Shown in pieces: positions 1-64,000 of a stretch of 64,000 bases of DNA. Below the pieces are notes generated by a model. The model was not told the DNA's origin and searched no databases. It saw only the letters and a list, made by a program, of their open reading frames with translations. This stretch comes from a virus: positions 32,001-96,000 of IMG/VR virus record IMGVR_UViG_3300021420_000018; one strand, written 5' to 3'. The position numbers and the translations under genes were made by a program. Every line of letters starts with the position of its first letter. Positions within the stretch are counted from its first letter, which is position 1.

Positions 1-3000
1 TTCGGAGCCTTCTTCTTGCCGGCGAGCACGCCCAGGTTCCAGGTCTTGGCGCGATCATCTTCGACAACCCGCGGATGGTAGATCGATCCGCTGGATACGA
101 TGTCGGCCGTCTCTTTGGTGCGCTTGAGCGTGGCGCAATAAATCTTCCGGAGAGGAACTTCGCTCAAGTATTGCTGGGCCGTGATCAGCTTCACGCGGCC
201 GTCATCGGAAAGCGGGAAGTCAAGCCAGCCGTCTGAGCGATGCACCGGATCGAGAGCGGTGCGGCCGTGGCGCATCAAGAAAAGCGACTTGTACGTGTAA
301 TCAACCGCAGCTTCGGCTTTCTGCAGCGGGGCCAGGCCTTCGCGGAAAGCTTTCTCCAGCGTTTGGTCCTCGAGCCTCACACTCTTCTCGGAACGTGCCA
401 GACGCGCACGTATCGACTCCGCCTTGCGCAGCTTGAAGAAGCGGTTGGTTTCCTCGCGCGCCATGGTCAGTTGCTTGGTGAAAATGCTTCCAAGCACATG
501 CTCGATCTGATGAATCCCCTGCTGGCTTTCAGGCGTGAGCATGGATGGATCGATACGGGATCCATGGCGCTTGGCAATCTGATCGTCGGCGATAACTTCG
601 TGGATGGTCTTCACCAACTCTTCGTGACTGGTCTTCTGCCCATCGAGCGATTCTTTGCCGTTGTCGACGCCAACGTTTCGGCCAGTCGAGCGGCCTCCGC
701 CGGCTTCCTGCGCCACAGGCGTTCCCGATCTTCCCGCATTGTGGTCGCCGTCATTGCCGTTATTCATGGGCCCGCCAGCTCCAGGAGCATCGGGATTCGG
801 CGTAACTGGATGCGGCTTGGGTCTGCCGGAATCGTCAATCTGCACGCCAGCCTGAACAGAGGGAATGCCAATCGGCATGAATCCCGTTCCGGTAACGATG
901 CCCAGGCGATCCGCTTCCGGTTCCGGCCGCAGCTCTTCGCCGACGCGCTTGCGCGCTTCGTTCGGCGTCATCACACCGCTCTTGACGTACATCGTGATAG
1001 CCGCGGCGTTCTTGAGTGGATCCGGCTCCGCGTAAGGATTCATCGCGATTTCGTACTCGATGAATCCCATCTTTTTCTGGATGATGTAGTCGATGACGCC
1101 TTTGAGCCAGGTCACCCAGGGCAGCGTGCCTTCAATCGTCGACGCATCGCCGGCAGCCCTGCCTTCGGTGCGGATCATGCGGATCAAACGCTGTGGACTT
1201 GTGCCGTACGCAAAACAAATCTGGCGGATATGCTTCTCGTCGTACACGCCGGCAAGCAACGGTTCCTTCGAGAAAATAATCTGATCTTCCTTGCCAGGCT
1301 CGTTGAATCCTTGCACCAGACGCCACTGATTGCGCGCCGCCAGGTTGCCGGCGAGCTGCGAGTTCATCCAGTCCATGGCTTCGGTGATGCGCTCAGGAGA
1401 AGTGCCGCGAGGAACGACTTGCACGACGCCCGGGATCGATCCTTCCTCGTAATAAGCGCGCACGAACTTCAGTCTGGAAATGCCGACCATGATTTCTTCG
1501 GCGACTTGTTCGGTCGGGGAATTTCCTGCAAAACATGCCTTGCCGTTGCGGCGAACATAGACAACGCTGTTCGGTACAGTTAGACAGTAAACTTTTCCGG
1601 AGTATGGCTGCCGACGAGTTTCGAATTTCTTGGTATAGCTACCTCTTTTATGAACGGCAACCACATAGTGCGCACGTGAGTTAATAGCCAGAATTGTGCG
1701 ACGCATTCCATTTCTGCCAATGATAGTGCGGTCGCGAAGAATTATCTTGCGAATGGTGGCGTACACTCCCATCTTCTGCGCTAATTCCTGTAATTGATCA
1801 GCAAGACGCTTACTGGAAGTGAAGGCTCTTGATCTGCTGGCATCTCCATCGCCTAACCAGAAATGATGCCAAAAAATCTGCAACTGGCGCGATGTCGCAT
1901 TCATGATTTCTTGTGGAATGTATTTGTCGCCAGCATGGCCAAGGGGCCGCAGGTGGCGCGCCAGAAACTTGGATCCGATGATAAATGCATCGTTACTATA
2001 GAGAACAGGACCGTTGTTTATCTTGTGCAGCAAGGCGCGCATTTCAGAGATTCGCTTGTTGTTTTTAGATTGTGCGATGTAGACGTAATTGCCTTCACAA
2101 CTTCCTTCGGCAAGATAGAGGCCAATCAACGCACAATAATCATCGCCGCTCATCTCCAACACACGGCCATCGTGGATATGTCGCTGCCGATTTCGGACGA
2201 CCGCTTGATGGGCAGTCGCCAAGGCAACGCCGGCGACTGCGCCGATCTGCGAATAAGACAATCCTTGCGATCGTAGTTCGCGACAGCGAGCGTCGAGTTG
2301 AAGTCGGGAGACATGCCGATCTTCCGCAATGGCAGGGAAGCGCTTCGAATTAACTTCTACGCCATGCCATATAGACGTTACTGGAATCCCAGTTGCAGAA
2401 GTACAGTGTTTCTCTAATTCGGCTGCAGATACTAAGACATCGCCAGAACGGTGTTTGTTACCACCGAGACTAAAAGGCAACTTATCAATGACCATCCTGT
2501 GCTGTGGTGTTACTTCGAGATCCAAAGAACGAGAGGAGAATCTAATTAAATCTCCGACATAGTCATAGCAATGCTTGGCCGTAGCGAGCTGCCACTCGAA
2601 AGCTTTCGTCTTAAGATTACGCGTAGCTATTCGTTCTGTCTTGATATCGACATCCTGGAACAACTTCCATCCGGATTCAGTCAAGACTTCCGTCCCGTCG
2701 CGATAACACTGCCCATACAATTGGGAAGCCAGTGTGTTACGGGGAGCGATATTCCTGGGTTTGTAAACCAATTGGTCTGTTGTGAGGTTCACAAGGGGTA
2801 TCCCCCACCAGTTTTGCGCATAGGCGGGATTCGGCGGTACCGGCGTCAGTCCGTTCTCGTCGATGTAACGCACGATCATCTCGCCGCGCAGCACCACCAT
2901 TTCGGCAAGTTCGTTACGGAAGTTTTTCCTGAGCAGGATCGACGAAGCATCGATGACCAGCAGATCATCGAGCAACGGACGCAGCCAGTCCTGCCAGTTG

Positions 3001-3446
3001 TGCTCGCGGTCGGGATACTCGAAAAACCGATTGAGCAGGAGAAGTGTTGCATCGCCTTTAGAGCGAATGGCCACATCGCTGCGCGTTTCGCCTGGCTTGG
3101 CGCGCATCTGAATTTCCCAGGGCACGCGGCTTATGGTGTCTTTGACGTTCTCGATGCAGACCGCTGCGAGTGGATATTTGGCGAGAGCCTTTAAATCGGC
3201 TGCACTATACTCAGCATCCTGCCGCGGCGTCCACCACAAGTTCTGGCCGGCCCAGTATTGGTAGGCGCGTGGTTCGGTGCCTGGAGGCCCGAGAGGCTTA
3301 ATGGGTTGAAGCGGTGAATACCAGGAATCCTGCTCGATGCCGCGAATCTGATCAGGTGGCCGCTGGTAAAGCGACTGGCCGTATCGCTGAATGGCACCGA
3401 CCATTTGGCCGATCGGCCGGATAACCAGATCGCCGCGCTTTGCCAT
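1..3446 (-). CDS. Portal protein with LAGLIDADG intein and C-terminal histidine-phosphatase (PGM-like) domain; 3' end lies beyond the window
   Basis: Hand translation from ATG 3446 (MAKRGDLVIRPIGQ...) is open to base 1. Portal motifs: FFEYPDREHNWQDWLRPLLDDLLVIDA, LYGQ|SPTEQ, YYEEGSIP, GVMTPNEARKRVGEE. The C-terminal part has LFLMRHGRT...DGWLDFPLS...IYCATLKRTKETA. It is absent from the ORF track because there is no stop in the window. Confidence 0.9.
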   Translation of the reverse strand, partial: MAKRGDLVIRPIGQMVGAIQRYGQSLYQRPPDQIRGIEQDSWYSPLQPIKPLGPPGTEPRAYQYWAGQNLWWTPRQDAEYSAADLKALAKYPLAAVCIENVKDTISRVPWEIQMRAKPGETRSDVAIRSKGDATLLLLNRFFEYPDREHNWQDWLRPLLDDLLVIDASSILLRKNFRNELAEMVVLRGEMIVRYIDENGLTPVPPNPAYAQNWWGIPLVNLTTDQLVYKPRNIAPRNTLASQLYGQCYRDGTEVLTESGWKLFQDVDIKTERIATRNLKTKAFEWQLATAKHCYDYVGDLIRFSSRSLDLEVTPQHRMVIDKLPFSLGGNKHRSGDVLVSAAELEKHCTSATGIPVTSIWHGVEVNSKRFPAIAEDRHVSRLQLDARCRELRSQGLSYSQIGAVAGVALATAHQAVVRNRQRHIHDGRVLEMSGDDYCALIGLYLAEGSCEGNYVYIAQSKNNKRISEMRALLHKINNGPVLYSNDAFIIGSKFLARHLRPLGHAGDKYIPQEIMNATSRQLQIFWHHFWLGDGDASRSRAFTSSKRLADQLQELAQKMGVYATIRKIILRDRTIIGRNGMRRTILAINSRAHYVVAVHKRGSYTKKFETRRQPYSGKVYCLTVPNSVVYVRRNGKACFAGNSPTEQVAEEIMVGISRLKFVRAYYEEGSIPGVVQVVPRGTSPERITEAMDWMNSQLAGNLAARNQWRLVQGFNEPGKEDQIIFSKEPLLAGVYDEKHIRQICFAYGTSPQRLIRMIRTEGRAAGDASTIEGTLPWVTWLKGVIDYIIQKKMGFIEYEIAMNPYAEPDPLKNAAAITMYVKSGVMTPNEARKRVGEELRPEPEADRLGIVTGTGFMPIGIPSVQAGVQIDDSGRPKPHPVTPNPDAPGAGGPMNNGNDGDHNAGRSGTPVAQEAGGGRSTGRNVGVDNGKESLDGQKTSHEELVKTIHEVIADDQIAKRHGSRIDPSMLTPESQQGIHQIEHVLGSIFTKQLTMAREETNRFFKLRKAESIRARLARSEKSVRLEDQTLEKAFREGLAPLQKAEAAVDYTYKSLFLMRHGRTALDPVHRSDGWLDFPLSDDGRVKLITAQQYLSEVPLRKIYCATLKRTKETADIVSSGSIYHPRVVEDDRAKTWNLGVLAGKKKAP
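1521..2708 (-). mobile_element. Intein (396 aa) with LAGLIDADG homing endonuclease and HTH insert, in portal
   Basis: Block A CYRDGTEVLTESGWK; block B LEVTPQHRMV; LAGLIDADG motifs LIGLYLAEGS and FWLGDGD; blocks F/G YSGKVYCLTVPNSVVYVRRNGKACFAGN followed by Ser+1. Confidence 0.92.
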
Positions 3447-3466
3447 TGAGTCGCGAGTTTACCACG

Positions 3467-3871
3467 TCACGCCAGCCTCCAGTGAATGACATGGCCTTTG
3501 AAGGGCAAACGGTTCTTAGGCTCCATCCAGAAGGCCAGCATCTCTGCAAAATCACGGAAGCCGTCGCGCCGCGCAAACGCCTGCGTTTCATCCCAGGAAA
3601 GTTTCTCGCCATCGATCCAGATGTACGGGACCTTGCATCCTCGAGCGAGCACGTTTGTTCCGTCGTAGGGCACGTGCCTGATCTCAATCTCTTCGATCTT
3701 CACACACGGCACACGCATGAGCAGCTTGGCCTTCTTGGTTCGCAGGCCGGTGTAAAGGTGAAGCGTATCGCCTGGCTTATCGGGGTGGACGCGGACCGCG
3801 CGGATCGTGTGCGTCTTTTCTCCGCGAAGGATGAGCGGAACAAAGCGAGGCTGGAAGTTATAGAGACCCAT
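3467..3871 (-). CDS. ASCH/PUA-like domain protein
   Basis: FQPRFVPLILRGEKTHTIR...PGDTLHLYTGLRT...FARRDGF pattern. Confidence 0.7.
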   Translation of the reverse strand: MGLYNFQPRFVPLILRGEKTHTIRAVRVHPDKPGDTLHLYTGLRTKKAKLLMRVPCVKIEEIEIRHVPYDGTNVLARGCKVPYIWIDGEKLSWDETQAFARRDGFRDFAEMLAFWMEPKNRLPFKGHVIHWRLA

Positions 3872-4177
3872 TCACAGTTTGGTTAGCGGCGGCGGCGCGA
3901 CTTCTGGCGGTTCGACTTCCTTGCCGATATCCAGCTTTTTTAGGATGGCTTCTACCACAGATCTCAGATGATGGCCGTCACAAGCATGCAGCGTTCCCTG
4001 ATGTGTAGACGAACCTTCGTCTAGCTCCACGATCTCGATTACGTGGCGCACTTCGTTGGTTGGATCCACACTCCTGCGGCGATGGCTGATTTCAAACCAG
4101 CCTTTCAGCTTATCGGTTGGCGATGTCTCTCGACACTGAAAGCCGTGGTCATCGTAGTCACAGCGGATGTTTAGCAT
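3872..4177 (-). CDS. Hypothetical protein
   Basis: Abuts both neighbours in a tightly packed minus-strand run. Confidence 0.6.
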   Translation of the reverse strand: MLNIRCDYDDHGFQCRETSPTDKLKGWFEISHRRRSVDPTNEVRHVIEIVELDEGSSTHQGTLHACDGHHLRSVVEAILKKLDIGKEVEPPEVAPPPLTKL

Positions 4178-4399
4178 TTATTTAGCTCCTGTTTCGCGCA
4201 CGATAACGCGCGCGCGACGTATGCAGCCTGGACAGTAAAACGTTTTCTTTTTACCTTTGCCGATTCCTTTCCACCCAAGAGCCTCGACGCATATCTCAAC
4301 GTACTTGTCGTTTGACTTTTCGTGCAAACTCGTCACTTCGACCTTCGAGCCGCAGCCGCCGTCGCATTCGATCCAAGCCGTGAAGAGGGCGTCGCTCAC
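4178..4399 (-). CDS. Small Zn-binding hypothetical protein
   Basis: CDGGC...CPGC; abuts downstream gene. Confidence 0.55.
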   Translation of the reverse strand: MSDALFTAWIECDGGCGSKVEVTSLHEKSNDKYVEICVEALGWKGIGKGKKKTFYCPGCIRRARVIVRETGAK

Positions 4400-4421
4400 C
4401 GTACTCGCTCGGCTTCCTCAG

Positions 4422-4847
4422 TCATTGCGCCAGCTTCACTTCAAACTTCATCTGGGCCCAACGATCTGCGAATCGTTCCTTAGCCATTGCGACCATCTGA
4501 TCGAAATCGAACTCGCCCTCGGCTACGTACGTGCTGCTGCTTGCGCCGCGTGTGTCGACGCTGCGATCCCAAAATGAAAGCGCCGTCCATCCGTTCTTGT
4601 GGTGGACCAAAGCAATACCTTCTGGAGAGTTGCCGCAGTAGCAGTTGGAATGCCCCTTGTAGGAATAGCCTCTGCAGCCAGGAACGTGAGGCTGAAGCTT
4701 TCCATCGATCTCGCGCGTAGTCCACGGAATCGTGATTTGTTCGTCATAAGAAACGTGACCGCCGCGCTCTTTGTAGAAGTGATGGCCAGCAGTGCGGTAG
4801 GGACCGAAGTAATACATTCGCATGGGTTCCATTTTATTTTGTCGCAA
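4422..4847 (-). CDS. Hypothetical phage protein
   Basis: YYFGP...GHH...GWTALSFWDRSVDTRGASSS; true start may be a downstream ATG. Confidence 0.6.
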   Translation of the reverse strand: MRQNKMEPMRMYYFGPYRTAGHHFYKERGGHVSYDEQITIPWTTREIDGKLQPHVPGCRGYSYKGHSNCYCGNSPEGIALVHHKNGWTALSFWDRSVDTRGASSSTYVAEGEFDFDQMVAMAKERFADRWAQMKFEVKLAQ

Positions 4848-4946
4848 GAACGTTGCCGCGAAGGGGGTTTCGCTCCAGTGCTCCGCCCGTTGCCGGACCG
4901 CTGGAGCCGCCTAGTCCGGCCTACCCTCTTGCAAGGCATCGCGGCA

Positions 4947-4958
4947 GTAAGCGTTTAC
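4947..4958. promoter_or_regulatory. GTAAGCGTTTAC operator-like near-palindrome (copy 1)
   Basis: Exact copies at 13700 and 17049; 11/12 inverted copy at 5363. Confidence 0.55.
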
Positions 4959-4976
4959 TATTGTTCCTAGTGAATG

Positions 4977-5324
4977 TCAAGTGGCTTGTTCGAGCTGGCG
5001 CACGCGGTCTTCTGAACTTTCGATTTTGTTTCTGGCAACCGACGGAAGAACATCTGCGGCAGTGACGCGAACTACTGTGCGTTCAAACCACCTCCCGCCG
5101 CAACGTTTGCAACTGTGCTGACACATAACCGTGAGACTGCGTTCGGGAATATCTTTCGACTGAGGTCCAGGTCCTGCCAACACAACGCAACGCAACCTGC
5201 CGCTGCGAGCTCCGCACACAGGACACGGCGCATTCGGATTGATGTTAGCAATATCGCGAGGGCTGGGCGGACGGAACAACCAAAGAAGCTTACGGATGCC
5301 GACAGTGAGCCAGTAGAATAGCAT
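4977..5324 (-). CDS. Zn-finger hypothetical protein
   Basis: CPVC...CKRC. Confidence 0.55.
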   Translation of the reverse strand: MLFYWLTVGIRKLLWLFRPPSPRDIANINPNAPCPVCGARSGRLRCVVLAGPGPQSKDIPERSLTVMCQHSCKRCGGRWFERTVVRVTAADVLPSVARNKIESSEDRVRQLEQAT

Positions 5325-5662
5325 TCAGGCCTAGCTTTAAACTCTCATAAGTGCTCTGGAGAGTAAACGCTTATCAGGCAGATGTCAATGCCACAGCCAG
5401 AAGAATCATGGCTTGCGTCGTGGTTTATTCCAGTATGGAGTCCTGCACCAACGACATCGCTTCGGTGTTGTCACGCGCGGCAGCCAAGAACGCCCACAGC
5501 GATTGCAAGTTACTAACTTAGAGCTCACTTGGCCGCCCGCTCCGCCTTCTGCTTTCGGTATCGAGGGGCTGCCATGAAACGCTCGTCCCGACTGGCAACC
5601 TGTAGGGCTTCATCAAAAGACATAAATCACCTCAGGGTAAAATAACGTTGGGGTATAGGGGT

Positions 5663-5863
5663 TCAGCCATTCGCTAACTCCTTTTGCCCCGCGAGTGGGA
5701 ACTCCTTTGCGAGTTTGGCAATCTCTTCGCGCGTAACAGCTATGCGTGTTCGGTCCCATCTGTTTTTAGGGCCACCCACCACGTTTAAGTATTTCTCCGA
5801 TTCTTCAAGGACGATCCAGTCCCCATCCGTGAAATATTTGAACCTGCGAGTTAGCTCAGCCAT
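5663..5863 (-). CDS. Hypothetical protein
   Basis: SD AAAGGAG upstream of ATG. Confidence 0.55.
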   Translation of the reverse strand: MAELTRRFKYFTDGDWIVLEESEKYLNVVGGPKNRWDRTRIAVTREEIAKLAKEFPLAGQKELANG

Positions 5864-6017
5864 TCACTAGCTCCTTTCGGTATCCCGCACTCGTTCGCGG
5901 CTCGGTGCTCCCCCGTTACAACTTACCGCCGGGACGGATCGTTCCTCCGGTCAAATTGCATCACCTCTCTTTCGATTCATCCTGCCTTCTCACTTCCCCT
6001 CAGGCTTGGGCGCGGCC

Positions 6018-6290
6018 TTATGGTCGCAGTTCCCTTCTGCGTAGTCCGCAGACAGGACAGAATTTAGGTCGTTTTCCTGCATGATCCAAGGATGTGATTA
6101 TTCGGAACTGGAAGATCGCCCTACACTCAGAGCATTCAAACTCATCTTCTCTCGGAAAAGAAAGAGTGCAATTGGTGAATTCCGTGTGTGGTGCTGGCTT
6201 CCTGCCGCCTCTATGTCGGCTAACGATTCTAGGCGACCGATCCGGCAGTTTGTCTACAATGAATCGCGCTTTCAACGCTTCCAAGGTCAC
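6018..6290 (-). CDS. Zn-ribbon hypothetical protein
   Basis: CSEC...CPVC; SD GGAG upstream. Confidence 0.55.
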   Translation of the reverse strand: MTLEALKARFIVDKLPDRSPRIVSRHRGGRKPAPHTEFTNCTLSFPREDEFECSECRAIFQFRIITSLDHAGKRPKFCPVCGLRRRELRP

Positions 6291-6458
6291 TTTCTCCCTC
6301 CGTCTGCCTTGCCATCGCGCTCTTTCTCTAATCTCTCGACATCGTCAGGATGTTCTTCGTGCGGCGCTTCATCGGCACAAGCGCATTCGTGAGCCAGATC
6401 AGGACACCCGCGCAGTTCACAACCACGATGATCTTGATCAGCCAAGCCGATTCGACCA

Positions 6459-7064
6459 TTAGCCACCTTCTGGAGGTCTGGCAGATCTCGCGTCGACGAT
6501 GGCCTGCTGTTCTTGATGGCTCCGCAAATCGGCAGCGGCCTTGTCGGCAGCCTCTTCCGCTGCGAGCGCTTGCAACTTATCTGCTTCGGTAGCCTCGGCC
6601 CGCATCGCTTTCTCTCGCGCGAGAATGGCGTTGCCGGCCAGCGCGACCGACAAAGCTGTGAGCATCACGCCCTTCTGGGAGTTGACGAGCGTGTGAACAT
6701 CGCCCAAAGTTTTGCCCTGCTCGGCGAGGCGCTTGTCGGTTGCATTGCCGGTCGCAAGAAGAGTGTCTTTGACTTCGAGCACGGCGACGCGCTGCGCTTC
6801 GTTTGATTTCTGAACGACCTGCGCAACCTGCACGGTAGCGAGACGCTGCGCTTCGGCGGTGCGATCCGACTTTTCGTTGTGCTTGTCCTGGGACCGCTTC
6901 ATCATCGCGAGGATGATGGGCGAGGCTGCGGAAATGATCAGGCCCACGCCCCACAGGATTCCGCCCCATCCGGAAAACACAAACGGCGCCGGCGGTTCCT
7001 GAATGGGAAGGGCTGCCAAAAGGAAAGTGTTGAATAACGAGTAGATTGTGAGCGCCTGATACAT
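6459..7064 (-). CDS. Membrane protein with N-terminal TM segments and coiled coil (holin-like architecture)
   Basis: Two hydrophobic segments, then a helical region containing DVHTLVNSQ. Confidence 0.5.
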   Translation of the reverse strand: MYQALTIYSLFNTFLLAALPIQEPPAPFVFSGWGGILWGVGLIISAASPIILAMMKRSQDKHNEKSDRTAEAQRLATVQVAQVVQKSNEAQRVAVLEVKDTLLATGNATDKRLAEQGKTLGDVHTLVNSQKGVMLTALSVALAGNAILAREKAMRAEATEADKLQALAAEEAADKAAADLRSHQEQQAIVDARSARPPEGG

Positions 7065-7103
7065 CGCGCCTCAAGTTTACTAAAGAACCATAACCACTGT
7101 CTC

Positions 7104-7376
7104 TCAAAAACAGTGCCGGTTCGGCACCCCGGTCTTCCGCAGGATATTGGAGACGTGATATTTCACAGTCCGTTCCTTCATGCCCAGCCGCGCGGCGATG
7201 TTGATATTCATGAACCGCTGCTGCAACAAAGGCATGACTTCCTGCTCGGCTGGAGTTAACTTTGCGGCTTCGATCAAGTGCTTGGCGATCAGCTCTTTCA
7301 TTTTGGCGCGCACCGCGGTTAGTTCTTCAATCAGTTCGCGTTCCCGCTTCTCCAGCTCGTCGATCTCTGCCCACAT
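7104..7376 (-). CDS. LuxR-type HTH regulator
   Basis: LTPAEQEV...NINIAARLGMKERTVKYHVSNILRKTGV. Confidence 0.85.
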   Translation of the reverse strand: MWAEIDELEKRERELIEELTAVRAKMKELIAKHLIEAAKLTPAEQEVMPLLQQRFMNINIAARLGMKERTVKYHVSNILRKTGVPNRHCF

Positions 7377-7873
7377 TATTCGTCAAGACAGATTCTGCGC
7401 TTGGTAGCGAGCGGCATGAGCGGCCCGTCCGATGGCCGTTCCGGTTTAGATCCCAACCGCGACCGCGATGATCCTCGACCATTCTCCACGAAGGCTTCGT
7501 ACTGTTCGAGCAGCCTTAGGCGCTCTTCTTCCAGCGCGAGATATTGAGAGTTGACGAGCGTGTGGACATCCTCCAGCCTTGCGCGGGCTCTCGCTGCGTC
7601 GCCTTCGGGCAAAGGCGAGAGCCCAAGCATCTCGCGCGCTTCGTTTTGCGTGATGATCCCGCGGTCAAGCATGTGGCGCACCTGCTCGGGAGTCCACGGC
7701 TGCGGATAGATGCGATACGGCTCCCCACCGTTTGGAATAATAACGCCGTTGCTGCTGCTGCCAGCCGTGTCGATTGTCCATTGGCCGCTGTTTATGGCGC
7801 TGCCTCCACTCACTCCAGGATAGATTTCTGTCACGTTTGCGACAGTGAAGGCAGAAGAGGCAAGCGCGTCCAT
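7376..7873 (-). CDS. Mosaic hypothetical protein (portal-tail-like motif, DVHTLVNSQ, C-terminal KRRICLDE)
   Basis: SD GAGGAG upstream; motifs visible in translation. Confidence 0.6.
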   Translation of the reverse strand: MDALASSAFTVANVTEIYPGVSGGSAINSGQWTIDTAGSSSNGVIIPNGGEPYRIYPQPWTPEQVRHMLDRGIITQNEAREMLGLSPLPEGDAARARARLEDVHTLVNSQYLALEEERLRLLEQYEAFVENGRGSSRSRLGSKPERPSDGPLMPLATKRRICLDE

Positions 7874-8135
7874 GGTTATCTCCTCGCCGGCATTGTAACC
7901 GGCTTTTTACAAGATTCTATAAAACATTAAAATCACCGTGCGACAGGTTGTGCCGCAACCGATCCGGGCGGCGGCCACTTCGCGGCGCACTGATGATCTT
8001 CAGAACCGACCATACACAGAAACTCGCCGCACAACAGACACCGCCGATAGGCTGGCCTGTGGCAGTGCGAACAGCGCTTCGGACAATCCGCGGTCGAATG
8101 CGTTTTGCTGCGGCAGGCCACACACTGTTCTTTGC

Positions 8136-8774
8136 TCATAGCCACTCCAAAGCTTCTGTGGCCACGAGTTGCGATACTCGGGACACGCGCGGCTCGCCGT
8201 ATTCTTGTTCGAGCCTGCGCACGATCAAGCTCGCCTGATACGCATCCCAGGTGTAACCGATTCGCACGATCACTCGATAGGGATTCACACGAACTAGCTG
8301 CGCACCAGAATCGAGCAGCCTCCAGGTGAGGTCCATCAACTCGACAAACATAGCCGCATCGGATAAACGCTGGCGACGGATCTTGGCCGCCGCCCTTTTC
8401 TTTGCCTTGTCCTGCTGTTGCGCTTTTACCAGTAAAGCTTGCCGCTCATAAGCTCGCTCTTGTTCGGCCAGTTTGGCCTTTTCTTCTGCCAGCCTGTCCT
8501 GGTGGGCCTGGTACTCTTCCATGGCAGTGTTGAGCTGGGCGGTCAGCCGCTTGACGCGCTTAGGATCGAGCTCGAGTTCCACACCCAACCGATATTTTTC
8601 GCGACGCTCGCCATCCTCGCCGTACCCGTTATCCACAGCAAGATCCACCAAGCGGATCGGCTGCGGAAACGTTTCGGGAAACTCGTCATCTTGCGGAAAG
8701 GCGCGGCCGCACTCCTCAGCCTCAACACTGCGCGCGATCCGTTCGATGTCGATACGCTTCACTTCCGAACCCAC
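8136..8774 (-). CDS. Coiled-coil hypothetical protein
   Basis: SD GAGGA; overlaps neighbours. Confidence 0.6.
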   Translation of the reverse strand: MGSEVKRIDIERIARSVEAEECGRAFPQDDEFPETFPQPIRLVDLAVDNGYGEDGERREKYRLGVELELDPKRVKRLTAQLNTAMEEYQAHQDRLAEEKAKLAEQERAYERQALLVKAQQQDKAKKRAAAKIRRQRLSDAAMFVELMDLTWRLLDSGAQLVRVNPYRVIVRIGYTWDAYQASLIVRRLEQEYGEPRVSRVSQLVATEALEWL

Positions 8775-9018
8775 TCCTCAATCGCACGGTCGATCACAAC
8801 TTTGAGATCGGCGACGTCCGCGTGACGCTTGAGCCTATCCCACATATCCTCCTCGAGCGTCTTGCAGGCCCTGGCGATGGCTACGCGCAAGGCTTCGGGA
8901 ATAAATGTGGGCGGCCTCGACAAGTAGCCGGCACTGCCGATACTTTCGGCTGTGCCGCGAAGCGCCGCATTGTGCGCTTCAACCGTTTTTTGCTGCGCTT
9001 CCCTTGCTTTGTGTTCGC

Positions 9019-9444
9019 TCATAGTTTCCTTCCTGGCATGCAGTTGCGGATCGCGATCCACAGTTCCATGTCTACCGGCCAGAACTGTAGCGCCCCAAGG
9101 ACTGGACAAGGTTCGGCAAGCGGCCGGATATTTTCAAGCTTGAACGCGTACCGGCCTTCGTGATAGTCGCCCCACTTGCGTTCCGCATCGCTGATCTCCA
9201 GAGTCACCGCTTCAGTTGGCCGGCAGTCGGTAAGATCGCACACGCAGACGATCGCGCCAACCGGCAACTCTTTGGGAACGAGGCCTTCCTCCCGCGCAAA
9301 CTCTTTCGCCCAAACTGGAAAACCTTTCGATGCGTGAATCGCGACAGGCCCGCGGTAAAGCGTCAACCAGCTGCGCGTCTCCCAATGCTTCCAGCCAAGC
9401 GCGATCGCCGTCGCCCAAGGCTGCGTGAGTGATAGTCCTCTCAT
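9019..9444 (-). CDS. ASCH domain protein
   Basis: LSLTQPWATAI..G.KHWETRSW.T.YRGPVAIHASK, the canonical ASCH signature. Confidence 0.9.
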   Translation of the reverse strand: MRGLSLTQPWATAIALGWKHWETRSWLTLYRGPVAIHASKGFPVWAKEFAREEGLVPKELPVGAIVCVCDLTDCRPTEAVTLEISDAERKWGDYHEGRYAFKLENIRPLAEPCPVLGALQFWPVDMELWIAIRNCMPGRKL

Positions 9445-9995
9445 GCACTTTGCTTTGCGTGAAGCTCAGAGTTGAACCGGTCGCACTGATCGGCATTAAA
9501 GTGCGCCACATAAACCTTCACAGGCGGAACCGGAGGCGGGAACTTCGGAAGCGGTAACGGACCGATGCCAATCGTGCCCGACATCTCCCGGCACCATTTC
9601 GCATACCCGGGCGGCTGCAGATACCGCTTATAGGATTTGCTCGTTGCCTCAACTTCCCACCCTTCGCGCAAAAGCCGGATCGCGTCTTCCGGATGCACAC
9701 CGCCGCAGAAACTGCAGGTCCGCGGGGTCCAGTGCCACGGCCAGCGCGTAAATCCGCTGCCAGGCTTGATCCGGTTTTGGATCGAGCCAACCAGGTGCGC
9801 GACCCAACCCCACGTGGTCGTCTCCCAATGATCGGTATTCAGCGTGTACTCCCAAGGCCCGGGCTGAGTCATGCGTCTTCTGCAAGTTTGCTTGGCCTCG
9901 AAGTGTTTGGTGAACTGATTGGCAAACCACGCCGGCCGCAGCCAGATGTCGTAAGCCACGGCATTCCACCAGCGGCGCGGATAGATCCAGCTCAC
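9441..9995 (-). CDS. Hypothetical protein
   Basis: RTCSFCGGVHPED motif; 4-bp overlaps at both ends. Confidence 0.6.
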   Translation of the reverse strand: MSWIYPRRWWNAVAYDIWLRPAWFANQFTKHFEAKQTCRRRMTQPGPWEYTLNTDHWETTTWGWVAHLVGSIQNRIKPGSGFTRWPWHWTPRTCSFCGGVHPEDAIRLLREGWEVEATSKSYKRYLQPPGYAKWCREMSGTIGIGPLPLPKFPPPVPPVKVYVAHFNADQCDRFNSELHAKQSA

Positions 9996-10684
9996 AGCCG
10001 CACCCTTCGACTCTTGCCATGCATTTCGATCTGGTGGAACAACGAGAGCCGGTCGGCGATCCGGTCGTCCATCATTTCGGCGATCTTAGCCAGCGACCAG
10101 TTAGTCGTCACGATGGTTGGCTTTTTGGAACGCAGGCGCCGATCCAAAATCAACAGCAACGACCGGCGTTCGAAATCGCTCAAGCCTCCGGCGCCCACAT
10201 CGTCGAACACGGCAAAGTTTGGCACGCTGTAATACTCCAACTGCGTCGCTTCTTGTCCACTTCCCATCGCTGTGCGCAGATCCAGATAAAACTCGGCGCA
10301 AGAGAAAAATTTGACGACCTGGCGCGCCATAATGAAGCTGCGCGCCAAAGCTGCCGCGAGATAGGTTTTTCCAACACCGGTCTCGCCGGTGAGGAGCAGG
10401 CCATGGCCCGGGTGATCGCACCAAGCCAGAATCTCTTTTTGCATCTCAGGAGCAAAGGCTGTGAGCTCTGCTTTGGCGTGAAGGGGTCCCACCTCTTTCG
10501 CGGCGATCCGGCGTAAAGCGCAATCGCACATCTCCATCGCCTGCTGGTGAGCCGGAGCATCCTTCGGACGCCGGTAGCCAAGACCTTGGCAATCGGGACA
10601 ATCTTCAGACTTCGAATCGCTTGGGTTTCGGGTATTCTTTGCCCATTGGTCGAGGGACTGCCGCAGCCGATCGGTTAGTTCCAT
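9992..10684 (-). CDS. dnaC: DnaC/IstB-like helicase loader ATPase
   Basis: CPDC..G..CDC; Walker A GETGVGKT; Walker B AVFDDVG; PTIVTTN; DRIADRL; SD AAGGAGG before ATG 10684. Confidence 0.9.
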   Translation of the reverse strand: MELTDRLRQSLDQWAKNTRNPSDSKSEDCPDCQGLGYRRPKDAPAHQQAMEMCDCALRRIAAKEVGPLHAKAELTAFAPEMQKEILAWCDHPGHGLLLTGETGVGKTYLAAALARSFIMARQVVKFFSCAEFYLDLRTAMGSGQEATQLEYYSVPNFAVFDDVGAGGLSDFERRSLLLILDRRLRSKKPTIVTTNWSLAKIAEMMDDRIADRLSLFHQIEMHGKSRRVRL

Positions 10685-11396
10685 TTCGCCCTCCTTGAGG
10701 GATCTCGTCTTCCCAACGTCGCCCATTCAGGTAGGTGGTCGCATGAGGGATGTGCATCTTATCCTGCCATTGTTCGCAGCCTTCTCGGGCCACTACTCCA
10801 GCTCGAGCCGCCACTTGATCCGCATGGCTCAGCCGGTGCCAGGCAGCTTTTGCCTTCTTGCGATCTTCATGGCGCGGGTACTCCTGCCAGAACTGCTCGA
10901 ACTCCTCTTCGGTTTGGTCGGAAATCACACCCAACGCTTCTTGTGTTCTGTTCTGTTCTGTTCCCTTCTGTTCTGTTCCCTTCTGTACGGGACGCGTGCC
11001 TGACGCGTCGCCCTCGCGTGCCTCACGCGTGCCCCACGCGTCAACATGTTGATTCTCTGGTGGCTTAGGCAGAACACTGAGCGATTCACGATTATTTATG
11101 ACCTGGTGCTTCTTGAAGGTCGGAACATACCCAAAAACCTCGTCAGCGACGCGATATTGGACCACGAAACCACGCGTGCCCCACGCGTCAAGCACGCGTG
11201 AAAAGTCCACGTCATCGTAGGGCAGGATCATGGCTTTAAGGGCCCGGGGGCGCCAGTTGAATCGACCTTCCCGATCGCAACAGGTCAGCAGTCCGACGAA
11301 GGCGAGGCGTAGCGGCAGGTTGGTTTTAAGCTCCAGCTCATACATTTCCTCATGTCTAAAGAACTCAGGCTTGATTGTGCGAATCCGTTGCTGCAC
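10605..11396 (-). CDS. Phage replication initiator (O-like)
   Basis: RIRTIKPEFF...DREGRF...FKKHQ N-terminus; FEQFWQEYPRH..KKAKAAW...HATTYLNGRRWEDE C-terminus; precedes the DnaC-like gene. Confidence 0.88.
   Translation of the reverse strand: MQQRIRTIKPEFFRHEEMYELELKTNLPLRLAFVGLLTCCDREGRFNWRPRALKAMILPYDDVDFSRVLDAWGTRGFVVQYRVADEVFGYVPTFKKHQVINNRESLSVLPKPPENQHVDAWGTREAREGDASGTRPVQKGTEQKGTEQNRTQEALGVISDQTEEEFEQFWQEYPRHEDRKKAKAAWHRLSHADQVAARAGVVAREGCEQWQDKMHIPHATTYLNGRRWEDEIPQGGRNGTNRSAAAVPRPMGKEYPKPKRFEV
10941..11200. repeat. Probable replication origin: ACGCGTG iteron-like units and TTCTG/TTCCC pyrimidine repeats inside the initiator gene
   Basis: CACGCGTGCCCCACGCGTCAA at about 11024 and 11171; ~11-bp periodic ACGCGT units at about 10991-11045; (TTCTG)n at about 10945-10985. 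Confidence 0.65.
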
Positions 11397-12147
11397 AGGC
11401 CAGTCCTAAATGGTTGGCTGGGAAGCGTCGCGGGCGGGCAATGGGAAGTTGTGGGCGGCGGAAAACCGTGCGCACAAAATCCAAACCCTCAACGCTCCCC
11501 ATCGCCGCGCCTAACGTACGCTCCGTGACATTCACAGTCAAGTAACAATCGGGCCGCGTGCGCAAATAGCCATCTGTGGAAATGTGGAAATCTCTCAGAC
11601 CCGAACCACCTCTTAACACCGTGAGCCGCGAGACCCTTGACAACCAGCTTATACTCCAAGGAGGCGGGCGGGGGTGGCGGGCAGGAGAAGAGACCTTCCT
11701 TCAGTAAAAAAAAAGAGAAACGAATCGGAAATGAAACGGAAATGAATCGAGTTTTCCACAGGCTACTTTCTAAACTCTTCCTCAGAAGATTCACTTGGTA
11801 TCGCAAACTCATCGGCGGTAAATGGGGACACGTCACCGCTATGTTCTTCGGCAAAAAATGGATTCGCCTGCCAAATGAATCTTTGCTCTACGACGAACGC
11901 CATCCAACTGTAACTTCAACTCCAGCCCAGCAAGACAAAGAAGCGCAGTCCGGCGGATTCGACGGCTACTGACCAGAAACAACTACCGAAAATCTCTGCA
12001 AAAAGTTTTGAATCCCACACGCCTTTCATATCCCGAAAAATGGCAAAAAATGCGCGAGACCGGAGACCGGGCCGGCAAGGCACCGGGCCCTCAAAGTAAT
12101 GAGTAACCGAACCGCACCATGCGACACCGCACCAATGCAAAGCCAGA

Positions 12148-12180
12148 CAAAAAAATAGGGCCGCTTGCTAAGCGGCCCAT
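12148..12180 (-). terminator. Intrinsic terminator
   Basis: GGGCCGCTT-3nt-AAGCGGCCC hairpin followed by a T tract on the minus strand. Confidence 0.8.
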
Positions 12181-12195
12181 TGGTGAGTGTGGGTG

Positions 12196-12438
12196 TTAGT
12201 GCGCTGTCCGGTTCGCGATGCTCGCGGAGTTTACCGCACGCGGCGCACCAATGCGTGTGCTGGCCTGTTCTGTAGCGCGTCGCCCTGCTAGTAGATCGAT
12301 CAGGCGACCGAGCCGCGCATCAATATCGATGGCGGATTGCTTAACAGTTGCGTCCGCGTAGTCTGTTTCGATTCGTACGCGGAGCATCGTTTCACGCATG
12401 GTCAAGAGTAGGTCTAGGACAGTGGTTTTAGCTGGCAC
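12196..12438 (-). CDS. Hypothetical early protein
   Basis: SD GAGGGA; ends just before the terminator. Confidence 0.55.
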   Translation of the reverse strand: MPAKTTVLDLLLTMRETMLRVRIETDYADATVKQSAIDIDARLGRLIDLLAGRRATEQASTRIGAPRAVNSASIANRTAH

Positions 12439-12439
12439 G

Positions 12440-12895
12440 TTACAGTCCCTCGCGGCGGATGTCTGTTAACACGTTCGATGTACTGCCAGGGTCGTACGCT
12501 TGTAACTCGCGGTCAGTGAGCGGCGACCGGTCAGAGTGTAGGAATGATGCTTCGCGGCCAGGTTCGCCGATCAGGTGCAACCCGATGCGATAGAGAAACC
12601 AAAGAACGGCACACGTTAACACGGTCACACTGGCGAACGGTGCCGAGTGTAGCATCGATGGCATGAAAACTAAGGCTAACAGCATCGATACATCTAGCAG
12701 GATAGACGGCGACGCGGAGCCCGCCTCCGGGTTGCGTTCCGACCGATCATTAAGCGCCGCGCGTACATACTGCGCGACCTCTGCATTGGTCGGCGAATCC
12801 GCAACAAAAAAAGTAACGTCAAGGTGTCCGACTGAAAAGTGTGGCACGGGCAGGGCAGTCTCACTGTCTTGCTGTAGCTGGCGACGTGGTTTCAT
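12440..12895 (-). CDS. Hypothetical membrane protein
   Basis: Two hydrophobic segments; AAGAGA before ATG. Confidence 0.5.
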   Translation of the reverse strand: MKPRRQLQQDSETALPVPHFSVGHLDVTFFVADSPTNAEVAQYVRAALNDRSERNPEAGSASPSILLDVSMLLALVFMPSMLHSAPFASVTVLTCAVLWFLYRIGLHLIGEPGREASFLHSDRSPLTDRELQAYDPGSTSNVLTDIRREGL

Positions 12896-12952
12896 GTTTT
12901 CTCTTTTCTTAACTGTGCTCTGTCTTTGGCACGTGCTAGACAGGGCACGGGT

Positions 12953-12989
12953 AAAAAAAGAGCGAGCGAGTTTTTAGGCTCGCTCGCTC
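12953..12989 (-). terminator. Intrinsic terminator
   Basis: GAGCGAGCGAG-8nt-CTCGCTCGCTC hairpin followed by T7 on the minus strand. Confidence 0.8.
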
Positions 12990-12996
12990 AGGTGGG

Positions 12997-13263
12997 CTAG
13001 GCTACTTTGCGCGCTAGTGGCGTACGGTCAAAAGCACGCTGTGCGGAAGTAAACTTGGCACGCTGCGCTTTTTGTTCTTTGGCGCTACGGTCGGATTGGA
13101 AAGACTTGTGAAGATGCGCTTTGAACGCTGCAAGGCGAGCAATGGCGCTACGCTCTGCATGCGTCAAGGTCTTTTTTGTTTCGGTCTTTGGCGTGGTCTT
13201 TGTGGATTGTTTCGCGGATTGCTTGGCAGTCTTTGGCGTGGTCTTGCTGTTCTTATTCGTCAT
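12997..13263 (-). CDS. Small Lys/Thr-rich basic protein (probable nucleic-acid binder)
   Basis: KTTPKT repeats; LTHAERSAIARLAA; first gene after a strong promoter. Confidence 0.6.
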   Translation of the reverse strand: MTNKNSKTTPKTAKQSAKQSTKTTPKTETKKTLTHAERSAIARLAAFKAHLHKSFQSDRSAKEQKAQRAKFTSAQRAFDRTPLARKVA

Positions 13264-13328
13264 TGTAGTGTGCTCTTTTCTGTCTTGCGTTAGTGTCTTT
13301 TGATCGTGCCTAGACTCTAACTGTGCGG

Positions 13329-13357
13329 ATTTTAGGTTAGCTGGTACGATTTGTCAA
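13329..13357 (-). promoter_or_regulatory. Sigma70-type promoter TTGACA-17-TAAAAT
   Basis: Near consensus, 17-bp spacer, AT-rich UP-like region upstream. Confidence 0.8.
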
Positions 13358-13569
13358 TAGGGCAGACCAACAAAAACAAAAATAAATAAAGAAAAGGCGA
13401 AAGTGTACAGTATGCCACTATGCGTGCGAAAGTTTAGCAATAGGTTAACACGTGTAGTTATTACCGCACGGTTTCCAATAATCCCACTTTCTTATCCTTT
13501 GTTGCCCTGTATCCAATCGGAACGCCCGTAACGATTCTACTCAAAAACTGCGCCGGCAAACTTCTCCCT

Positions 13570-13643
13570 ATGACCCCAAAAAATCCATGACCCTCGTTTT
13601 CCAATGACCCGATGAAACCAGAAAGCCTCTCGGCCCATGACCC
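13570..13643 (+). repeat. ATGACCC heptamer array (13570, 13587, 13604, 13637)
   Basis: 17, 17 and 33 bp spacing in the non-coding gap next to terS. Confidence 0.65.
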
Positions 13644-13775
13644 TTGATTCCGGAGACCGGTTTTGCGCGAGTAAGGTTACATAATGAATCTTATAGACCG
13701 TAAGCGTTTACTGATTCCAGGTGAGTTAGGGCTGAAGTTTATATTATCGCCAACAGACCAGTACCACGGCTTCGC

Positions 13776-14186
13776 CTATTCGGAGGTGGGTGTTGCCGCG
13801 ACATCCAATGTTTTTGCTGCTCTCGCTGCAATCTCCGGAGGCAACGGCTCTTTGACCAAAACGATTTCGATCCTGCGATCCGCCGGCCCGATCTCAACAC
13901 GCTGCGCTGCTTTGCCATCCGTCGCTTCGCGCATCTCGCGCGCTGGACCAGGATGACCTTTCGTTACTGCTTCACGAATCAGACCAAGCGCAACTGCGTC
14001 GGCCATCAAAGAGTTTTCATTCAGCGGATGAAAAAATGCGCTCGCCTTTTTCAAAACGCGCAACAGTTGTGGGGGGATGGTCTCGTTTAGCTGCCGAACA
14101 TAAGCCTGGCGCAGCGCAGCAGCCGACTGGAGACCGGAGGGTCTTGAGTTGTTTGTATTTGCGACTCCGTTGGTTCTATTGGCCAC
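13776..14186 (-). CDS. terS: Probable terminase small subunit
   Basis: N.SRPSG...AVALGLIREAVTKGH...AREMREATDGKAAQRVEI pattern typical of TerS-like proteins; adjacent and divergent to terL; GTG start inferred. Confidence 0.55.
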   Translation of the reverse strand: MANRTNGVANTNNSRPSGLQSAAALRQAYVRQLNETIPPQLLRVLKKASAFFHPLNENSLMADAVALGLIREAVTKGHPGPAREMREATDGKAAQRVEIGPADRRIEIVLVKEPLPPEIAARAAKTLDVAATPTSE

Positions 14187-14292
14187 GTTTAGTTTCGCCG
14201 TCTCGTATAAGTGTAGTAATACCAGAGTCTTGGGTTTTCGCGCAAGTGGGGGATTCGCCAGTGTTCCGGGTTTGTGGTGTAATGATCGCGGA

Positions 14293-17052
14293 ATGAGTGA
14301 AGGGCAAGAACCGACCAAGCCGTTTGTGGTAGCAGCTCCGAAAGTAAAAGGGGGAGCGCCGCGAATATACTACCAGTGCACCAAGCATGTTTCTCATGCG
14401 TGGTCGTCGGACGACATGGAGACCGCGTATTGCTATCGGTGCAAGAAGACCCGGATGGAGTTATTGATTCCGGCGCCCACGATTGAAGAGGCCAGTAACG
14501 TAATCGATGATCTGGTAAAGGAAGCGCAGGGCGATCCGTGTCCGATCCATGTAAGGAATGTAGATGGATTTCCAGAACAGAAAGAGTTGGTGGAATCCGC
14601 GAGAAAACGAAAGATGGTGCGAGCGGGAAGACGTGGAGGGAAGACCACGAGTGCGGCGACTTTGACCGTGAATCACTTTGCCAAAGGGGGAAGGGTTTTG
14701 TATGCGGTGCCGGTGGTTGACCAACTGGAGAAGTGGTGGAAAGAAGTTTTATGGAGTCTGCGGGAACTGATCAATGCCGGGAGGGTATACAAGAACGAGA
14801 CCGAGCACGTGATTGAGTTCCGGGGGACCGACAACCGGATCAAGGGGAAGACGGCGTGGAATGCCGATACGCTCAGAGGTGACTGGTGCACGCTACTGGT
14901 TTTGGACGAATACCAGCTGATGGATGAGACGGCGTGGACCGAAGTGGGTCAGCCGATGATGATTGACAAAGACGGAGATGCGGTCTTGATTTACACGCCG
15001 CCGAGTTTAAGTTCGCGGTCGATCAGCAAAGCCGTGGACAAGCAGCATGCGTCCAAGATGTTCAAGCGGTGCTCGGCCGATCCGGAATGGCTGTGTTTGC
15101 ATTTTTCATCGAGGGCCAATCCGTTTCTGTCCAAAGAGGGAATCGATCGGGCCGAACGCAATATGAGCAAGCTCGCGTTCATCCAGGAGATTGAAGCCGT
15201 GGATACCGACGAAGTGCCGAATGCGTTGTGGACCAGAAAAGTGTTGGACGATTCCCGGGTGCTCGCGCCAACGGAATGGGACCGCAAAGAACGGAAGTTT
15301 GTGATACCGCCAGCGCTGAGGGCGAAATATCCGGAGGCGCCGGATGCGCCGGTATTTCCTGGCGGTTATCGCAGGATCGTGGTGGCCATTGACCCTTCGG
15401 GATCGACAACCACGGAAGTGGGGATTGTGGCGGCAGGAGAAGCGTTTGACGGTGAGTATTACATCCTGTTTGACGAATCGATGTTTGCGTCACGGCCAAA
15501 AGCGTGGGCGGGCCAATCGATCAGGCTTTATGAAAAATGCGGCGCTGACCGGATCGTGGCCGAACGGAACTTTGGCGGCGACATGGTGGAAGAGACCTTG
15601 AAGACCGTGGATGAGAATATTCCGTATAAAGACATTGTCTCGAGCCGCGGTAAGCTCGTTAGGGCCGAACCGGTGAGCTCGCTGTTTGAGCATAACCGCG
15701 CGCACATGGTTGGCGAGTTTCCGGAACTTGAAGATGAACTCGTGAGCTACACGGGAATGCCAGGTGAGCGCAGTCCTAATCGCCTGGACGCTTGCTTTGT
15801 AAAAGGCACGAAGGTGTTGACCAGGCGCGGGAACATCCCCATCGAAGCCGTTCGAGTTGGTGACTTTGCTTGGACGCGCCAAGGCTGGAAGCGAATCCTC
15901 AAAGCTGGAATCACATCAGCGCGAGCGCCGGTGACAACGCTCCAGTTAAGTGATCGTTCGATTACCGGAACAAGCTCTCACCCTATTTGGGCTATAGGCA
16001 AGGGATTCACAGCTATGGACGCATTGGTTTGTGGTGATACAATGCTGACGTGCCAAAGCGACAGCCGCAGCAAACTAAAGAGCGGCCCGAAACCATCTAT
16101 TTTCAAGGCATTCCGTACCACAGATATCCGGACAGCAAGCGCCGCAATCAACGCGTTTATTATACAGGCAGTAAGAATGGCCGAACTGTTATGTTGCACC
16201 AAGCCATCTGGGAATATCATCGTGGGCCGATTCCGAAAGGCTATCACGTACATCACGTCGACGATGACCCACTCCACAATGAGATTTCAAATTATGAATG
16301 CTTATCCCCGGCCGCGCACAACTCAAAGCTTCGGGGCAAATCCAGCGATCGGAGGCGACGCCATTTGGCAGACGTTCGACCGCTTGCATCGGAATGGCAC
16401 TCCAGTCCGGAAGGAATCGCTTGGCACCGCAACCACGGTAAACGCACTTGGCGTGGCCGCAAGCCGCAGCCAAAAGGGAAATGTTTGTCGTGCAATGAGC
16501 CCATCAAAGGATTCAAAGATAAACGCTTCTGCAGCCGAGCCTGCATGCAGACAGCCTATAGAAAAAACCACACATATCAGTGTTTGGTCTTGTGCCCCAT
16601 TTGCGGCAATCCGTTCTGGCAAAGCAAATATCGGCCACGACCGAAGTTTTGCTCCCGTCTATGTGCTTGGGAAGCACGACGCAGGGAGCGCACCGGTTTA
16701 CAATTTGGAAGTTGAGGACGCACACGAATATTTCGCCAACGGGATCCTTGTTCACAACTGCGTGTTCGCGATCATGGAGCTGTTAGGGCCCGGTGCGCTC
16801 AGCCTGGTCGAACTGTACAAGCAGGGTGGAATGGAGAAATACATGCTGCCCAAAACAACTGCCGCGACGTCCTTGGCCAGTGTGGCCACAAACAGCAAAA
16901 CTCCAAAATGTCCGCAGTGCCATCAGATTACGCTGCAAAATAACGTGGCCGGCCAAATCCGCTGCGGACATTGCGGATTCCAGCGGCCGATACCAGGGCA
17001 GCCCAACGTGCAGCCGATTGGCGGCCGGCGCGCGATCGATCTCCGCAAGTAA
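14293..17052 (+). CDS. terL: Terminase large subunit with intein
   Basis: Walker A AGRRGGKT; Walker B LLVLDEY; YTP motif; nuclease VAIDPSG, IVAERNFGG, SPNRLDA; Zn-ribbons at both termini; ATG 14293 chosen as start. Confidence 0.95.
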   Translation: MSEGQEPTKPFVVAAPKVKGGAPRIYYQCTKHVSHAWSSDDMETAYCYRCKKTRMELLIPAPTIEEASNVIDDLVKEAQGDPCPIHVRNVDGFPEQKELVESARKRKMVRAGRRGGKTTSAATLTVNHFAKGGRVLYAVPVVDQLEKWWKEVLWSLRELINAGRVYKNETEHVIEFRGTDNRIKGKTAWNADTLRGDWCTLLVLDEYQLMDETAWTEVGQPMMIDKDGDAVLIYTPPSLSSRSISKAVDKQHASKMFKRCSADPEWLCLHFSSRANPFLSKEGIDRAERNMSKLAFIQEIEAVDTDEVPNALWTRKVLDDSRVLAPTEWDRKERKFVIPPALRAKYPEAPDAPVFPGGYRRIVVAIDPSGSTTTEVGIVAAGEAFDGEYYILFDESMFASRPKAWAGQSIRLYEKCGADRIVAERNFGGDMVEETLKTVDENIPYKDIVSSRGKLVRAEPVSSLFEHNRAHMVGEFPELEDELVSYTGMPGERSPNRLDACFVKGTKVLTRRGNIPIEAVRVGDFAWTRQGWKRILKAGITSARAPVTTLQLSDRSITGTSSHPIWAIGKGFTAMDALVCGDTMLTCQSDSRSKLKSGPKPSIFKAFRTTDIRTASAAINAFIIQAVRMAELLCCTKPSGNIIVGRFRKAITYITSTMTHSTMRFQIMNAYPRPRTTQSFGANPAIGGDAIWQTFDRLHRNGTPVRKESLGTATTVNALGVAASRSQKGNVCRAMSPSKDSKINASAAEPACRQPIEKTTHISVWSCAPFAAIRSGKANIGHDRSFAPVYVLGKHDAGSAPVYNLEVEDAHEYFANGILVHNCVFAIMELLGPGALSLVELYKQGGMEKYMLPKTTAATSLASVATNSKTPKCPQCHQITLQNNVAGQIRCGHCGFQRPIPGQPNVQPIGGRRAIDLRK
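16035..16043 (+). promoter_or_regulatory. Extended -10 (TGaTACAAT) for a leaderless HNH transcript
   Basis: TG-n-TACAAT with a 6-nt gap before GTG 16050. Confidence 0.55.
16050..16715 (+). CDS. HNH homing endonuclease with C-terminal Zn-ribbons, overprinted inside the TerL intein in another frame
   Basis: LHQAIWEYHRGPIPKGYHVHHVDDDPLHNEISNYECLSPAAH; CLSC..FCSRAC; CPICG..FCSRLC. Confidence 0.9.
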   Translation: MPKRQPQQTKERPETIYFQGIPYHRYPDSKRRNQRVYYTGSKNGRTVMLHQAIWEYHRGPIPKGYHVHHVDDDPLHNEISNYECLSPAAHNSKLRGKSSDRRRRHLADVRPLASEWHSSPEGIAWHRNHGKRTWRGRKPQPKGKCLSCNEPIKGFKDKRFCSRACMQTAYRKNHTYQCLVLCPICGNPFWQSKYRPRPKFCSRLCAWEARRRERTGLQFGS

Positions 17053-17092
17053 GCGTTTACCCACACTTCAGTTTGTGCTATGGTCTGCGGCC

Positions 17093-17344
17093 ATGAGGAA
17101 AGCATTGCCTGGCAAAACCAGGAAAGAGGCCAAGCGTAACACTTATGCGCTAGTAGATGATCCCGACGCGCTATATTTTTCGTTGTGCGTTACAGAAGGC
17201 ATGGAGACGCGAATCATCATCACCAGACCGGCGAAAGCAAAGCAGTTCGGCGGGGTCAACATGACCATCTCGGAGTTCTGGCGCATGCTGGAAAAGCATT
17301 TACAGAACCAAAGGAGAAAACATGAAAGAAAAGTCCTCCAGTGA
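17093..17344 (+). CDS. Hypothetical protein
   Basis: MRKALPGK... behind an extended -10 TGcTATGGT. Confidence 0.45.
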   Translation: MRKALPGKTRKEAKRNTYALVDDPDALYFSLCVTEGMETRIIITRPAKAKQFGGVNMTISEFWRMLEKHLQNQRRKHERKVLQ

Positions 17345-17618
17345 AAAAGTGCGCCAGGACGTGTGCGAACAGAGCGGCCATAGCCTCACGTCGTTCGAGG
17401 GCAAAATCGTTTGCGAGATCCGCGGCGACGGCATCAAGCTCAGCCAAGTCGCATGAACTGGTTTCACCGGCACGGGCCTTGGGAAGTGGTCGGCGCGTCG
17501 TGCGACGAGATGACGCACTACATCTGCGGCGAACACTACAAGGTTTTCGCCGTCGCCGTTGACTTCGCACTGATCTGGGGCTTTGTACGGGCCTATATGT
17601 TTCTGAGGAGCCTGTGAG

Positions 17619-17984
17619 ATGTGTCTCGATGAAGTGTTCAGCAGTAGGCCAAAGGCTGCGGGATATGGTTGGAAGGTATACGAATTATCGGGCCGAGCAC
17701 TCACGGGCATTTACATGGAGTATTCGGCAGCCGAAGGGGAGTGGCTAAAAGCCCCTGATACAAACGATCCAGACGTTGGGTTTCACATATACAAATCCAA
17801 ACGGTGTGCTGAAAAGTTCTTGAAGTATTCGCGCATACATGCTCGCGGTGATCGCTTCGCCATAGTTCGTGTGCGGTACAGAAAAGCTCACGCTCACGGC
17901 AGGGGTGACGGAGGATTCAGTAATGCCGTCGTTGTGGTAGCGAAAGAAATGTTCATCTACCCACGGAAGAAGGCTGGTCAATGA
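17619..17984 (+). CDS. Hypothetical protein
   Basis: SD GAGGAG; GWKVY...GFHIY pattern. Confidence 0.6.
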   Translation: MCLDEVFSSRPKAAGYGWKVYELSGRALTGIYMEYSAAEGEWLKAPDTNDPDVGFHIYKSKRCAEKFLKYSRIHARGDRFAIVRVRYRKAHAHGRGDGGFSNAVVVVAKEMFIYPRKKAGQ

Positions 17985-18420
17985 CCCTCTGTGTCCCATG
18001 CCTGGAACGCGCCAACCGCGAGCGGGAGGCTTATCGCATCGTGGACGGCACTCCCATGTGCCGGCCGTGCTTCACGGGCAGCGGAGAATTCGACAAAGAG
18101 GCTAACTCGGAGTCACGGCGCATGGGCTGGTCGCACAGAGACTATACCCACAGGTCGGCGAGGGAACTCAAGTGACCGACTGGTTCTGCTTGGATTGCCG
18201 CTTCCCGACGCAGCTAAACAAGCACGGCTATTGCGCCCGCTGCGGCAGTGACGGAGTAGCTCCGCCAACCGTGCGTACCAAGACCGAGGCAGAGTACGAA
18301 GTGGAGTTGCTGGAGCGGCTGTATGAGAGGAGCGAGGGATGAGTTTCGATTCTTTGCTTTTACACCACCAAGTTCCAGGGGCGCGAGGCTTTCACGGATG
18401 GCCACATTATCTGCGTAGGG

Positions 18421-18735
18421 ATGGCTCCGAAGGACACTTACGGCGAGAAGAAGGTAACCCAAGCCATCCTAGACTTAATCCCAAAGAAGCTGCACCCAGC
18501 ACTTCGCGGCAAGCGGGGTAGGTCAAGTTCAGGACTCGACTGCATTGACTTTGAACCTAGCTGCCGAGTCCAAAAGTGGTACGTCGAGTTCATCGAGACG
18601 AAATATACAAAGCCGCGATTCTTTGTCGGCAACCCCCTTGGGAAGGACTGGAAAGAGCGCGTCTTAATTGCCAAAGAGGGGCGCCATATTGTGGCACTCG
18701 TAGCGCCGGTTCATATGTGGGGAGAGCTTACATAG
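18421..18735 (+). CDS. Hypothetical protein
   Basis: In the plus-strand run; true start probably further upstream. Confidence 0.45.
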   Translation: MAPKDTYGEKKVTQAILDLIPKKLHPALRGKRGRSSSGLDCIDFEPSCRVQKWYVEFIETKYTKPRFFVGNPLGKDWKERVLIAKEGRHIVALVAPVHMWGELT

Positions 18736-18972
18736 ATGGGTCGCGTCTGTTCGCGTGCGGGGTGTGGAACCATATTACTAACGCCTAACGGCTCGACGGA
18801 CTGGAAGAAGCGCTTCTGCTCGAAGGAATGCAAAACTTTGGATCTGCGCGAGAAGATGCGGGATAAGAGACGGCTGGCCAAGGATGCTTTGCAGGATGCA
18901 CTTGTTTCGCGTAACAAAGCACGCGCAGCCACGGACGAGACAGAGGTAGGGGAGATGGCCAAGGGTGACTAG
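18736..18972 (+). CDS. Small Zn-finger protein
   Basis: CSRAGC...FCSKEC. Confidence 0.55.
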   Translation: MGRVCSRAGCGTILLTPNGSTDWKKRFCSKECKTLDLREKMRDKRRLAKDALQDALVSRNKARAATDETEVGEMAKGD

Positions 18973-19150
18973 GTCCGATGAAGCGTCTACCAACGTATGT
19001 GTGGGTCTGTGAAGGCTGCGGAATGTGGCGGGATTGGGGAAGCGATACCGTATTCAATACGCAAGAACCCTATCTGGTGTGCCCAGAGTGCAAAAAGGTT
19101 ACTAAGCACTCTCAGTTCGATGGCGATGGCAATAAAAGCCGAGATCAAGG

Positions 19151-19417
19151 GTGACTAGGCCCGACTTCGTAGCTGTTTACCCCGGTCAGTGCGGCAAGTT
19201 GGCAATGTGTCGAATGGAAGCTCAAGGACAATGGTTTCGGATGCAGATGCTTATGTGTGAATCAGGAAGGTACGGCTACCTCTGTTCCCAAGACGGCTCT
19301 CCGCTACGGAGCGAGCTTGCCGCACGAGCGTGCGGACTCGACCTCTCTACTTATGAGCTAGGACTGGCAGAGCTAACCGAGGCTCGAGCGGGAAGCTCGC
19401 CGGGAAGCATTGCGTGA
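19151..19417 (+). pseudogene. Truncated replication-initiator-like N-terminal domain
   Basis: RPDFVAVYPG...AQGQWFRMQMLMCES.RYGYL resembles the RPxFQFYPGDW...ARGLW..ML.LM...YG.L initiator N-terminus; only 88 aa. Confidence 0.4.
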
Positions 19418-19519
19418 TCTGGCCTCAGCTTTGAAGAAAGTGTGTCCTGAAGTAATCCCGGCGATTATTTCCGCAACGCATCCGGAAGAGGAGTTTCTGG
19501 CGTTCTTGCGGAGCGAGTC

Positions 19520-19897
19520 ATGAGCGCCTGCATTTTTTTGTTTCTTCTGACCTGTCCGCGGTTTCACGCAGAGAGTACGCTTTTGATTGTGCAGGCCAGT
19601 GTGATGGCGGCCGATGGCGCCACGACCAGATCGATTGATGCTCAGTTAAGACGGAATGGCGTGCCACCGCCTTACGAACATAATCCAGTGGCTCGAGCCG
19701 TGTTGGGTGACTATCCAACGTGGCCGCGGATGATCGGTGCCGGCTATGCGGAGCTGACACTTGAAAGTCTGGCAATATCGGAACTAGCCAGATCCAGGCA
19801 TAAGGTCGTGCGCGGATTAAGATGGTTTGTTCCAACAGTGGGAATCGCGGGCCATGCCTTCGCCCTTGGCGTCACGATTGGAGGAGCTGGCCAATGA
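19520..19897 (+). CDS. Membrane or secreted hypothetical protein
   Basis: Signal-like N-terminus; D..TT...YEHNP motif; hydrophobic C-terminus. Confidence 0.55.
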   Translation: MSACIFLFLLTCPRFHAESTLLIVQASVMAADGATTRSIDAQLRRNGVPPPYEHNPVARAVLGDYPTWPRMIGAGYAELTLESLAISELARSRHKVVRGLRWFVPTVGIAGHAFALGVTIGGAGQ

Positions 19898-20966
19898 ACT
19901 CCTGGCTCCTAGTCGGTTTTAGCCTTATCGGTTTGGTGATCCTGTTTGGCCTGGGCTGGTGGGGAGATGGACCGCCATGGAAACGGTGGAAATAAACTCA
20001 AGGAGGCAGCCATGTCTGATCCGAAGCTAAGCATCTTCGACGCAACAACCGACAGTGCCGGGAATATAACGCTGACGCTTCGCATTGAAGCACAGCCAGA
20101 CACCACACTGACGCTCCAGTCTGAAGAAGAGTTCGTATCCGTAAAAAAGACAGATCTCCTCGCTTGGTCGAGCGCCTTGAAAGCTCTGCTCGATGAGATG
20201 GCCGGGTAAATGAAAGTCGGTAAACGCGATTGGACCGATGGCTTCTGGAACGTTTTCCGATATCGCGAACTGAGCGAGCTGGCCATGCTTGAAAACAGAG
20301 CCGTGAAGATCGCCGCGAGAAACAATATCGAGCTGAATGAACTATGCCTGATTTCCTTCAGAGGCAGACGCTTCGTGCAGTGGTTTGGCGTCAACCGCTA
20401 TTTGCCGTGGCCGAAATGAACCACGAAATGCGCAGACTCCAAAGAGCGAGCCGGCCGAGCGTTAAACGGTATCCCGGCAAGCGCAGAATCATCCGGATGC
20501 ACTGGAGCTGCGGCGTTCCGTTTTGTTCGCACCGGTTCAAGATCATGGCCTGGTTGCACCACTGGTGGGCGAGCCGATGAATCAGTATGGCGCAATCTGG
20601 ATTAAGCAACGGTCCGTCTTTTGCACGGACTCAATGTGGGCGAGCCGTGATGAACATCATCGCTGCGCCGGCAGATTTCGGGCGAAAGGCCAAGAACCTT
20701 CAGGGCAGAATCCAACGACGATGGCGGTATGCGATTGTCCGTGTCACGATGCACAGCGCAAAAACGAACTCCAAGATAATCTGGATCGTTGGGAGTGGCT
20801 AGTGGCACACAGGGCACCGCTCAATCGGTCGCCAGATCGGTGGATGGGCCTGAAGTGAACTTTGAAGGGCTAATAGTAACAAATCGCATTATCAGGCCAA
20901 TAACAGGGAATCTGATCGCATTTTGGGCCCCAAATGAGCCTTTTGACGCGTTTTTAGGGGTAACGA

Positions 20967-21338
20967 ATGTACGGAAGGGTAAACGAATCGGTGCATTTCA
21001 CCGCGCGCCAATGCGAACTCCTCACGCTTGTTGCCCGCGGCTGCGAGAATGACGAGATCGCGAGCCGCTTGCATCTGAGCTACGGCACTGTCCAGTACCA
21101 TCTGCACGTGCTGCGCGCAAAACTAGGGCTGCCAAACTACTGCGAGAGGATTTTATTTATCGAGCTCACCCGAGAGCTTGGCTTTGCCGAGGAGCATTGG
21201 GACAGTGCGGAAAAGTTTACCGATGACAAACAGCTCGATTTTCGTCATCCTACAGAGAATGGAGGGCACAAAAATGAATCCGATGAATCCGCTCACGTTG
21301 CTGTCGCAAGTGGTGGGGTCAGTGAGATTGGGCCATGA
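20967..21338 (+). CDS. LuxR-type HTH regulator
   Basis: FTARQCELLTLVARGCENDEIASRLHLSYGTVQYHL. Confidence 0.85.
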   Translation: MYGRVNESVHFTARQCELLTLVARGCENDEIASRLHLSYGTVQYHLHVLRAKLGLPNYCERILFIELTRELGFAEEHWDSAEKFTDDKQLDFRHPTENGGHKNESDESAHVAVASGGVSEIGP

Positions 21339-21543
21339 TCACTATGGATTCTTTGGGATCAATGGCCTGTTCGGCATCCTCATAGGGATAATCATATTCA
21401 TCGTGGTTGCCGTGATCCTGTGGAAGATTATGGAGATCGTCCTTCCCAAACTGGGCGTGGACGGTGGATGGATGCAGGTGATCAAACTGCTCATCATCCT
21501 GTTCCTGTTCCTGGCGTTCATGCACTTTGTCGGATTCTTCTGA
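21274..21543 (+). CDS. Small two-TM membrane protein
   Basis: SD GGAGG; two hydrophobic helices. Confidence 0.6.
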   Translation: MNPMNPLTLLSQVVGSVRLGHDHYGFFGINGLFGILIGIIIFIVVAVILWKIMEIVLPKLGVDGGWMQVIKLLIILFLFLAFMHFVGFF

Positions 21544-22288
21544 GCAAACCTAAGCCAGTTTTGGTCGTGGCCGGAAACTGTGCGCAGTTTGAAACCTGGA
21601 AGCGTACCAGGCCAGGCGTGCAGGCGGTCTTTTTCAACGGCAAATCGTCGGTCTCCGGTGTCGAGTTTTCAGAGATTGCCAGAACCGGAGATTGGTGGTG
21701 TAGACCAGGTCGCCGCGCTTGAGCGACCCGCCATCGTGCATATCGATGAAGAAGCTCAAGGAAAAACTCTGGCCTCTTCGACCCACTCCAGGTCCGGCCG
21801 TGTCCAATGTTGGCAATCGCCGCGAGCGTACCTGGCTCGTCTTGCGCACGCATCGATCCAAACACGAACCCAAAGGCGTTCCGCGCTATCACGTCTGGAT
21901 GGCCAGGTGGTGGGAACTGGAAGCCGAGCTGCGCATGAAACTATTCCGCAGCGCCGAGCGCAATGGCGGCCAACAAGCGATTCACGTTGTTCGCTACCGC
22001 GCGAACTAACGGGCTATTGACACCTACCAGTTTGATGGTATCTTCGCCGATGAATCCAGTACAAAAGGACCTAGATAACAGAGGAACACTTGAGAGACGT
22101 ACGAATCTCCGGATGCCCAAAGTCTGTCGAAGCAGCCTTGCTGCACGATCTAGCCATCCCTTTCTCGCTCAAAAACAGCCTGCGCCAAGTTCTTGCCCTA
22201 TGCGCTCCGCATGCGCTTATAGTTGTGGTCATCGAACGGCAGCCGGCTTACCGGCTCGCATCCTTAGCCATCAGCACAGCGAGGAAAC

Positions 22289-23377
22289 ATGAAAGAACTA
22301 CTGGCAGTGATTCTCTTGCTGGCCGCAACGGCCGGCGCACAAACAACCGTGCAAGTGCCCTACACCGGAAGTTCCACGGTAACCACGACACTGGCGCCGG
22401 GCACCGTCGCGATTACAGTGGTCTGTCCTAATGCGGCGACGGCCACTATTTCCGGGACGACGGTGACCTGCCCTTCGTCGACGCCAGGACCGGCGCGAAC
22501 CAAGCTCACACCTAGCGGCGGCAACGATCAGGCAATCATCTACGGGGCCGCAGCGAAGGGGCCGATCGAGCTTGCCTGCGGCGCAACTGGATGCGTGTTC
22601 AGGCTATCGAGTTCGACACTGCCATCCGGCGCCGACATCTGGATTGATGACGGTGTGACCGTACAAGATTTGACCGCATATACCGGCTTCGCTCATCTGT
22701 TCGCGCTCTCGGGATTAAGCGGCGTGACCATCGCAGGTTCCGGCTCTGCTACCGCGGGCAAACTCAGCATGCCTCTGACCTACGCCAAGAACTTCGGTGC
22801 CGCAGGATTTCCGGTGAACATGTGCATCTGGATGGAGACTTCATCGAACATCTCGATCTCCGGACTCAGGTTTGACCAGTGCGGCGGCGATTCCATCTAC
22901 ATCGGCAAAGGTTCAACCAACGTCCACGTGACAAAAGTTGTCTCCACAAATCCGGTGAGAAACGGGTGCAGCGTCACCGACCAGCTCACGAATGTTCTCA
23001 TCGACTACAGCGACTTTTCCGGAGCTCATAATAAAGCGGCCGGCATCATGGATGGCTGCGACGCGGAACCGAATGGCACAGGCCAGGCCACACCGAACCC
23101 GGGGCAGTTCACAAAGCAGGTTGTGTTCGATCACGACAAGTTCCACGACAACGGCCAGGACGGGATTTGTTTCTGCCTGTACTTCATGAGCTCGACCGTG
23201 CCGCTCGACTACACCGTGACCAACAGCGATTCAACGAACAACAGTGGCACCAACTTCGAGAAATCCAACTGGCCGTCTGCGATGACAGGGCCAGTGCAGT
23301 TTGTGAAGGGCAGCGGAAACACCACGAACGGATTTGCGGTTCCATTTCCTGGGGCAGGTGCAAAGCTTCGTCCATGA
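22289..23377 (+). CDS. Secreted right-handed beta-helix (pectate-lyase-like) protein
   Basis: Signal peptide MKELLAVILLLAATAGA; SNISISGL, GGDSIYI, RNGCSV, GCDAEPN, HDNGQDG repeats. Confidence 0.75.
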   Translation: MKELLAVILLLAATAGAQTTVQVPYTGSSTVTTTLAPGTVAITVVCPNAATATISGTTVTCPSSTPGPARTKLTPSGGNDQAIIYGAAAKGPIELACGATGCVFRLSSSTLPSGADIWIDDGVTVQDLTAYTGFAHLFALSGLSGVTIAGSGSATAGKLSMPLTYAKNFGAAGFPVNMCIWMETSSNISISGLRFDQCGGDSIYIGKGSTNVHVTKVVSTNPVRNGCSVTDQLTNVLIDYSDFSGAHNKAAGIMDGCDAEPNGTGQATPNPGQFTKQVVFDHDKFHDNGQDGICFCLYFMSSTVPLDYTVTNSDSTNNSGTNFEKSNWPSAMTGPVQFVKGSGNTTNGFAVPFPGAGAKLRP

Positions 23378-23967
23378 AGCGGAAGATGATTCAAACCAGT
23401 GAGACGTGGGGATGTTCGGACTGCGCGTGGTTATTCATTCCCAGTCCGGGACCGCCGGTCGGCAGGACCTTCGAAGAGATGAAAGACAACTTCCGCCGCG
23501 AGCGCGATAGCGCATTCGCACGCCACAACTGCAGAAAATATCCGCGGCTGGAAAAGTGCGCACCGCTGGCTTCATGAAACTCGCCATCGAATCCTGGTTT
23601 GCCTTCGCGGGATTACTGCTCATCTGGACATTCCTGATCCTCATCATGAGCATGGCTGGTTATGCCCCGAGGCGTGACTCCTTGGTGATGAACGCCACAG
23701 GCATCGCCGTGGTGCTCTGGGCCATAGTTGCAGCACTCGGCGGAATCGTTTATGTTCTGAACCATTTTACGGAGGTGTTCCGATAATGAGCCGCCTGGTT
23801 CCATACTGCGCCGAGTGCGATAGTCCGCTGAACGCGAATGGCACGTGTCCGAAGTGCCGAGACTCGGAGGACGAACAGTTCGTGGTCGATATGGAGTCGC
23901 GCTATCTTGCGCCGGCCGCTCCTGTCCGTATTGCAGATGTTTTGCGCCGCACACCGGAGGATGAAGA

Positions 23968-24432
23968 ATGAGCCTGGTTGAGAAAGAAAAAAGCATGCCA
24001 TTCGATAACGGGCCCAAGCGGCCGGACGGGCAGTACAGTCGCTATGCTGTGCTTCCTGAATCAGAACGCGCCAAAGGTTTTGTCCGGCCAGTTCGTCACA
24101 GCTACGTACACGTAGGGCTGGCTGTTCCAGCCAATCCGCTGCGGGATCTCACCGAAGAAGAGAAGGAACGGTACGGGCAATACGGCTACGTCCAATACGA
24201 AGCGTATCCGCCAAGCGAAACGTCATCCATCACCGGACGTTTCTGGACGCAAGCTGATCTCGATAAGATCGCCCGCGGCTGCGGCGTGCAGACAACCATG
24301 GGCGATGCGCTTGCCCAAACTTATGCGCGAGATCCTTCCTACTACGGCGCGACGTTTTGCTGCGGCTGCCACAAGCATCTTCCAGTGGCCGAGTTTGTTT
24401 GGGACGGAACCGACGAACGGGTGGGATCGTGA
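23968..24432 (+). CDS. Hypothetical Zn-binding protein
   Basis: GFVRPVR.SY.H...CG..TTMG..LAQTYARDP.YYGATFCCGC. Confidence 0.65.
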   Translation: MSLVEKEKSMPFDNGPKRPDGQYSRYAVLPESERAKGFVRPVRHSYVHVGLAVPANPLRDLTEEEKERYGQYGYVQYEAYPPSETSSITGRFWTQADLDKIARGCGVQTTMGDALAQTYARDPSYYGATFCCGCHKHLPVAEFVWDGTDERVGS

Positions 24433-24703
24433 GGCGGATAATCGTGGTGACCAACAACTTGTGTGCACCGTATCCTGGAGATTCGCAGCCTGACTACCGG
24501 GCCAACTGATTTTCCTGGGGCTCTGGAGATGGCGCTGGTGGACGCAGTGGCAGAACTGGAGCTAGTCCTCGACCAGGTGCGTCGAGTCGTTCCTGACGCT
24601 CCGTGAGTCTGATGTAAGCCAGGCAGAACAACAACACGATCACAGTGAACGCGGCCGATAGAATCAGCGTGAACATCTCTGATCTCCTTTTGTTTGTTAG
24701 GAT

Positions 24704-25060
24704 TTATTTGCCGACAGATTTCTTCGCGGCTTTAGCAGCCAGAGGACCGTCGTTATTGCTCGGGCTGCCATCGTATTCGCGGGCATGTGCGCTGGCCTTA
24801 ACGGCCGATGTCTTAATCATTGGGAGAAGCCAAAACTCAGCCACGTTCGCGGCATGCTCGGAACATCCGAACACACAACCTATGTCGGTTTGGATCCAGG
24901 CAACGACATCTTCGGATTCGCACGCGTAGCAGTAAGGTTTGACGAACTCGTTCTTCCACTGGAAGGTTTTGCCGCATTTTTCACAACTGACTTTCCAGTT
25001 CGGATCAACCGGCAACTGGACCCGAAGAGATACGCCGCACAGGGGGCAATAAAACTTCAT
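24704..25060 (-). CDS. Multi-Zn-ribbon hypothetical protein
   Basis: CPLC, CEKC, CYAC, GCSEH. Confidence 0.5.
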   Translation of the reverse strand: MKFYCPLCGVSLRVQLPVDPNWKVSCEKCGKTFQWKNEFVKPYCYACESEDVVAWIQTDIGCVFGCSEHAANVAEFWLLPMIKTSAVKASAHAREYDGSPSNNDGPLAAKAAKKSVGK

Positions 25061-25098
25061 GGTTGCAGTTAGGGTAGCATTCTGGCATTCTCCAGGTC

Positions 25099-25557
25099 AT
25101 GAAGAAATTATTGACGACCATCTCACTGCTCGCCTTGCTGTTTTGCCTGGGCACTCCTGCTCACGCGCAAGAAACGCTTCAGCTTCAACTGAAGATTACA
25201 ACCGCTGGCGCCCATAACGTTGTTTTGAACTGGGTGGCTTCGGCAGACGCTGCACTCAACCCAACCTTGGGCTATCAAGTCTACCGAACCGCGGGTCTAT
25301 CCACCGTCTGTCCAGCTGTGCCGCCTTCGACGGTGGCCGCCGCACTGGCATCTGGTTTCGTGGTGATTAGCGGAGCGACGCCGATTACGGCTGTAACCTA
25401 TACCGATCTCGGCTTTCCCAACGCACCACTGCCTCCAGGCAACTATTGTTACTTTGTAGCGAGTGTACTCTCCGGAGCGAGTTCACTACCATCGAACCTT
25501 GCGCCAGCTCCGGTACTTCCAGCACCACCGACGGGGTTGGTGCCTACCCCCAGTTAG
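25099..25557 (+). CDS. Secreted fibronectin type III domain protein
   Basis: Signal peptide; HNVVLNWVAS...GYQVYR...YTD...YCYFVASV...SLPSN. Confidence 0.8.
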   Translation: MKKLLTTISLLALLFCLGTPAHAQETLQLQLKITTAGAHNVVLNWVASADAALNPTLGYQVYRTAGLSTVCPAVPPSTVAAALASGFVVISGATPITAVTYTDLGFPNAPLPPGNYCYFVASVLSGASSLPSNLAPAPVLPAPPTGLVPTPS

Positions 25558-25642
25558 CTTTTTCTTTAAGATCTGTAACTCTTAAAAGTTTGTGTGCGCA
25601 AAATCACCAAACAGTTCTCTGGCTTTGGCATCGTATACCTCT

Positions 25643-25713
25643 GGGGCGCAGCCGGCAGTGAGCCGCTAACGCGACAGGTCGGCCACAAGCCGCTTCTCTG
25701 CTGCGCCCCTCCA
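25643..25713 (+). ncRNA. tRNA-sized stem-closed element ending in TCCA (possible tRNA mimic, or a terminator)
   Basis: GGGGCGCAGC pairs with GCTGCGCCCC, then T-CCA; no D or T loop. Confidence 0.3.
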
Positions 25714-25732
25714 GTTAATTCTCCAGAAGTGG

Positions 25733-26098
25733 TTAAGCCTTAGCTCTTTGGAACTTGCGGACGTAATCTAAAATTAACCCAACGAGTTCCGGATTCCGCT
25801 CAATCCATCCAACAAATGTATTGCAGCGAACGCAGAGCAAGGCACGGGCGCATTTTGCGCACGACTTTTCGCCTGGGCAGCAACTATGGTCGTGATCCAG
25901 AAACAGGACAGGCTTATTGGGATTGGCTTCTTCAGGCGTGCGCCGACATAGATAACAACGACCATCTTGCTCGGCAAGCTTTTGTTTGTAATATCCTAGT
26001 GGAACTCCATGGGCTCTGCAAAACGCTGCCTCAGTTGCGCATTTTCGACAAGATCCAGATCGCCAATTCGATGATATTTTACGAGTATTGCTTATCAT
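25733..26098 (-). CDS. Endonuclease VII family protein
   Basis: QDGRCYLC...LFLDHDHSCC...RALLCVRCN. Confidence 0.9.
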   Translation of the reverse strand: MISNTRKISSNWRSGSCRKCATEAAFCRAHGVPLGYYKQKLAEQDGRCYLCRRTPEEANPNKPVLFLDHDHSCCPGEKSCAKCARALLCVRCNTFVGWIERNPELVGLILDYVRKFQRAKA

Positions 26099-26111
26099 CG
26101 TTAGCCTTTCC

Positions 26112-26396
26112 TTAATCAGTCTGGTGTTCTCTCTTTTTCTCTAACGGTCGTCCGACGTGCCAGAAGCCGCACCATTTGCAGTGATACGCCTCTACGGGTG
26201 AGTGATGATTGCGGCGGATTCGTTCGACGACAAGTTTGGCCATAGGGTATGTGTAAGACTCTTTGCTGTCGCAAGTGGACCGCTTGATCTGCTCGTTCCG
26301 CACACGTTTGGAAATGGGCGAAGGGTTGCTGTGAGCGGCCATCTTTCTGGCCTTGTGCGCAGCAGCCAGTTCCATGATCTCGTCCCGCAGGGTCAT
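26112..26396 (-). CDS. Small Zn-binding hypothetical protein
   Basis: C.SK..Y...AYHCKWCGFWHVG. Confidence 0.6.
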   Translation of the reverse strand: MTLRDEIMELAAAHKARKMAAHSNPSPISKRVRNEQIKRSTCDSKESYTYPMAKLVVERIRRNHHSPVEAYHCKWCGFWHVGRPLEKKREHQTD

Positions 26397-27108
26397 GGCG
26401 AGCCCTTAGGTTTCTCCAGTTCGCAATAGAAAATATCGCGAGTCCACGACGTGAGTTCCGGGTGGGCCTTGTGTTCATTGGCGTCTAGTTCGCCCACGAG
26501 TCTCCTCGCTGATTCCAAATCGAGTCCGGAGCGCACGACTCTTGTACCGCGATAGTCTTTTTGGTTGATCGAACGAATGACGCTATAGGTTCTCATCTGA
26601 ATCTCCACATGAGGATAGGAATCAGCAGGAACAGGAAGATGATCGTTTCGATCCGCTGCATTTGGATTACCGAGTTGTAGCCGCTTCCCCATTCGTCGAC
26701 CCAGAAAGACGAGCCTAGTTTGCAGAGCAGCCAGGCGACAGACAGAAGCAATATAAAAATGGCGTTACGTAGCACCTTTTGAGTCATACCTGTTCCTCGA
26801 TAAACTCGGCCAGCTTGATGGCCATAGCTCTGGCCTCGTCCATGGAAGTCGCCGTTCTAGTTTGCCGGCAGCATCCCATGAGGACCCCGCACCAAAAGGC
26901 GAGCTGCGGATTAGGTTCCAGTTCAGAAGTGCCAGGCACTCGGCCGGTAAGCTGGTATTCGCGAAGCCATTGGCTGACTTTCATAGGACGGCCCATCGTT
27001 CCTGGTTAAATATATAAAGAGCGAGCGCCAGCGCCGGTATAGCAATCAGAGCCAGCCAGAAGGCGGACCAGAACAACCAGTCGAATAAGCTAAGTCTCGG
27101 TGGCTGTT

Positions 27109-27378
27109 TCATGGCAGTAATGCCTTGCCGTTTGCAGGGCTTCGCAACAAGCTGACCCGCCACCTAAGCAGGTACACGACTTCGTTCTGCCGCATTTCTG
27201 GCCGTTGCGCGACGTACTCCAAAACTGTGTCCAGCTCTTCCAGCCGGGCCTTTTGGTCGGTATCGCTGACCGTGTTGATAAAACTCACAAACTCTCGGTG
27301 AAGTTCCACGCAGGCCCTAGCCAAACGAGTCCTGGTGTCTTCCTTTGCCACTACCAGTTCATTTACGGTTTCGCTCAT
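27109..27378 (-). CDS. Hypothetical protein
   Basis: AGGGAGAATC start motif upstream. Confidence 0.6.
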   Translation of the reverse strand: MSETVNELVVAKEDTRTRLARACVELHREFVSFINTVSDTDQKARLEELDTVLEYVAQRPEMRQNEVVYLLRWRVSLLRSPANGKALLP

Positions 27379-27399
27379 TTTGATTCTCCCTTTGAGATT

Positions 27400-28755
27400 T
27401 TATTCTTCCCAACTAAAACTGGATGCTGCCGCCTCCTCGAATCTCGTTCTGTGATCGAGAAATACAAAGGGCACCAGATCGACGGGCCCACTGCGCTGCT
27501 TGGCGATAATCATTTCGGTTTGCGCCTTCTGTTCCGCGGAGATCTCGCCTTTGCTCTTGAACAGGTAGGGCCGGTGAATAAACAGCACGGTGTCGGCCGC
27601 TTCCTCGAGCCCGCCGCTTTCTTTGAGATCGGAGAGCTGCGGCCGGCGATCTTCACGCTCCGGAGCGCGGCCAATCTGGCTCAGTGCGAGCACAGGCACG
27701 GCGAGATCCTTGGCCAGCGCTTTGAGGCTGCGCGCGACTTCCGCGACTTCTTCGTGCCGGCGTCCGGGGCGCTTAGTGCCCGGAGAGACCAGCTGCAGGT
27801 AATCGATGATGGCCAGGGCCAAGCCTCGTTCGCGTTTCATGCGGCTTGCGCGGATGGCGATATCGATCACCGAGGATGATGAAGAGTCGTCTATCTCGAT
27901 CTTCCAGGCCATCATTTCGCCGATCACTTGCGCGATCGCGGACCAATCCTCGCGGCGAATGTGGCCGGTCCTCAGCAGGTGCGAGTTAATGCGTGCGCGG
28001 GAAGTCAGGAGCCTCGTGATCAGCGAGTCCGCCGACATTTCCAGGCTGAAGATGGCGATGGGCCCGCCGCCAGCGACCGAGACGTTCTCAGCGATATTGA
28101 GAGCGAGGGCGCTCTTTCCAACCGAGGGTCTGGCTGCCAGGATGATTAGCTCAGAAGGCTGGAGTCCGGACGTAAGGGCGTCCAGCTGGTTGTAACCTGT
28201 GGATAGGCCGGTCAAACGGCGCCCTTCGTGTATTATTTTCTCGATTTTGTCGCTGTAGTCGGGTATCAGCTTCCGGATCCCCACGAGGCCTTTGCTGGCT
28301 TGGGTGTCAGACAGCGCTGTAAATGCTGCGTGCGCTTGTTCAAGCAGGGCCGATGCGCTATCGCCTTCGAGCGCATTGGTCAATATCGACTGTGCAACAA
28401 AAGCCGCGGCACGCCTGATCGAGACATCTTTAACGATGGCAGCGTAGTGAGCAACATTGCTGATCCGCGGAACTCCATCGATCAGCGCCGATAAATAGGC
28501 TGGACCTCCCGCAGCCTCAAGATCCCCGGTGAGCTGAAGATGCTCAGTTAGTGTTATGAGATCGATCGGCTCCCGGGCGGCCGCGAGCTGAATCATGTGG
28601 GTTAAGGTTCTACGGTGGCGATCATCGAAAAAATCTTCAGCATTTACCTTCTCGATGACCGTACTCAGGGTATCGTTGTCGAGTAAAATCGCGCCGAGGA
28701 TCGCGCGCTCCGCATCAGGATTCTGTGGCAGATGGGGAGTCTCTTCTGGTTTCAC
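27400..28755 (-). CDS. dnaB: Replicative DNA helicase DnaB
   Basis: PQNPDAERAILG; LAARPSVGKS; FSLEMS; IIDYLQL; LSQ; PQLSDLKESGGLEEAAD; IAKQRSGP. Confidence 0.97.
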   Translation of the reverse strand: MKPEETPHLPQNPDAERAILGAILLDNDTLSTVIEKVNAEDFFDDRHRRTLTHMIQLAAAREPIDLITLTEHLQLTGDLEAAGGPAYLSALIDGVPRISNVAHYAAIVKDVSIRRAAAFVAQSILTNALEGDSASALLEQAHAAFTALSDTQASKGLVGIRKLIPDYSDKIEKIIHEGRRLTGLSTGYNQLDALTSGLQPSELIILAARPSVGKSALALNIAENVSVAGGGPIAIFSLEMSADSLITRLLTSRARINSHLLRTGHIRREDWSAIAQVIGEMMAWKIEIDDSSSSSVIDIAIRASRMKRERGLALAIIDYLQLVSPGTKRPGRRHEEVAEVARSLKALAKDLAVPVLALSQIGRAPEREDRRPQLSDLKESGGLEEAADTVLFIHRPYLFKSKGEISAEQKAQTEMIIAKQRSGPVDLVPFVFLDHRTRFEEAAASSFSWEE

Positions 28756-29216
28756 GCGGTCTTTCTCTGAAAGTTCTTCTCAAACCACGCGAGTCTCCGA
28801 CAGGTGTCGCTACAGTATTTTTGCCAAGGTTTTTTGGGCGCAAACTCTTTGCGACATCCTTCACAACGTTCCGAGGCAAAGGTCATTTTGGTCCGCCTTA
28901 TCTCTCTGCGTTTGCCATTAAAGCTAGGATTCAAAGACTTGATTAGTTTCGCTTCGTGTTTGAACGCCGCGTGTGCATTGTCAAAGAACTCTGCCGCCAC
29001 CCTAGTGCAATCAGGCAAGTGGACATTTAACGGATGGGACCGCGACAATGGCCTACAGAGGCCGTTTGCGCTCGCACCAACGTAGAAGGCTTCATCGCCC
29101 TTCCAGATCGTGTAAACGCACGGTTTTGATAGGGTTATAAAATCCCTGCTAGTCCAAGTGAATGTTGCCATGTCGTGCTTTGTCTTTGGTTGTGGCATGA
29201 TGCGTCTATACGCCAT
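28752..29216 (-). CDS. GIY-YIG-like nuclease with C-terminal Zn-ribbon
   Basis: CVY...FYVGAS...EAKLIKSLNPSFN; CEGC..YCSDTC; likely true start MPQPK. Confidence 0.75.
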   Translation of the reverse strand: MAYRRIMPQPKTKHDMATFTWTSRDFITLSKPCVYTIWKGDEAFYVGASANGLCRPLSRSHPLNVHLPDCTRVAAEFFDNAHAAFKHEAKLIKSLNPSFNGKRREIRRTKMTFASERCEGCRKEFAPKKPWQKYCSDTCRRLAWFEKNFQRKTA

Positions 29217-29243
29217 CGGAACGCATGCGTCAAGGCCTTAGCG

Positions 29244-29693
29244 TCACAGCCGGATCGCCCTCCGCGACTTGAGCTGTGCCAGTTCGGCTTGCAGTTCATT
29301 GACTCTTGCCCTTGCGCCAGGCTCCGGTGGCATTCCTGGTCCTGCTATGACCGGCAGTCTGCCGATAAGTTCGACCCTCAGCTGGTCGATCCTGTTCTGC
29401 ATAAGCTGAAGGTCTTGGCGGGTTCGTAGATCGGCAAGCCTGCGCAGTGCCGGCTTGTCGATGTAGACCGCAAAGTATTCGGCATACTGCGCCGGCAGCC
29501 GGTCGCTGAAACGTCTCCTGTGAACATTGGCGGCAGCCGCGGCCTTTACTCGCGATCCGCGGCCGCGAGCCAGGATGCGCGTACCTTTGACGGCGTAAGC
29601 GCGAAGCTGCTTGAGGAAGGCGTTGCCTTCAGGTGTGTTGGGGACCCGAAGCAATGTGGCGATGGTTGGATCGTTCAGACCTGGTTTAGCCAC
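29244..29693 (-). CDS. Hypothetical protein ending in RRAIRL
   Basis: Operonic; C-terminal tag. Confidence 0.6.
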   Translation of the reverse strand: MAKPGLNDPTIATLLRVPNTPEGNAFLKQLRAYAVKGTRILARGRGSRVKAAAAANVHRRRFSDRLPAQYAEYFAVYIDKPALRRLADLRTRQDLQLMQNRIDQLRVELIGRLPVIAGPGMPPEPGARARVNELQAELAQLKSRRAIRL

Positions 29694-30209
29694 GGCGCTT
29701 CTCTTTGGCTAGCTGCTGTATTTTGTAGGCAGTTAGTACCGTGGCCGCGTACAGACCGGCCAGCATCTCGAATGGATCGGAACTGGCTGCAGAAGCCGCC
29801 CTCGCTGCGGAGTGGCTCACCCTTGCGACCACGCGCTTGCGCTTCCAAGGGCCAAGTGAGACGTCCAGGTGTTCGAGCGCGAAACTGTGTAACTGGCTCA
29901 GCCAAAGATCAATCTCGTCAGGTTTTGTTTTCGGCATTTCGCTCCTTTATTTTCATTTGGTCCTCTTGAGAAACGTGTTGAGAAATGTGCTGCCCACGAT
30001 GATCTTGGTGCCGGCCGGGACCGTCATGATGACTTCCACTGGTTGAGGTGGCCCCGCCTGCACTATTTGTGCGTCGGTATCGGCTTCCAGGCAGACACCG
30101 ACTTGGCAGTTGACCGAAGGTTGGTCCGGCGAGACCACGAGCTGCACGTGGCCTCGCGAACACACGTATGGCGTTACCCTGAACCGCATGCGCTCTCGTT
30201 TCATGGGAC

Positions 30210-31700
30210 CTACTTTTTGGGCTTGGCTTCCTTGGCCTTTGGCTTGATCTGTTTCTCTTTGGCCAGCTTCGCGATCTCGGCCAGCGAAACATCTTCAGCC
30301 TTGGCCTTGGCTTCGAGCAGTGTAGCCTTTGGCGTGCTGCTGGTGGAGAACCAGAGCTCGCTGTCGGCCAGCATGAGCAAACACATCCATTGCTCGACGC
30401 CATCGGCATTCAGTTTGGCGAGATTCTTCTCAATGGTTCCTTGGAAGTCTTTGCCGCCGTACTTACTGCTGGTGGGCTCCCAGGCCAGGGCATCGCAAAC
30501 AGCTTTGGCGTGATCGTGGCTGAGAGTTCGGATTTGCCAGTCGAGGATCGCTCGATAATCCTTTTCGCTAACCTTGATGGGGTCCGACGCAAGTTCCTTG
30601 AAGATGAGCCCGCGGCGCCGCAGCTCCAGCCGGCGTGATTTGATCTTGACGTTTTGCTCTTTGCGCCAGGCACTGTTGCTGCTGCCACCGTCTGAAACGT
30701 AGCGATGCGTCTTGCATTTCGGATTGACGCAGACCGTGAGCACGTCTCCGACTTTGGCTGTTCTGCCACCCGCCCAATCGCCGTAGTAATCCAGCTTTTG
30801 AACGATGATGCCTTGCTTGAGATTGGCGCAGTTTTTATCTTTGGCCGGCGTCCACTCGGTCGTGGCTATCGGCTTCTCACCATAGGAACTGCCCAACGTG
30901 AGTTTGATCGCATCCGGAAACTTCGCGACCTGAATCGCTACCAGGGCCTCGACCTTCGAGTCGTAGCAAGTTGGATCGGTGCACGTATCGTTTCCCTTGA
31001 TGTCGGCGAACAGCAACTTGTTCGCTCCGGTCCGCTTCGGACACGCAAGGCACGATCCGGCTGAAGGCTCCAACTTCGCGTCCTTGGTATCGAACGGCGC
31101 CTCGGCCAAGTTCAGAAAGAAGTGACGCTCGATTGAATCGGCCAAGCTGTGCGCGCTGTCGCCGCGCTTGAGATAGTCTAAACATTCCTTCTGCTGTTCC
31201 GGTTGCAACCTGCAGACCTGGAGCGCGTGCGCCTGGCTGATCTTCAGTTCGCGGAACAGCTTCTTGACCGGCTCAATCAGTGCGCAGAACTTCAAGCGTA
31301 TCTGCACGTGCCGATCGCTCTTACCGGTCTTGGTGGCCAGTTGATCGATGGAGTAACCGAAGTCTTTCTGGAGCCGCTGATAGGTTTCTGCTTCGTCGAG
31401 CGGATGGAGATCATCCCGATGCATGTTCTCGATCAGTTGAATCTCGAAAGCTTCCGAGTCCGTCAGCGTTTTGACAATACACGGCACTTCCTTTAGGCCG
31501 GCAGCTTTGGCACCGCGATAGCGGCGCGAGCCAGCGACGATCAGGAAACCGTCATTATTGGAACGAACGAGCAACGGCTCCAGGATGCCTTTCTCTTTGA
31601 TCGATTCGGTTAGTTCTTTGAGGCTGTCCTTGTCGAACGTGGTCCGGGGGTTGGTGCTTTCGTGTAATAAAACTAGTTCGATATTTTGAATCTCCAGCAT
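30210..31700 (-). CDS. ParB/RepB/Spo0J family protein
   Basis: NPRTTF...GILEPLLVR...IVAGSRRYRGA...IENMHRDDLHPLDEA, plus HTH. Confidence 0.92.
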   Translation of the reverse strand: MLEIQNIELVLLHESTNPRTTFDKDSLKELTESIKEKGILEPLLVRSNNDGFLIVAGSRRYRGAKAAGLKEVPCIVKTLTDSEAFEIQLIENMHRDDLHPLDEAETYQRLQKDFGYSIDQLATKTGKSDRHVQIRLKFCALIEPVKKLFRELKISQAHALQVCRLQPEQQKECLDYLKRGDSAHSLADSIERHFFLNLAEAPFDTKDAKLEPSAGSCLACPKRTGANKLLFADIKGNDTCTDPTCYDSKVEALVAIQVAKFPDAIKLTLGSSYGEKPIATTEWTPAKDKNCANLKQGIIVQKLDYYGDWAGGRTAKVGDVLTVCVNPKCKTHRYVSDGGSSNSAWRKEQNVKIKSRRLELRRRGLIFKELASDPIKVSEKDYRAILDWQIRTLSHDHAKAVCDALAWEPTSSKYGGKDFQGTIEKNLAKLNADGVEQWMCLLMLADSELWFSTSSTPKATLLEAKAKAEDVSLAEIAKLAKEKQIKPKAKEAKPKK

Positions 31701-31726
31701 TTTTTTGATTCTCCCTTTTTGTGAAG

Positions 31727-32410
31727 TTACAGATGAGACCAGTTCTTGCGATGCAAGATGTAGGAAATTCTAGACCGTGAAACTCTAAATCGTTCAGCAA
31801 TGAGTCGGTGATTGTGGCCAGATGCGGCTAATTGCCTAATTTGCAAAACTTGATTTTCAGTTAGTTTGGCGTGACCGTTCTTGACGCCACGCGCGCGAGT
31901 GCCGTGGCGTAATTGATCAGCAGCGTTCTCTTTTGGAGTGCCCCACTTCAGATTCGATAACTTGTTATTGCCTGCATTGTTGTCGTCGTGAAGAGATTCC
32001 AGCCCTGGCGGACACGGGCCGACGAACGCGGTTAAAACTAGGACATGAACGTATTTCTTAGTTTCCTTTCTGTCTGCGGTCCAAAGAGAGACTCGCAAAT
32101 GGCCCGTGCGATTTGAACGCCACGGCTTTAGAAATCTCCCGAACCTGTGCGAGTTCCTGAACGATGCATATATAGCGCGGACGCGGCCCAAGCTGCTAAC
32201 TTCGTAGCGATCGGCGAAACCGGGAACCGGACGCCATTCCTCTTCTGGAATGACGTTGTTAACGTCAGTGATTACAGCAAGGGCCTTTTCTAACGGCCAG
32301 CCAGCATCTATGCGTTTCCAAAGAGTAGCCGGTTTGATCCCTACCTTACGCGCCCATGCCGTAATGGATAGCGACGTGTCCAGGAAAGTTATCGATCTCT
32401 TCTTAGGCAT
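31727..32410 (-). CDS. NUMOD4-HNH homing endonuclease
   Basis: EEWRPVPGFADRYEVSSLGRVR; VHVLVLTAFVGPCP...HDDNN..NN.LSNLKWGTPKEN. Confidence 0.92.
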   Translation of the reverse strand: MPKKRSITFLDTSLSITAWARKVGIKPATLWKRIDAGWPLEKALAVITDVNNVIPEEEWRPVPGFADRYEVSSLGRVRAIYASFRNSHRFGRFLKPWRSNRTGHLRVSLWTADRKETKKYVHVLVLTAFVGPCPPGLESLHDDNNAGNNKLSNLKWGTPKENAADQLRHGTRARGVKNGHAKLTENQVLQIRQLAASGHNHRLIAERFRVSRSRISYILHRKNWSHL

Positions 32411-32861
32411 CGTATTTCCTTTGAATCGCTACAACCTTCTCATTCAGTTCCTTGAACTCTGCTTCGGTTATCCAGCGCGGCGACGGCAAACAACCATGGG
32501 GGCAACGAAGCCATTCGTTATCGACGCAGCCAAAGCATCGGCAAACTAGCGGTCTTATCGCATATGCCATGCAGGAGCCCATCTCACTAAGAAAAACACA
32601 GCGCAAGTCCTCCCGACTAGAGGGCGCAAGACCGATAAAATGCTGCCGTATGAACTCCTGATCAGGAAGGTGTGGGCGTTCACTAGGTTCAAATATCGTT
32701 ACCAACTCGAGCCACCCGCGCTTGTCCTCGAGCCGCTGTGCTTCGATCTTCGGAATCAGGATAGGACCGCAGTAATCGAAACACTTCCGCTGACACTGGA
32801 CCTGCGGCAGGGTTGCGTAGAGTGCTTCCAGTTCTGCGTATTTGCTAGCGGATTCTGTCAT
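32403..32861 (-). CDS. YkgJ-like cysteine-cluster protein
   Basis: CQRKCFDYCG...CVFL...CMAYAIRPLVCR. Confidence 0.8.
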   Translation of the reverse strand: MTESASKYAELEALYATLPQVQCQRKCFDYCGPILIPKIEAQRLEDKRGWLELVTIFEPSERPHLPDQEFIRQHFIGLAPSSREDLRCVFLSEMGSCMAYAIRPLVCRCFGCVDNEWLRCPHGCLPSPRWITEAEFKELNEKVVAIQRKYDA

Positions 32862-33235
32862 CGAGTATAAACTCCAGTATCTTGATTTTGCGCCGCGTCT
32901 CCACTATCTGACGTTCTAGCAATTCCTTTTCGACGAATGCCTTGTTGCGGCAGTCGGCACACGCCACATGATCGTGATTATCGGTCGCGCCAAAGGCTCG
33001 TCCACAGATTGGACAACTCATAGTTGTGAAGGCTTGCTCGGCCGCGGCTTCCAAAGCCGGTCTTTCGCAGCCCGAATCTCCTTTCCTAGTTTTATGTCGC
33101 ACCAGTACGTCGTAGGCGCAAACAAGCCGGCCTTTTTCATGGCCTTGATGATTTCGTACTCCATCTCGGACAGGATTGACCGGTGTCCGACGAGCCAATC
33201 AACGCGCTGCTTAAACGTGGACCGCTTCTCGCGGC

Positions 33236-33865
33236 TCATAGTCCGAACCTTTCGAGCGCCTTGTAAACTCTCGGCACCGGACGATGTTCGTTCACGATAT
33301 CCACAAACCAGCGGAGTTTCTTGTATTCCTTGCTTGGAGTGTAGGCGTCGATGATCGTGAAAAAAAGAAACACGTCCATATCCTTGATCGACAGAACGTT
33401 ATTCAGCCTGCTCTGCTTGACGCGGCCCTTTTCCTCGAACCCTTTCCAGATGGCCCAGTTCTCATCGTGGTACTGCACCATATTGAGCAAGTCATTTCTC
33501 TGCGCCGGCTCGACCAGGGTTTCGTCAAGGAACTCAGCCAAGAATCTCTTGGCGAGCGTGGCGTGGCTTTCATTCCCCGCGATCGGTGAGTCTCGCTTCG
33601 CCCAAAGTTTCATGGTGTCGTGCGTGTGGACCAGGATGCGCAGCTTCCAATACTCCACTTCCGAGAGAAGCGGATGCAACATCATCAGGTTATTTTCAAG
33701 ATCGATAATGTGGAGCTCGACTGTGCCTTCGGCGTGGCCGGTTCGCGGCTTCCCGTATTTCACTCCCTCGGTGTACCGAGGATCGGCGGTGATCTTTTCG
33801 TAGATCGTTTGCAGCTTCTGGACGTCCCAATAGACCTTATAGAACTCCGGTGAGTTTGCGATCAT
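33236..33865 (-). CDS. HD-domain-like phosphohydrolase
   Basis: GHAEGTV..H...HTHD.MK...H...HD...D spacing. Confidence 0.6.
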   Translation of the reverse strand: MIANSPEFYKVYWDVQKLQTIYEKITADPRYTEGVKYGKPRTGHAEGTVELHIIDLENNLMMLHPLLSEVEYWKLRILVHTHDTMKLWAKRDSPIAGNESHATLAKRFLAEFLDETLVEPAQRNDLLNMVQYHDENWAIWKGFEEKGRVKQSRLNNVLSIKDMDVFLFFTIIDAYTPSKEYKKLRWFVDIVNEHRPVPRVYKALERFGL

Positions 33866-34722
33866 TGCACGCCCTCGTACTTGTTGGCGATGATGTTGAA
33901 CGGACCGAAACAGGCAATCAGCGCGGTTTCGTCATGGCGTTCCATGAAGTGGTTCGCTTCATCCACTGTGTCGGTGATGGCGCGAACCAGGAACCGCTTG
34001 CCCATGCTGTAAATCCAGAGCTGCTCTCCGCCTTTCTTAGCTTTGTGAATCACACCACACCTCGTTTCTGCGCGTTCGTTTGCCAGCGTTCTTCCAAGTG
34101 GAAATGGATTGGGATGGTGGTGCCGCCGCTGTCGTAGTACCGGATGAACTCGCGGACGGTGGGAGAAGTTTCAGCTACGTGCTCGCCGTTGTCTTGCCAG
34201 ACGATCTCATCTTCGTAGACTTCCGGAGAAGGCAGGCCGGCGCGCTTCATGGCCAGGGCAATCGGGCACGCGCAAGGATCGCCTGGTTTGCCGTTGGCGA
34301 TATCGGACATCGTCACCCAAACGGTTACGTGGATCATGTTTGGCTCGGCCGCTGTTCCTTGAGCGGCTTTGGTTGCATCGGGGGATCGGTCGGATCAATC
34401 TGCCTGCGCTTTTGCTCCCACTCTCGGATGAGCTCTGGATCGCCGCACCCTCTGAAAAACACAATCGCCAAAAGCAAAACCTGTCGGCGTGTCATCGCCA
34501 GAGATCGTCCCACATTAGCCAGACGAAAAAGATCACGATGAAGGACCCGAACACTAAGGCTCCAAACGACGCCTTCAAAACTTCAAGGTGCTCTGGTGTC
34601 ATTTTTTGATTCTCCCTTGTTATTTGAAGCGGGGAGGTCCGTAGAGTCTCCCCGCCCATTGTGGCCGCCACCAACATTTCGACTCTGGGCTCCAAGGGCT
34701 ATATGGCGGTCACAAAGATCAA

Positions 34723-35271
34723 TCAGTTGATCGTGCTATCCGTAACCGTTCCGCTTCCGCCTTGGAGCGTATCGGTGTAGTACGTGGTGCAGCGACCATA
34801 GCGGCACGCCGTATGCGACGTGCGAACGTAAGTCGCTGTCACGCTGAAGCCATCCAGGCGATTGTTGCTGTTCTCGTAAGTTCCCCATTCGCCAGTGAAG
34901 TAAGGGCAGGTTGTGCTTCCCGAAACTGTGAACGTGTCTCCTGTGTGGGTGCCGTTGCCGATAGTCCATACTTTCTGTCCGAAGGCAATCGGGTTGCACG
35001 GCGAGAGATAGCCGTTGTTCAGATAACCAAGCTGGAACGGAACGTCGATGGCCGATCCGTATCCGCTGCCGAAGCTGGAGTTGAGGCTGACGGCTCCCAT
35101 TTCGTAAGGGTACGGAGGATTTGCCGGATCGCTTCCATCCCAAGAAGTGATTTGGGAGTTGGCGTTGAACACAAAAGTGTTAGACAACGACACCGTCTGG
35201 GCCTTTGCCTGGTTTGTTACGAACAACAGCACTGCCAGAATCGGAAAGATGAATCGCCTTACCATTTGCAT
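34723..35271 (-). CDS. Secreted hypothetical protein
   Basis: Signal peptide (..LAVLLFVTNQAKA); Ser/Thr/Gly-rich. Confidence 0.65.
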   Translation of the reverse strand: MQMVRRFIFPILAVLLFVTNQAKAQTVSLSNTFVFNANSQITSWDGSDPANPPYPYEMGAVSLNSSFGSGYGSAIDVPFQLGYLNNGYLSPCNPIAFGQKVWTIGNGTHTGDTFTVSGSTTCPYFTGEWGTYENSNNRLDGFSVTATYVRTSHTACRYGRCTTYYTDTLQGGSGTVTDSTIN

Positions 35272-35393
35272 TGTCGATCTCCTTTTTTTTGATTTGTGAT
35301 TTGATATTTGGCGGCGGTCACCCCGGGCCTTTTATTCGCTTGTGTCCTGGCAACCGCCGCCCTATTCAGCCGCTGTGCCGGTCGGCACTGCGG

Positions 35394-36188
35394 CTAAACT
35401 CTTCGGCCGAACATACTTGTGGCCGATCGCACTGCGTCGCGATATTGGTCGTACTGCTTCGGATACTCGCGCACCAATCTGCCGTCCAGCTCGACTCCCA
35501 TCTCGGTTCGGACGTTTGCGCTCTGCTTGAAGAAGCGGGCCACTTTGCGGCGCGTGCACGCGGCGAACATTTCGCGGACCCAGGTGTGATCCATGGGCCG
35601 GAAGTTTTTCGTGTTGTTGCCAGACTCGCCGCCGATGATGCACCAGTGGTAGCCAACGAGGGCTGGCTCAAACTCTGGCATGAGATTTTCCAATAGCGGC
35701 TCGGCCGAAATGAATCGGACGTAGGCGGGAACTTCGCGCAAAGCATCCAGAGCACGCAGATGTTTCTTCATGCCGATGCTTGTTCCTAGCCACACGTTCT
35801 TGTAGTTGGAGCCCCCGGCCCAGTCGGCCGGCAGTCGCGCCGTTATCAGATTCGGCCGCTTCGTCAGCACTTGATAGATCATGTTTGGAGTGCGGCGAAT
35901 GATGCTCCAGATCGCCGGACGCCACTCATCGGCATCCTGAATAAAGAAGTCGGAAAGCGAGCACGTGAACACAAGATCGCAGCGCCCTTCTCGTTCGGCT
36001 TCCTTCTGCCAGCGAATCGGGTCGTTCCAAGTCTTTGAGCGGACTACGGTATCGAATGCACCCTTGCCGCGCGTGCGGTTAATCATCGCCCTGGCATAGC
36101 AGTTGTCGCAGCACTCATTCACGTCGCGGCAGCCGATCCAGGGATTCCACGTTCTACCAGCCCAACTTATTTTTGTGGTCTCACCCAA
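35394..36188 (-). CDS. Phage Gp37/Gp68 (DUF5131) radical-SAM-like protein
   Basis: TKISW...TWNPWIGC..V...CDNCYA; FTCSLSDFF; LTKRP; RFISAEPLL; WCIIGGESG; FFKQ. Confidence 0.93.
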   Translation of the reverse strand: MGETTKISWAGRTWNPWIGCRDVNECCDNCYARAMINRTRGKGAFDTVVRSKTWNDPIRWQKEAEREGRCDLVFTCSLSDFFIQDADEWRPAIWSIIRRTPNMIYQVLTKRPNLITARLPADWAGGSNYKNVWLGTSIGMKKHLRALDALREVPAYVRFISAEPLLENLMPEFEPALVGYHWCIIGGESGNNTKNFRPMDHTWVREMFAACTRRKVARFFKQSANVRTEMGVELDGRLVREYPKQYDQYRDAVRSATSMFGRRV

Positions 36189-36721
36189 GGTTTTTCTCCT
36201 CTCCTGATATAAGACACAGCGCTCTTTCCGACGCCAAATCGCACCGCTATGTCTCGTTGCGTTCCGCTCGCTTTGCGAATCTTTGCTTTAAGTGCTTCGG
36301 AAATCCATGCGGGATGATGTTTAGGACCGGTCCCAGGACGTTTTAAGCCAGCTACAGATCTTCCCTTGTTGCGCATGTCGTCCATGTTGTCTTGTTGGGT
36401 TCCAGCAAACAAGTGACCAGGATTGCAGCATGGCTTATTGTCGCAGTGGTGAAGAACAAAGCCTCGTCCCGGGTCACCTTTGGTGAGCATGAAAGCTAAA
36501 ACATGCGCGCCGATAGTTTTGCCGTGGTGTAGCTCAAACTGCCCATAGCCATTAGGATAAAATGACGCTTGCCACGGCCAGCATTCTTCAGGACTTCCAA
36601 TCTTTACCTTCTGCCAAAATCTGTCGATGATCGGCAGCGCCGGACAATCGTGCCCCTTGGCAGATAGTATCCTTCCGCAGCGGTCACAGTATTTAGTCCA
36701 CGGTCGCGGATCGCACGACAT
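36167..36721 (-). CDS. HNH homing endonuclease
   Basis: RFWQKV...CWPW...GYG...AH...VLHHCDNKPCCNPGHLFAGTQQDN. Confidence 0.93.
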   Translation of the reverse strand: MSCDPRPWTKYCDRCGRILSAKGHDCPALPIIDRFWQKVKIGSPEECWPWQASFYPNGYGQFELHHGKTIGAHVLAFMLTKGDPGRGFVLHHCDNKPCCNPGHLFAGTQQDNMDDMRNKGRSVAGLKRPGTGPKHHPAWISEALKAKIRKASGTQRDIAVRFGVGKSAVSYIRRGEKPWVRPQK

Positions 36722-36730
36722 CGTGTTCGT

Positions 36731-36759
36731 ATGTTAGCTTGGCGGCCACGATATGTCAA
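36731..36759 (-). promoter_or_regulatory. Promoter TTGACA-17-TAACAT
   Basis: 9 nt upstream of the HNH ATG; spacer shares the conserved motif. Confidence 0.7.
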
Positions 36760-36955
36760 TAAGTTTCACTTTGATTCTCCCTTTATCGGAAAGTACAGCA
36801 ACGTCGGGGTCTTTTGAGCGCGCATCACGGCCGACCCGGAACGGATCCAGCGAAGCGGAGGCGGATTGTGCTCAAACGGCTCGAAGACTACCAGGCTCGT
36901 TATGCACGCATCGCCTATCCAAAACCGTCGTAGCATTGCTTGTGCAAGTGGGCAG

Positions 36956-37621
36956 TTAAGCGACAGCATGTGCCTCCGTTGGCGCGACGAGCAAGCCATA
37001 GTAATCCACTCGGCGAAGTTTGATCTGGTAGCCTTTGGCTATCTTCGCCGTTGGACAGTGCTGAAGCAGTTGTGCGCGATCGCCGTATTCCATAAGTTCC
37101 ACTTTTCCTGGAACGTCCCACTCTTCAGGGATGCCCATCACGGTCTTGGCCAGCTTTGATATCGGCATCCTGCCGGCGCCGTAGGTCACGCGGCCTCTGG
37201 TCAGGAACACTGCGGTTGGCACCCGGATCCGAAATAGCACAGCTTGCCAGATGGCAAATGGGTCGCCAAAGCAGTCGATGTCGATCACGTTGTAGCGGCT
37301 TAACCCGCCATCTTCATCGAGTGCCGCGATCAGCCGCGGCGTTATCTTGAATCGGATCTGCCCGGGCTGCCTGGCTACCGAATCGATTGGTGTGTAGCTC
37401 TCCACGTTCAAGGGCGGCGGCGCGTTCTTCAGCTTGGATTGACGCCGGAGCTCGGTCCAGATTTTCCCTTCACCGGCGTAGAGATCGAGCACTCGTAGCG
37501 GCTCAAGTCCACCCTCTCGGATCACCTTGCGCCGGATGGCTGTCTTGTCATCCAGGCTCTGGTTGTCGGTCTTGAGTTTTAGTTTTGGCGATGGGAGCAG
37601 CGTCATGTTCTTCTCCTTCAC
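36956..37621 (-). CDS. SAM-dependent methyltransferase-like protein
   Basis: LRVLDLYAGEG (motif I) and YNVIDIDCFGDP. Confidence 0.6.
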   Translation of the reverse strand: MKEKNMTLLPSPKLKLKTDNQSLDDKTAIRRKVIREGGLEPLRVLDLYAGEGKIWTELRRQSKLKNAPPPLNVESYTPIDSVARQPGQIRFKITPRLIAALDEDGGLSRYNVIDIDCFGDPFAIWQAVLFRIRVPTAVFLTRGRVTYGAGRMPISKLAKTVMGIPEEWDVPGKVELMEYGDRAQLLQHCPTAKIAKGYQIKLRRVDYYGLLVAPTEAHAVA

Positions 37622-37992
37622 GCGGCCTTGCTTGGCTTTTGTAGTCCGAGTTCCTTGAGCATCTTGATGCGCGCAAGGTATCTCAGAATCTTCGGGCCGG
37701 GAGACATCGCGCCTTTGAGCACTTTATTGACGTAGGAAGAACTGCAGCCAATCTCCTTGGCGAAGTCGTCTTGATCGCGAGTGCCCTGGCGTTCCAGGAG
37801 CACCTTGACGATCTTGGGCCATTTACTCTTGGGCACGGCGTTTTTGACACGATTGGATTTTCCTACTGCCATGCGAGACCACTCCGACCTTTGTTTGGGG
37901 CCGTACTTTTTGGCGCGAGCCCGGCCCCCTTTGGCACCTACTTCCTTGAAGAACTCCTTCATGATTTCTGATTTACTTTTTTCGGCTGACAC
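37618..37992 (-). CDS. XRE-type HTH regulator with basic N-terminal motif
   Basis: GAKGGRARAKK...QRSEWSR; QDDFAKEIGCSSSYVNKVLKG. Confidence 0.75.
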   Translation of the reverse strand: MSAEKSKSEIMKEFFKEVGAKGGRARAKKYGPKQRSEWSRMAVGKSNRVKNAVPKSKWPKIVKVLLERQGTRDQDDFAKEIGCSSSYVNKVLKGAMSPGPKILRYLARIKMLKELGLQKPSKAA

Positions 37993-38034
37993 GTTTTAGC
38001 TCCTTCAGCACATTATATACCGTAGCCGCTAACG

Positions 38035-38913
38035 TTACTTGCTATTTTTCAGTTCGGCTGCGATCTTGCGTCTGATTGTTTTCCACGCCTTTTGTGCGCG
38101 GTGCTGACCGATCGTTCTCACGCCGCCGCATGGCTGACAAATCGACCGGAATGGTAACTCGCACATGGGGTCCGGATGCTTCCACGGCTGCTTGCACGTC
38201 GGACAGGAGTGGGTATGGTTTTCGACGATCTTGATATCCTCGGACGGCAGATCATCGCGGTCGGTGCCGATCATAAGTTCCACTTCCATCTTGTTGAGGG
38301 CGTCGCGCACGTTATAGCTCGACGCCTTGGCGATAGCTTCAAAGTCCAACGGATAACGGCCACCTTCTTTCTTGTAAATCCTGCGCAGATAATCCTCGAT
38401 CTCGCCTTCGAGAGTGTCCTTGTCGAACACCAGGACGCGACATCGCGAAAGGAACCGGCCCTCGAATGCGGTGATGGAGTTACACGTGAAGAACCACACC
38501 GTCTTTGGAAGCATGGCTGTCGAATCCAGCTTCGATAGCAGCGAGTGTTGAGCGGCCAAAGTAATCTGATCCGCTTCGTCGCAGATCACGACGTGGTACG
38601 GCGCCGGCAGCCCTGTTGTGAAGTTGAAAGCCGCGAAGTGGCACATGTAGGCGACCTTCTCCACGGCCTCCAGGTCGCAGCTTTTCGATGGAATCGAATG
38701 CACTTCGGCTTTCAGTTCTTCGGCAATGGCCATAGCCATCGTTGTTTTGCCGCACCCACTCGGGCCCACAAACAGCCACGCGGACTCGAATGGCCGTTTG
38801 ATGAAGGCTTCGAGAATCTTCCGCGGCTTATTCAAGCCGACGAACGAAGCCAAGCTGCGGGGGCGGTACTTCTCCGTTAGAGACTGCGGAAATGCGATTT
38901 TGGATTGGCTCAC
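38035..38913 (-). CDS. Clamp-loader/RarA-like AAA+ ATPase
   Basis: EKYRP; GPSGCGKTT; VVICDEAD; SRC; NVRDALN. Confidence 0.88.
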   Translation of the reverse strand: MSQSKIAFPQSLTEKYRPRSLASFVGLNKPRKILEAFIKRPFESAWLFVGPSGCGKTTMAMAIAEELKAEVHSIPSKSCDLEAVEKVAYMCHFAAFNFTTGLPAPYHVVICDEADQITLAAQHSLLSKLDSTAMLPKTVWFFTCNSITAFEGRFLSRCRVLVFDKDTLEGEIEDYLRRIYKKEGGRYPLDFEAIAKASSYNVRDALNKMEVELMIGTDRDDLPSEDIKIVENHTHSCPTCKQPWKHPDPMCELPFRSICQPCGGVRTIGQHRAQKAWKTIRRKIAAELKNSK

Positions 38914-39172
38914 TGGCGATTGATTCTCCCTTTCTTGAAGTTGAAGTCATACTCCTGTTCAAAATGCTGCTTAGGCTCACCTGGGGATCGCCGAGTGCCC
39001 ATAACACTAGCTTGACGATCGAATCTACACCTACCTTGCGGTAGATATTGGTGCGGTGAGTTTCCACTGTTTTTTCTGAGATATTCAGATGAGCGGCTAT
39101 CTCTTTGTTGACCTTGGCCTCACATAACAGCTTGATGATTTCCATTTCGCGGGTACTAAGGTCTAGCGTCAT
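38828..39172 (-). CDS. LuxR-type HTH regulator
   Basis: LSTREMEII...NKEIAAHLNISEKTVETHRTNIYRK. Confidence 0.9.
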   Translation of the reverse strand: MTLDLSTREMEIIKLLCEAKVNKEIAAHLNISEKTVETHRTNIYRKVGVDSIVKLVLWALGDPQVSLSSILNRSMTSTSRKGESIASEPIQNRISAVSNGEVPPPQLGFVRRLE

Positions 39173-39178
39173 TTTGTA

Positions 39179-39394
39179 TTACTCCAGGTGAATGAGACGC
39201 CTTGGTCGCACTTCCAGTTCCGCGACTCTTCGGCGCAGTGCTTCGATCTCTTCGTTAGCCAGCGCTTTTTCGTGCATCTTGACGCGGCGTTCCCAGTTCT
39301 TTAGCGACGTATTGAGACGGCGAATGCGCTTGAGCGTGGCCTTGACCATCTCTTGGGCCTCGGCCAGCTTGCGCTTACGTTTCTCGGTGTCCAC
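39179..39394 (-). CDS. Small coiled-coil protein ending in PRRLIHLE
   Basis: Operonic; C-terminal tag. Confidence 0.6.
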   Translation of the reverse strand: MDTEKRKRKLAEAQEMVKATLKRIRRLNTSLKNWERRVKMHEKALANEEIEALRRRVAELEVRPRRLIHLE

Positions 39395-39398
39395 GGCT

Positions 39399-40496
39399 TT
39401 AGACGGAAACGCCTTGCTTCAACCCCGCCATGACTTTGGCGATGGAATCAGCTTCGGATTGGTCGTCGCGAAGGGCCACGATGCGAGGCTGATACAAGCG
39501 GGAGCCGGTGAAGTTCAGAAACACGACTTCAACCAGGCTGCCAACTTGGATCCCTTTATCCTTGCCGATCATGCTGGCTCTGCCGACTTCGCGCAGCTTG
39601 CCGTCATCGAGCACGGCGAGCGTTGCTGAGTCGTGGCCCTTGTCGCCAATCCGAATAACTTCACACGTGCAAGACTTTAGAAACTTCAGCTTGAAATCCT
39701 GAGTGCTCACGCCGGCATGGTAGGGCATGTTAGTATTCTTGAATGCCGCGCCTTCTGCTCGTTCCTCTTTCAGGCATTTGAGCGCTTCCCTTTTCGCGAC
39801 AACCGTTTTCCATGTCGGAATCACGATGAAGTGCGAACGAGCCTTGCGCTTCGGCAGTAGCTCCAATAGCTCAAGCCGCTGCGAGTAAGGCGCTCCGGAG
39901 ACTTCCTTGCCGTTCGCCATGAAGATATCGAAGGCGATGTAGTCGTCGCCAACAATCTCGCCATCGAGGAAAAACGATTGCAGCTTGAGCAGGGCGAGAT
40001 CCGCGGCCAGCGCCTGGCTGACAGGCACAGGGTTGCCGAGTTTGTTGTAGCCGGTGTAGACGCCGTTTGCGTATCGCAGTTGTCGGCGCTGGCCATCGAT
40101 CTTTGGTTGCATGTAATAGCCCAAGGACTTCACATACGTCCCGGCATCTTCTTCGTTGATCTCGGCCAACTTCGAAACCGGAAACGGCGTCCTGTTGGTC
40201 ATGGGAGCAACCGGCAGCGGCGAAGATGGTGCCTCTGCCACTGTGCCGTTCTTAACCAGCGAGTACCCATCTTTCAACTTTCCGGCAAGGATGCTGTTGT
40301 ATTTCTGTTCCGCTTCCTCAAGTGGAAGAGGCGTAACTGTTCTAGTGCCGGGATGCAGCGTGTCGCCGATGCGGCCATTCTCGTAGTTGACGACGTAGCC
40401 GCCGTCTTTCTTTTCGAGAAAGAGCCGATATTCTTTGTGGGAACTTCCGCCTAAAGCCAGATCCGAATACTGCAAACGCACGCTCTTTATGCTCAT
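39399..40496 (-). CDS. WGR-domain ATP-dependent DNA ligase
   Basis: SHKEY...NGRIG...KLKDGY (WGR-like); QPKIDGQR; LDGE; AFD; EGAAFK; KLK; OB-fold LYQP. Confidence 0.85.
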   Translation of the reverse strand: MSIKSVRLQYSDLALGGSSHKEYRLFLEKKDGGYVVNYENGRIGDTLHPGTRTVTPLPLEEAEQKYNSILAGKLKDGYSLVKNGTVAEAPSSPLPVAPMTNRTPFPVSKLAEINEEDAGTYVKSLGYYMQPKIDGQRRQLRYANGVYTGYNKLGNPVPVSQALAADLALLKLQSFFLDGEIVGDDYIAFDIFMANGKEVSGAPYSQRLELLELLPKRKARSHFIVIPTWKTVVAKREALKCLKEERAEGAAFKNTNMPYHAGVSTQDFKLKFLKSCTCEVIRIGDKGHDSATLAVLDDGKLREVGRASMIGKDKGIQVGSLVEVVFLNFTGSRLYQPRIVALRDDQSEADSIAKVMAGLKQGVSV

Positions 40497-40530
40497 CTTG
40501 ATTCTCCCTTTGTCCGGTTCTCGGTCCGGG

Positions 40531-40836
40531 CTACCGTCGATCGATGTTGAACCAGGTCTCGCCCAACTGCTCTTTCTGATCCTTGGTCAGCATTTCGTTG
40601 AGTGCCTCGAACAGCTTGGCCTCGGGAATAGTTTTGGCGGCATCTTTCATAAGACCCGCCAGCTCGTTAGGGTTGAACTGCACCATCTCCAGTTTCTGTT
40701 TGTCGGTGAGTATCCGATTGAGAGTCTCAAAAAGTTTCTCTTCCCTCAGATACTCGGCGGCCGTCATGAATAACTCGGCCGTTTCATCTTCGGTCAGACG
40801 TCCCAGGTCGATTGATTGGGTCCCAAGTCTCAGCAT
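40531..40836 (-). CDS. Hypothetical protein with internal duplication
   Basis: AAEYLREEKLFETLNRILTDKQK and AAKTIPEAKLFEALNEMLTKDQK. Confidence 0.6.
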   Translation of the reverse strand: MLRLGTQSIDLGRLTEDETAELFMTAAEYLREEKLFETLNRILTDKQKLEMVQFNPNELAGLMKDAAKTIPEAKLFEALNEMLTKDQKEQLGETWFNIDRR

Positions 40837-41104
40837 TTTCTTTCTCCTTCGGTCGAAGTGACTGCATAGATCGCGGAAGCCGTGATACCAGCAGTAGCTC
40901 TCGCTCAGATTCGGACTCCTTCACTGCGCGCCCACCTGTACAATCCCTCATCGTTCAGAATCCACTGGCGACGTTCCTCATCGTTTGAAACCCTGGCGCC
41001 GTCAGGTATCGTGCCCTTACCGCCGTTGCCATCGTATCGGTAGATTGCGCCGAGGATGGCTTGATCCAGTTCTTTGCGGTGCTGTCGGATGAACTCGCGT
41101 ATGG

Positions 41105-41593
41105 TCATTTGACTGGAACAAGAACGCCGGCCGCATAGAACGGTTCTTTGACGAACGTACTCCGCTCCATGTCGTAATACATCGGCACCGGAACCAAGAG
41201 CTCCGGCATCGTGGCTATCTTTTCGATATCGAGTACGTCCGAGTGCCTTCCACGAAACGCTTTTGTCCACTCCACGTCATGTTGGTAGCGTTCGTTAAGG
41301 TAGGCGACGAAGGCCGCGTACTCGTCGGGCATCCAGTGGTACGGGTATTCGTGTGTGTGCCCATTGATTCCGTGGACTGCGGAGCCATCGCGCCACCGGA
41401 CGACGCAGCCATTCTGGCGAGCCAGGATGTCGGCCGCGAATCCGTCAGCAGTGCCGTTATAAATCTTGGCCATGTATTCAAGCGTGGAGGGCGAGCCGCG
41501 ATAGGTTTCGATTCGGCGAAGGCAGGTATCGCCGAAAACTGCATACTCTACTTCGTCCAAATAACTACACTTCCACTTGAACTGGATTGCCAT
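41105..41593 (-). CDS. Hypothetical protein
   Basis: AGGGAGAATC start motif upstream. Confidence 0.65.
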   Translation of the reverse strand: MAIQFKWKCSYLDEVEYAVFGDTCLRRIETYRGSPSTLEYMAKIYNGTADGFAADILARQNGCVVRWRDGSAVHGINGHTHEYPYHWMPDEYAAFVAYLNERYQHDVEWTKAFRGRHSDVLDIEKIATMPELLVPVPMYYDMERSTFVKEPFYAAGVLVPVK

Positions 41594-41867
41594 TTTTTGA
41601 TTCTCCCTTTGCGCTCTTCCCGGTGAGCACTACCGTGTTCTGAAAGCGTCTATCTCCGGATCGCCGTATCGGACGCGAAAAGCTTTCACCGCGGCGTTGA
41701 GAAGTTTCCATGAAGTTTGGGCAATGATGGTTTTACCGTCTGCGGTTTGGATAGCCACGCAAACCGCTGCATTGCCGCTCGTCATGCCGTGCGGCAACAC
41801 GCCGATGCGTCCTATCATGGCCATGTCAGGTGATGCGTTGTCTTTCAAATCAGACCACGGATCGGTG

Positions 41868-43007
41868 TCAAGATTCATGGTTACTTGTAGCGGCGTCATT
41901 CCCGGCACCAGACGCGGCGTGCGATTGTCGCCTTGCTCTGTCATTTTTGTTTGCCTCCAGTTCTCGAACGAAGTCGTCGTAGTTTAATAGGTGCGCGCCG
42001 ATATGGCCGACGCGCAGTTTGGGCCTGTAGACATCGGCGGTCAAGCCGCGCTGATGAGACCCGATCCAAATGGTGCGCATGTCGCCCTTCTCGTCACGGC
42101 TGAAACGATCCGAACGCAGATGGCGAAAGTGGGCCCGCACGTCGAATCTGACAGAGACGTGCCGGCCGGTCGGTGCGCTCCGCTGTAGATAACGGTACCG
42201 CGGTGCGTGGATGGACGTGATGTAGTAGGGACGGTCGGATTTCGGCAGACTCTTCAGTTCCGCGCCGTACTTCTGCCGATGCTCCGGTCTGATTTTTACA
42301 AACGTCACGTTCTCGCTCATCAAGAAATGGCACAGGTTCACCGACGCGTGGTAGAGCCGCTTGGTCTGCGCAATCTCTTTATCCGCCCACCCAGGAGGCT
42401 CGTTCTCTTGCCGATAACCGCTGCCGAACTGAGTCTTCGGCCAGTCTTTGGTGTCCATGACGATTGTGAACGTGTAACCTTCTTTTGTGAACCAATCCGC
42501 CGACAAGGTATAAGGAGCCGAGACCGTTGCTTCACGTGAAGCACTGGCAGCCAGTAGCCGGCTACTCTGATCGCGCAGAAGCACGCCGCGATAGTCGGAA
42601 CCGCCCGGGACCGGTTCTGCAAAGGCGAGGCCGGTCCTCAATGATTCCTTGTCCACGACGTTCAGCACGTGGTCGTAGTCGTAATGGAGACGGCCATCGA
42701 ACTCGATGAACGTCAGTGGATGCGGCACGCGAGGAAATGCCGTTTCATCCAGCTCCAGGTCGCGCAGTTCACTCACCTGATCGACTTCCAGGAAGTAGTG
42801 CACCGCTCGCGGCAGATCATTCTGAATGCACCAGGTGTGAACTACTTCCGGTTTCAGCTTGTCCGCTAGAGTCTTCAGATCAATCTGCCGGTATAGGCTC
42901 GCCACGTGGTGCTTGAAGTGCTGTTGGATGAAATCAAAGAACATATAACCTGCGTTGCGCTTCCCGATTGTAAATGCGTTGGCACGATTTGCACCGTCGC
43001 CAGCCAC
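41868..43007 (-). CDS. Hypothetical phage protein
   Basis: RVPHPLTFIEF...DVRAHFRH...IWIGSHQRG pattern. Confidence 0.65.
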   Translation of the reverse strand: MAGDGANRANAFTIGKRNAGYMFFDFIQQHFKHHVASLYRQIDLKTLADKLKPEVVHTWCIQNDLPRAVHYFLEVDQVSELRDLELDETAFPRVPHPLTFIEFDGRLHYDYDHVLNVVDKESLRTGLAFAEPVPGGSDYRGVLLRDQSSRLLAASASREATVSAPYTLSADWFTKEGYTFTIVMDTKDWPKTQFGSGYRQENEPPGWADKEIAQTKRLYHASVNLCHFLMSENVTFVKIRPEHRQKYGAELKSLPKSDRPYYITSIHAPRYRYLQRSAPTGRHVSVRFDVRAHFRHLRSDRFSRDEKGDMRTIWIGSHQRGLTADVYRPKLRVGHIGAHLLNYDDFVRELEANKNDRARRQSHAASGAGNDAATSNHES

Positions 43008-43100
43008 GCGAATCGATGCGCGTATTTCGTTTGTTGTAGCTGTGGCCTCGTGGACAGCGGCTCTTGAGTGCGTTCCTCTGGCTGAGCACTGGACGGTGAT

Positions 43101-43574
43101 TCACGATGCCCTCATCACCGCACGCAGTTTCTCCGGCGCTTTCTGCGTGAGACCTTTATAGTTCAGGTGAACCACGAGATGGTAGTAGAGACTCTGGCTG
43201 GCGTGAGCCTGATAGACGGCCGCTAGCCCTTGGTTGGCAACGCCTGGTGGTTCAGGACCGCAATCGAAAAAGGCACAGCCGAACGGTGCAACGTCATGGA
43301 TGTCACACCGTTCGTCTTTTGTTAAGTGGATGCAGGAGCCATCCGGTTTCGTGGCAGGAACTAGAGTGGGAATGCGAAACGACTTGCCACGCTTCATGAC
43401 CAGGGCGCCGGGAGAGGCCAGCAGGTTCTCTTCGGCCCAACGGAAAGGATCCGCGCCGGCTGGAATCATTCGCTCCAGGTCGGCAGGAATCAGATAGCCG
43501 GGCATCACTTTGCAGTTGAGCCGGCACATCTTGCAGCTACAGTTGGTACGTGGGGCACCGAACTCTGTTCTCAT
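43101..43574 (-). CDS. YkgJ-like cysteine-cluster protein
   Basis: CSCKMC..NC..MPG; CIHL...CDIH..APFGC. Confidence 0.65.
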   Translation of the reverse strand: MRTEFGAPRTNCSCKMCRLNCKVMPGYLIPADLERMIPAGADPFRWAEENLLASPGALVMKRGKSFRIPTLVPATKPDGSCIHLTKDERCDIHDVAPFGCAFFDCGPEPPGVANQGLAAVYQAHASQSLYYHLVVHLNYKGLTQKAPEKLRAVMRAS

Positions 43575-44078
43575 CGTGGGACCGCCTTTCTATCCGCTCG
43601 TTTGAAAGCCAGGAAGGAAACATCTTCCGGACTCAATCCGACACCTTGGAAGTTGTTGTTGCCGTTGAGCACAGCGAGTCGCTCGATCTCAACGGCATGA
43701 CGATAGCCAGGAGCCTCGCGTTCTTCCTCGGCGCACGTTATACAAATCGTGTCCGTGTTGAACTTCGACATCGTGGATGGAATGTGCGCGAGGCTAGCCG
43801 CACAGCGAACGCAGAACCGCGGCCACGCTCTCATGGCTTCTCCCCGTGGTAGTGCTCTGGCTTTCGATGGCTGGCAATCAGCTTCTCCAGCGCATTCCGG
43901 TACTGCGGATACCGTCTGAGCCAAAGCTCTACGCAGCGTTGTGAGCCAAGGACGACCGCAACGTCTCCGACTGGTTTGTGGCAACACGTCCAGCCGAATA
44001 CGAGTATGCCGTCGCCGCGGTCCTGGCCATAGATCGCTTGCTGGCCTTCTTCGATGGTGCCGCCGCAAGGTTCGCAGA

Positions 44079-44510
44079 TCATGCGCATTCACCTCCGCAC
44101 ATCAGCAGTTGGTGACGGCAGTTCGGGCATTCGGCCCAATCACAACCGTCATGGTGGTACTGCCCCGGCAGCACGTTGCAGTCGTGGCAGCGCACATTCT
44201 CCCTCGGACTGAACCGCGTCTCGGCCGTGTCGAATCGTTTTTCTTGGCCGTAAGGAATCGGATCCAGGAAGAAACTAATCTGGCCGCGAGGCGGGAGAAT
44301 GATCCCGCCCGCAGACTCGGTCTTGTGCTCGACCCATTCCACGTAGCCCAGGCGTGTATCACCATTGGCTACGTCATATTGCCAATCCTCAAGTGGGTAA
44401 GTATTGGGGCTGGCGATATTCTTGGTGTCGTCTTTGTGGAACTCGACGGGCACCTTGATGCACCCGTCTGCCGTGAGCATGTCTTGGTTGCAGGCTGGAC
44501 AGATGGACAT
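44079..44510 (-). CDS. Cys/His-rich mosaic protein
   Basis: CPAC...RCHDCNV..GQYHHDGCDWAECPNC. Confidence 0.6.
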   Translation of the reverse strand: MSICPACNQDMLTADGCIKVPVEFHKDDTKNIASPNTYPLEDWQYDVANGDTRLGYVEWVEHKTESAGGIILPPRGQISFFLDPIPYGQEKRFDTAETRFSPRENVRCHDCNVLPGQYHHDGCDWAECPNCRHQLLMCGGECA

Positions 44511-45355
44511 TAGGCCGCTTTGCCTTTCTTGGCCTTCGCCTGCTTCGCCGGCGCCGCGGGAGTGTCCAGCTTGATCGTGCGGCGCGGCTTCGGCGTGGCC
44601 AAGGAAGCAGACAGCGCTGCCATGAGATCTTGCACCGGTTGTGCTGTTACCGCGCTGACCGGCGTGGGTGCCGCGATGGACTTGTCGATCTTGGAAGCGA
44701 TCAACGTGTTGAGCCGTTGGTAGTAGCCATCTTCGAAAGTTTCGGGATTGAACTCAGAGTCCAGGCTCTCCGCAAGCTGCCTCGCCAGCTTCAACTCCGA
44801 TGCTGTGAGCGAGACCGCCTGCAGATCATCGAACTCTGCGACCTTGGCTATCTCAGTCTGATACCACAGGTAGTGAAGAATGAGACCGTTGCCTTGGGGC
44901 CGCAAGAGGATCATGTTCTCGCGGCCTGACTTGGTAAGCTGCGCGATTGCCACGCGGCCGGTGTCGGTCAGTGTCTTGACGAGTAGGCCGTAGGCTTTCA
45001 TGCCGACATCTTCCGGCAACAGATAAAACGATTCGGCGAGATAGAGCGAATCGACGTCCGACCACTTCACGCATTCGGTGATCTCCAGCACTTTGCCGCT
45101 CGCCGGCGTGATGCCTTCGATCTCTTCGTCGGTGATCTCGACGATTCGGCCATCGGTTTGGTAGCCCCTGAAGATTTCGGATGCTTCCAACATCTTGGAA
45201 CAGGCAGGGCAGTATTTCGGAGATTTTACTGCGCCTTTGCACTCCGTGTGGAACGTGTGCAGCTCGACCCGCTTATCCCGGGCTGCGACATTGAGATAGA
45301 CGGGGATATTCAGTAGCCCAAACGAAAGATGTCCCTTCCAGACTTTGTGAGCCAT
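44510..45355 (-). CDS. ku: Ku (NHEJ end-binding) protein
   Basis: VWKGHLSFGLLNIPV; YLAESFYLLP; AYGLL; ELKLARQL; FEDGY; DLMAALSASL. Confidence 0.93.
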   Translation of the reverse strand: MAHKVWKGHLSFGLLNIPVYLNVAARDKRVELHTFHTECKGAVKSPKYCPACSKMLEASEIFRGYQTDGRIVEITDEEIEGITPASGKVLEITECVKWSDVDSLYLAESFYLLPEDVGMKAYGLLVKTLTDTGRVAIAQLTKSGRENMILLRPQGNGLILHYLWYQTEIAKVAEFDDLQAVSLTASELKLARQLAESLDSEFNPETFEDGYYQRLNTLIASKIDKSIAAPTPVSAVTAQPVQDLMAALSASLATPKPRRTIKLDTPAAPAKQAKAKKGKAA

Positions 45356-45439
45356 TTCGATTCTCCCTTTTATTATTTTGGGCGCATTCTCGGCTGCGCC
45401 CTTGCCGCACCTGGACAGTGGGTTCCAGACCTGATGTGG

Positions 45440-45796
45440 TTATGGATTAAGTCTGCGATACTCCGTGTTCAACTTGTCGAAAAGCTGCCGAAGTTCAAAT
45501 GGGATACGAGCGACTCCCGGACTGATGGTGCCATTGATGATCTCCTTGCGAAAGACCAGCTCGAACTGCTCTGCTACCTTCGCCAAGAGATCGACTTTGT
45601 GAATGTCCAAACACATTTCGGCCGGAGGATAATACTCGACTTGGTTCCGCATTCCGTAAAGCAAACCGCCCTCTTCAGACTGCCGGCGACACAGAGGATC
45701 GTAATGCGCCCGCGCCGCTTCGAAAAGGGCGTCTACTTCTTCCGCGTCGAACTCAACCCTGGCCTCCGGCAGGTAGATCAGCTTTTGCAGCTTCAT
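45440..45796 (-). CDS. Hypothetical protein
   Basis: AGGGAGAATC immediately before ATG 45796. Confidence 0.55.
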   Translation of the reverse strand: MKLQKLIYLPEARVEFDAEEVDALFEAARAHYDPLCRRQSEEGGLLYGMRNQVEYYPPAEMCLDIHKVDLLAKVAEQFELVFRKEIINGTISPGVARIPFELRQLFDKLNTEYRRLNP

Positions 45797-45981
45797 GATT
45801 CTCCCTTTCTTGCTTCTGCTTAACCTTAACCGCATGCTTGCTGGCTTTGCGTTTCCACTTCTCCTCTCTAGAGATCGCCTCAGCGCTTATGTGCGAGCCA
45901 GCATCTAGTTCTTCTTTCGGAACCACGCGCCAACGGCGTTGCTGATTAGGCGGTACTCTTTTCATGGTTGCACTCTCTCTT

Positions 45982-46010
45982 ATTATAGGTTAGCTACTAC
46001 GTTATGTCAA
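45982..46010 (-). promoter_or_regulatory. Perfect sigma70 consensus promoter TTGACA-17-TATAAT
   Basis: Exact consensus read directly from the sequence. Confidence 0.9.
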
Positions 46011-47074
46011 TCGAACGTGATCCTGCGCTTGGGTTGCAGCACCACGAGTGTATCGAGCGCAGCTTTGATGTTTTCAAAGCCCTGCCTTACGTGTTCCCGC
46101 AGTTCATCATTGGTTCGCAGAGTCACAGCGTTGTGGCCGCCGATCAGGTCTTTCGCCCGATCGACCAGAACCTTCATCTGTAGATCGTTGCCGATGTTGC
46201 GCGGGTCAAAGGTCTCCAAGAACTGCTGGAACTTCGTGATTGAGCCGTCTTGGAATGTTTTCATTCGGCCTTCTTCGTTGGGCGCAAGTCTGTCTGCCAG
46301 GTGATTGACGAACTCCGACATGTGCCCGCGGAGCAGTTGTCTGTGAACTTGGGTCAGCTCAGCCCAACTCTCTTGCGCCTTTCTGCGTTCCTCGTCGGCC
46401 ACCTCTTTACTGATGCCGGCAAGGTTCGGTGCGCTATCGACGTAGACGAATCGCCAATCGACATGGAACGCTGCCATCAGCTCGTCCCTGGTCATGAAGT
46501 CGTCGTCGTTGAACAGAGGACCAAGCCGTTTGGCGGATTCTTCTTTGATCTCGTCGTAACGCTTGCCCAAAGACTTGATGAAAGGCTGGCAGGCCGCGAT
46601 GCCTTCCTTGAGTGTGGTGTTGACTTGCTCGACAAACGCGGTCGGCATGATATAGACGCCGCGCTTGATCTGCGATGGAAGAGCCAGGCGTTCGACGTAC
46701 TGGCGCATTTTGCCGTACCGCGACATGATCTCGTCCAACTCTTCGGCTTCGATCAGGCGCTTGGTCAGGTGCAACCATTCCTTATCGACTTGGGCCTCTT
46801 TTGCTCTGCCGCGGGTGTCTCTCTCGACATTGACATCGATGTTCGCGGTGTCTACTTTGCGGCGATTGCCGGTGCCGTGAAACGTGAGGACCATGACGAC
46901 TGATTTCGCCATGATGTCTTTCGGCGAAACAAACTCCGGATTCTTCGGCAGTTTGATCGCCGGCAACGGCGGCAACGGTTTGATTTTCTTTTTTGGCGGT
47001 AGCGGATTTGCCCTGCGAGCCCGGATCGTTTCCCATGCCTTCTTTGCTGCGGCGGTACGTGCTGCTGCTGTCAT
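46007..47074 (-). CDS. DUF3150-like protein
   Basis: LP...GVYIMP...AKRLGPLFN.DD....EL...F..DW...F..FLETF...NI.ND; start motif before ATG 47074. Confidence 0.7.
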   Translation of the reverse strand: MTAAARTAAAKKAWETIRARRANPLPPKKKIKPLPPLPAIKLPKNPEFVSPKDIMAKSVVMVLTFHGTGNRRKVDTANIDVNVERDTRGRAKEAQVDKEWLHLTKRLIEAEELDEIMSRYGKMRQYVERLALPSQIKRGVYIMPTAFVEQVNTTLKEGIAACQPFIKSLGKRYDEIKEESAKRLGPLFNDDDFMTRDELMAAFHVDWRFVYVDSAPNLAGISKEVADEERRKAQESWAELTQVHRQLLRGHMSEFVNHLADRLAPNEEGRMKTFQDGSITKFQQFLETFDPRNIGNDLQMKVLVDRAKDLIGGHNAVTLRTNDELREHVRQGFENIKAALDTLVVLQPKRRITFD

Positions 47075-47120
47075 TGTGATTCTCCCTTTGCCGGATTGTC
47101 GGCTCCGGCTGCCGATGTTG

Positions 47121-47522
47121 TTACCGGCCCTGTCCGCGCAGAATAGCGGCATCGAGCCTGGGTATGAGCGAATCGATCTCCTGCTTCGCTCGCATTGCAT
47201 CGTTGGCTACAGGGACTCCGTAATCGCCATCTTTGACATCCACATAGCCTTCGATCAGTTCGTTGATTCTCTCCATCGCCTCAGACGCCTGAATCATGGC
47301 TGTGAGCATGATCTGGTGAGTCTCAGCATCTGAGCCAAGGGAAAGGCTGAGGACCAATCGCAAAGCATCCTCGAATCGCTTCGATGGCTCACCAAGAATG
47401 ACAAACTCTTGAGGAGCCAAGTTGTAGCGATCAAGAAACGCGCGAATGATTCGTCGCGCTTCCGTTCGCTGTCCTGCCAGTTCTGTTAGATCGATCATGC
47501 GAACAGCCTCTTTTCGAGCCAC
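47121..47522 (-). CDS. Hypothetical protein
   Basis: Operonic within the AAA cluster. Confidence 0.5.
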   Translation of the reverse strand: MARKEAVRMIDLTELAGQRTEARRIIRAFLDRYNLAPQEFVILGEPSKRFEDALRLVLSLSLGSDAETHQIMLTAMIQASEAMERINELIEGYVDVKDGDYGVPVANDAMRAKQEIDSLIPRLDAAILRGQGR

Positions 47523-47797
47523 TCGTGTTCGGCTTTGAGCGCTGCGGCTCTGGTTGTGAACGGGCCCAGGATGGGGTTATCGACGTCCAGGTTGAACTGC
47601 TTGATCGCCGGCGACATGTCTGCTATCCAGCGGCCGGATGGCGTTGGCTCAACCAAGCTAGCTCTGGTGATCTCCATCGACGCGTCCGGGAATACGTCCC
47701 ATAGCGCGTCGTCGTAGATCGCCAGGATCGTGCCGTTAGGCGCGACTCTTAACTTGAACGTGCTCTGGCTTTTCATACATCTCCGACGTTTCAACAT
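47495..47797 (-). CDS. Hypothetical protein of the AAA/DUF1257 cluster
   Basis: ITRASLVEPT..G.WIADMSP....LGPFTTRAAAL.AE.EWL. Confidence 0.6.
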   Translation of the reverse strand: MLKRRRCMKSQSTFKLRVAPNGTILAIYDDALWDVFPDASMEITRASLVEPTPSGRWIADMSPAIKQFNLDVDNPILGPFTTRAAALKAEHEWLEKRLFA

Positions 47798-47942
47798 CGC
47801 TCACCTTCTTCCCGAGTCCTTCTTCGAACTCGCGAGTTAGTTCTTTGCACGACCGGCCCTTCACGCCCTTCACGGTAACTTTGGCGTTGCCGTCAGGCGC
47901 GATGCGGATGATCACCGTCTCTTCCATGTCAATCCTCCTCAA
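47736..47942 (-). CDS. DUF2997 family protein
   Basis: IRIAPDG...VTVKGVKGRSCKELT..FEEGLG....T.EMY. Confidence 0.8.
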   Translation of the reverse strand: MRRIDMEETVIIRIAPDGNAKVTVKGVKGRSCKELTREFEEGLGKKVSDVETSEMYEKPEHVQVKSRA

Positions 47943-48342
47943 GATTGATCTTGCGTTTTGGATTCAACTCCAGCGTCGGTACTTCCTGATCCTCGCGGAT
48001 GCGTTGCAGTTCCGCTTGTTGTCTGAGCCCTTTTCTGATGCGATCCACTTCCGCTGCCGTGGCAGGACGTAGACGTTCGGCGGCTTGATAGAACTCAAAC
48101 ACAGCCCATACGTGGTCGCACCACAGGTTCGACGATATGGACTGCATTCCATTGATCTGGCCATTCGGACAATCGCACCCCCAGCGGTCGTCCGGGCTTA
48201 AGGTGACGGTCCACCAACAGCTACTGTTGGCGAAGGCTTTCCATTTACGTTGGCCGAACTCGTTGACGTAGACAGGTGGGTAGAAACGACCGTCAACGGT
48301 ACGTGCCGCGACAAACTCAACTCGCGTGATTGTGTATTGCAA
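47929..48342 (-). CDS. SWIM Zn-finger protein
   Basis: WGCDCP...WCDHVWAV; ends PKRKINLEED. Confidence 0.7.
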   Translation of the reverse strand: MQYTITRVEFVAARTVDGRFYPPVYVNEFGQRKWKAFANSSCWWTVTLSPDDRWGCDCPNGQINGMQSISSNLWCDHVWAVFEFYQAAERLRPATAAEVDRIRKGLRQQAELQRIREDQEVPTLELNPKRKINLEED

Positions 48343-48360
48343 CTTTTGTTGCCTCGCAAC

Positions 48361-48768
48361 TTAAGTCGTGCGGGGACGAGTCGCAGTGACCGTGACGTAG
48401 CCCTGCTCGTCGGTTGTCGTCTTAACCTTGAAGCCTTTCTTCTTCCACTGCCTCTTGGTGTATTCGGTGGTGTAGGCTTGCTTCAGTCTCATCGCATCCT
48501 GCCCAACGAAGTCTTGAAGACCGTAGCCTCGATTGTAAAAATCAGTCTCCAGGCGGAAGCGGCCCGGGCGACCGGTTTCAGAGACGCCGATTTCCATCGC
48601 TTGACTGTTGTTAGGGACGCGAATCGCGTGCTGGCAGCGGCCGTTCTGTCCGGCGAACTGCCTGAACGTTTTCTGGCCCTTGATGTACTCCAATCCAAGG
48701 CTCTTTGCCGCTTCTTCAAGAGCGCCAAGATCGGTGACTTCAAGTTCTATCTGACTGGTGTGGCTCAT
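48361..48768 (-). CDS. DUF1257 (Ycf35-like) protein
   Basis: MSHTSQIELEVTDLGALEEAAKSLG...EIG...LKQAY...GF. Confidence 0.8.
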   Translation of the reverse strand: MSHTSQIELEVTDLGALEEAAKSLGLEYIKGQKTFRQFAGQNGRCQHAIRVPNNSQAMEIGVSETGRPGRFRLETDFYNRGYGLQDFVGQDAMRLKQAYTTEYTKRQWKKKGFKVKTTTDEQGYVTVTATRPRTT

Positions 48769-48778
48769 CTGTTGCCTC

Positions 48779-49147
48779 CTATTCGAGTGTGATTTTTCTT
48801 TTTGGCCTAAGAACTATTTCCGGTTCCTGCGGCTTCCTGCTTTCGGCACGATGATTAACTTCCTTTATGAGCTGCGCCTTTTTCCCTTCTCCTTGTCTGT
48901 GAAAGATGAACGCTTGAGCAATGTGTTCGCATGGTGGCGGAACCCATGCAGGCGTCCCTAGCGCGTCTCGTGATGCCGGCGTCCAGGAAGTCTCTTGGCA
49001 ACTCCCTGTGCCGCGTGCACCACAATCACACTGCCAAGTCTTGTCCGGGTTGATGCGGGCGATGGCTGGTTCGACATCGCCCCCACTGATTCTGCTGACA
49101 GCAAACTCTACGGTGCCGTCAGGATGTCGCCATACTCGTAGGATCAT
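48779..49147 (-). CDS. SWIM-like Zn-finger protein
   Basis: WQCDC...PCEHI; ends PKRKITLE. Confidence 0.6.
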   Translation of the reverse strand: MILRVWRHPDGTVEFAVSRISGGDVEPAIARINPDKTWQCDCGARGTGSCQETSWTPASRDALGTPAWVPPPCEHIAQAFIFHRQGEGKKAQLIKEVNHRAESRKPQEPEIVLRPKRKITLE

Positions 49148-49150
49148 CGT

Positions 49151-49489
49151 TCAATCCAGGTGGATGAGACGCCGCGTTTGGAGAACGAAGTACGGCTGTG
49201 GTGGCGGCGCGACTGCCGGTGCTCCAGGCCGCCGCCGCGTGGCTGATTGGAATGCGTGCTCTTGTGATGGAGTCGTGCGGGTTTTGTCCACAGGCTCCAT
49301 CAGCTTAACCTGCTCGATGTGCCAACAATCGGCACGCGGCCGCTGTTTGTTGAAGATCCAGCCGCCACAGCTGCATCCCCAGGTGCCGTCTACTTTCATG
49401 GCGACGACGCGTTTTTTGTCAGGCTCGCTCCGGCTTTCGACTTCCCACCGCGCGATCCACACACCGTTTGCTTCGAGTTTGTTGGGCAT
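49151..49489 (-). CDS. SWIM Zn-finger protein
   Basis: WEVESRS...WGCSCGGWIF...CWHI; ends TRRLIHLD. Confidence 0.75.
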   Translation of the reverse strand: MPNKLEANGVWIARWEVESRSEPDKKRVVAMKVDGTWGCSCGGWIFNKQRPRADCWHIEQVKLMEPVDKTRTTPSQEHAFQSATRRRPGAPAVAPPPQPYFVLQTRRLIHLD

Positions 49490-49491
49490 GT

Positions 49492-51078
49492 TCAGTTCAC
49501 CTGGCCTTTCGGCGTGCTTCCGCCGCTGCCAGAGGGATCGATCTTGCGACGTCCCTTCACGGCAGCGACCACGCCGACGATCTCGACTTGCGGTTCAGGC
49601 TCGAGCCCTTCCGGCACGTGGTACAGGCCGGAGTAGCTCGCCGAAATGAACTTCTGATCGGCTTGACGGCGCAGATCATCCAGCTTGTCGCGGGAAGAAA
49701 TGGACACCGGCACAATGTACTTCGCCGCTTCCTCGATCGAAGTGCTCAGCACATGCGCGTTGTAACAGCAGTTGCGGATTTCGGCAGGCGTCCAGCCCGT
49801 ATCGTCAGGGCGCTTGCCTTTCACATTCCACTTCGCTTCGTACAAGTTCCAGGCCGCTTCCTTCTCAGGCTTGGTCGGCAGATCGAAGAAGAAGGTGCCC
49901 GAGCGGAACCGGCGCCGCATCTCCGGAGGCAGGCTGTCGAAACGATTGCACGTCGCGATGTAGTAGACCTGGCCCTGGCTGACGGCATGCACCACCTTGA
50001 GCGCGGTGCGGATGTTCTCGCCGGACTGCCCCACAAGCGAGCCCTTCATCCCGGCGAGATCGAAGAAGATCAGCGGCACTTGCCATTCGTTGGCAATCGC
50101 TTTCGCAAGCAGCGTCTTGCCAGAGCCGGCAACGCCCAGGAACGCGCTGCCTTCGGCTTCGGTCTCTTCCATGTCGGTCAGGAGTGCGCCAATCATTTCG
50201 GTTGTCGTGTCTCCTGTGCCTACGGCGCCGAAGTTGGCCATGTGCTTGTCGATCTCATCGATGAATACGACGGCACGGCGTCTGAGAGGACCCTGTCCGC
50301 GGCGCAGATGGAATCCCTTGCAGTTTCCAAGGCCGATCACGCTGCTGAACGAATCCTTTCCGCGCCAGATGCTCAGGCCTGGCGTCTGTTCGATCTGTTG
50401 TCGTTTGCGTTCCCACAACGCTTCGATATCGAGACCAGCTTTGGTGATGCTCATCGCGCAGACTTGCTCTGCCGGAAACGCAGCGAGGCCGGAAAGCGCT
50501 TCGACCGCACGCTCCACGACTTCGGCCTTTGGCTTCTCTTCGGCTTTGATCAGATTCGCCGCAAGATAGGTTTCGCCCACTATGCCTGCCAGTTGCGCAG
50601 CATCGGGAAGCGGCTCGTCCAGCACCAAAACATCTTGCGCGAGTTCTGGCGGCAGAGTAATCGCTGGACCCACCATGACCAGCGTGCGGGTATCCTCTTT
50701 GAACTTGTCGCGCAAGTTCCAGACAGCTTGGACCACTCGGCTGTCGTGGAAATAGCGATTCAGGTTGGCCATGAAGACGACCGTGCCGGCTGGAATGGCG
50801 TTCTTCGGCGCGATCTTCTTGAGCATGTCGAGAGGATCTTCCAGACGGTTGGCATCTTCGCCGGATCCAGTGATGAGTGACTTCGCGACATTGCGGCCCC
50901 GCGGATCGTTGCAGCCAACAACGCCGTTGACGATATCCCACAGGATCATCGGCGACTCGCCATGCGTCCGGTCGTTCACGATGTTGGCGATGGTCGCTGC
51001 ATAATCGGCGGTCCGTACAAAAATGAGCGGAGTCGAAACCTTGCGTGCTGCTTTGAATGTTTCAAGGAAAGTTGGCAT
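49492..51078 (-). CDS. Ycf46-like AAA+ ATPase
   Basis: Degenerate N-terminal AAA module (LPPELA..LDEPLPD); GVAGSGKT; GSLVGQSGEN; ATCN..LPPEMRRRF..FFFDLP; GWTPAEI. Confidence 0.85.
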   Translation of the reverse strand: MPTFLETFKAARKVSTPLIFVRTADYAATIANIVNDRTHGESPMILWDIVNGVVGCNDPRGRNVAKSLITGSGEDANRLEDPLDMLKKIAPKNAIPAGTVVFMANLNRYFHDSRVVQAVWNLRDKFKEDTRTLVMVGPAITLPPELAQDVLVLDEPLPDAAQLAGIVGETYLAANLIKAEEKPKAEVVERAVEALSGLAAFPAEQVCAMSITKAGLDIEALWERKRQQIEQTPGLSIWRGKDSFSSVIGLGNCKGFHLRRGQGPLRRRAVVFIDEIDKHMANFGAVGTGDTTTEMIGALLTDMEETEAEGSAFLGVAGSGKTLLAKAIANEWQVPLIFFDLAGMKGSLVGQSGENIRTALKVVHAVSQGQVYYIATCNRFDSLPPEMRRRFRSGTFFFDLPTKPEKEAAWNLYEAKWNVKGKRPDDTGWTPAEIRNCCYNAHVLSTSIEEAAKYIVPVSISSRDKLDDLRRQADQKFISASYSGLYHVPEGLEPEPQVEIVGVVAAVKGRRKIDPSGSGGSTPKGQVN

Positions 51079-51706
51079 CTTGATTCTCCCTTTCGTTTTG
51101 CGATTTCTTTGCGGCGAATCGCTGCCGTTATTTGGCCCTCTTATCCTGTAGCATAAAGCGCCGCATGTGAGCGTACATCCAGCGCCCGCCCGGGGTAAGG
51201 TCGCGGCGTAGCTTCTTGAGCTGTCTGACCAAGAGTGCCCGTCGAATCATGATGTAGATTTCCATCGGTGGAGTGATGATCGCGAACGGAGCACAAATCA
51301 TCATTCCCGTTGCGTACAGTATGATCCGGATTTGTTTCAGGCTGAACAGACTCGGCATGTTGCCGTAAGGGATTTGCTTCCGCATCTCTTTCCGGTCTTG
51401 GCTCCATACCCACAGCAACCCGAGGAGCATCCACGCCAGAGTCATGATCGCGCCAGGATTCACATTCATGGTCGATTCTCCCTTGCGCCGTTCGCGGTCG
51501 GCAGCTACCGGTGCAACCACTCTCCCAAGAGCGGTAAGTAGATGGCAACTGCGGCTACGATGGCAAGTAGCGCCAGCGCGTAGGCCACGATCGCCGCAAC
51601 GTTGACAACGCCTTTTAGGTTTATGGTAGTGAAGTGGCGGCCGCTTCCACTACACAGTGTACATTCGTCGGTGCCGCGGCCGTGGCAGGCGGGACACGGA
51701 ATACTC

Positions 51707-52123
51707 TTATGCTGTCGCATTTTTGGCCTCTTGGACTATCCAATCACGGATGGCTTTGATAGCGTCACTCGCCATCTCGATCGTGCTTGGCCAATGCCAC
51801 TTGTATACGCTTCCGATCACGTACGCCGTGTTGCCGCCGGCCGCCACGATCACGGTGTAGTCGGCGTGATGAGTTTCGATAACCTGCGCGGGATTGCCGT
51901 GACTGAACACGGCAAAGTCTCCAGTTCTGCCATGCTCGATCATTTCCGCGAGCGTGTTAACGAACTCCACTGGGTTGCGGCGAATGTCGCCGATGGCATC
52001 GTTGCGAATAATCACCGTGGTTTGGTTTCCCATCAGCTTTTCTCCTTTTTGCGAAAGACTTGCGGAAAGAACAACGTGAGCACCAGATGCAGGGCCGACA
52101 GGATCAGCCCTGCGGAAACGCAC
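51707..52123 (-). CDS. Hypothetical protein
   Basis: MGNQTTVIIRNDA...HHAD...AGGN; true start probably MGNQ after SD GGAG. Confidence 0.55.
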   Translation of the reverse strand: MRFRRADPVGPASGAHVVLSASLSQKGEKLMGNQTTVIIRNDAIGDIRRNPVEFVNTLAEMIEHGRTGDFAVFSHGNPAQVIETHHADYTVIVAAGGNTAYVIGSVYKWHWPSTIEMASDAIKAIRDWIVQEAKNATA

Positions 52124-52459
52124 GCCGTGATTACGGCGAGCGCGAACTTAACCTTCGCGTCACTGTTAAAAACCCACGACCAAAACTGATATTCGGTCAT
52201 AGCCCACCCCAACGATACAGTTCGTCACGGCTTTGAAGGGCAGCCTTCTTCGCCTCAGTGCCAGCGCACCAGAGTTTGTGGCTTTGCCAACCGGCAATAA
52301 ATGTCGCCACGCCGGTCAATCCATCGATCAGATGGTGAACGACGCCAGCGAGCGATTGATTAAGCAACGCATCAGACACGCCCTCGATCGCGCCACAAAG
52401 AGCCATGAAGAACAGAAATCCAAACAAGATTCCGTACGTCCCATTACGTCTTGTATGGC

Positions 52460-53401
52460 TCATCGCGCACCTTCCCTTTCTGGCTTTGGCAAGCATCCAT
52501 CGCAGAACACGCCGCGTGAAACTGGCCGGTTGCACCGGACTGCGCGGCGCTGCTCGATGGTATGCGTGGGAGTTTTCATCGCCACGCACAGGGTTTGGCT
52601 GTAGGCCACTTCATGCTCAACCAATCGCTGCGGCAGTGGTGGGATGTTAAACGCGATGTTTGGCACTCCACTCCCTGCTACCAGTGTTTTGCCGGTGCCA
52701 GATTGTGTCAGCATCGGCTTTTCCAACATGCGGTCGAGTGAGCGGCGGCGACGGCGCATGAATCGCCGGAACGATACCCGCGCTGGCTGATAGGCTCGGC
52801 TCTTTTGGACGAGACCCAACTTGCGGCGCAGCTTGATCCAAAACTCCGCGTTCAGCGGCTTGGTATTAAGCCAACGCAGCAAGTCTGGAAATAGATGCTT
52901 CTGAAGTATCAGTTCCAGGCGTGCCCGGGCCTCGTTCTTGTTCCGCTTGCACGCGACGCAAACGCGGTAATACGGTTTGTCGTGGACGCACGTGAAAATG
53001 CTCGCACGTCGCCGGTTCCGCTTCTTTTCCGCTTTGCGCCACGCCGCTGATTTGTGAATCCGCGGCTCATCCGACTGCTTCTTGGGAACGAAGAGAGAAT
53101 GGCGCATGTGGAACTTCCGCAGTTCGGACCACGCCACCATCAGCATGACGTTGGTGCGATTCTTCGGGACGCCGAACCGACGACGCCACTGTTCGATTTG
53201 AATCGGGTGTAAGTCTTTGACGCGCCACTGGTGCCACGGCAACTTGGTTCCGGCTAACTGGTGCGCGAGGCGCTTGCCGGCGTGCTTGGCTAACCGCGTG
53301 CTGTCTTTGCTCGCGGTCGATAGACTGCTGCGAAACTCCGATGGCGTCGCCGCGATCTCTCGCTTCGACCAACGACGACTACGCTTCACGTGGCGCGTCA
53401 T
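52460..53401 (-). CDS. Basic hypothetical protein
   Basis: Long Arg-rich ORF with CVH...CVAC; 4-bp overlap with the upstream gene. Confidence 0.5.
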   Translation of the reverse strand: MTRHVKRSRRWSKREIAATPSEFRSSLSTASKDSTRLAKHAGKRLAHQLAGTKLPWHQWRVKDLHPIQIEQWRRRFGVPKNRTNVMLMVAWSELRKFHMRHSLFVPKKQSDEPRIHKSAAWRKAEKKRNRRRASIFTCVHDKPYYRVCVACKRNKNEARARLELILQKHLFPDLLRWLNTKPLNAEFWIKLRRKLGLVQKSRAYQPARVSFRRFMRRRRRSLDRMLEKPMLTQSGTGKTLVAGSGVPNIAFNIPPLPQRLVEHEVAYSQTLCVAMKTPTHTIEQRRAVRCNRPVSRGVFCDGCLPKPEREGAR

Positions 53402-53712
53402 GCTGCCACCTGTTTTTTCCTTCGGACCGGGATGCCTACCGCTTCCGGCGCGAACTTTTTAATGTGTCGGCAAGGATTCCGCATCCGGATGATCTCGCCG
53501 TTCTTCTGCTTCACGTTTCGCGGGACGATCCACCCCAAACAGGAGCAGGCCCACTTGCCATTCTTGCAAGTGACGGTGTAATGACGGCGCGCGTCGCTCG
53601 ACGAAGTGACTTCGATTCTCCGAACACCGGCGCGCTTGGAGGACCGAATCACGCGGATTGGCTTCGGCTCTTGCCAGTAGTGTCGGCTCATGCTGCCACC
53701 TCTGCGCGCCAC
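53398..53712 (-). CDS. SWIM Zn-finger protein
   Basis: EVTSSSD...YTV...WACSCLGW...CRHI. Confidence 0.75.
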   Translation of the reverse strand: MARRGGSMSRHYWQEPKPIRVIRSSKRAGVRRIEVTSSSDARRHYTVTCKNGKWACSCLGWIVPRNVKQKNGEIIRMRNPCRHIKKFAPEAVGIPVRRKKQVAA

Positions 53713-53984
53713 TTCTTGAAGACCAGCTTCGCGTGGTAGGACTTGTGGCAGGATTGGTGCGCTACGCGGCGGTTAGCTTTCCGATTGTCGTCGTGGTTAC
53801 CGTTCTTGTGATGGATGGTGATATCCATGTCGAAGATCGGCGCTCTGGCGTTTCCGAACTTCGGTTCGATATCCGTAGGAAGAAATCCCTTGTTGCAGAA
53901 GAAGCACTTTTCGCCTTCAAGAAAATGCCAGAGCAACTCGCGGCCCTTGTTCAGCTCCATCTCAGTTCGTCTCGACATTGCCAT
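53688..53984 (-). CDS. Small HNH-domain protein
   Basis: CFFC...ITIHHKNGNHDDNRKAN...H.SCH..YH. Confidence 0.75.
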   Translation of the reverse strand: MAMSRRTEMELNKGRELLWHFLEGEKCFFCNKGFLPTDIEPKFGNARAPIFDMDITIHHKNGNHDDNRKANRRVAHQSCHKSYHAKLVFKKWRAEVAA

Positions 53985-54050
53985 TCTGTTTCCCCTTTCT
54001 CTCTAACTGCGCTTGCTAGCATTTGGGTCGTTCTTATACTAGCGTTCAGC

Positions 54051-54079
54051 ATTATAGCTTAGTCGGCACGATAGGTCAA
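54051..54079 (-). promoter_or_regulatory. Promoter TTGACC-17-TATAAT
   Basis: Near consensus; conserved spacer motif. Confidence 0.8.
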
Positions 54080-54161
54080 GCACGAATAACCGTTTACTGT
54101 GTCGGGCAAGGTGGGGCTAGTGGCGAGAAAGGTACGGCTATTGACTAGGCGAAAAGGCCTG

Positions 54162-54812
54162 CTATCGCTGCTGGACTTCTGGCTCATCCTCAGCGTTGCG
54201 CGACTGTTGGACCGAGATCTCCGCTTCCGCTTCGATCTTGGCTAAGGGAGCCTGGATTACGTCGAACCGATTGAAGGGAACGCCGAGCAGGATCCAAATC
54301 ATTTTCGGCGGCGGCTGGAGATCGATCTTGTCGATTCGTTTGCGGCCTTTGCCTTCGTTCAAAAGATTGTCCAACTCAATCGGCTCGAATAGATCGTTCA
54401 GCTCTACATCCGTAGTGGCCAGCACTTCCTTGTCCCAGGCGAGATCGACTTCCTGCGTCCTGTTCTCGAACAGGGCGAGCTCACGCGCCTTCTTATCCTC
54501 GCCCTCAAGCTTCAGGTCTTTGCGGCGAACGGCAACGAGCGTATCGCCATCGGAGTCAACAACCATGACGCGTTTGTAGCCCAACGACTTCGCCTGCTCA
54601 AGGGTGGCGTTACCGCTGATCACGCGGTTATCGGCATCGAGCAAAATCGAACGGCCGGCACCAAACTTCTTGAGCGAAGTCTTGAGCATCTTCTTACCGC
54701 GGGGCGTGTGTTTGTTGGGATTGTTCCGGTCCGGCTTCAAGTCTTCGATTGGTTCGAGTGCGATCTCGGCCATCTCATCAGAACTTCCGTTTTTTGCTGC
54801 CATTTCTGACAT
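54162..54812 (-). CDS. ParB/Srx-like N-terminal domain protein
   Basis: LKPDRNNPNKH...SLKKFGAGRSILLD...ISGN...ENRTQE..LAWD. Confidence 0.75.
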   Translation of the reverse strand: MSEMAAKNGSSDEMAEIALEPIEDLKPDRNNPNKHTPRGKKMLKTSLKKFGAGRSILLDADNRVISGNATLEQAKSLGYKRVMVVDSDGDTLVAVRRKDLKLEGEDKKARELALFENRTQEVDLAWDKEVLATTDVELNDLFEPIELDNLLNEGKGRKRIDKIDLQPPPKMIWILLGVPFNRFDVIQAPLAKIEAEAEISVQQSRNAEDEPEVQQR

Positions 54813-55038
54813 CTCCGTTCTTCGATCGCTCGACTTCCGACAAAAGATAAGTGCGCCGCAGGCGCCGAATGGTGCATACGGAAACGCTGAATCGTGTGGC
54901 AACTGCTTCGGCGGTGACATCCGCCACGAATAAAAGATGGAGTATTTGTGCGCGCTGCGCCTCGGAGAAATGCGGCTTGGGACCAGACAAACCGGCCATG
55001 TCTCTGGAGTGTACTGGTTAACCATTGGCTGAGTCAAA

Positions 55039-55665
55039 CTAGTCCAAAGAAATGGCTCGCCGGGGCCTCGCGAAAATGGGCTCTTTTCGCTGGGTTCCAA
55101 TGGTCTGATAGCCGCTCTCTTCAATGGTCTTGCACGCCTGGCACAGAGGACGCTGATAGGCTGAATCAAAAAGCTGGCCGCAGTTCGTGCACCGCAGCTT
55201 GAATGTCTGTGTCGGCTCAACCTGGACGCCATCGGTATTGAATCCGCGGTGTCGTAGCTCGGCGCCTACGCTCTCAAACAGCCAGTTGAACTGAGTCCTA
55301 TCAATAGGGCAGTTTGAGAAAAACCATAGCAGGTAATCATTGGGTAGCACGGAGACTTGTGCGCCGCGGAACTTACCGAGTGGCATGATCGCTCTGCCGT
55401 GTCTGCTCATGGCGTCTTGTGCGGCGGCGTGCAGGACGCGGCCGATTCGTTCCCGTTCGAATCCGGTGAGGATTTTAGCATCGCGAATACCGTGCCGTTT
55501 ACGTAAGTGGTGTTTCAATCCGCAGGAGGCCCATCCGACACTCGTATACCAGCGCAGGATTCTGGCCGGCTCGCATCTGAAACACCTGGCGTAATCTCTT
55601 TCTTCGTTCCGTGAAAGATGGAAGCTGCCGAATAGCTCGCCATCATAGCCGGTGTTATTTGGCAT
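55039..55665 (-). CDS. DUF3820-like protein with Zn-ribbon, ending in PRRAISLD
   Basis: MPLGKFRG..VS.LP.DYLLW; CTNC...CQAC. Confidence 0.65.
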   Translation of the reverse strand: MPNNTGYDGELFGSFHLSRNEERDYARCFRCEPARILRWYTSVGWASCGLKHHLRKRHGIRDAKILTGFERERIGRVLHAAAQDAMSRHGRAIMPLGKFRGAQVSVLPNDYLLWFFSNCPIDRTQFNWLFESVGAELRHRGFNTDGVQVEPTQTFKLRCTNCGQLFDSAYQRPLCQACKTIEESGYQTIGTQRKEPIFARPRRAISLD

Positions 55666-56029
55666 TGCCCTTCATCACCGCGGCCAGGTGTCGCAGCATA
55701 GGATCGGACTGCGACTCGAGCCATGCGATGTACTGCGCTCGCTGCTGGTCGTGCAGCTCCGCATGCCGGCAGTGATTCGGGAAGAAAAAGCCGAGAGCTC
55801 CGGCAAGGATCTTGCCCCACAGCTTGCCGGCATGGGCGGCTCGACCGGATCGTGCGCTGATCGTTTCGCCGAGATTGCCGGCGAAGATCACGTTCACGAA
55901 CTCGTCAAAGCCGATGGCCAGATTAAGCAGATACGTTTGTATTTTCATGATCCACTCAACATCGCCGCAGCTTCTTCCTTCGTCGTCTCTTTGAAGACGT
56001 GCATGCCACTCGGCAGTTGATCTACCCAA
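55655..56029 (-). CDS. Hypothetical phage membrane protein
   Basis: NLAIGFDEFVNVIFAG...ETISARSGR...NHC; likely start MKIQTY. Confidence 0.55.
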   Translation of the reverse strand: MGRSTAEWHARLQRDDEGRSCGDVEWIMKIQTYLLNLAIGFDEFVNVIFAGNLGETISARSGRAAHAGKLWGKILAGALGFFFPNHCRHAELHDQQRAQYIAWLESQSDPMLRHLAAVMKGNAK

Positions 56030-56122
56030 TAGAAGTAAAACGTCGCGCCGCTTTGATCGTCATGGTATCGGCAAACGCGTGGCAGATAGGGAAAGGCCGT
56101 CTCATACCAGAGATCTGAACCA

Positions 56123-57100
56123 TTAGCGAACCGGAGCAGGATTTTGATCACGAGCCACCTGGGCTGCGATCCAAGCATAAGTCTCTTTGAGACCGTCGAT
56201 CAATCGGATACTCGGCTCCCATGCTACTGTCCTGCGTAACCGCAAGTTGTCGCTGCTGCGTCCTCTCACGCCTTGCGGCTTTGACTCGTCGTGCACTATT
56301 TTGAGGCGCTTAGCCGCGATGCCTGCCACTAGATTTACGAGATCATCGACCGTTACGAGCTCGGCCGTCCCCAGGTTGAGAGGACGCTGATAACCGGACT
56401 GCATGATGCGCACCAGGCCTTCGATGCAGTCGTGTATATACAAGTATGTACGCGTCTGCTTTCCGTCGCCCCAAACTTCAATCGCGTCGCCGTCTTTGGC
56501 TTGCGCAACCTTGCGACAGATCGCAGCGGGACTTTTCTCGCGGCCGCCAGTGAAGGTTCCCAAGGGACCGTAAACGTTGTGAAGGCGCACGATCCGCACG
56601 TTTAGGCCGTGATCCTTTCGATAGTAAGCACACATTTGTTCGCTGAAAAGTTTCTCCCACCCATATCCGTCTTCGGGATCGGCTGGCCACGCATCGGTTT
56701 CTTTCAATGGCATGCCGTCAGTTACCATCTGTCTGCCGAGTGGATACACACACGCCGATGAGGTGAAAAGATACCGCTTCACGTTGTTTTGCCGGCAGGC
56801 CTCGAGCATGTTCAGGTTGATGAGGGCGTTGTTCCTGGCGACGTCCGCAAGGTGAGAAGTGATAAAACCAATCCCGCCCATGTCCGCTGCGAGATTGTAG
56901 ACCGTGTCTATTTGCTGCGTGACCATCATGCAGTTGGCAAACTCCCGCAGATCGCGCAGATGGAAGAAATCGGCAGGCGATGCCGGCTCGAACTCCGGAC
57001 GCTTCAGATCGGCGCCCATGACGTAGTGGCCGTCAGCTTTGAGACGTTTGACCAGCCAGCTTCCGATGAACCCGCCAGCTCCTGTGCACAATATTCTCAT
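56123..57100 (-). CDS. NAD-dependent epimerase (GDP-mannose 3,5-epimerase-like)
   Basis: GAGGFIG; LAADMGGIGFI; SSACVYP; YGWEK; HNVYGP.GT..GGREKSPAAICRK; WGDGKQTR; PQGVRGRSSDN. Confidence 0.92.
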   Translation of the reverse strand: MRILCTGAGGFIGSWLVKRLKADGHYVMGADLKRPEFEPASPADFFHLRDLREFANCMMVTQQIDTVYNLAADMGGIGFITSHLADVARNNALINLNMLEACRQNNVKRYLFTSSACVYPLGRQMVTDGMPLKETDAWPADPEDGYGWEKLFSEQMCAYYRKDHGLNVRIVRLHNVYGPLGTFTGGREKSPAAICRKVAQAKDGDAIEVWGDGKQTRTYLYIHDCIEGLVRIMQSGYQRPLNLGTAELVTVDDLVNLVAGIAAKRLKIVHDESKPQGVRGRSSDNLRLRRTVAWEPSIRLIDGLKETYAWIAAQVARDQNPAPVR

Positions 57101-57624
57101 CTTCGACCCTCCGCATAGGCACGCCGGAGGCCTTCTGAAATGCTCTTACGGTGCTCCTTGCTCCTGCCATTTTTATGAAAGCACTCTTGAGAACAGAATC
57201 TCCACGTGCGCCGTCGTTTATACTCTCGCCTTTGAATCTCGAATGGTTTACCGCAAACAATGCAACTCTTAGCCACCGGACATTTCGGCTTGTGCCTTCG
57301 ACTGTGGGCTGCGTGATCTAGGAGGCGCAGATTCTCAAACGAGTCATCCGTTTTTATTTCGTTACTGTGATCCAGATCAGTTCCGTCTGGATGGATATTC
57401 CCTGTGGTTAACCACCAAACGACATGAGCACGCAATGCATATCCTTCCGAGTATGCCCGCGGATAATCTGGTCGATAAACTCTGAAGCGGCCGTCGGAGT
57501 CGATATACCCATCGTCCCACTTATCAGGAGTCCACATTTCATGCGTGCGCACAAAGCGACCGGACTGTTGATTCCGTTGAATCATTTGTCTGGAGCCTTC
57601 CTTTTCTTTCCGCAGTGGATGCAC
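57097..57624 (-). CDS. HNH homing endonuclease with Zn-ribbon
   Basis: YALRAHVVW...DHSNEIKTDD.FENL.LL....H; CIVC..FCSQEC. Confidence 0.85.
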   Translation of the reverse strand: MHPLRKEKEGSRQMIQRNQQSGRFVRTHEMWTPDKWDDGYIDSDGRFRVYRPDYPRAYSEGYALRAHVVWWLTTGNIHPDGTDLDHSNEIKTDDSFENLRLLDHAAHSRRHKPKCPVAKSCIVCGKPFEIQRREYKRRRTWRFCSQECFHKNGRSKEHRKSISEGLRRAYAEGRR

Positions 57625-57709
57625 TTTTGCGTGCGGTTGCCGTCGCGATCAAAGATGATCTCATGGCTGAACTTGTGGCGACCAGAAATGGACGTGCACT
57701 TCGGCTGGC

Positions 57710-58138
57710 TCATCCTGTTTTCCTGCTTTCGTGGCTGATGAAATCAATCCCGATCTCGAGCCGCTCCGGAGTGCCGTACGTTTTCACGACGTGCAAGGCT
57801 GCAACCTGCGCATCATCCTCGTAGGCGATCCCGACCAGCGCGTCGAGCACGCACCTGGCCAGCTTGTCGACGTCCGGCTTCTTATTCAGCACTGTGAATC
57901 TTTTTTGCAGGCTCGCCGGCCTAGCCATGACGAATACCAGCGTCAGATTTACGCCGCCTTGTTCGCGAGTCCAGAGCTGCATGCCCTGAACATCGATAGC
58001 CGTGCCGGTAATCTGCTGTCGCCACGGCTTCATTTTCTTGCTGGCGGTGGTGATGACAGGACGGCTCCAACCCTTAGGGATGAAGGCGCGCGTGGATCCC
58101 TGCGCCTCAGCGTGGCCGTATACAACAAAGTGGATCAT
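57710..58138 (-). CDS. rusA: RusA Holliday junction resolvase
   Basis: G...QGS...WR...KPDVDKLARCVLDAL...DDAQV. Confidence 0.92.
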   Translation of the reverse strand: MIHFVVYGHAEAQGSTRAFIPKGWSRPVITTASKKMKPWRQQITGTAIDVQGMQLWTREQGGVNLTLVFVMARPASLQKRFTVLNKKPDVDKLARCVLDALVGIAYEDDAQVAALHVVKTYGTPERLEIGIDFISHESRKTG

Positions 58139-58756
58139 TTAAGTCTCAAGCGGCAGCGTGCCCTGGACATCGCCCATCTTCAACCAGATCGTCGAACCAT
58201 AATGGCGGCAAGCAAACCGTTCTACAGTCGGATTCAAGGCGCACACCAGGCGGAAGGAAAGCCGGATGATGTCTTTGGCATCGCCAGTGCCTTTGTCTTC
58301 GATCACCTGGAGACGAATCTTTTCGATGGGAGCGCTGTCCTGGAGCTCTGTCTCCGCGCCATCCGGGGCCAGTCTCAAATCAAAGCTTTGGGCGCCTACG
58401 CCGCTCACTTCACTAAGCCGGCAGGTCCCTTCTTCAATGTGCCGCCATTCGCTCACGACGCTATCCGGCAACAAATCGCGATGGTCCTCAGTCAGCTCCA
58501 CGGAAAACTCCATCGCGACGCTTCTCTTGTCTTTCTCAATATCGAAGTGCGGCTTGACGTAGTTGATCGCCATGAAGCCGTTTATGATGCGGGTCGGCTC
58601 CCGCTTCTCTTCGTTTTCTGCCTCGAGCTCCTCCGCGGAAAGCTGCTCCGGCTCGGTACGGACCGGTTCTTCAAAATCTGCGTTCGGATCCAGTTTTTGC
58701 GTGGAACGTTTCTTCGTTGTGTCACGCCCCACGAGTCCCACCTGTCTAACCGCCAT
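58139..58756 (-). CDS. Hypothetical acidic protein
   Basis: SD GAGGAGG; ends QGTLPLET. Confidence 0.65.
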   Translation of the reverse strand: MAVRQVGLVGRDTTKKRSTQKLDPNADFEEPVRTEPEQLSAEELEAENEEKREPTRIINGFMAINYVKPHFDIEKDKRSVAMEFSVELTEDHRDLLPDSVVSEWRHIEEGTCRLSEVSGVGAQSFDLRLAPDGAETELQDSAPIEKIRLQVIEDKGTGDAKDIIRLSFRLVCALNPTVERFACRHYGSTIWLKMGDVQGTLPLET

Positions 58757-58768
58757 GTCTATTCCTCC

Positions 58769-59110
58769 TCAGTTTGTCGGCATCGGTATATCGATCGTTC
58801 CAATGGGGAAAATCCCGATGATCTTTCGGCAGTCGTCATTGATGCACCGGACCACCATAATCACGAATCGGTTGCCCATCACCGTCTGCGTTCCTTTGAG
58901 GCCTTCGGTCCCGCAGTACGGGCAGATCGGATGGGTTGATTTTTTAGGGATGGCTTCGACCGGGGCAATGGTCACTGAATCATCATCCGGGATGATCGGT
59001 TCCGGCTCTTTGTGGAACTGGTTCTGGCATTCATACGGTTCTTCCCGGTCGTGCAGCACCCGCGGTAAGCCACGAAAACCACCACAGTCTGGGCACTTTA
59101 GTTCAGCCAT
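58769..59110 (-). CDS. Double Zn-ribbon protein
   Basis: CPDC..C...H; CPYC..CINDDC. Confidence 0.6.
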   Translation of the reverse strand: MAELKCPDCGGFRGLPRVLHDREEPYECQNQFHKEPEPIIPDDDSVTIAPVEAIPKKSTHPICPYCGTEGLKGTQTVMGNRFVIMVVRCINDDCRKIIGIFPIGTIDIPMPTN

Positions 59111-59116
59111 TGTCCC

Positions 59117-60922
59117 TCACAAAAATAGCCATTCGGCAGCCTTCACGTCTCCGCTACTTGGATAGGTGATCAAGCCAGCCGTACGCATTGCGCCGATGTA
59201 GTTTCGAAATGTTCCGGTATCTGGCTGGAGTCCGACCCTTTCTCCTAATTCTTCTCGACTGAGGCCTTCGGGATGCTCGAATAGCGCGTCCAAGATGCGC
59301 TGCTGAGAACTGTTTAGGAGTTGTCGGGCACGCCCCAGGACTTCTTCCTGCGTTGGCGCTTCACTGCTGCCGGCCAGTTCCCTACCGGAATGAGTTAGTT
59401 GGATCGTCCCTGGCGTTGGATAGAAAATAAGGCCAGCGGTTTTGAGGCTTCCAATGTAGTTGCGGAAAGTACCAGTATTGGGCTTTAAGACAGACCAGAA
59501 GCCAACGGTTTCGCGGGTAGGCTGCTCCCGGCCGATCGCCTCAAGCTCGGCAAGGGCCTTAAGGATCCGCTTCTGAGAGCTATTGATAGCCCCATTCTCG
59601 ATTGAAGGCGATTCCCGGGCCTCAGAACGTTCTGAGGCAGGCTTCCTAGGCAAAGGTGCGCTGCGTGGCACAGGGACCGCGGGTGCATTATGGCTGGCCG
59701 CCACAGAAACATGGTAGGACTCAATAGTCGGGATACTGAATCCAGTCGCCAGCTTGGCATAACGTACGGCTGCCTCCAGGGTGTGGATAGCCTTTTTGAG
59801 CTGCACCTCGTAAAAAGCTGAGGCTTTCTTAACCTCTCGTTCGATCGCCTTGGTGTCCACTTTAGTGGACATTGCCGGTGTCGGATGTACATTATGGTGT
59901 ACATTTGCCTTACGAACTTCTGCTTCCAATTCACGGATACGCGCCTTGGCCTGTTTAAGATCCGACACTTCCTGACGCCGCTCGGTTTGCTTGGACGCGA
60001 ATAGAGTTTTCAGCTTTTTGACCGCTTCCGTGACACTAAACTTGGCAACGTTAACTGGTGATTCGCCAGGCTTTGGCGTACGTCCAGCGTGATAAGTGGC
60101 ACGCATCCTGGCAGTGAACTTGACCGGCGCCCCAAGCTTGTCTGGCATCAAGCCCCAGGCCTCGCCAGGCTTGAGATGTGGAAGCGTGTCGATCATGACT
60201 TTCAATGCGTCCTTGTCGGCAAAATGATGCTTGAACCAGTCTTCGACCTGATCGATATCCTGTGGGCCCATCATTCCGAGAACGAAAAGGTTGTCGATCT
60301 GCGTCAGGGCATCCTTGTTAATCTTGGCAGGACGCTGGGAGATGATCGTAAAGCCCAAGCCAGAACTGCGGCCTTCCTCGATGATTCTGCTCATGGCATA
60401 GAGTACGGCTTTCTGCTCGTCAAACTTCAGTACCTGCGGCAAAAAGTTCTGTGCTTCCTCGAAGAAAATATGGCGTGGCGTTTTATTTATCCGGAAAATC
60501 TCGTCGGCAAAATCAGCGCACCATTTCTGGCGGGCTGTGAAGCCAAGCGCCTTCATGTCTACGATTGTGGAGATATGGCCGTCGACGATGATCCGAGCGG
60601 CTTCACGGCCATCCGTCTGCTCGATAGGAATGTCGCCGTGCTCACCACCGATGATCAGAACATCAAAACCTGATGGACCGCTAGGACGTCCACTATCGTC
60701 CGTGGCAAAGCGGATGCCCCAATGCGCTGCTGGCGGATCCAGAACGACTATCGACTCGCCGCGGGCCAGGAAAAACTCTTCCATATCGGCAGCCAACACC
60801 GTCTTGCCCTTTCCGCGCTTCGCAAGTATGGCAAATCCTTGAGTGATGGCGTCATCGGACAACTCAAGACGACCTCCATGAACTGCGGTGCCGATCCAAC
60901 GCGGGATGCGAATATGCGTCAT
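59117..60922 (-). CDS. HerA/FtsK-superfamily ATPase with tandem C-terminal winged-helix repeats
   Basis: AKRGKGKT; FFEEAQ; GR..GLG...SQRPA; two copies of NSSQ.RIL.AL...TGTFRNYIG...TAGLI.YP. Confidence 0.8.
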   Translation of the reverse strand: MTHIRIPRWIGTAVHGGRLELSDDAITQGFAILAKRGKGKTVLAADMEEFFLARGESIVVLDPPAAHWGIRFATDDSGRPSGPSGFDVLIIGGEHGDIPIEQTDGREAARIIVDGHISTIVDMKALGFTARQKWCADFADEIFRINKTPRHIFFEEAQNFLPQVLKFDEQKAVLYAMSRIIEEGRSSGLGFTIISQRPAKINKDALTQIDNLFVLGMMGPQDIDQVEDWFKHHFADKDALKVMIDTLPHLKPGEAWGLMPDKLGAPVKFTARMRATYHAGRTPKPGESPVNVAKFSVTEAVKKLKTLFASKQTERRQEVSDLKQAKARIRELEAEVRKANVHHNVHPTPAMSTKVDTKAIEREVKKASAFYEVQLKKAIHTLEAAVRYAKLATGFSIPTIESYHVSVAASHNAPAVPVPRSAPLPRKPASERSEARESPSIENGAINSSQKRILKALAELEAIGREQPTRETVGFWSVLKPNTGTFRNYIGSLKTAGLIFYPTPGTIQLTHSGRELAGSSEAPTQEEVLGRARQLLNSSQQRILDALFEHPEGLSREELGERVGLQPDTGTFRNYIGAMRTAGLITYPSSGDVKAAEWLFL

Positions 60923-61172
60923 CGCCGCGCCGCCATTGCCTTGCTGTGTTCCTTGAGGCTGTCGTGATAAGCGATATCCTCCTTCTTCAATGCTCCCGCG
61001 ATATGCTCGTCAAGTTTCTTGCCTACCTCTTCCCAACTGTCCGAGATATCGGCCGCCGTCCATCCGCACATACACCAAACCACAGGATGCGGCTTATGGT
61101 CAGGTAGTAACGTATAGTAGCCTTTGTCAAAACCGTGCTGGATGCGAAGACCTTTTCGTTCTGTTTCGCTGT

Positions 61173-61541
61173 TCATGACTTCGCCTGCGTAGCGTGGCCG
61201 CGCCGTTCCGCGACCATCGCAAGATCAAGCGGCTTAAGGAAACAGTTGCTGCAAATGAAAAGCGTGGTCATGGCGTCCGGCTCATCCAGGACATCAACGG
61301 CCGCATCGCCGCCTGGCGAGAGCGTTTCAGCTATATCTAACGCTCGTTTGGCATCTGGATCTGTCAGCGTTCTGCCCCAACCGTGGAGAATACCTAGCGT
61401 GGCATTCGCGTTCTTTGGATTGAAGATGGCGTGCCGGATCTGGATGTAGTGAAAGAACGGCACCAGCTTCTCCCCACAACTGTCGCACGGGCGCAGCTCG
61501 CTAAGCTTCAGCCCGAATGTTTTTGGCTTTGGTAGATCCAT
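61173..61541 (-). CDS. Zn-binding hypothetical protein
   Basis: LRPCDSC...ICSNC. Confidence 0.55.
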   Translation of the reverse strand: MDLPKPKTFGLKLSELRPCDSCGEKLVPFFHYIQIRHAIFNPKNANATLGILHGWGRTLTDPDAKRALDIAETLSPGGDAAVDVLDEPDAMTTLFICSNCFLKPLDLAMVAERRGHATQAKS

Positions 61542-61983
61542 TTGATCCTCTCGCTAAACGCTTCACTCGATTGCGTTCATTATCGATAGCCCGTCTACAT
61601 GCTTTGCAACATCTCCTGCCATCTGGATAGGTATAAAGATTGTCGCCGGAGTACGGATGGCCTTGCGGACAAGATGTGATATTCGCCGCGACACTTAACC
61701 ATGCTTGTGGAAACTTACTCTCGCCACGAGCCACGCTGCGCTTGTAATGACACGGAAAACAGACAGCTTGAACATCGGTTTGGTGTGCAGCCGAATATCC
61801 TAAATAATGATCGTAGTGGTGCTTCCTGTCGCTGCCAGTATGTCCGCAGTCGAAACACGGAACCGATTGCGGATGCGGCAGTATTCCTGCATTCACTAGG
61901 CGGCGAATACGATTGTGGGCTTGTCGCCTATCTCCATCGCGCGCAGCTGTCCGCAGAGAACGCAGTTTGGTATTTGTTTTCAT
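61501..61983 (-). CDS. HNH-like endonuclease with C-terminal Zn module
   Basis: AH..I...V..G.L....CFDCG...HHYDH..Y......VCFPCH; CPQGHPY...RCCKAC. Confidence 0.75.
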   Translation of the reverse strand: MKTNTKLRSLRTAARDGDRRQAHNRIRRLVNAGILPHPQSVPCFDCGHTGSDRKHHYDHYLGYSAAHQTDVQAVCFPCHYKRSVARGESKFPQAWLSVAANITSCPQGHPYSGDNLYTYPDGRRCCKACRRAIDNERNRVKRLARGSNGSTKAKNIRAEA

Positions 61984-62690
61984 CGTCGCCGGACAGATTC
62001 GATTTCCTCGGGATAAACTTCTATGCCACCAACAATAGCAGCGGCATCAGGTCCGAGCCTTGTAACGATAGGGTTAACTTTCGATTCATCTAGAACTAAG
62101 AACTCGCGCTTGATCAACGCCGGATTCTTCACGCGCCACTTCCACACTGTCTTAATCGCATGGCCTTTCTGCTTCGGCACGGTGCTTGGAACGATGACCG
62201 GAGGCGGCGGCGCGGCCGCTGCGCGATCGATTACGACTTGCGCGGCTTCCGTCTCGCCCATCTGTTGAAGCTGGCTCGCTTCTTCTATCGCCTGAGCTTC
62301 TTGTTGGGCCTTGGCCTTTTTGCGTTCCTCATCTTCAATCGCCTGGCGCTTGCGTTCTTCTTCCATGCGCCAGTCGCGACGCCGCTGCTTGATGAGTTCC
62401 TCTGCCTTCGAATAAGGGAGCGTGAGCATGGCGCGGAGTCCGGTCAGAAACTTGTGCACACGGTTGGCTTCTGCAACCGTCTGCTCAAAAAACTCGTCGA
62501 CTTTCTTTTTCCTTTCGGCAACCACATCCAGGAACGCGCCGCTGGCTTCGTAGTCCTCAAGCGTGGCTATTTCTAGCTCCTGGGCCTGCTTCAGAATCTT
62601 TGGAGCTGCCTCTTGCAGCGCGGCCACTTGCTTCTGATCGAGCGGCGAGATCTTCAGTTCATACGGTGTCACGGTTGCCGGTTCGCTCAT
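61980..62690 (-). CDS. Coiled-coil protein of the recombination operon
   Basis: Long coiled coil then WKWRV.NP.LI.REFL..DE...GIEVY. Confidence 0.65.
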   Translation of the reverse strand: MSEPATVTPYELKISPLDQKQVAALQEAAPKILKQAQELEIATLEDYEASGAFLDVVAERKKKVDEFFEQTVAEANRVHKFLTGLRAMLTLPYSKAEELIKQRRRDWRMEEERKRQAIEDEERKKAKAQQEAQAIEEASQLQQMGETEAAQVVIDRAAAAPPPPVIVPSTVPKQKGHAIKTVWKWRVKNPALIKREFLVLDESKVNPIVTRLGPDAAAIVGGIEVYPEEIESVRRR

Positions 62691-63346
62691 GCTGCCTCCT
62701 CAATCATTCGCAGCTTGTTACCCTGCTTCAGCTTCCAATGGGTAAGGTGCAGGGCCGAAATGAATACGTTCGCATCCTCACGCTCGGAATAATCAAACTT
62801 TCGATACTTGCCGGTTTCGAATAACTGCACGGCGATCCGGCGCCGGCGAACGAATAAAGCAATCGGCGAACTTTCAAGACTGGTAGCCACGCCGTAGAAG
62901 TCCGGGACCCCGAGAGCGTATCCCGCAAGCTGTATGGCCCACCAGTCTTGCTCCGTCGAAGAAGTCTTAAGATCAACAATGGCCTCGCGTTTTTGGAACA
63001 ATCCTTCCCTGTCTGGCGTCAGCCCAACCGGCATTCCATTGATCGTCGCGCAAAACGACTGCTCGATGCGGCGCGGCACGAAGCCGGTAACCTCGCGAAA
63101 GTTAGCCCAACCCTCAACGTAGCCTCTGATCTTTTCATGGACCGAGTTCCAATCGAGCTGGCCTTCATCGTAGTAGTGAGTCGCCTGATGGACGAGGACC
63201 CCAATCCGGCTTTTTCTTTCAAGTATTTCTCTCCGCACCATGTCATAGGAAACCAACCCTGCGTGATCTAAGCAGCGAGTGCAACTGGGAACAACGATGC
63301 CATTCAGCGCATAAGAATGCGTGGAAGGCTCAAATGTAAAGGCCAT
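62687..63346 (-). CDS. PD-(D/E)XK exonuclease-like protein
   Basis: F.PSTHSY.LNG..VPSCT; G..VH; E....G.TPD; IVDLKT; QLAGY. Confidence 0.85.
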   Translation of the reverse strand: MAFTFEPSTHSYALNGIVVPSCTRCLDHAGLVSYDMVRREILERKSRIGVLVHQATHYYDEGQLDWNSVHEKIRGYVEGWANFREVTGFVPRRIEQSFCATINGMPVGLTPDREGLFQKREAIVDLKTSSTEQDWWAIQLAGYALGVPDFYGVATSLESSPIALFVRRRRIAVQLFETGKYRKFDYSEREDANVFISALHLTHWKLKQGNKLRMIEEAA

Positions 63347-64000
63347 CAGAACTTGGCGTTTATCAGTTCTTCGAGTTTCTTGCGCTGCGACCGGCGAACG
63401 TCCTTAAGATCCTCAACGTTGAACTCCTGCTTGAGTATCTTCTTGACGTCCAACTTCGAAATGCTCTTTCCGAATACGAACTTCCAAATCTCCTGCTGCT
63501 CTTCGGCGCTCAGAAGTGGATCCGCTTCTTGCTCCTGCGCCGGCTTCTCTTTGGCTTTTGGCTTTTCGGCTTCAGCGGGTGAGCCATGCCCAGTCTTCTG
63601 CGTTTGGGTGGTCGCCTCTTCCGCTTTCTCTTTTGGGCGATCGGCTTCCCTGTTCTCTGCTTCCGGTTCGGCCTCGGTCCGGCGTGGCGGCGGGATCTCG
63701 ACAACATCATCCGGAGGGATAACCAGGTCAGCCTCGGCGTCTTTATTCACGAGCTCGACCAGGTCCTCCAGCTTGCGGCTCTTGAGCGGCAGGCGCTTGG
63801 CGAGTACGCGGATCGGTGTCTTGCGCCAGCCTTCTTCCCAAAACGTGCCCCACATCAGGCTGTTCGGCTGCTTCGAGTGCTTTCTGTGGCGGTCAACCTG
63901 TTCGGCGGTCAGGTATTCCCAGTCAAGCTGGCCATCGTTGAACTCGATCAGCGCGTAGGCGCCGGAAGCTGTCTCCCGATTGCGCTCATTATCGTCCCCG
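63346..64000 (-). CDS. recT: RecT-family single-strand annealing protein (5' end beyond the window)
   Basis: GAYALI...EYLT.EQV..HR...W.T.WEE..RKT.IR.LAK.LP; adjacent to the exonuclease. Confidence 0.8.
   Translation of the reverse strand, partial: GDDNERNRETASGAYALIEFNDGQLDWEYLTAEQVDRHRKHSKQPNSLMWGTFWEEGWRKTPIRVLAKRLPLKSRKLEDLVELVNKDAEADLVIPPDDVVEIPPPRRTEAEPEAENREADRPKEKAEEATTQTQKTGHGSPAEAEKPKAKEKPAQEQEADPLLSAEEQQEIWKFVFGKSISKLDVKKILKQEFNVEDLKDVRRSQRKKLEELINAKF

Follow-up and report, generated by a model that had tools for sequence, protein, structure and literature searches.

Tailed proteins and a four-gene module in the window

The window, i.e. the whole stretch of 64,000 nucleotides analysed on contig C17 of a large soil phage, harbours a cluster of four minus-strand genes that together define a module. 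They encode a two-domain Cdc48/p97-like AAA+ ATPase (49492..51078; Pfam AAA), a DUF1257 protein (48361..48768; Pfam PF06868, E 8e-6), which is the only one of its genome, a DUF2997 protein (47736..47942; Pfam PF11211, E 1e-13) and a DUF3150-family protein (46007..47200, likely start 47074, 355 aa). The same complete set is found at 96/160 loci compared below. Neither DUF1257 nor DUF2997 has a recognised fold or function. A direct Pfam scan of 46007-47200 returned nothing at E 0.01 or better; its membership in DUF3150 (PF11348) follows from precomputed PF11348 matches on 3/21 of its homologs, tblastn matches to plasmid genes annotated as DUF3150, and a DUF3150 protein as top BFVD fold match (E 7e-13, TM 0.65/0.77).

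The DUF3150 protein ends with VVLQPKRRITFD, and similar ends occur on several other proteins. Orthologs in three related phages (G001, G002 and G005) keep these tails, with exceptions for individual genes. Three small minus-strand genes code for a SWIM-finger protein of 112 aa (49151..49489, end YFVLQTRRLIHLD), of which 15/19 phmmer matches in related loci end with the tail, a small Cys-rich protein of 122 aa (48779..49147, end EIVLRPKRKITLE; RPRRKITFDK in G001) and a SWIM-finger protein of 137 aa (47929..48342, weak Pfam SWIM at E 0.0015, end LELNPKRKINLEED; RPRRIINLK in G001). Further minus-strand carriers are a 208-aa protein containing a QSregVF_b-like stretch (55039..55665, end PIFARPRRAISLD; orthologs tagged in G001 and G005, variant in G002), a coiled-coil protein of 71 aa (39179..39394, end LEVRPRRLIHLE), flanked by a ligase-like gene and a clamp-loader-like AAA gene, whose ortholog ends with RPRRGIRLEP in G005 and differently in the G001 ORF, a protein of 149 aa adjoining DnaB (29244..29693, end LKSRRAIRL; no Pfam or PHROG family found) and a protein of 165 aa without a Pfam match (7376..7873, end LMPLATKRRICLDE).

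In Ku (44510..45355, minus strand; Pfam Ku, E 2e-33), the motif PRRTIKLD is located 18 aa before the end, in the order DLMAALSASL, PKPRRTIKLD and a Lys-rich end; it is present in three of four orthologs (C17, G001 and G005, not G002). The least certain carrier is the terminase large subunit (TerL) with a Hint intein (14149..17052, plus strand, end PIGGRRAIDLRK), with a tail that G001 and G002 preserve and that is degenerate in G005. Its terminal residues are basic, and the TerLs of two complete phages lacking the AAA+ end with GGRSLVK and GGRGMLK. The initial annotation had raised the question of tail loss in such phages; here, their TerLs show a shorter counterpart, and the TerL tail may in part be a trait of the TerL family. 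Three carriers had not been listed before: C17 24749-25333 (GGRRLIDLE) and C17 28896-29849 (FRRRITLP), both outside the window, and a DnaC/IstB-like helicase loader (9992..10726, minus strand; Pfam IstB_IS21, E 7e-18), whose end HGKSRRVRL, with V replacing I, is a weak candidate.

The tail is enriched and strongly biased towards C-termini

A scan of all six-frame stop-to-stop ORFs of at least 40 aa in the window (969 ORFs) gave ten matches to [KR][KR].I.[LF] within the last 15 aa. Nine correspond to the genes at 7376, 29244, 39179, 46007, 47929, 48779, 49151 and 55039 and to TerL (ORF 14104-17052), while the tenth (63510-63746) lies within a longer gene as a shadow frame. The nine C-terminal tails of the initial annotation, together with the near-terminal versions in Ku and the AAA+, were all found at the positions it gives. 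Among ORFs of at least 60 aa, the C-terminal pattern is about 20-fold enriched on C17, where it occurs in 12/1033, vs 34/58,713 on the 47 remaining contigs of this genome (odds ratio 20, Fisher p=1.5e-11). Nearly half of all pattern matches in C17 ORFs (12/25) are positioned at most three residues from the end, while such terminal positions account for 4.3% of all (binomial p 1.2e-10). Counting instead with a PSSM derived from the DUF3150 tails found at other loci (at least 10 bits) gave 5/1033 on C17 and 31/58,713 elsewhere, which is less favourable to enrichment than the regex count.

The copies use six Arg and five Leu codons, in line with the claim of conservation at the peptide level. The carriers also proved as unrelated as had been assumed, since BLASTP among 14 of them with the last 14 aa trimmed found no pair below E 0.004 and only a weak likeness among the three SWIM proteins (E 0.004-0.09). 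The shared tail of this phage is therefore real: it is enriched, pinned to C-termini, encoded by varied codons and found on unrelated proteins. However, calling it phage-wide was an overstatement, as carriers make up about 12-13 of ~170 phage genes, and no capsid or tail gene is among them, TerL being the sole packaging gene. In its extended form, the motif is located at the C-terminus or close to it and consists of two hydrophobic residues, x-x-P-[KR]-R-x-[IF]-x-[LF] and a final stretch of one to three acidic residues. We found no published description of this shared tail.

The tail follows DUF3150 and its module

The DUF3150 C-terminus shows the near-universal consensus D-[RK]-P-x-R-[KR]-[IF]-x-[FL]-[DE][DE]. 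All 21 homologs of the window protein keep the tail, down to 30% identity, and the tail Arg (R350) is the sole invariant column in an alignment of 64 DUF3150 sequences. Among 135 DUF3150 ORFs from AAA+-anchored loci, 116 have R-x-hydrophobic-x-hydrophobic in the last 26 aa, with F or L as second hydrophobic in 71/91 distinct tails. The tail is an ancestral feature of DUF3150, and its age and spread go far beyond the phage studied here, which the initial annotation had missed.

The 160 loci with the AAA+ come from phages, plasmids and genomes of several phyla; DUF3150 is present in 133, DUF1257 in 115 and DUF2997 in 112 of them, on one strand throughout, and DUF2997 directly follows DUF1257 in 96/96 loci having all three partner families. 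At a PSSM score of at least 9 bits, the tail occurs on 97/133 DUF3150 proteins, 0/115 DUF1257 and 0/112 DUF2997; because the AAA+ served as bait in gathering the loci, this association of tail and module is partly built in. Module-free controls consisted solely of the host chromosome and the two complete phages with related TerLs. Motif and module were found together across Acidobacteriota, Armatimonadota, Planctomycetota and on a Nitrospirota plasmid, where the tail of the same cassette is borne by DUF3150 and an 847-aa protein; it also occurs on module proteins of integrated elements with no obvious phage character.

The remaining ORFs of these loci number 29,496; 34 of them, AAA+ proteins and SWIM-type neighbours included, score at least 12 bits no more than 6 aa from the end, vs ~0.37 per internal position. 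A loose pattern yields only a small excess at the terminus (57 and 48 matches at the peak positions vs a background of ~33), and with a strict pattern, tails beyond DUF3150 are mostly confined to close relatives of this phage. Tunturiibacter phage Tunturi_3 encodes the AAA+ and a DUF3150 protein whose tail is variant, and just one other candidate tail was seen there. The similarity between AAA+ and DUF3150 tails is higher within a locus (0.356) than between loci (0.227; reached by 0/5000 shuffles over 63 loci, with kinship ignored), and in Planctomycete loci both tails are altered to R-x-[IV]-x-R-x-P.

A Cdc48-like fold without a Cdc48 ortholog

The AF2 model of the AAA+ (pLDDT 90; residues 502-528 disordered) and Foldseek matches to the D1-D2 regions of Cdc48, p97, Rix7 and NVL (~560-600 columns, E about 1e-11) reveal two tandem AAA-fold domains, of which the N-terminal, D1-like one is degenerate and the C-terminal one active. 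The short motif form GRRKID is located in the disordered C-tail, 17 aa before the end. Its Arg (R511) is kept in at least 90% of 64 sequences, and the family generally closes with this shorter R-[KR]-hydrophobic form, the full tail standing at the end of several homologs.

The protein was rejected as a Cdc48 ortholog by the NCBIfam CDC48 model (23.7 bits vs a cut-off of 803). The N-terminal double-psi-barrel cofactor-binding domain is absent, so that the D1-like half begins the protein directly, and a second nucleotide-binding site was not found, a single Walker A (GVAGSGKT) being present and Pfam AAA covering residues 313-363 only. Consequently, it is related to Cdc48 in fold, yet it is not a Cdc48 ortholog.

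Cofactors of Cdc48/p97 dock via short linear motifs such as the VIM, the Arg-rich VBM or the SHP box, and the C-terminal tail of p97 binds PUB/PUL cofactors. The phage system has in common with them a two-domain AAA+ of the same fold with a flexible C-tail of its own, and many unrelated partners that carry one short and partly Arg-rich peptide. Unlike p97, however, the phage ATPase has no N domain of the p97 type, a degenerate AAA-like domain making up its first half, and the module comprises no ubiquitin-type genes; the motif itself differs in sequence from VIM, VBM and SHP, is C-terminal and is also present on the ATPase. AAA+ rings are likewise docked on partner complexes by tails in the case of the HbYX motif of proteasomal ATPases and the HslU C-terminus on HslV. 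Here, the likeness lies in a short, hydrophobic-containing and family-wide conserved tail at a flexible AAA+ C-terminus. In contrast, HbYX (hydrophobic-Tyr-X as the last three residues) fits no tail of the window and none of the 64 AAA+ ends, many of which read V-N or S-x-N; the phage tail is also found on non-ATPases, and no peptidase is recognisable.

Possible function of the tail

We consider it probable that the tail is a docking motif of DUF3150 ancestry, that all tails bind one receptor site encoded by the module, and that the proteins onto which it was grafted are recruited to the AAA+. Ancestrally, it would have been the flexible C-terminus of DUF3150, with the shorter form on its partner AAA+, and each tail would address the same predicted site, where the alternating hydrophobics suggest binding as an added beta-strand. 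The tails of AAA+ and DUF3150 (residues 344-355, extended and of low confidence) are unstructured in the AF2 models, as expected of a docking peptide. The DUF1257-DUF2997 pair is the first-choice putative receptor because it is never tailed; the AAA+ ring itself would be the second choice. In this phage lineage, the tail may have been grafted onto the SWIM-finger proteins, Ku, the DnaC-like loader, possibly TerL and several unknown proteins, which would then join the AAA+ machine, either as adaptors or as its clients. The earlier proposal of a single hub, with the AAA+/DUF1257/DUF2997 machine first among the candidates, fits the comparative evidence of the 160-locus module and tail co-variation, while the docking itself is what we infer; a degron or an injection signal, also proposed there, would be candidate alternatives.

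It is also possible, but unlikely, that the Cdc48/p97-like AAA+ reads the tail directly as a recognition tag via its pore or its D1-like domain, and that tagged proteins are unfolded, extracted from DNA complexes or passed to a protease. The confident two-domain fold, the flexible ends carrying the tags, the stable DNA-bound assemblies formed by several carriers (Ku, the DnaC-like loader and TerL) and the three or four tagged genes adjoining the AAA+ gene would suit such a role. ClpX offers a parallel, as it reads ssrA and the Arg- and Lys-rich C-terminus of MuA: there too, an AAA+ remodeller is directed to a DNA-bound complex by a basic-plus-hydrophobic C-terminal peptide. However, for a substrate tag it would be odd that the AAA+ itself bears a version of the tail in nearly all homologs, DUF3150 as constant partner would have to be a constant substrate, and no protease gene was seen in the module. 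Furthermore, unlike ClpX tags, the phage tails end acidic, tolerate extensions of up to ~18 aa (Ku) and are linked with a dedicated module instead of host ClpX.

Docking on a host hub, i.e. the alpha-crystallin groove of a small heat-shock protein (sHSP) by IxI mimicry, the beta clamp or ClpX, appears quite improbable. Many carriers are DNA-replication or repair proteins, and the host's one HSP20 protein has the C-terminal extension KPKQIKVNIG, with basic residues followed by I-x-V. The sHSP IxI/V tail, which binds the beta4-beta8 groove of the alpha-crystallin domain, similarly has basic residues ahead of two alternating hydrophobics, is part of a C-terminal extension and is likely strand-bound, but the phage motif differs by its invariant Arg, its acidic end and L or F, instead of I/V, as second hydrophobic. 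As no HSP20/alpha-crystallin Pfam match was found in the carriers scanned, we rejected the tail as a member of this class, and the sHSP parallel drawn in the initial annotation comes down to mere resemblance. The tail was also rejected as a beta-clamp-binding motif, for which the bacterial consensus is QL[SD]LF or of the QLxLxL type, since it has no Gln at the first place, an invariant Arg instead and an acidic end. The motif follows the mobile module across phyla, onto the Nitrospirota plasmid and into integrated elements, and the AAA+ and DUF3150 tails change together within a locus, which points to a receptor that travels along with them rather than to a host chaperone. In a general sense, the tail resembles clamp motifs, the PIP box and encapsulin cargo peptides, where one short terminal peptide sends unrelated proteins to one hub or shell, although its consensus has neither Gln nor an aromatic pair; the presence of the module in plasmids and integrated elements makes a capsid target unlikely.

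Very improbable is a scheme with DUF3150 as the receptor, in which each tail binds the next subunit head to tail to form a scaffold that other tagged proteins join at the same site. The invariant tail Arg and the long, helical nature of this protein, which has no solved relative, would be in agreement with it, but the AF2 monomer, with its unstructured tail, shows no sign of a groove for tail binding, and the constant, never-tagged DUF1257 and DUF2997 are left unexplained. Finally, chance, amino-acid composition or a DNA-level signal at gene ends, as might be suspected from the Arg-rich ends common in GC-rich shadow frames, the background matches in the remaining genome and the one shadow-frame match, has practically no likelihood left, being already contradicted by the enrichment, the terminal bias, the varied codons and the distant homologs.

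Carrying the docking reading further, this might be a Cdc48-like “segregase” of mobile elements with its own address code, in which DUF1257-DUF2997 would act as adaptor and tagged proteins would be pulled off DNA in time; we regard this as distinctly unlikely. The clients would be ring-shaped or tightly DNA-bound proteins, namely Ku, the helicase loader, the terminase and the SWIM-finger DNA binders. In eukaryotes, p97 extracts Ku from DNA, and the phage system would represent a ubiquitin-free counterpart of this process. If true, this would provide the first function for DUF3150, DUF1257 (Ycf35) and DUF2997.

Unrelated phage proteins share a C-terminal peptide

The C-terminal peptide [KR]R-x-I-x-[LF]-[DE], hereafter the tail, was searched with a regular expression on the last 15 residues of the 969 six-frame ORFs of at least 40 aa in the window. 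Ten ORFs matched: a single shadow frame and all nine C-terminal tails reported in the initial annotation. Both near-terminal copies, proposed for Ku (44510-45355, minus strand) and the AAA+ ATPase (49492-51078, minus strand), are present as well. Among ORFs of at least 60 aa, the pattern ends 12/1033 on C17, the phage contig that contains the window, compared with 34/58,713 on the other 47 contigs (odds ratio 20, p = 1.5e-11), an enrichment over background. It is also biased towards the terminus, with 12 of the 25 pattern matches in C17 ORFs lying at most three residues from the end (p = 1.2e-10). Codons vary between copies, in line with the proposed conservation at the peptide level, and the carriers are unrelated once their tails are removed, apart from a weak likeness among three SWIM-type proteins. 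Most copies show a hydrophobic pair 5–7 residues upstream, followed by Pro or Gly (VVLQPKRRITFD, FVLQTRRLIHLD, IVLRPKRKITLE, PIFARPRRAISLD), so that the tail unit comprises about 14 residues. Two additional carriers lie upstream of the window (C17 24749-25333 and C17 28896-29849, the latter encoding a 317-aa protein), and a DnaC/IstB-like loader is a weak further one.

Three related phage contigs (G001, G002 and G005), scanned in full, each carry roughly 5 to 11 plausible tails. The closest relative is G001, a 165-kb IMG/VR phage genome that is complete and has terminal repeats. The tail is kept in 4/4 orthologs of both the DUF3150-like protein (46007-47200, minus strand) and SWIM-112, a 112-aa SWIM-finger protein (49151-49489, minus strand), and in 3/4 orthologs of a 208-aa protein and of Ku. 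Wherever the 317-aa protein occurs, which is in three genomes, it carries the motif, followed by short extensions in G001 and G002.

The large terminase subunit (TerL; 14149-17052, plus strand) keeps the tail in three of four orthologs, the fourth being degenerate. A Hint/intein insert occupies approximately residues 549-870 of this protein and is absent from the G001 ortholog (599 aa). Since a single-protein query matched only itself, TerL homologs were collected with a three-sequence alignment. Most of the 80 homologs retrieved have no Zn-ribbon C-terminal extension, and among those with the extension the full tail is confined to G001 and G002. The initial annotation had raised the question of whether phages without the AAA+ lose the tail. 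In two complete phages with no detectable AAA+, TerL ends with GGRSLVK and GGRGMLK. Judged from these termini, G-G-R ... K characterises this TerL branch, and only module carriers show the full pattern. The TerL ends fit either a loss of the tail without the module or a partly inherited likeness, and of all carriers TerL is in our view the least certain.

The tail accompanies a conserved AAA+ module

In the window, the AAA+ gene lies on the same strand as the genes for DUF1257 (48361-48768), DUF2997 (47736-47942) and DUF3150. This module is common, with 118 AAA+ relatives in the viral collection and at least 392 in the genome collection. Using the AAA+ alignment as bait, we gathered 80 loci from each, spanning Acidobacteriota, Armatimonadota, Planctomycetota and other phyla. 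Profile searches of these 160 loci identified DUF3150 in 133, DUF1257 in 115 and DUF2997 in 112, without exception on the AAA+ strand. Among the 96 loci that hold all three partners, DUF2997 follows DUF1257 every time, and the other blocks vary in order. Most loci seemingly without DUF1257 and DUF2997 contain divergent copies of them (best DUF1257 E ≤ 0.05 in 9/19), and in five that were inspected a small His-rich ORF follows a DUF1257-like ORF; such loci therefore cannot separate the candidate receptors discussed below. In divergent modules (L044, L066, L076, L084 and L087), the DUF2997-like partner has a His-rich end (e.g. HSHGHDHAHHHHHH), a hint of metal binding. In the alignment of DUF1257 proteins, Met-Ser is invariant at the start, most sequences reading M-S-H.

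Neither a second DUF1257 nor a second DUF3150 is present in the host genome, and DUF3150 was found in only 2/60 related genomes, which indicates that the module travels with mobile elements. On a plasmid of Candidatus Manganitrophus, the NCBI annotation shows a cassette of AAA ATPase, DUF1257, DUF2997 and DUF3150. Its DUF3150 ends with RPKRKIRIL plus nine residues, and a gene 1.8 kb downstream encodes an 847-aa protein ending with AAKRKIRLSPGS. A few kb from the module of this plasmid (CP114559, locus L038, 20532-24843) are genes for ParB and the PRTRC system, and a gene with a JAB domain lies upstream.

Within the module, DUF3150 carries a conserved tail. All 21 database homologs of the phage protein, down to 30% identity, end with K-P-x-R-x-I-x-L-x-D or a near variant, the consensus tail being D-[RK]-P-x-R-[KR]-[IF]-x-[FL]-[DE]-[DE]-E, and the only invariant column in the alignment of 64 DUF3150 sequences is the tail Arg. 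A scoring matrix built from the DUF3150 tails of the collected loci reached at least 9 bits at the end of 97/133 DUF3150 proteins, 0/115 DUF1257 proteins and 0/112 DUF2997 proteins. The loci contain a further 29,496 six-frame ORFs, of which 34 reach at least 12 bits within six residues of the end, against a comparison rate of about 0.37 per internal position. These include small neighbours of the AAA+ and, in several loci, the AAA+ itself, with ends such as GRKIQIDD, ARAIQLEE, HRKIDLN and ARTISLEE. The tail Arg of the AAA+ (R511 in this phage) is conserved at 90% or more in a 64-sequence alignment, and 60/63 tails have a hydrophobic residue two places on. Relatives of SWIM-112 in other loci carry the tail at the end in 15/19 matches. 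The DUF3150-derived matrix fits the tails of C17 poorly, and a loose expression, R.[IL].[LF], gave only a small terminal bump over the 160 loci. Many of the 64 AAA+ homologs end with V-N or S-x-N (QVN, PVN, SVN, PSVN, SLN), which may represent a second terminal docking element.

Tails of AAA+ and DUF3150 vary together

The tails of AAA+ and DUF3150 resemble each other within a locus. In Bryobacterales, RAFR is paired with RKFRF; RKFE also occurs with RKFDLE. In Planctomycetota, both proteins end with R-x-[IV]-x-R-x-P, the acidic end being replaced by a basic one. Tail similarity was 0.356 for pairs from the same locus versus 0.227 for shuffled pairings, and 0/5000 shuffles reached the observed value, uncorrected for ancestry. 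That two different proteins drift towards one variant suggests a single putative binding site, common to both tails and co-evolving.

Predicted structures of the module proteins

The AF2 model of the AAA+ is of high confidence (pLDDT 90), with the last 27 residues disordered. With Foldseek, nearly the full protein aligns to the D1-D2 tandem of Cdc48, p97, Rix7 and NVL, so that its N-terminal half represents a degenerate AAA-like domain; unlike p97, the phage AAA+ has no p97-type N domain. In the phage AAA+ proteins, the Walker-B strand and next helix (VVFIDEIDK..., about residues 269-305) precede the Walker-A loop (GVAGSGKT, about 315), whereas in the Manganitrophus plasmid AAA+ the Walker-B segment has its usual place after this loop. 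The phage arrangement looks like a relocation of a segment within the AAA fold, which is still modelled confidently. For DUF3150, the model (pLDDT 87) shows a long helical protein whose tail is unstructured; a fold search of the PDB gave no match, and viral DUF3150 models in BFVD matched clearly. No solved or named structural relative of DUF1257, nor any informative relative of DUF1257 or DUF2997, was found. In NCBIfam and PADLOC scans, the AAA+ obtained only Walker-A-level matches, and the other module proteins had none.

Candidate receptors of the tail

We propose that the tail is a putative docking peptide for one receptor encoded in the module. The DUF1257-DUF2997 pair is the favoured candidate, because it is always present and never tagged, and because the ATPase itself bears a version of the tail. 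The AAA+ ring is our second choice. A charge-swap search between acidic- and basic-tail loci yielded two columns in AAA+, one in DUF1257 and none in DUF2997; DUF1257 showed the highest average mutual information with the I/F state of the tail (0.36 versus 0.24 for AAA+), and one column had Ala in F-tail and Trp in I-tail loci. Both results are confounded by ancestry and serve as leads only. An uncontrolled complex prediction with AAA+ 1-500, DUF1257, DUF2997 and DUF3150 300-355 (63-64-row alignments) gave ipSAE values of 0.11 and 0.14 (mark 0.32), in a four-chain design that differs from the calibration of the tool; this result weighs neither for nor against binding. Self-assembly of DUF3150 through its own tail ranks third. 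The resemblance to the IxI/V motif of small heat-shock proteins noted in the initial annotation is real at the sequence level, the host protein ending with KPKQIKVNIG, but a host hub such as the groove of this chaperone is less likely, since the motif follows the module across phyla. For proteins recruited to the module, remodelling or removal of DNA-bound assemblies would be an attractive guess.

The phage contig and its genes

C17 (123.7 kb), whose bases 32001-96000 make up the window, is phage-like from end to end, with a GC content of 0.548 compared with about 0.587 across the 6.85-Mb genome. Among named phages, Tunturiibacter phage Tunturi_3 is nearest; it has an acidobacterial host, forms a cultured pair with Tunturiibacter psychrotolerans and encodes the AAA+ and DUF3150. 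The portal protein (window 3-3446, on to C17 35446, minus strand) is 1256 aa long, has a histidine-phosphatase (His_Phos_1) domain at its C-terminus and contains an insert of the LAGLIDADG type. In the product of locus L010 12288-13676 (C17 30288-31676, minus strand), a 2H phosphoesterase/Acb1-like domain is joined to a Mu-F-like head protein; the match of this domain to anti-CBASS Acb1 is sub-threshold (26 bits, cut-off 27). A Ro60/TROVE protein with a vWA domain (L010 5059-6687, C17 23059-24687, minus strand; E 4e-57) is encoded next to a tail-bearing gene, C17 24749-25333 being the next gene downstream. A short adenylosuccinate-synthetase-like gene (379 aa; L010 7765-8904, C17 25765-26904, minus strand) could encode a PurZ-type enzyme for 2-aminoadenine DNA. 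C17 also encodes DnaB and ParB. A clamp-loader-like AAA and an ATP-dependent-ligase-like protein (38035-40496, minus strand), located near Ku, form with it a phage-borne end-joining or repair set that is kept in G001, G002 and G005.

Significance

In clamp-binding motifs, p97 cofactor motifs and protease tags, a terminal peptide common to many proteins directs them to a single hub. The principle is known; what appears to be new is the motif, its module and the way it has spread to proteins of replication, repair and packaging. In full-text searches, we found no functional description of DUF3150, DUF1257, DUF2997 or the tail, and no functional account of Ycf46/Ycf35 or of a C-terminal motif of Cdc48-like phage proteins. 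The tail provides a direct experimental handle. It predicts binding partners within a module of three DUFs and an unusual AAA+, and it also lists likely clients in this phage. DUF1257 corresponds to Ycf35 of cyanobacteria and plastids and adjoins DUF2997 and a ferredoxin gene in cyanobacteria (PMC4284462). Consequently, a function found in the phage module could carry over to Ycf35.
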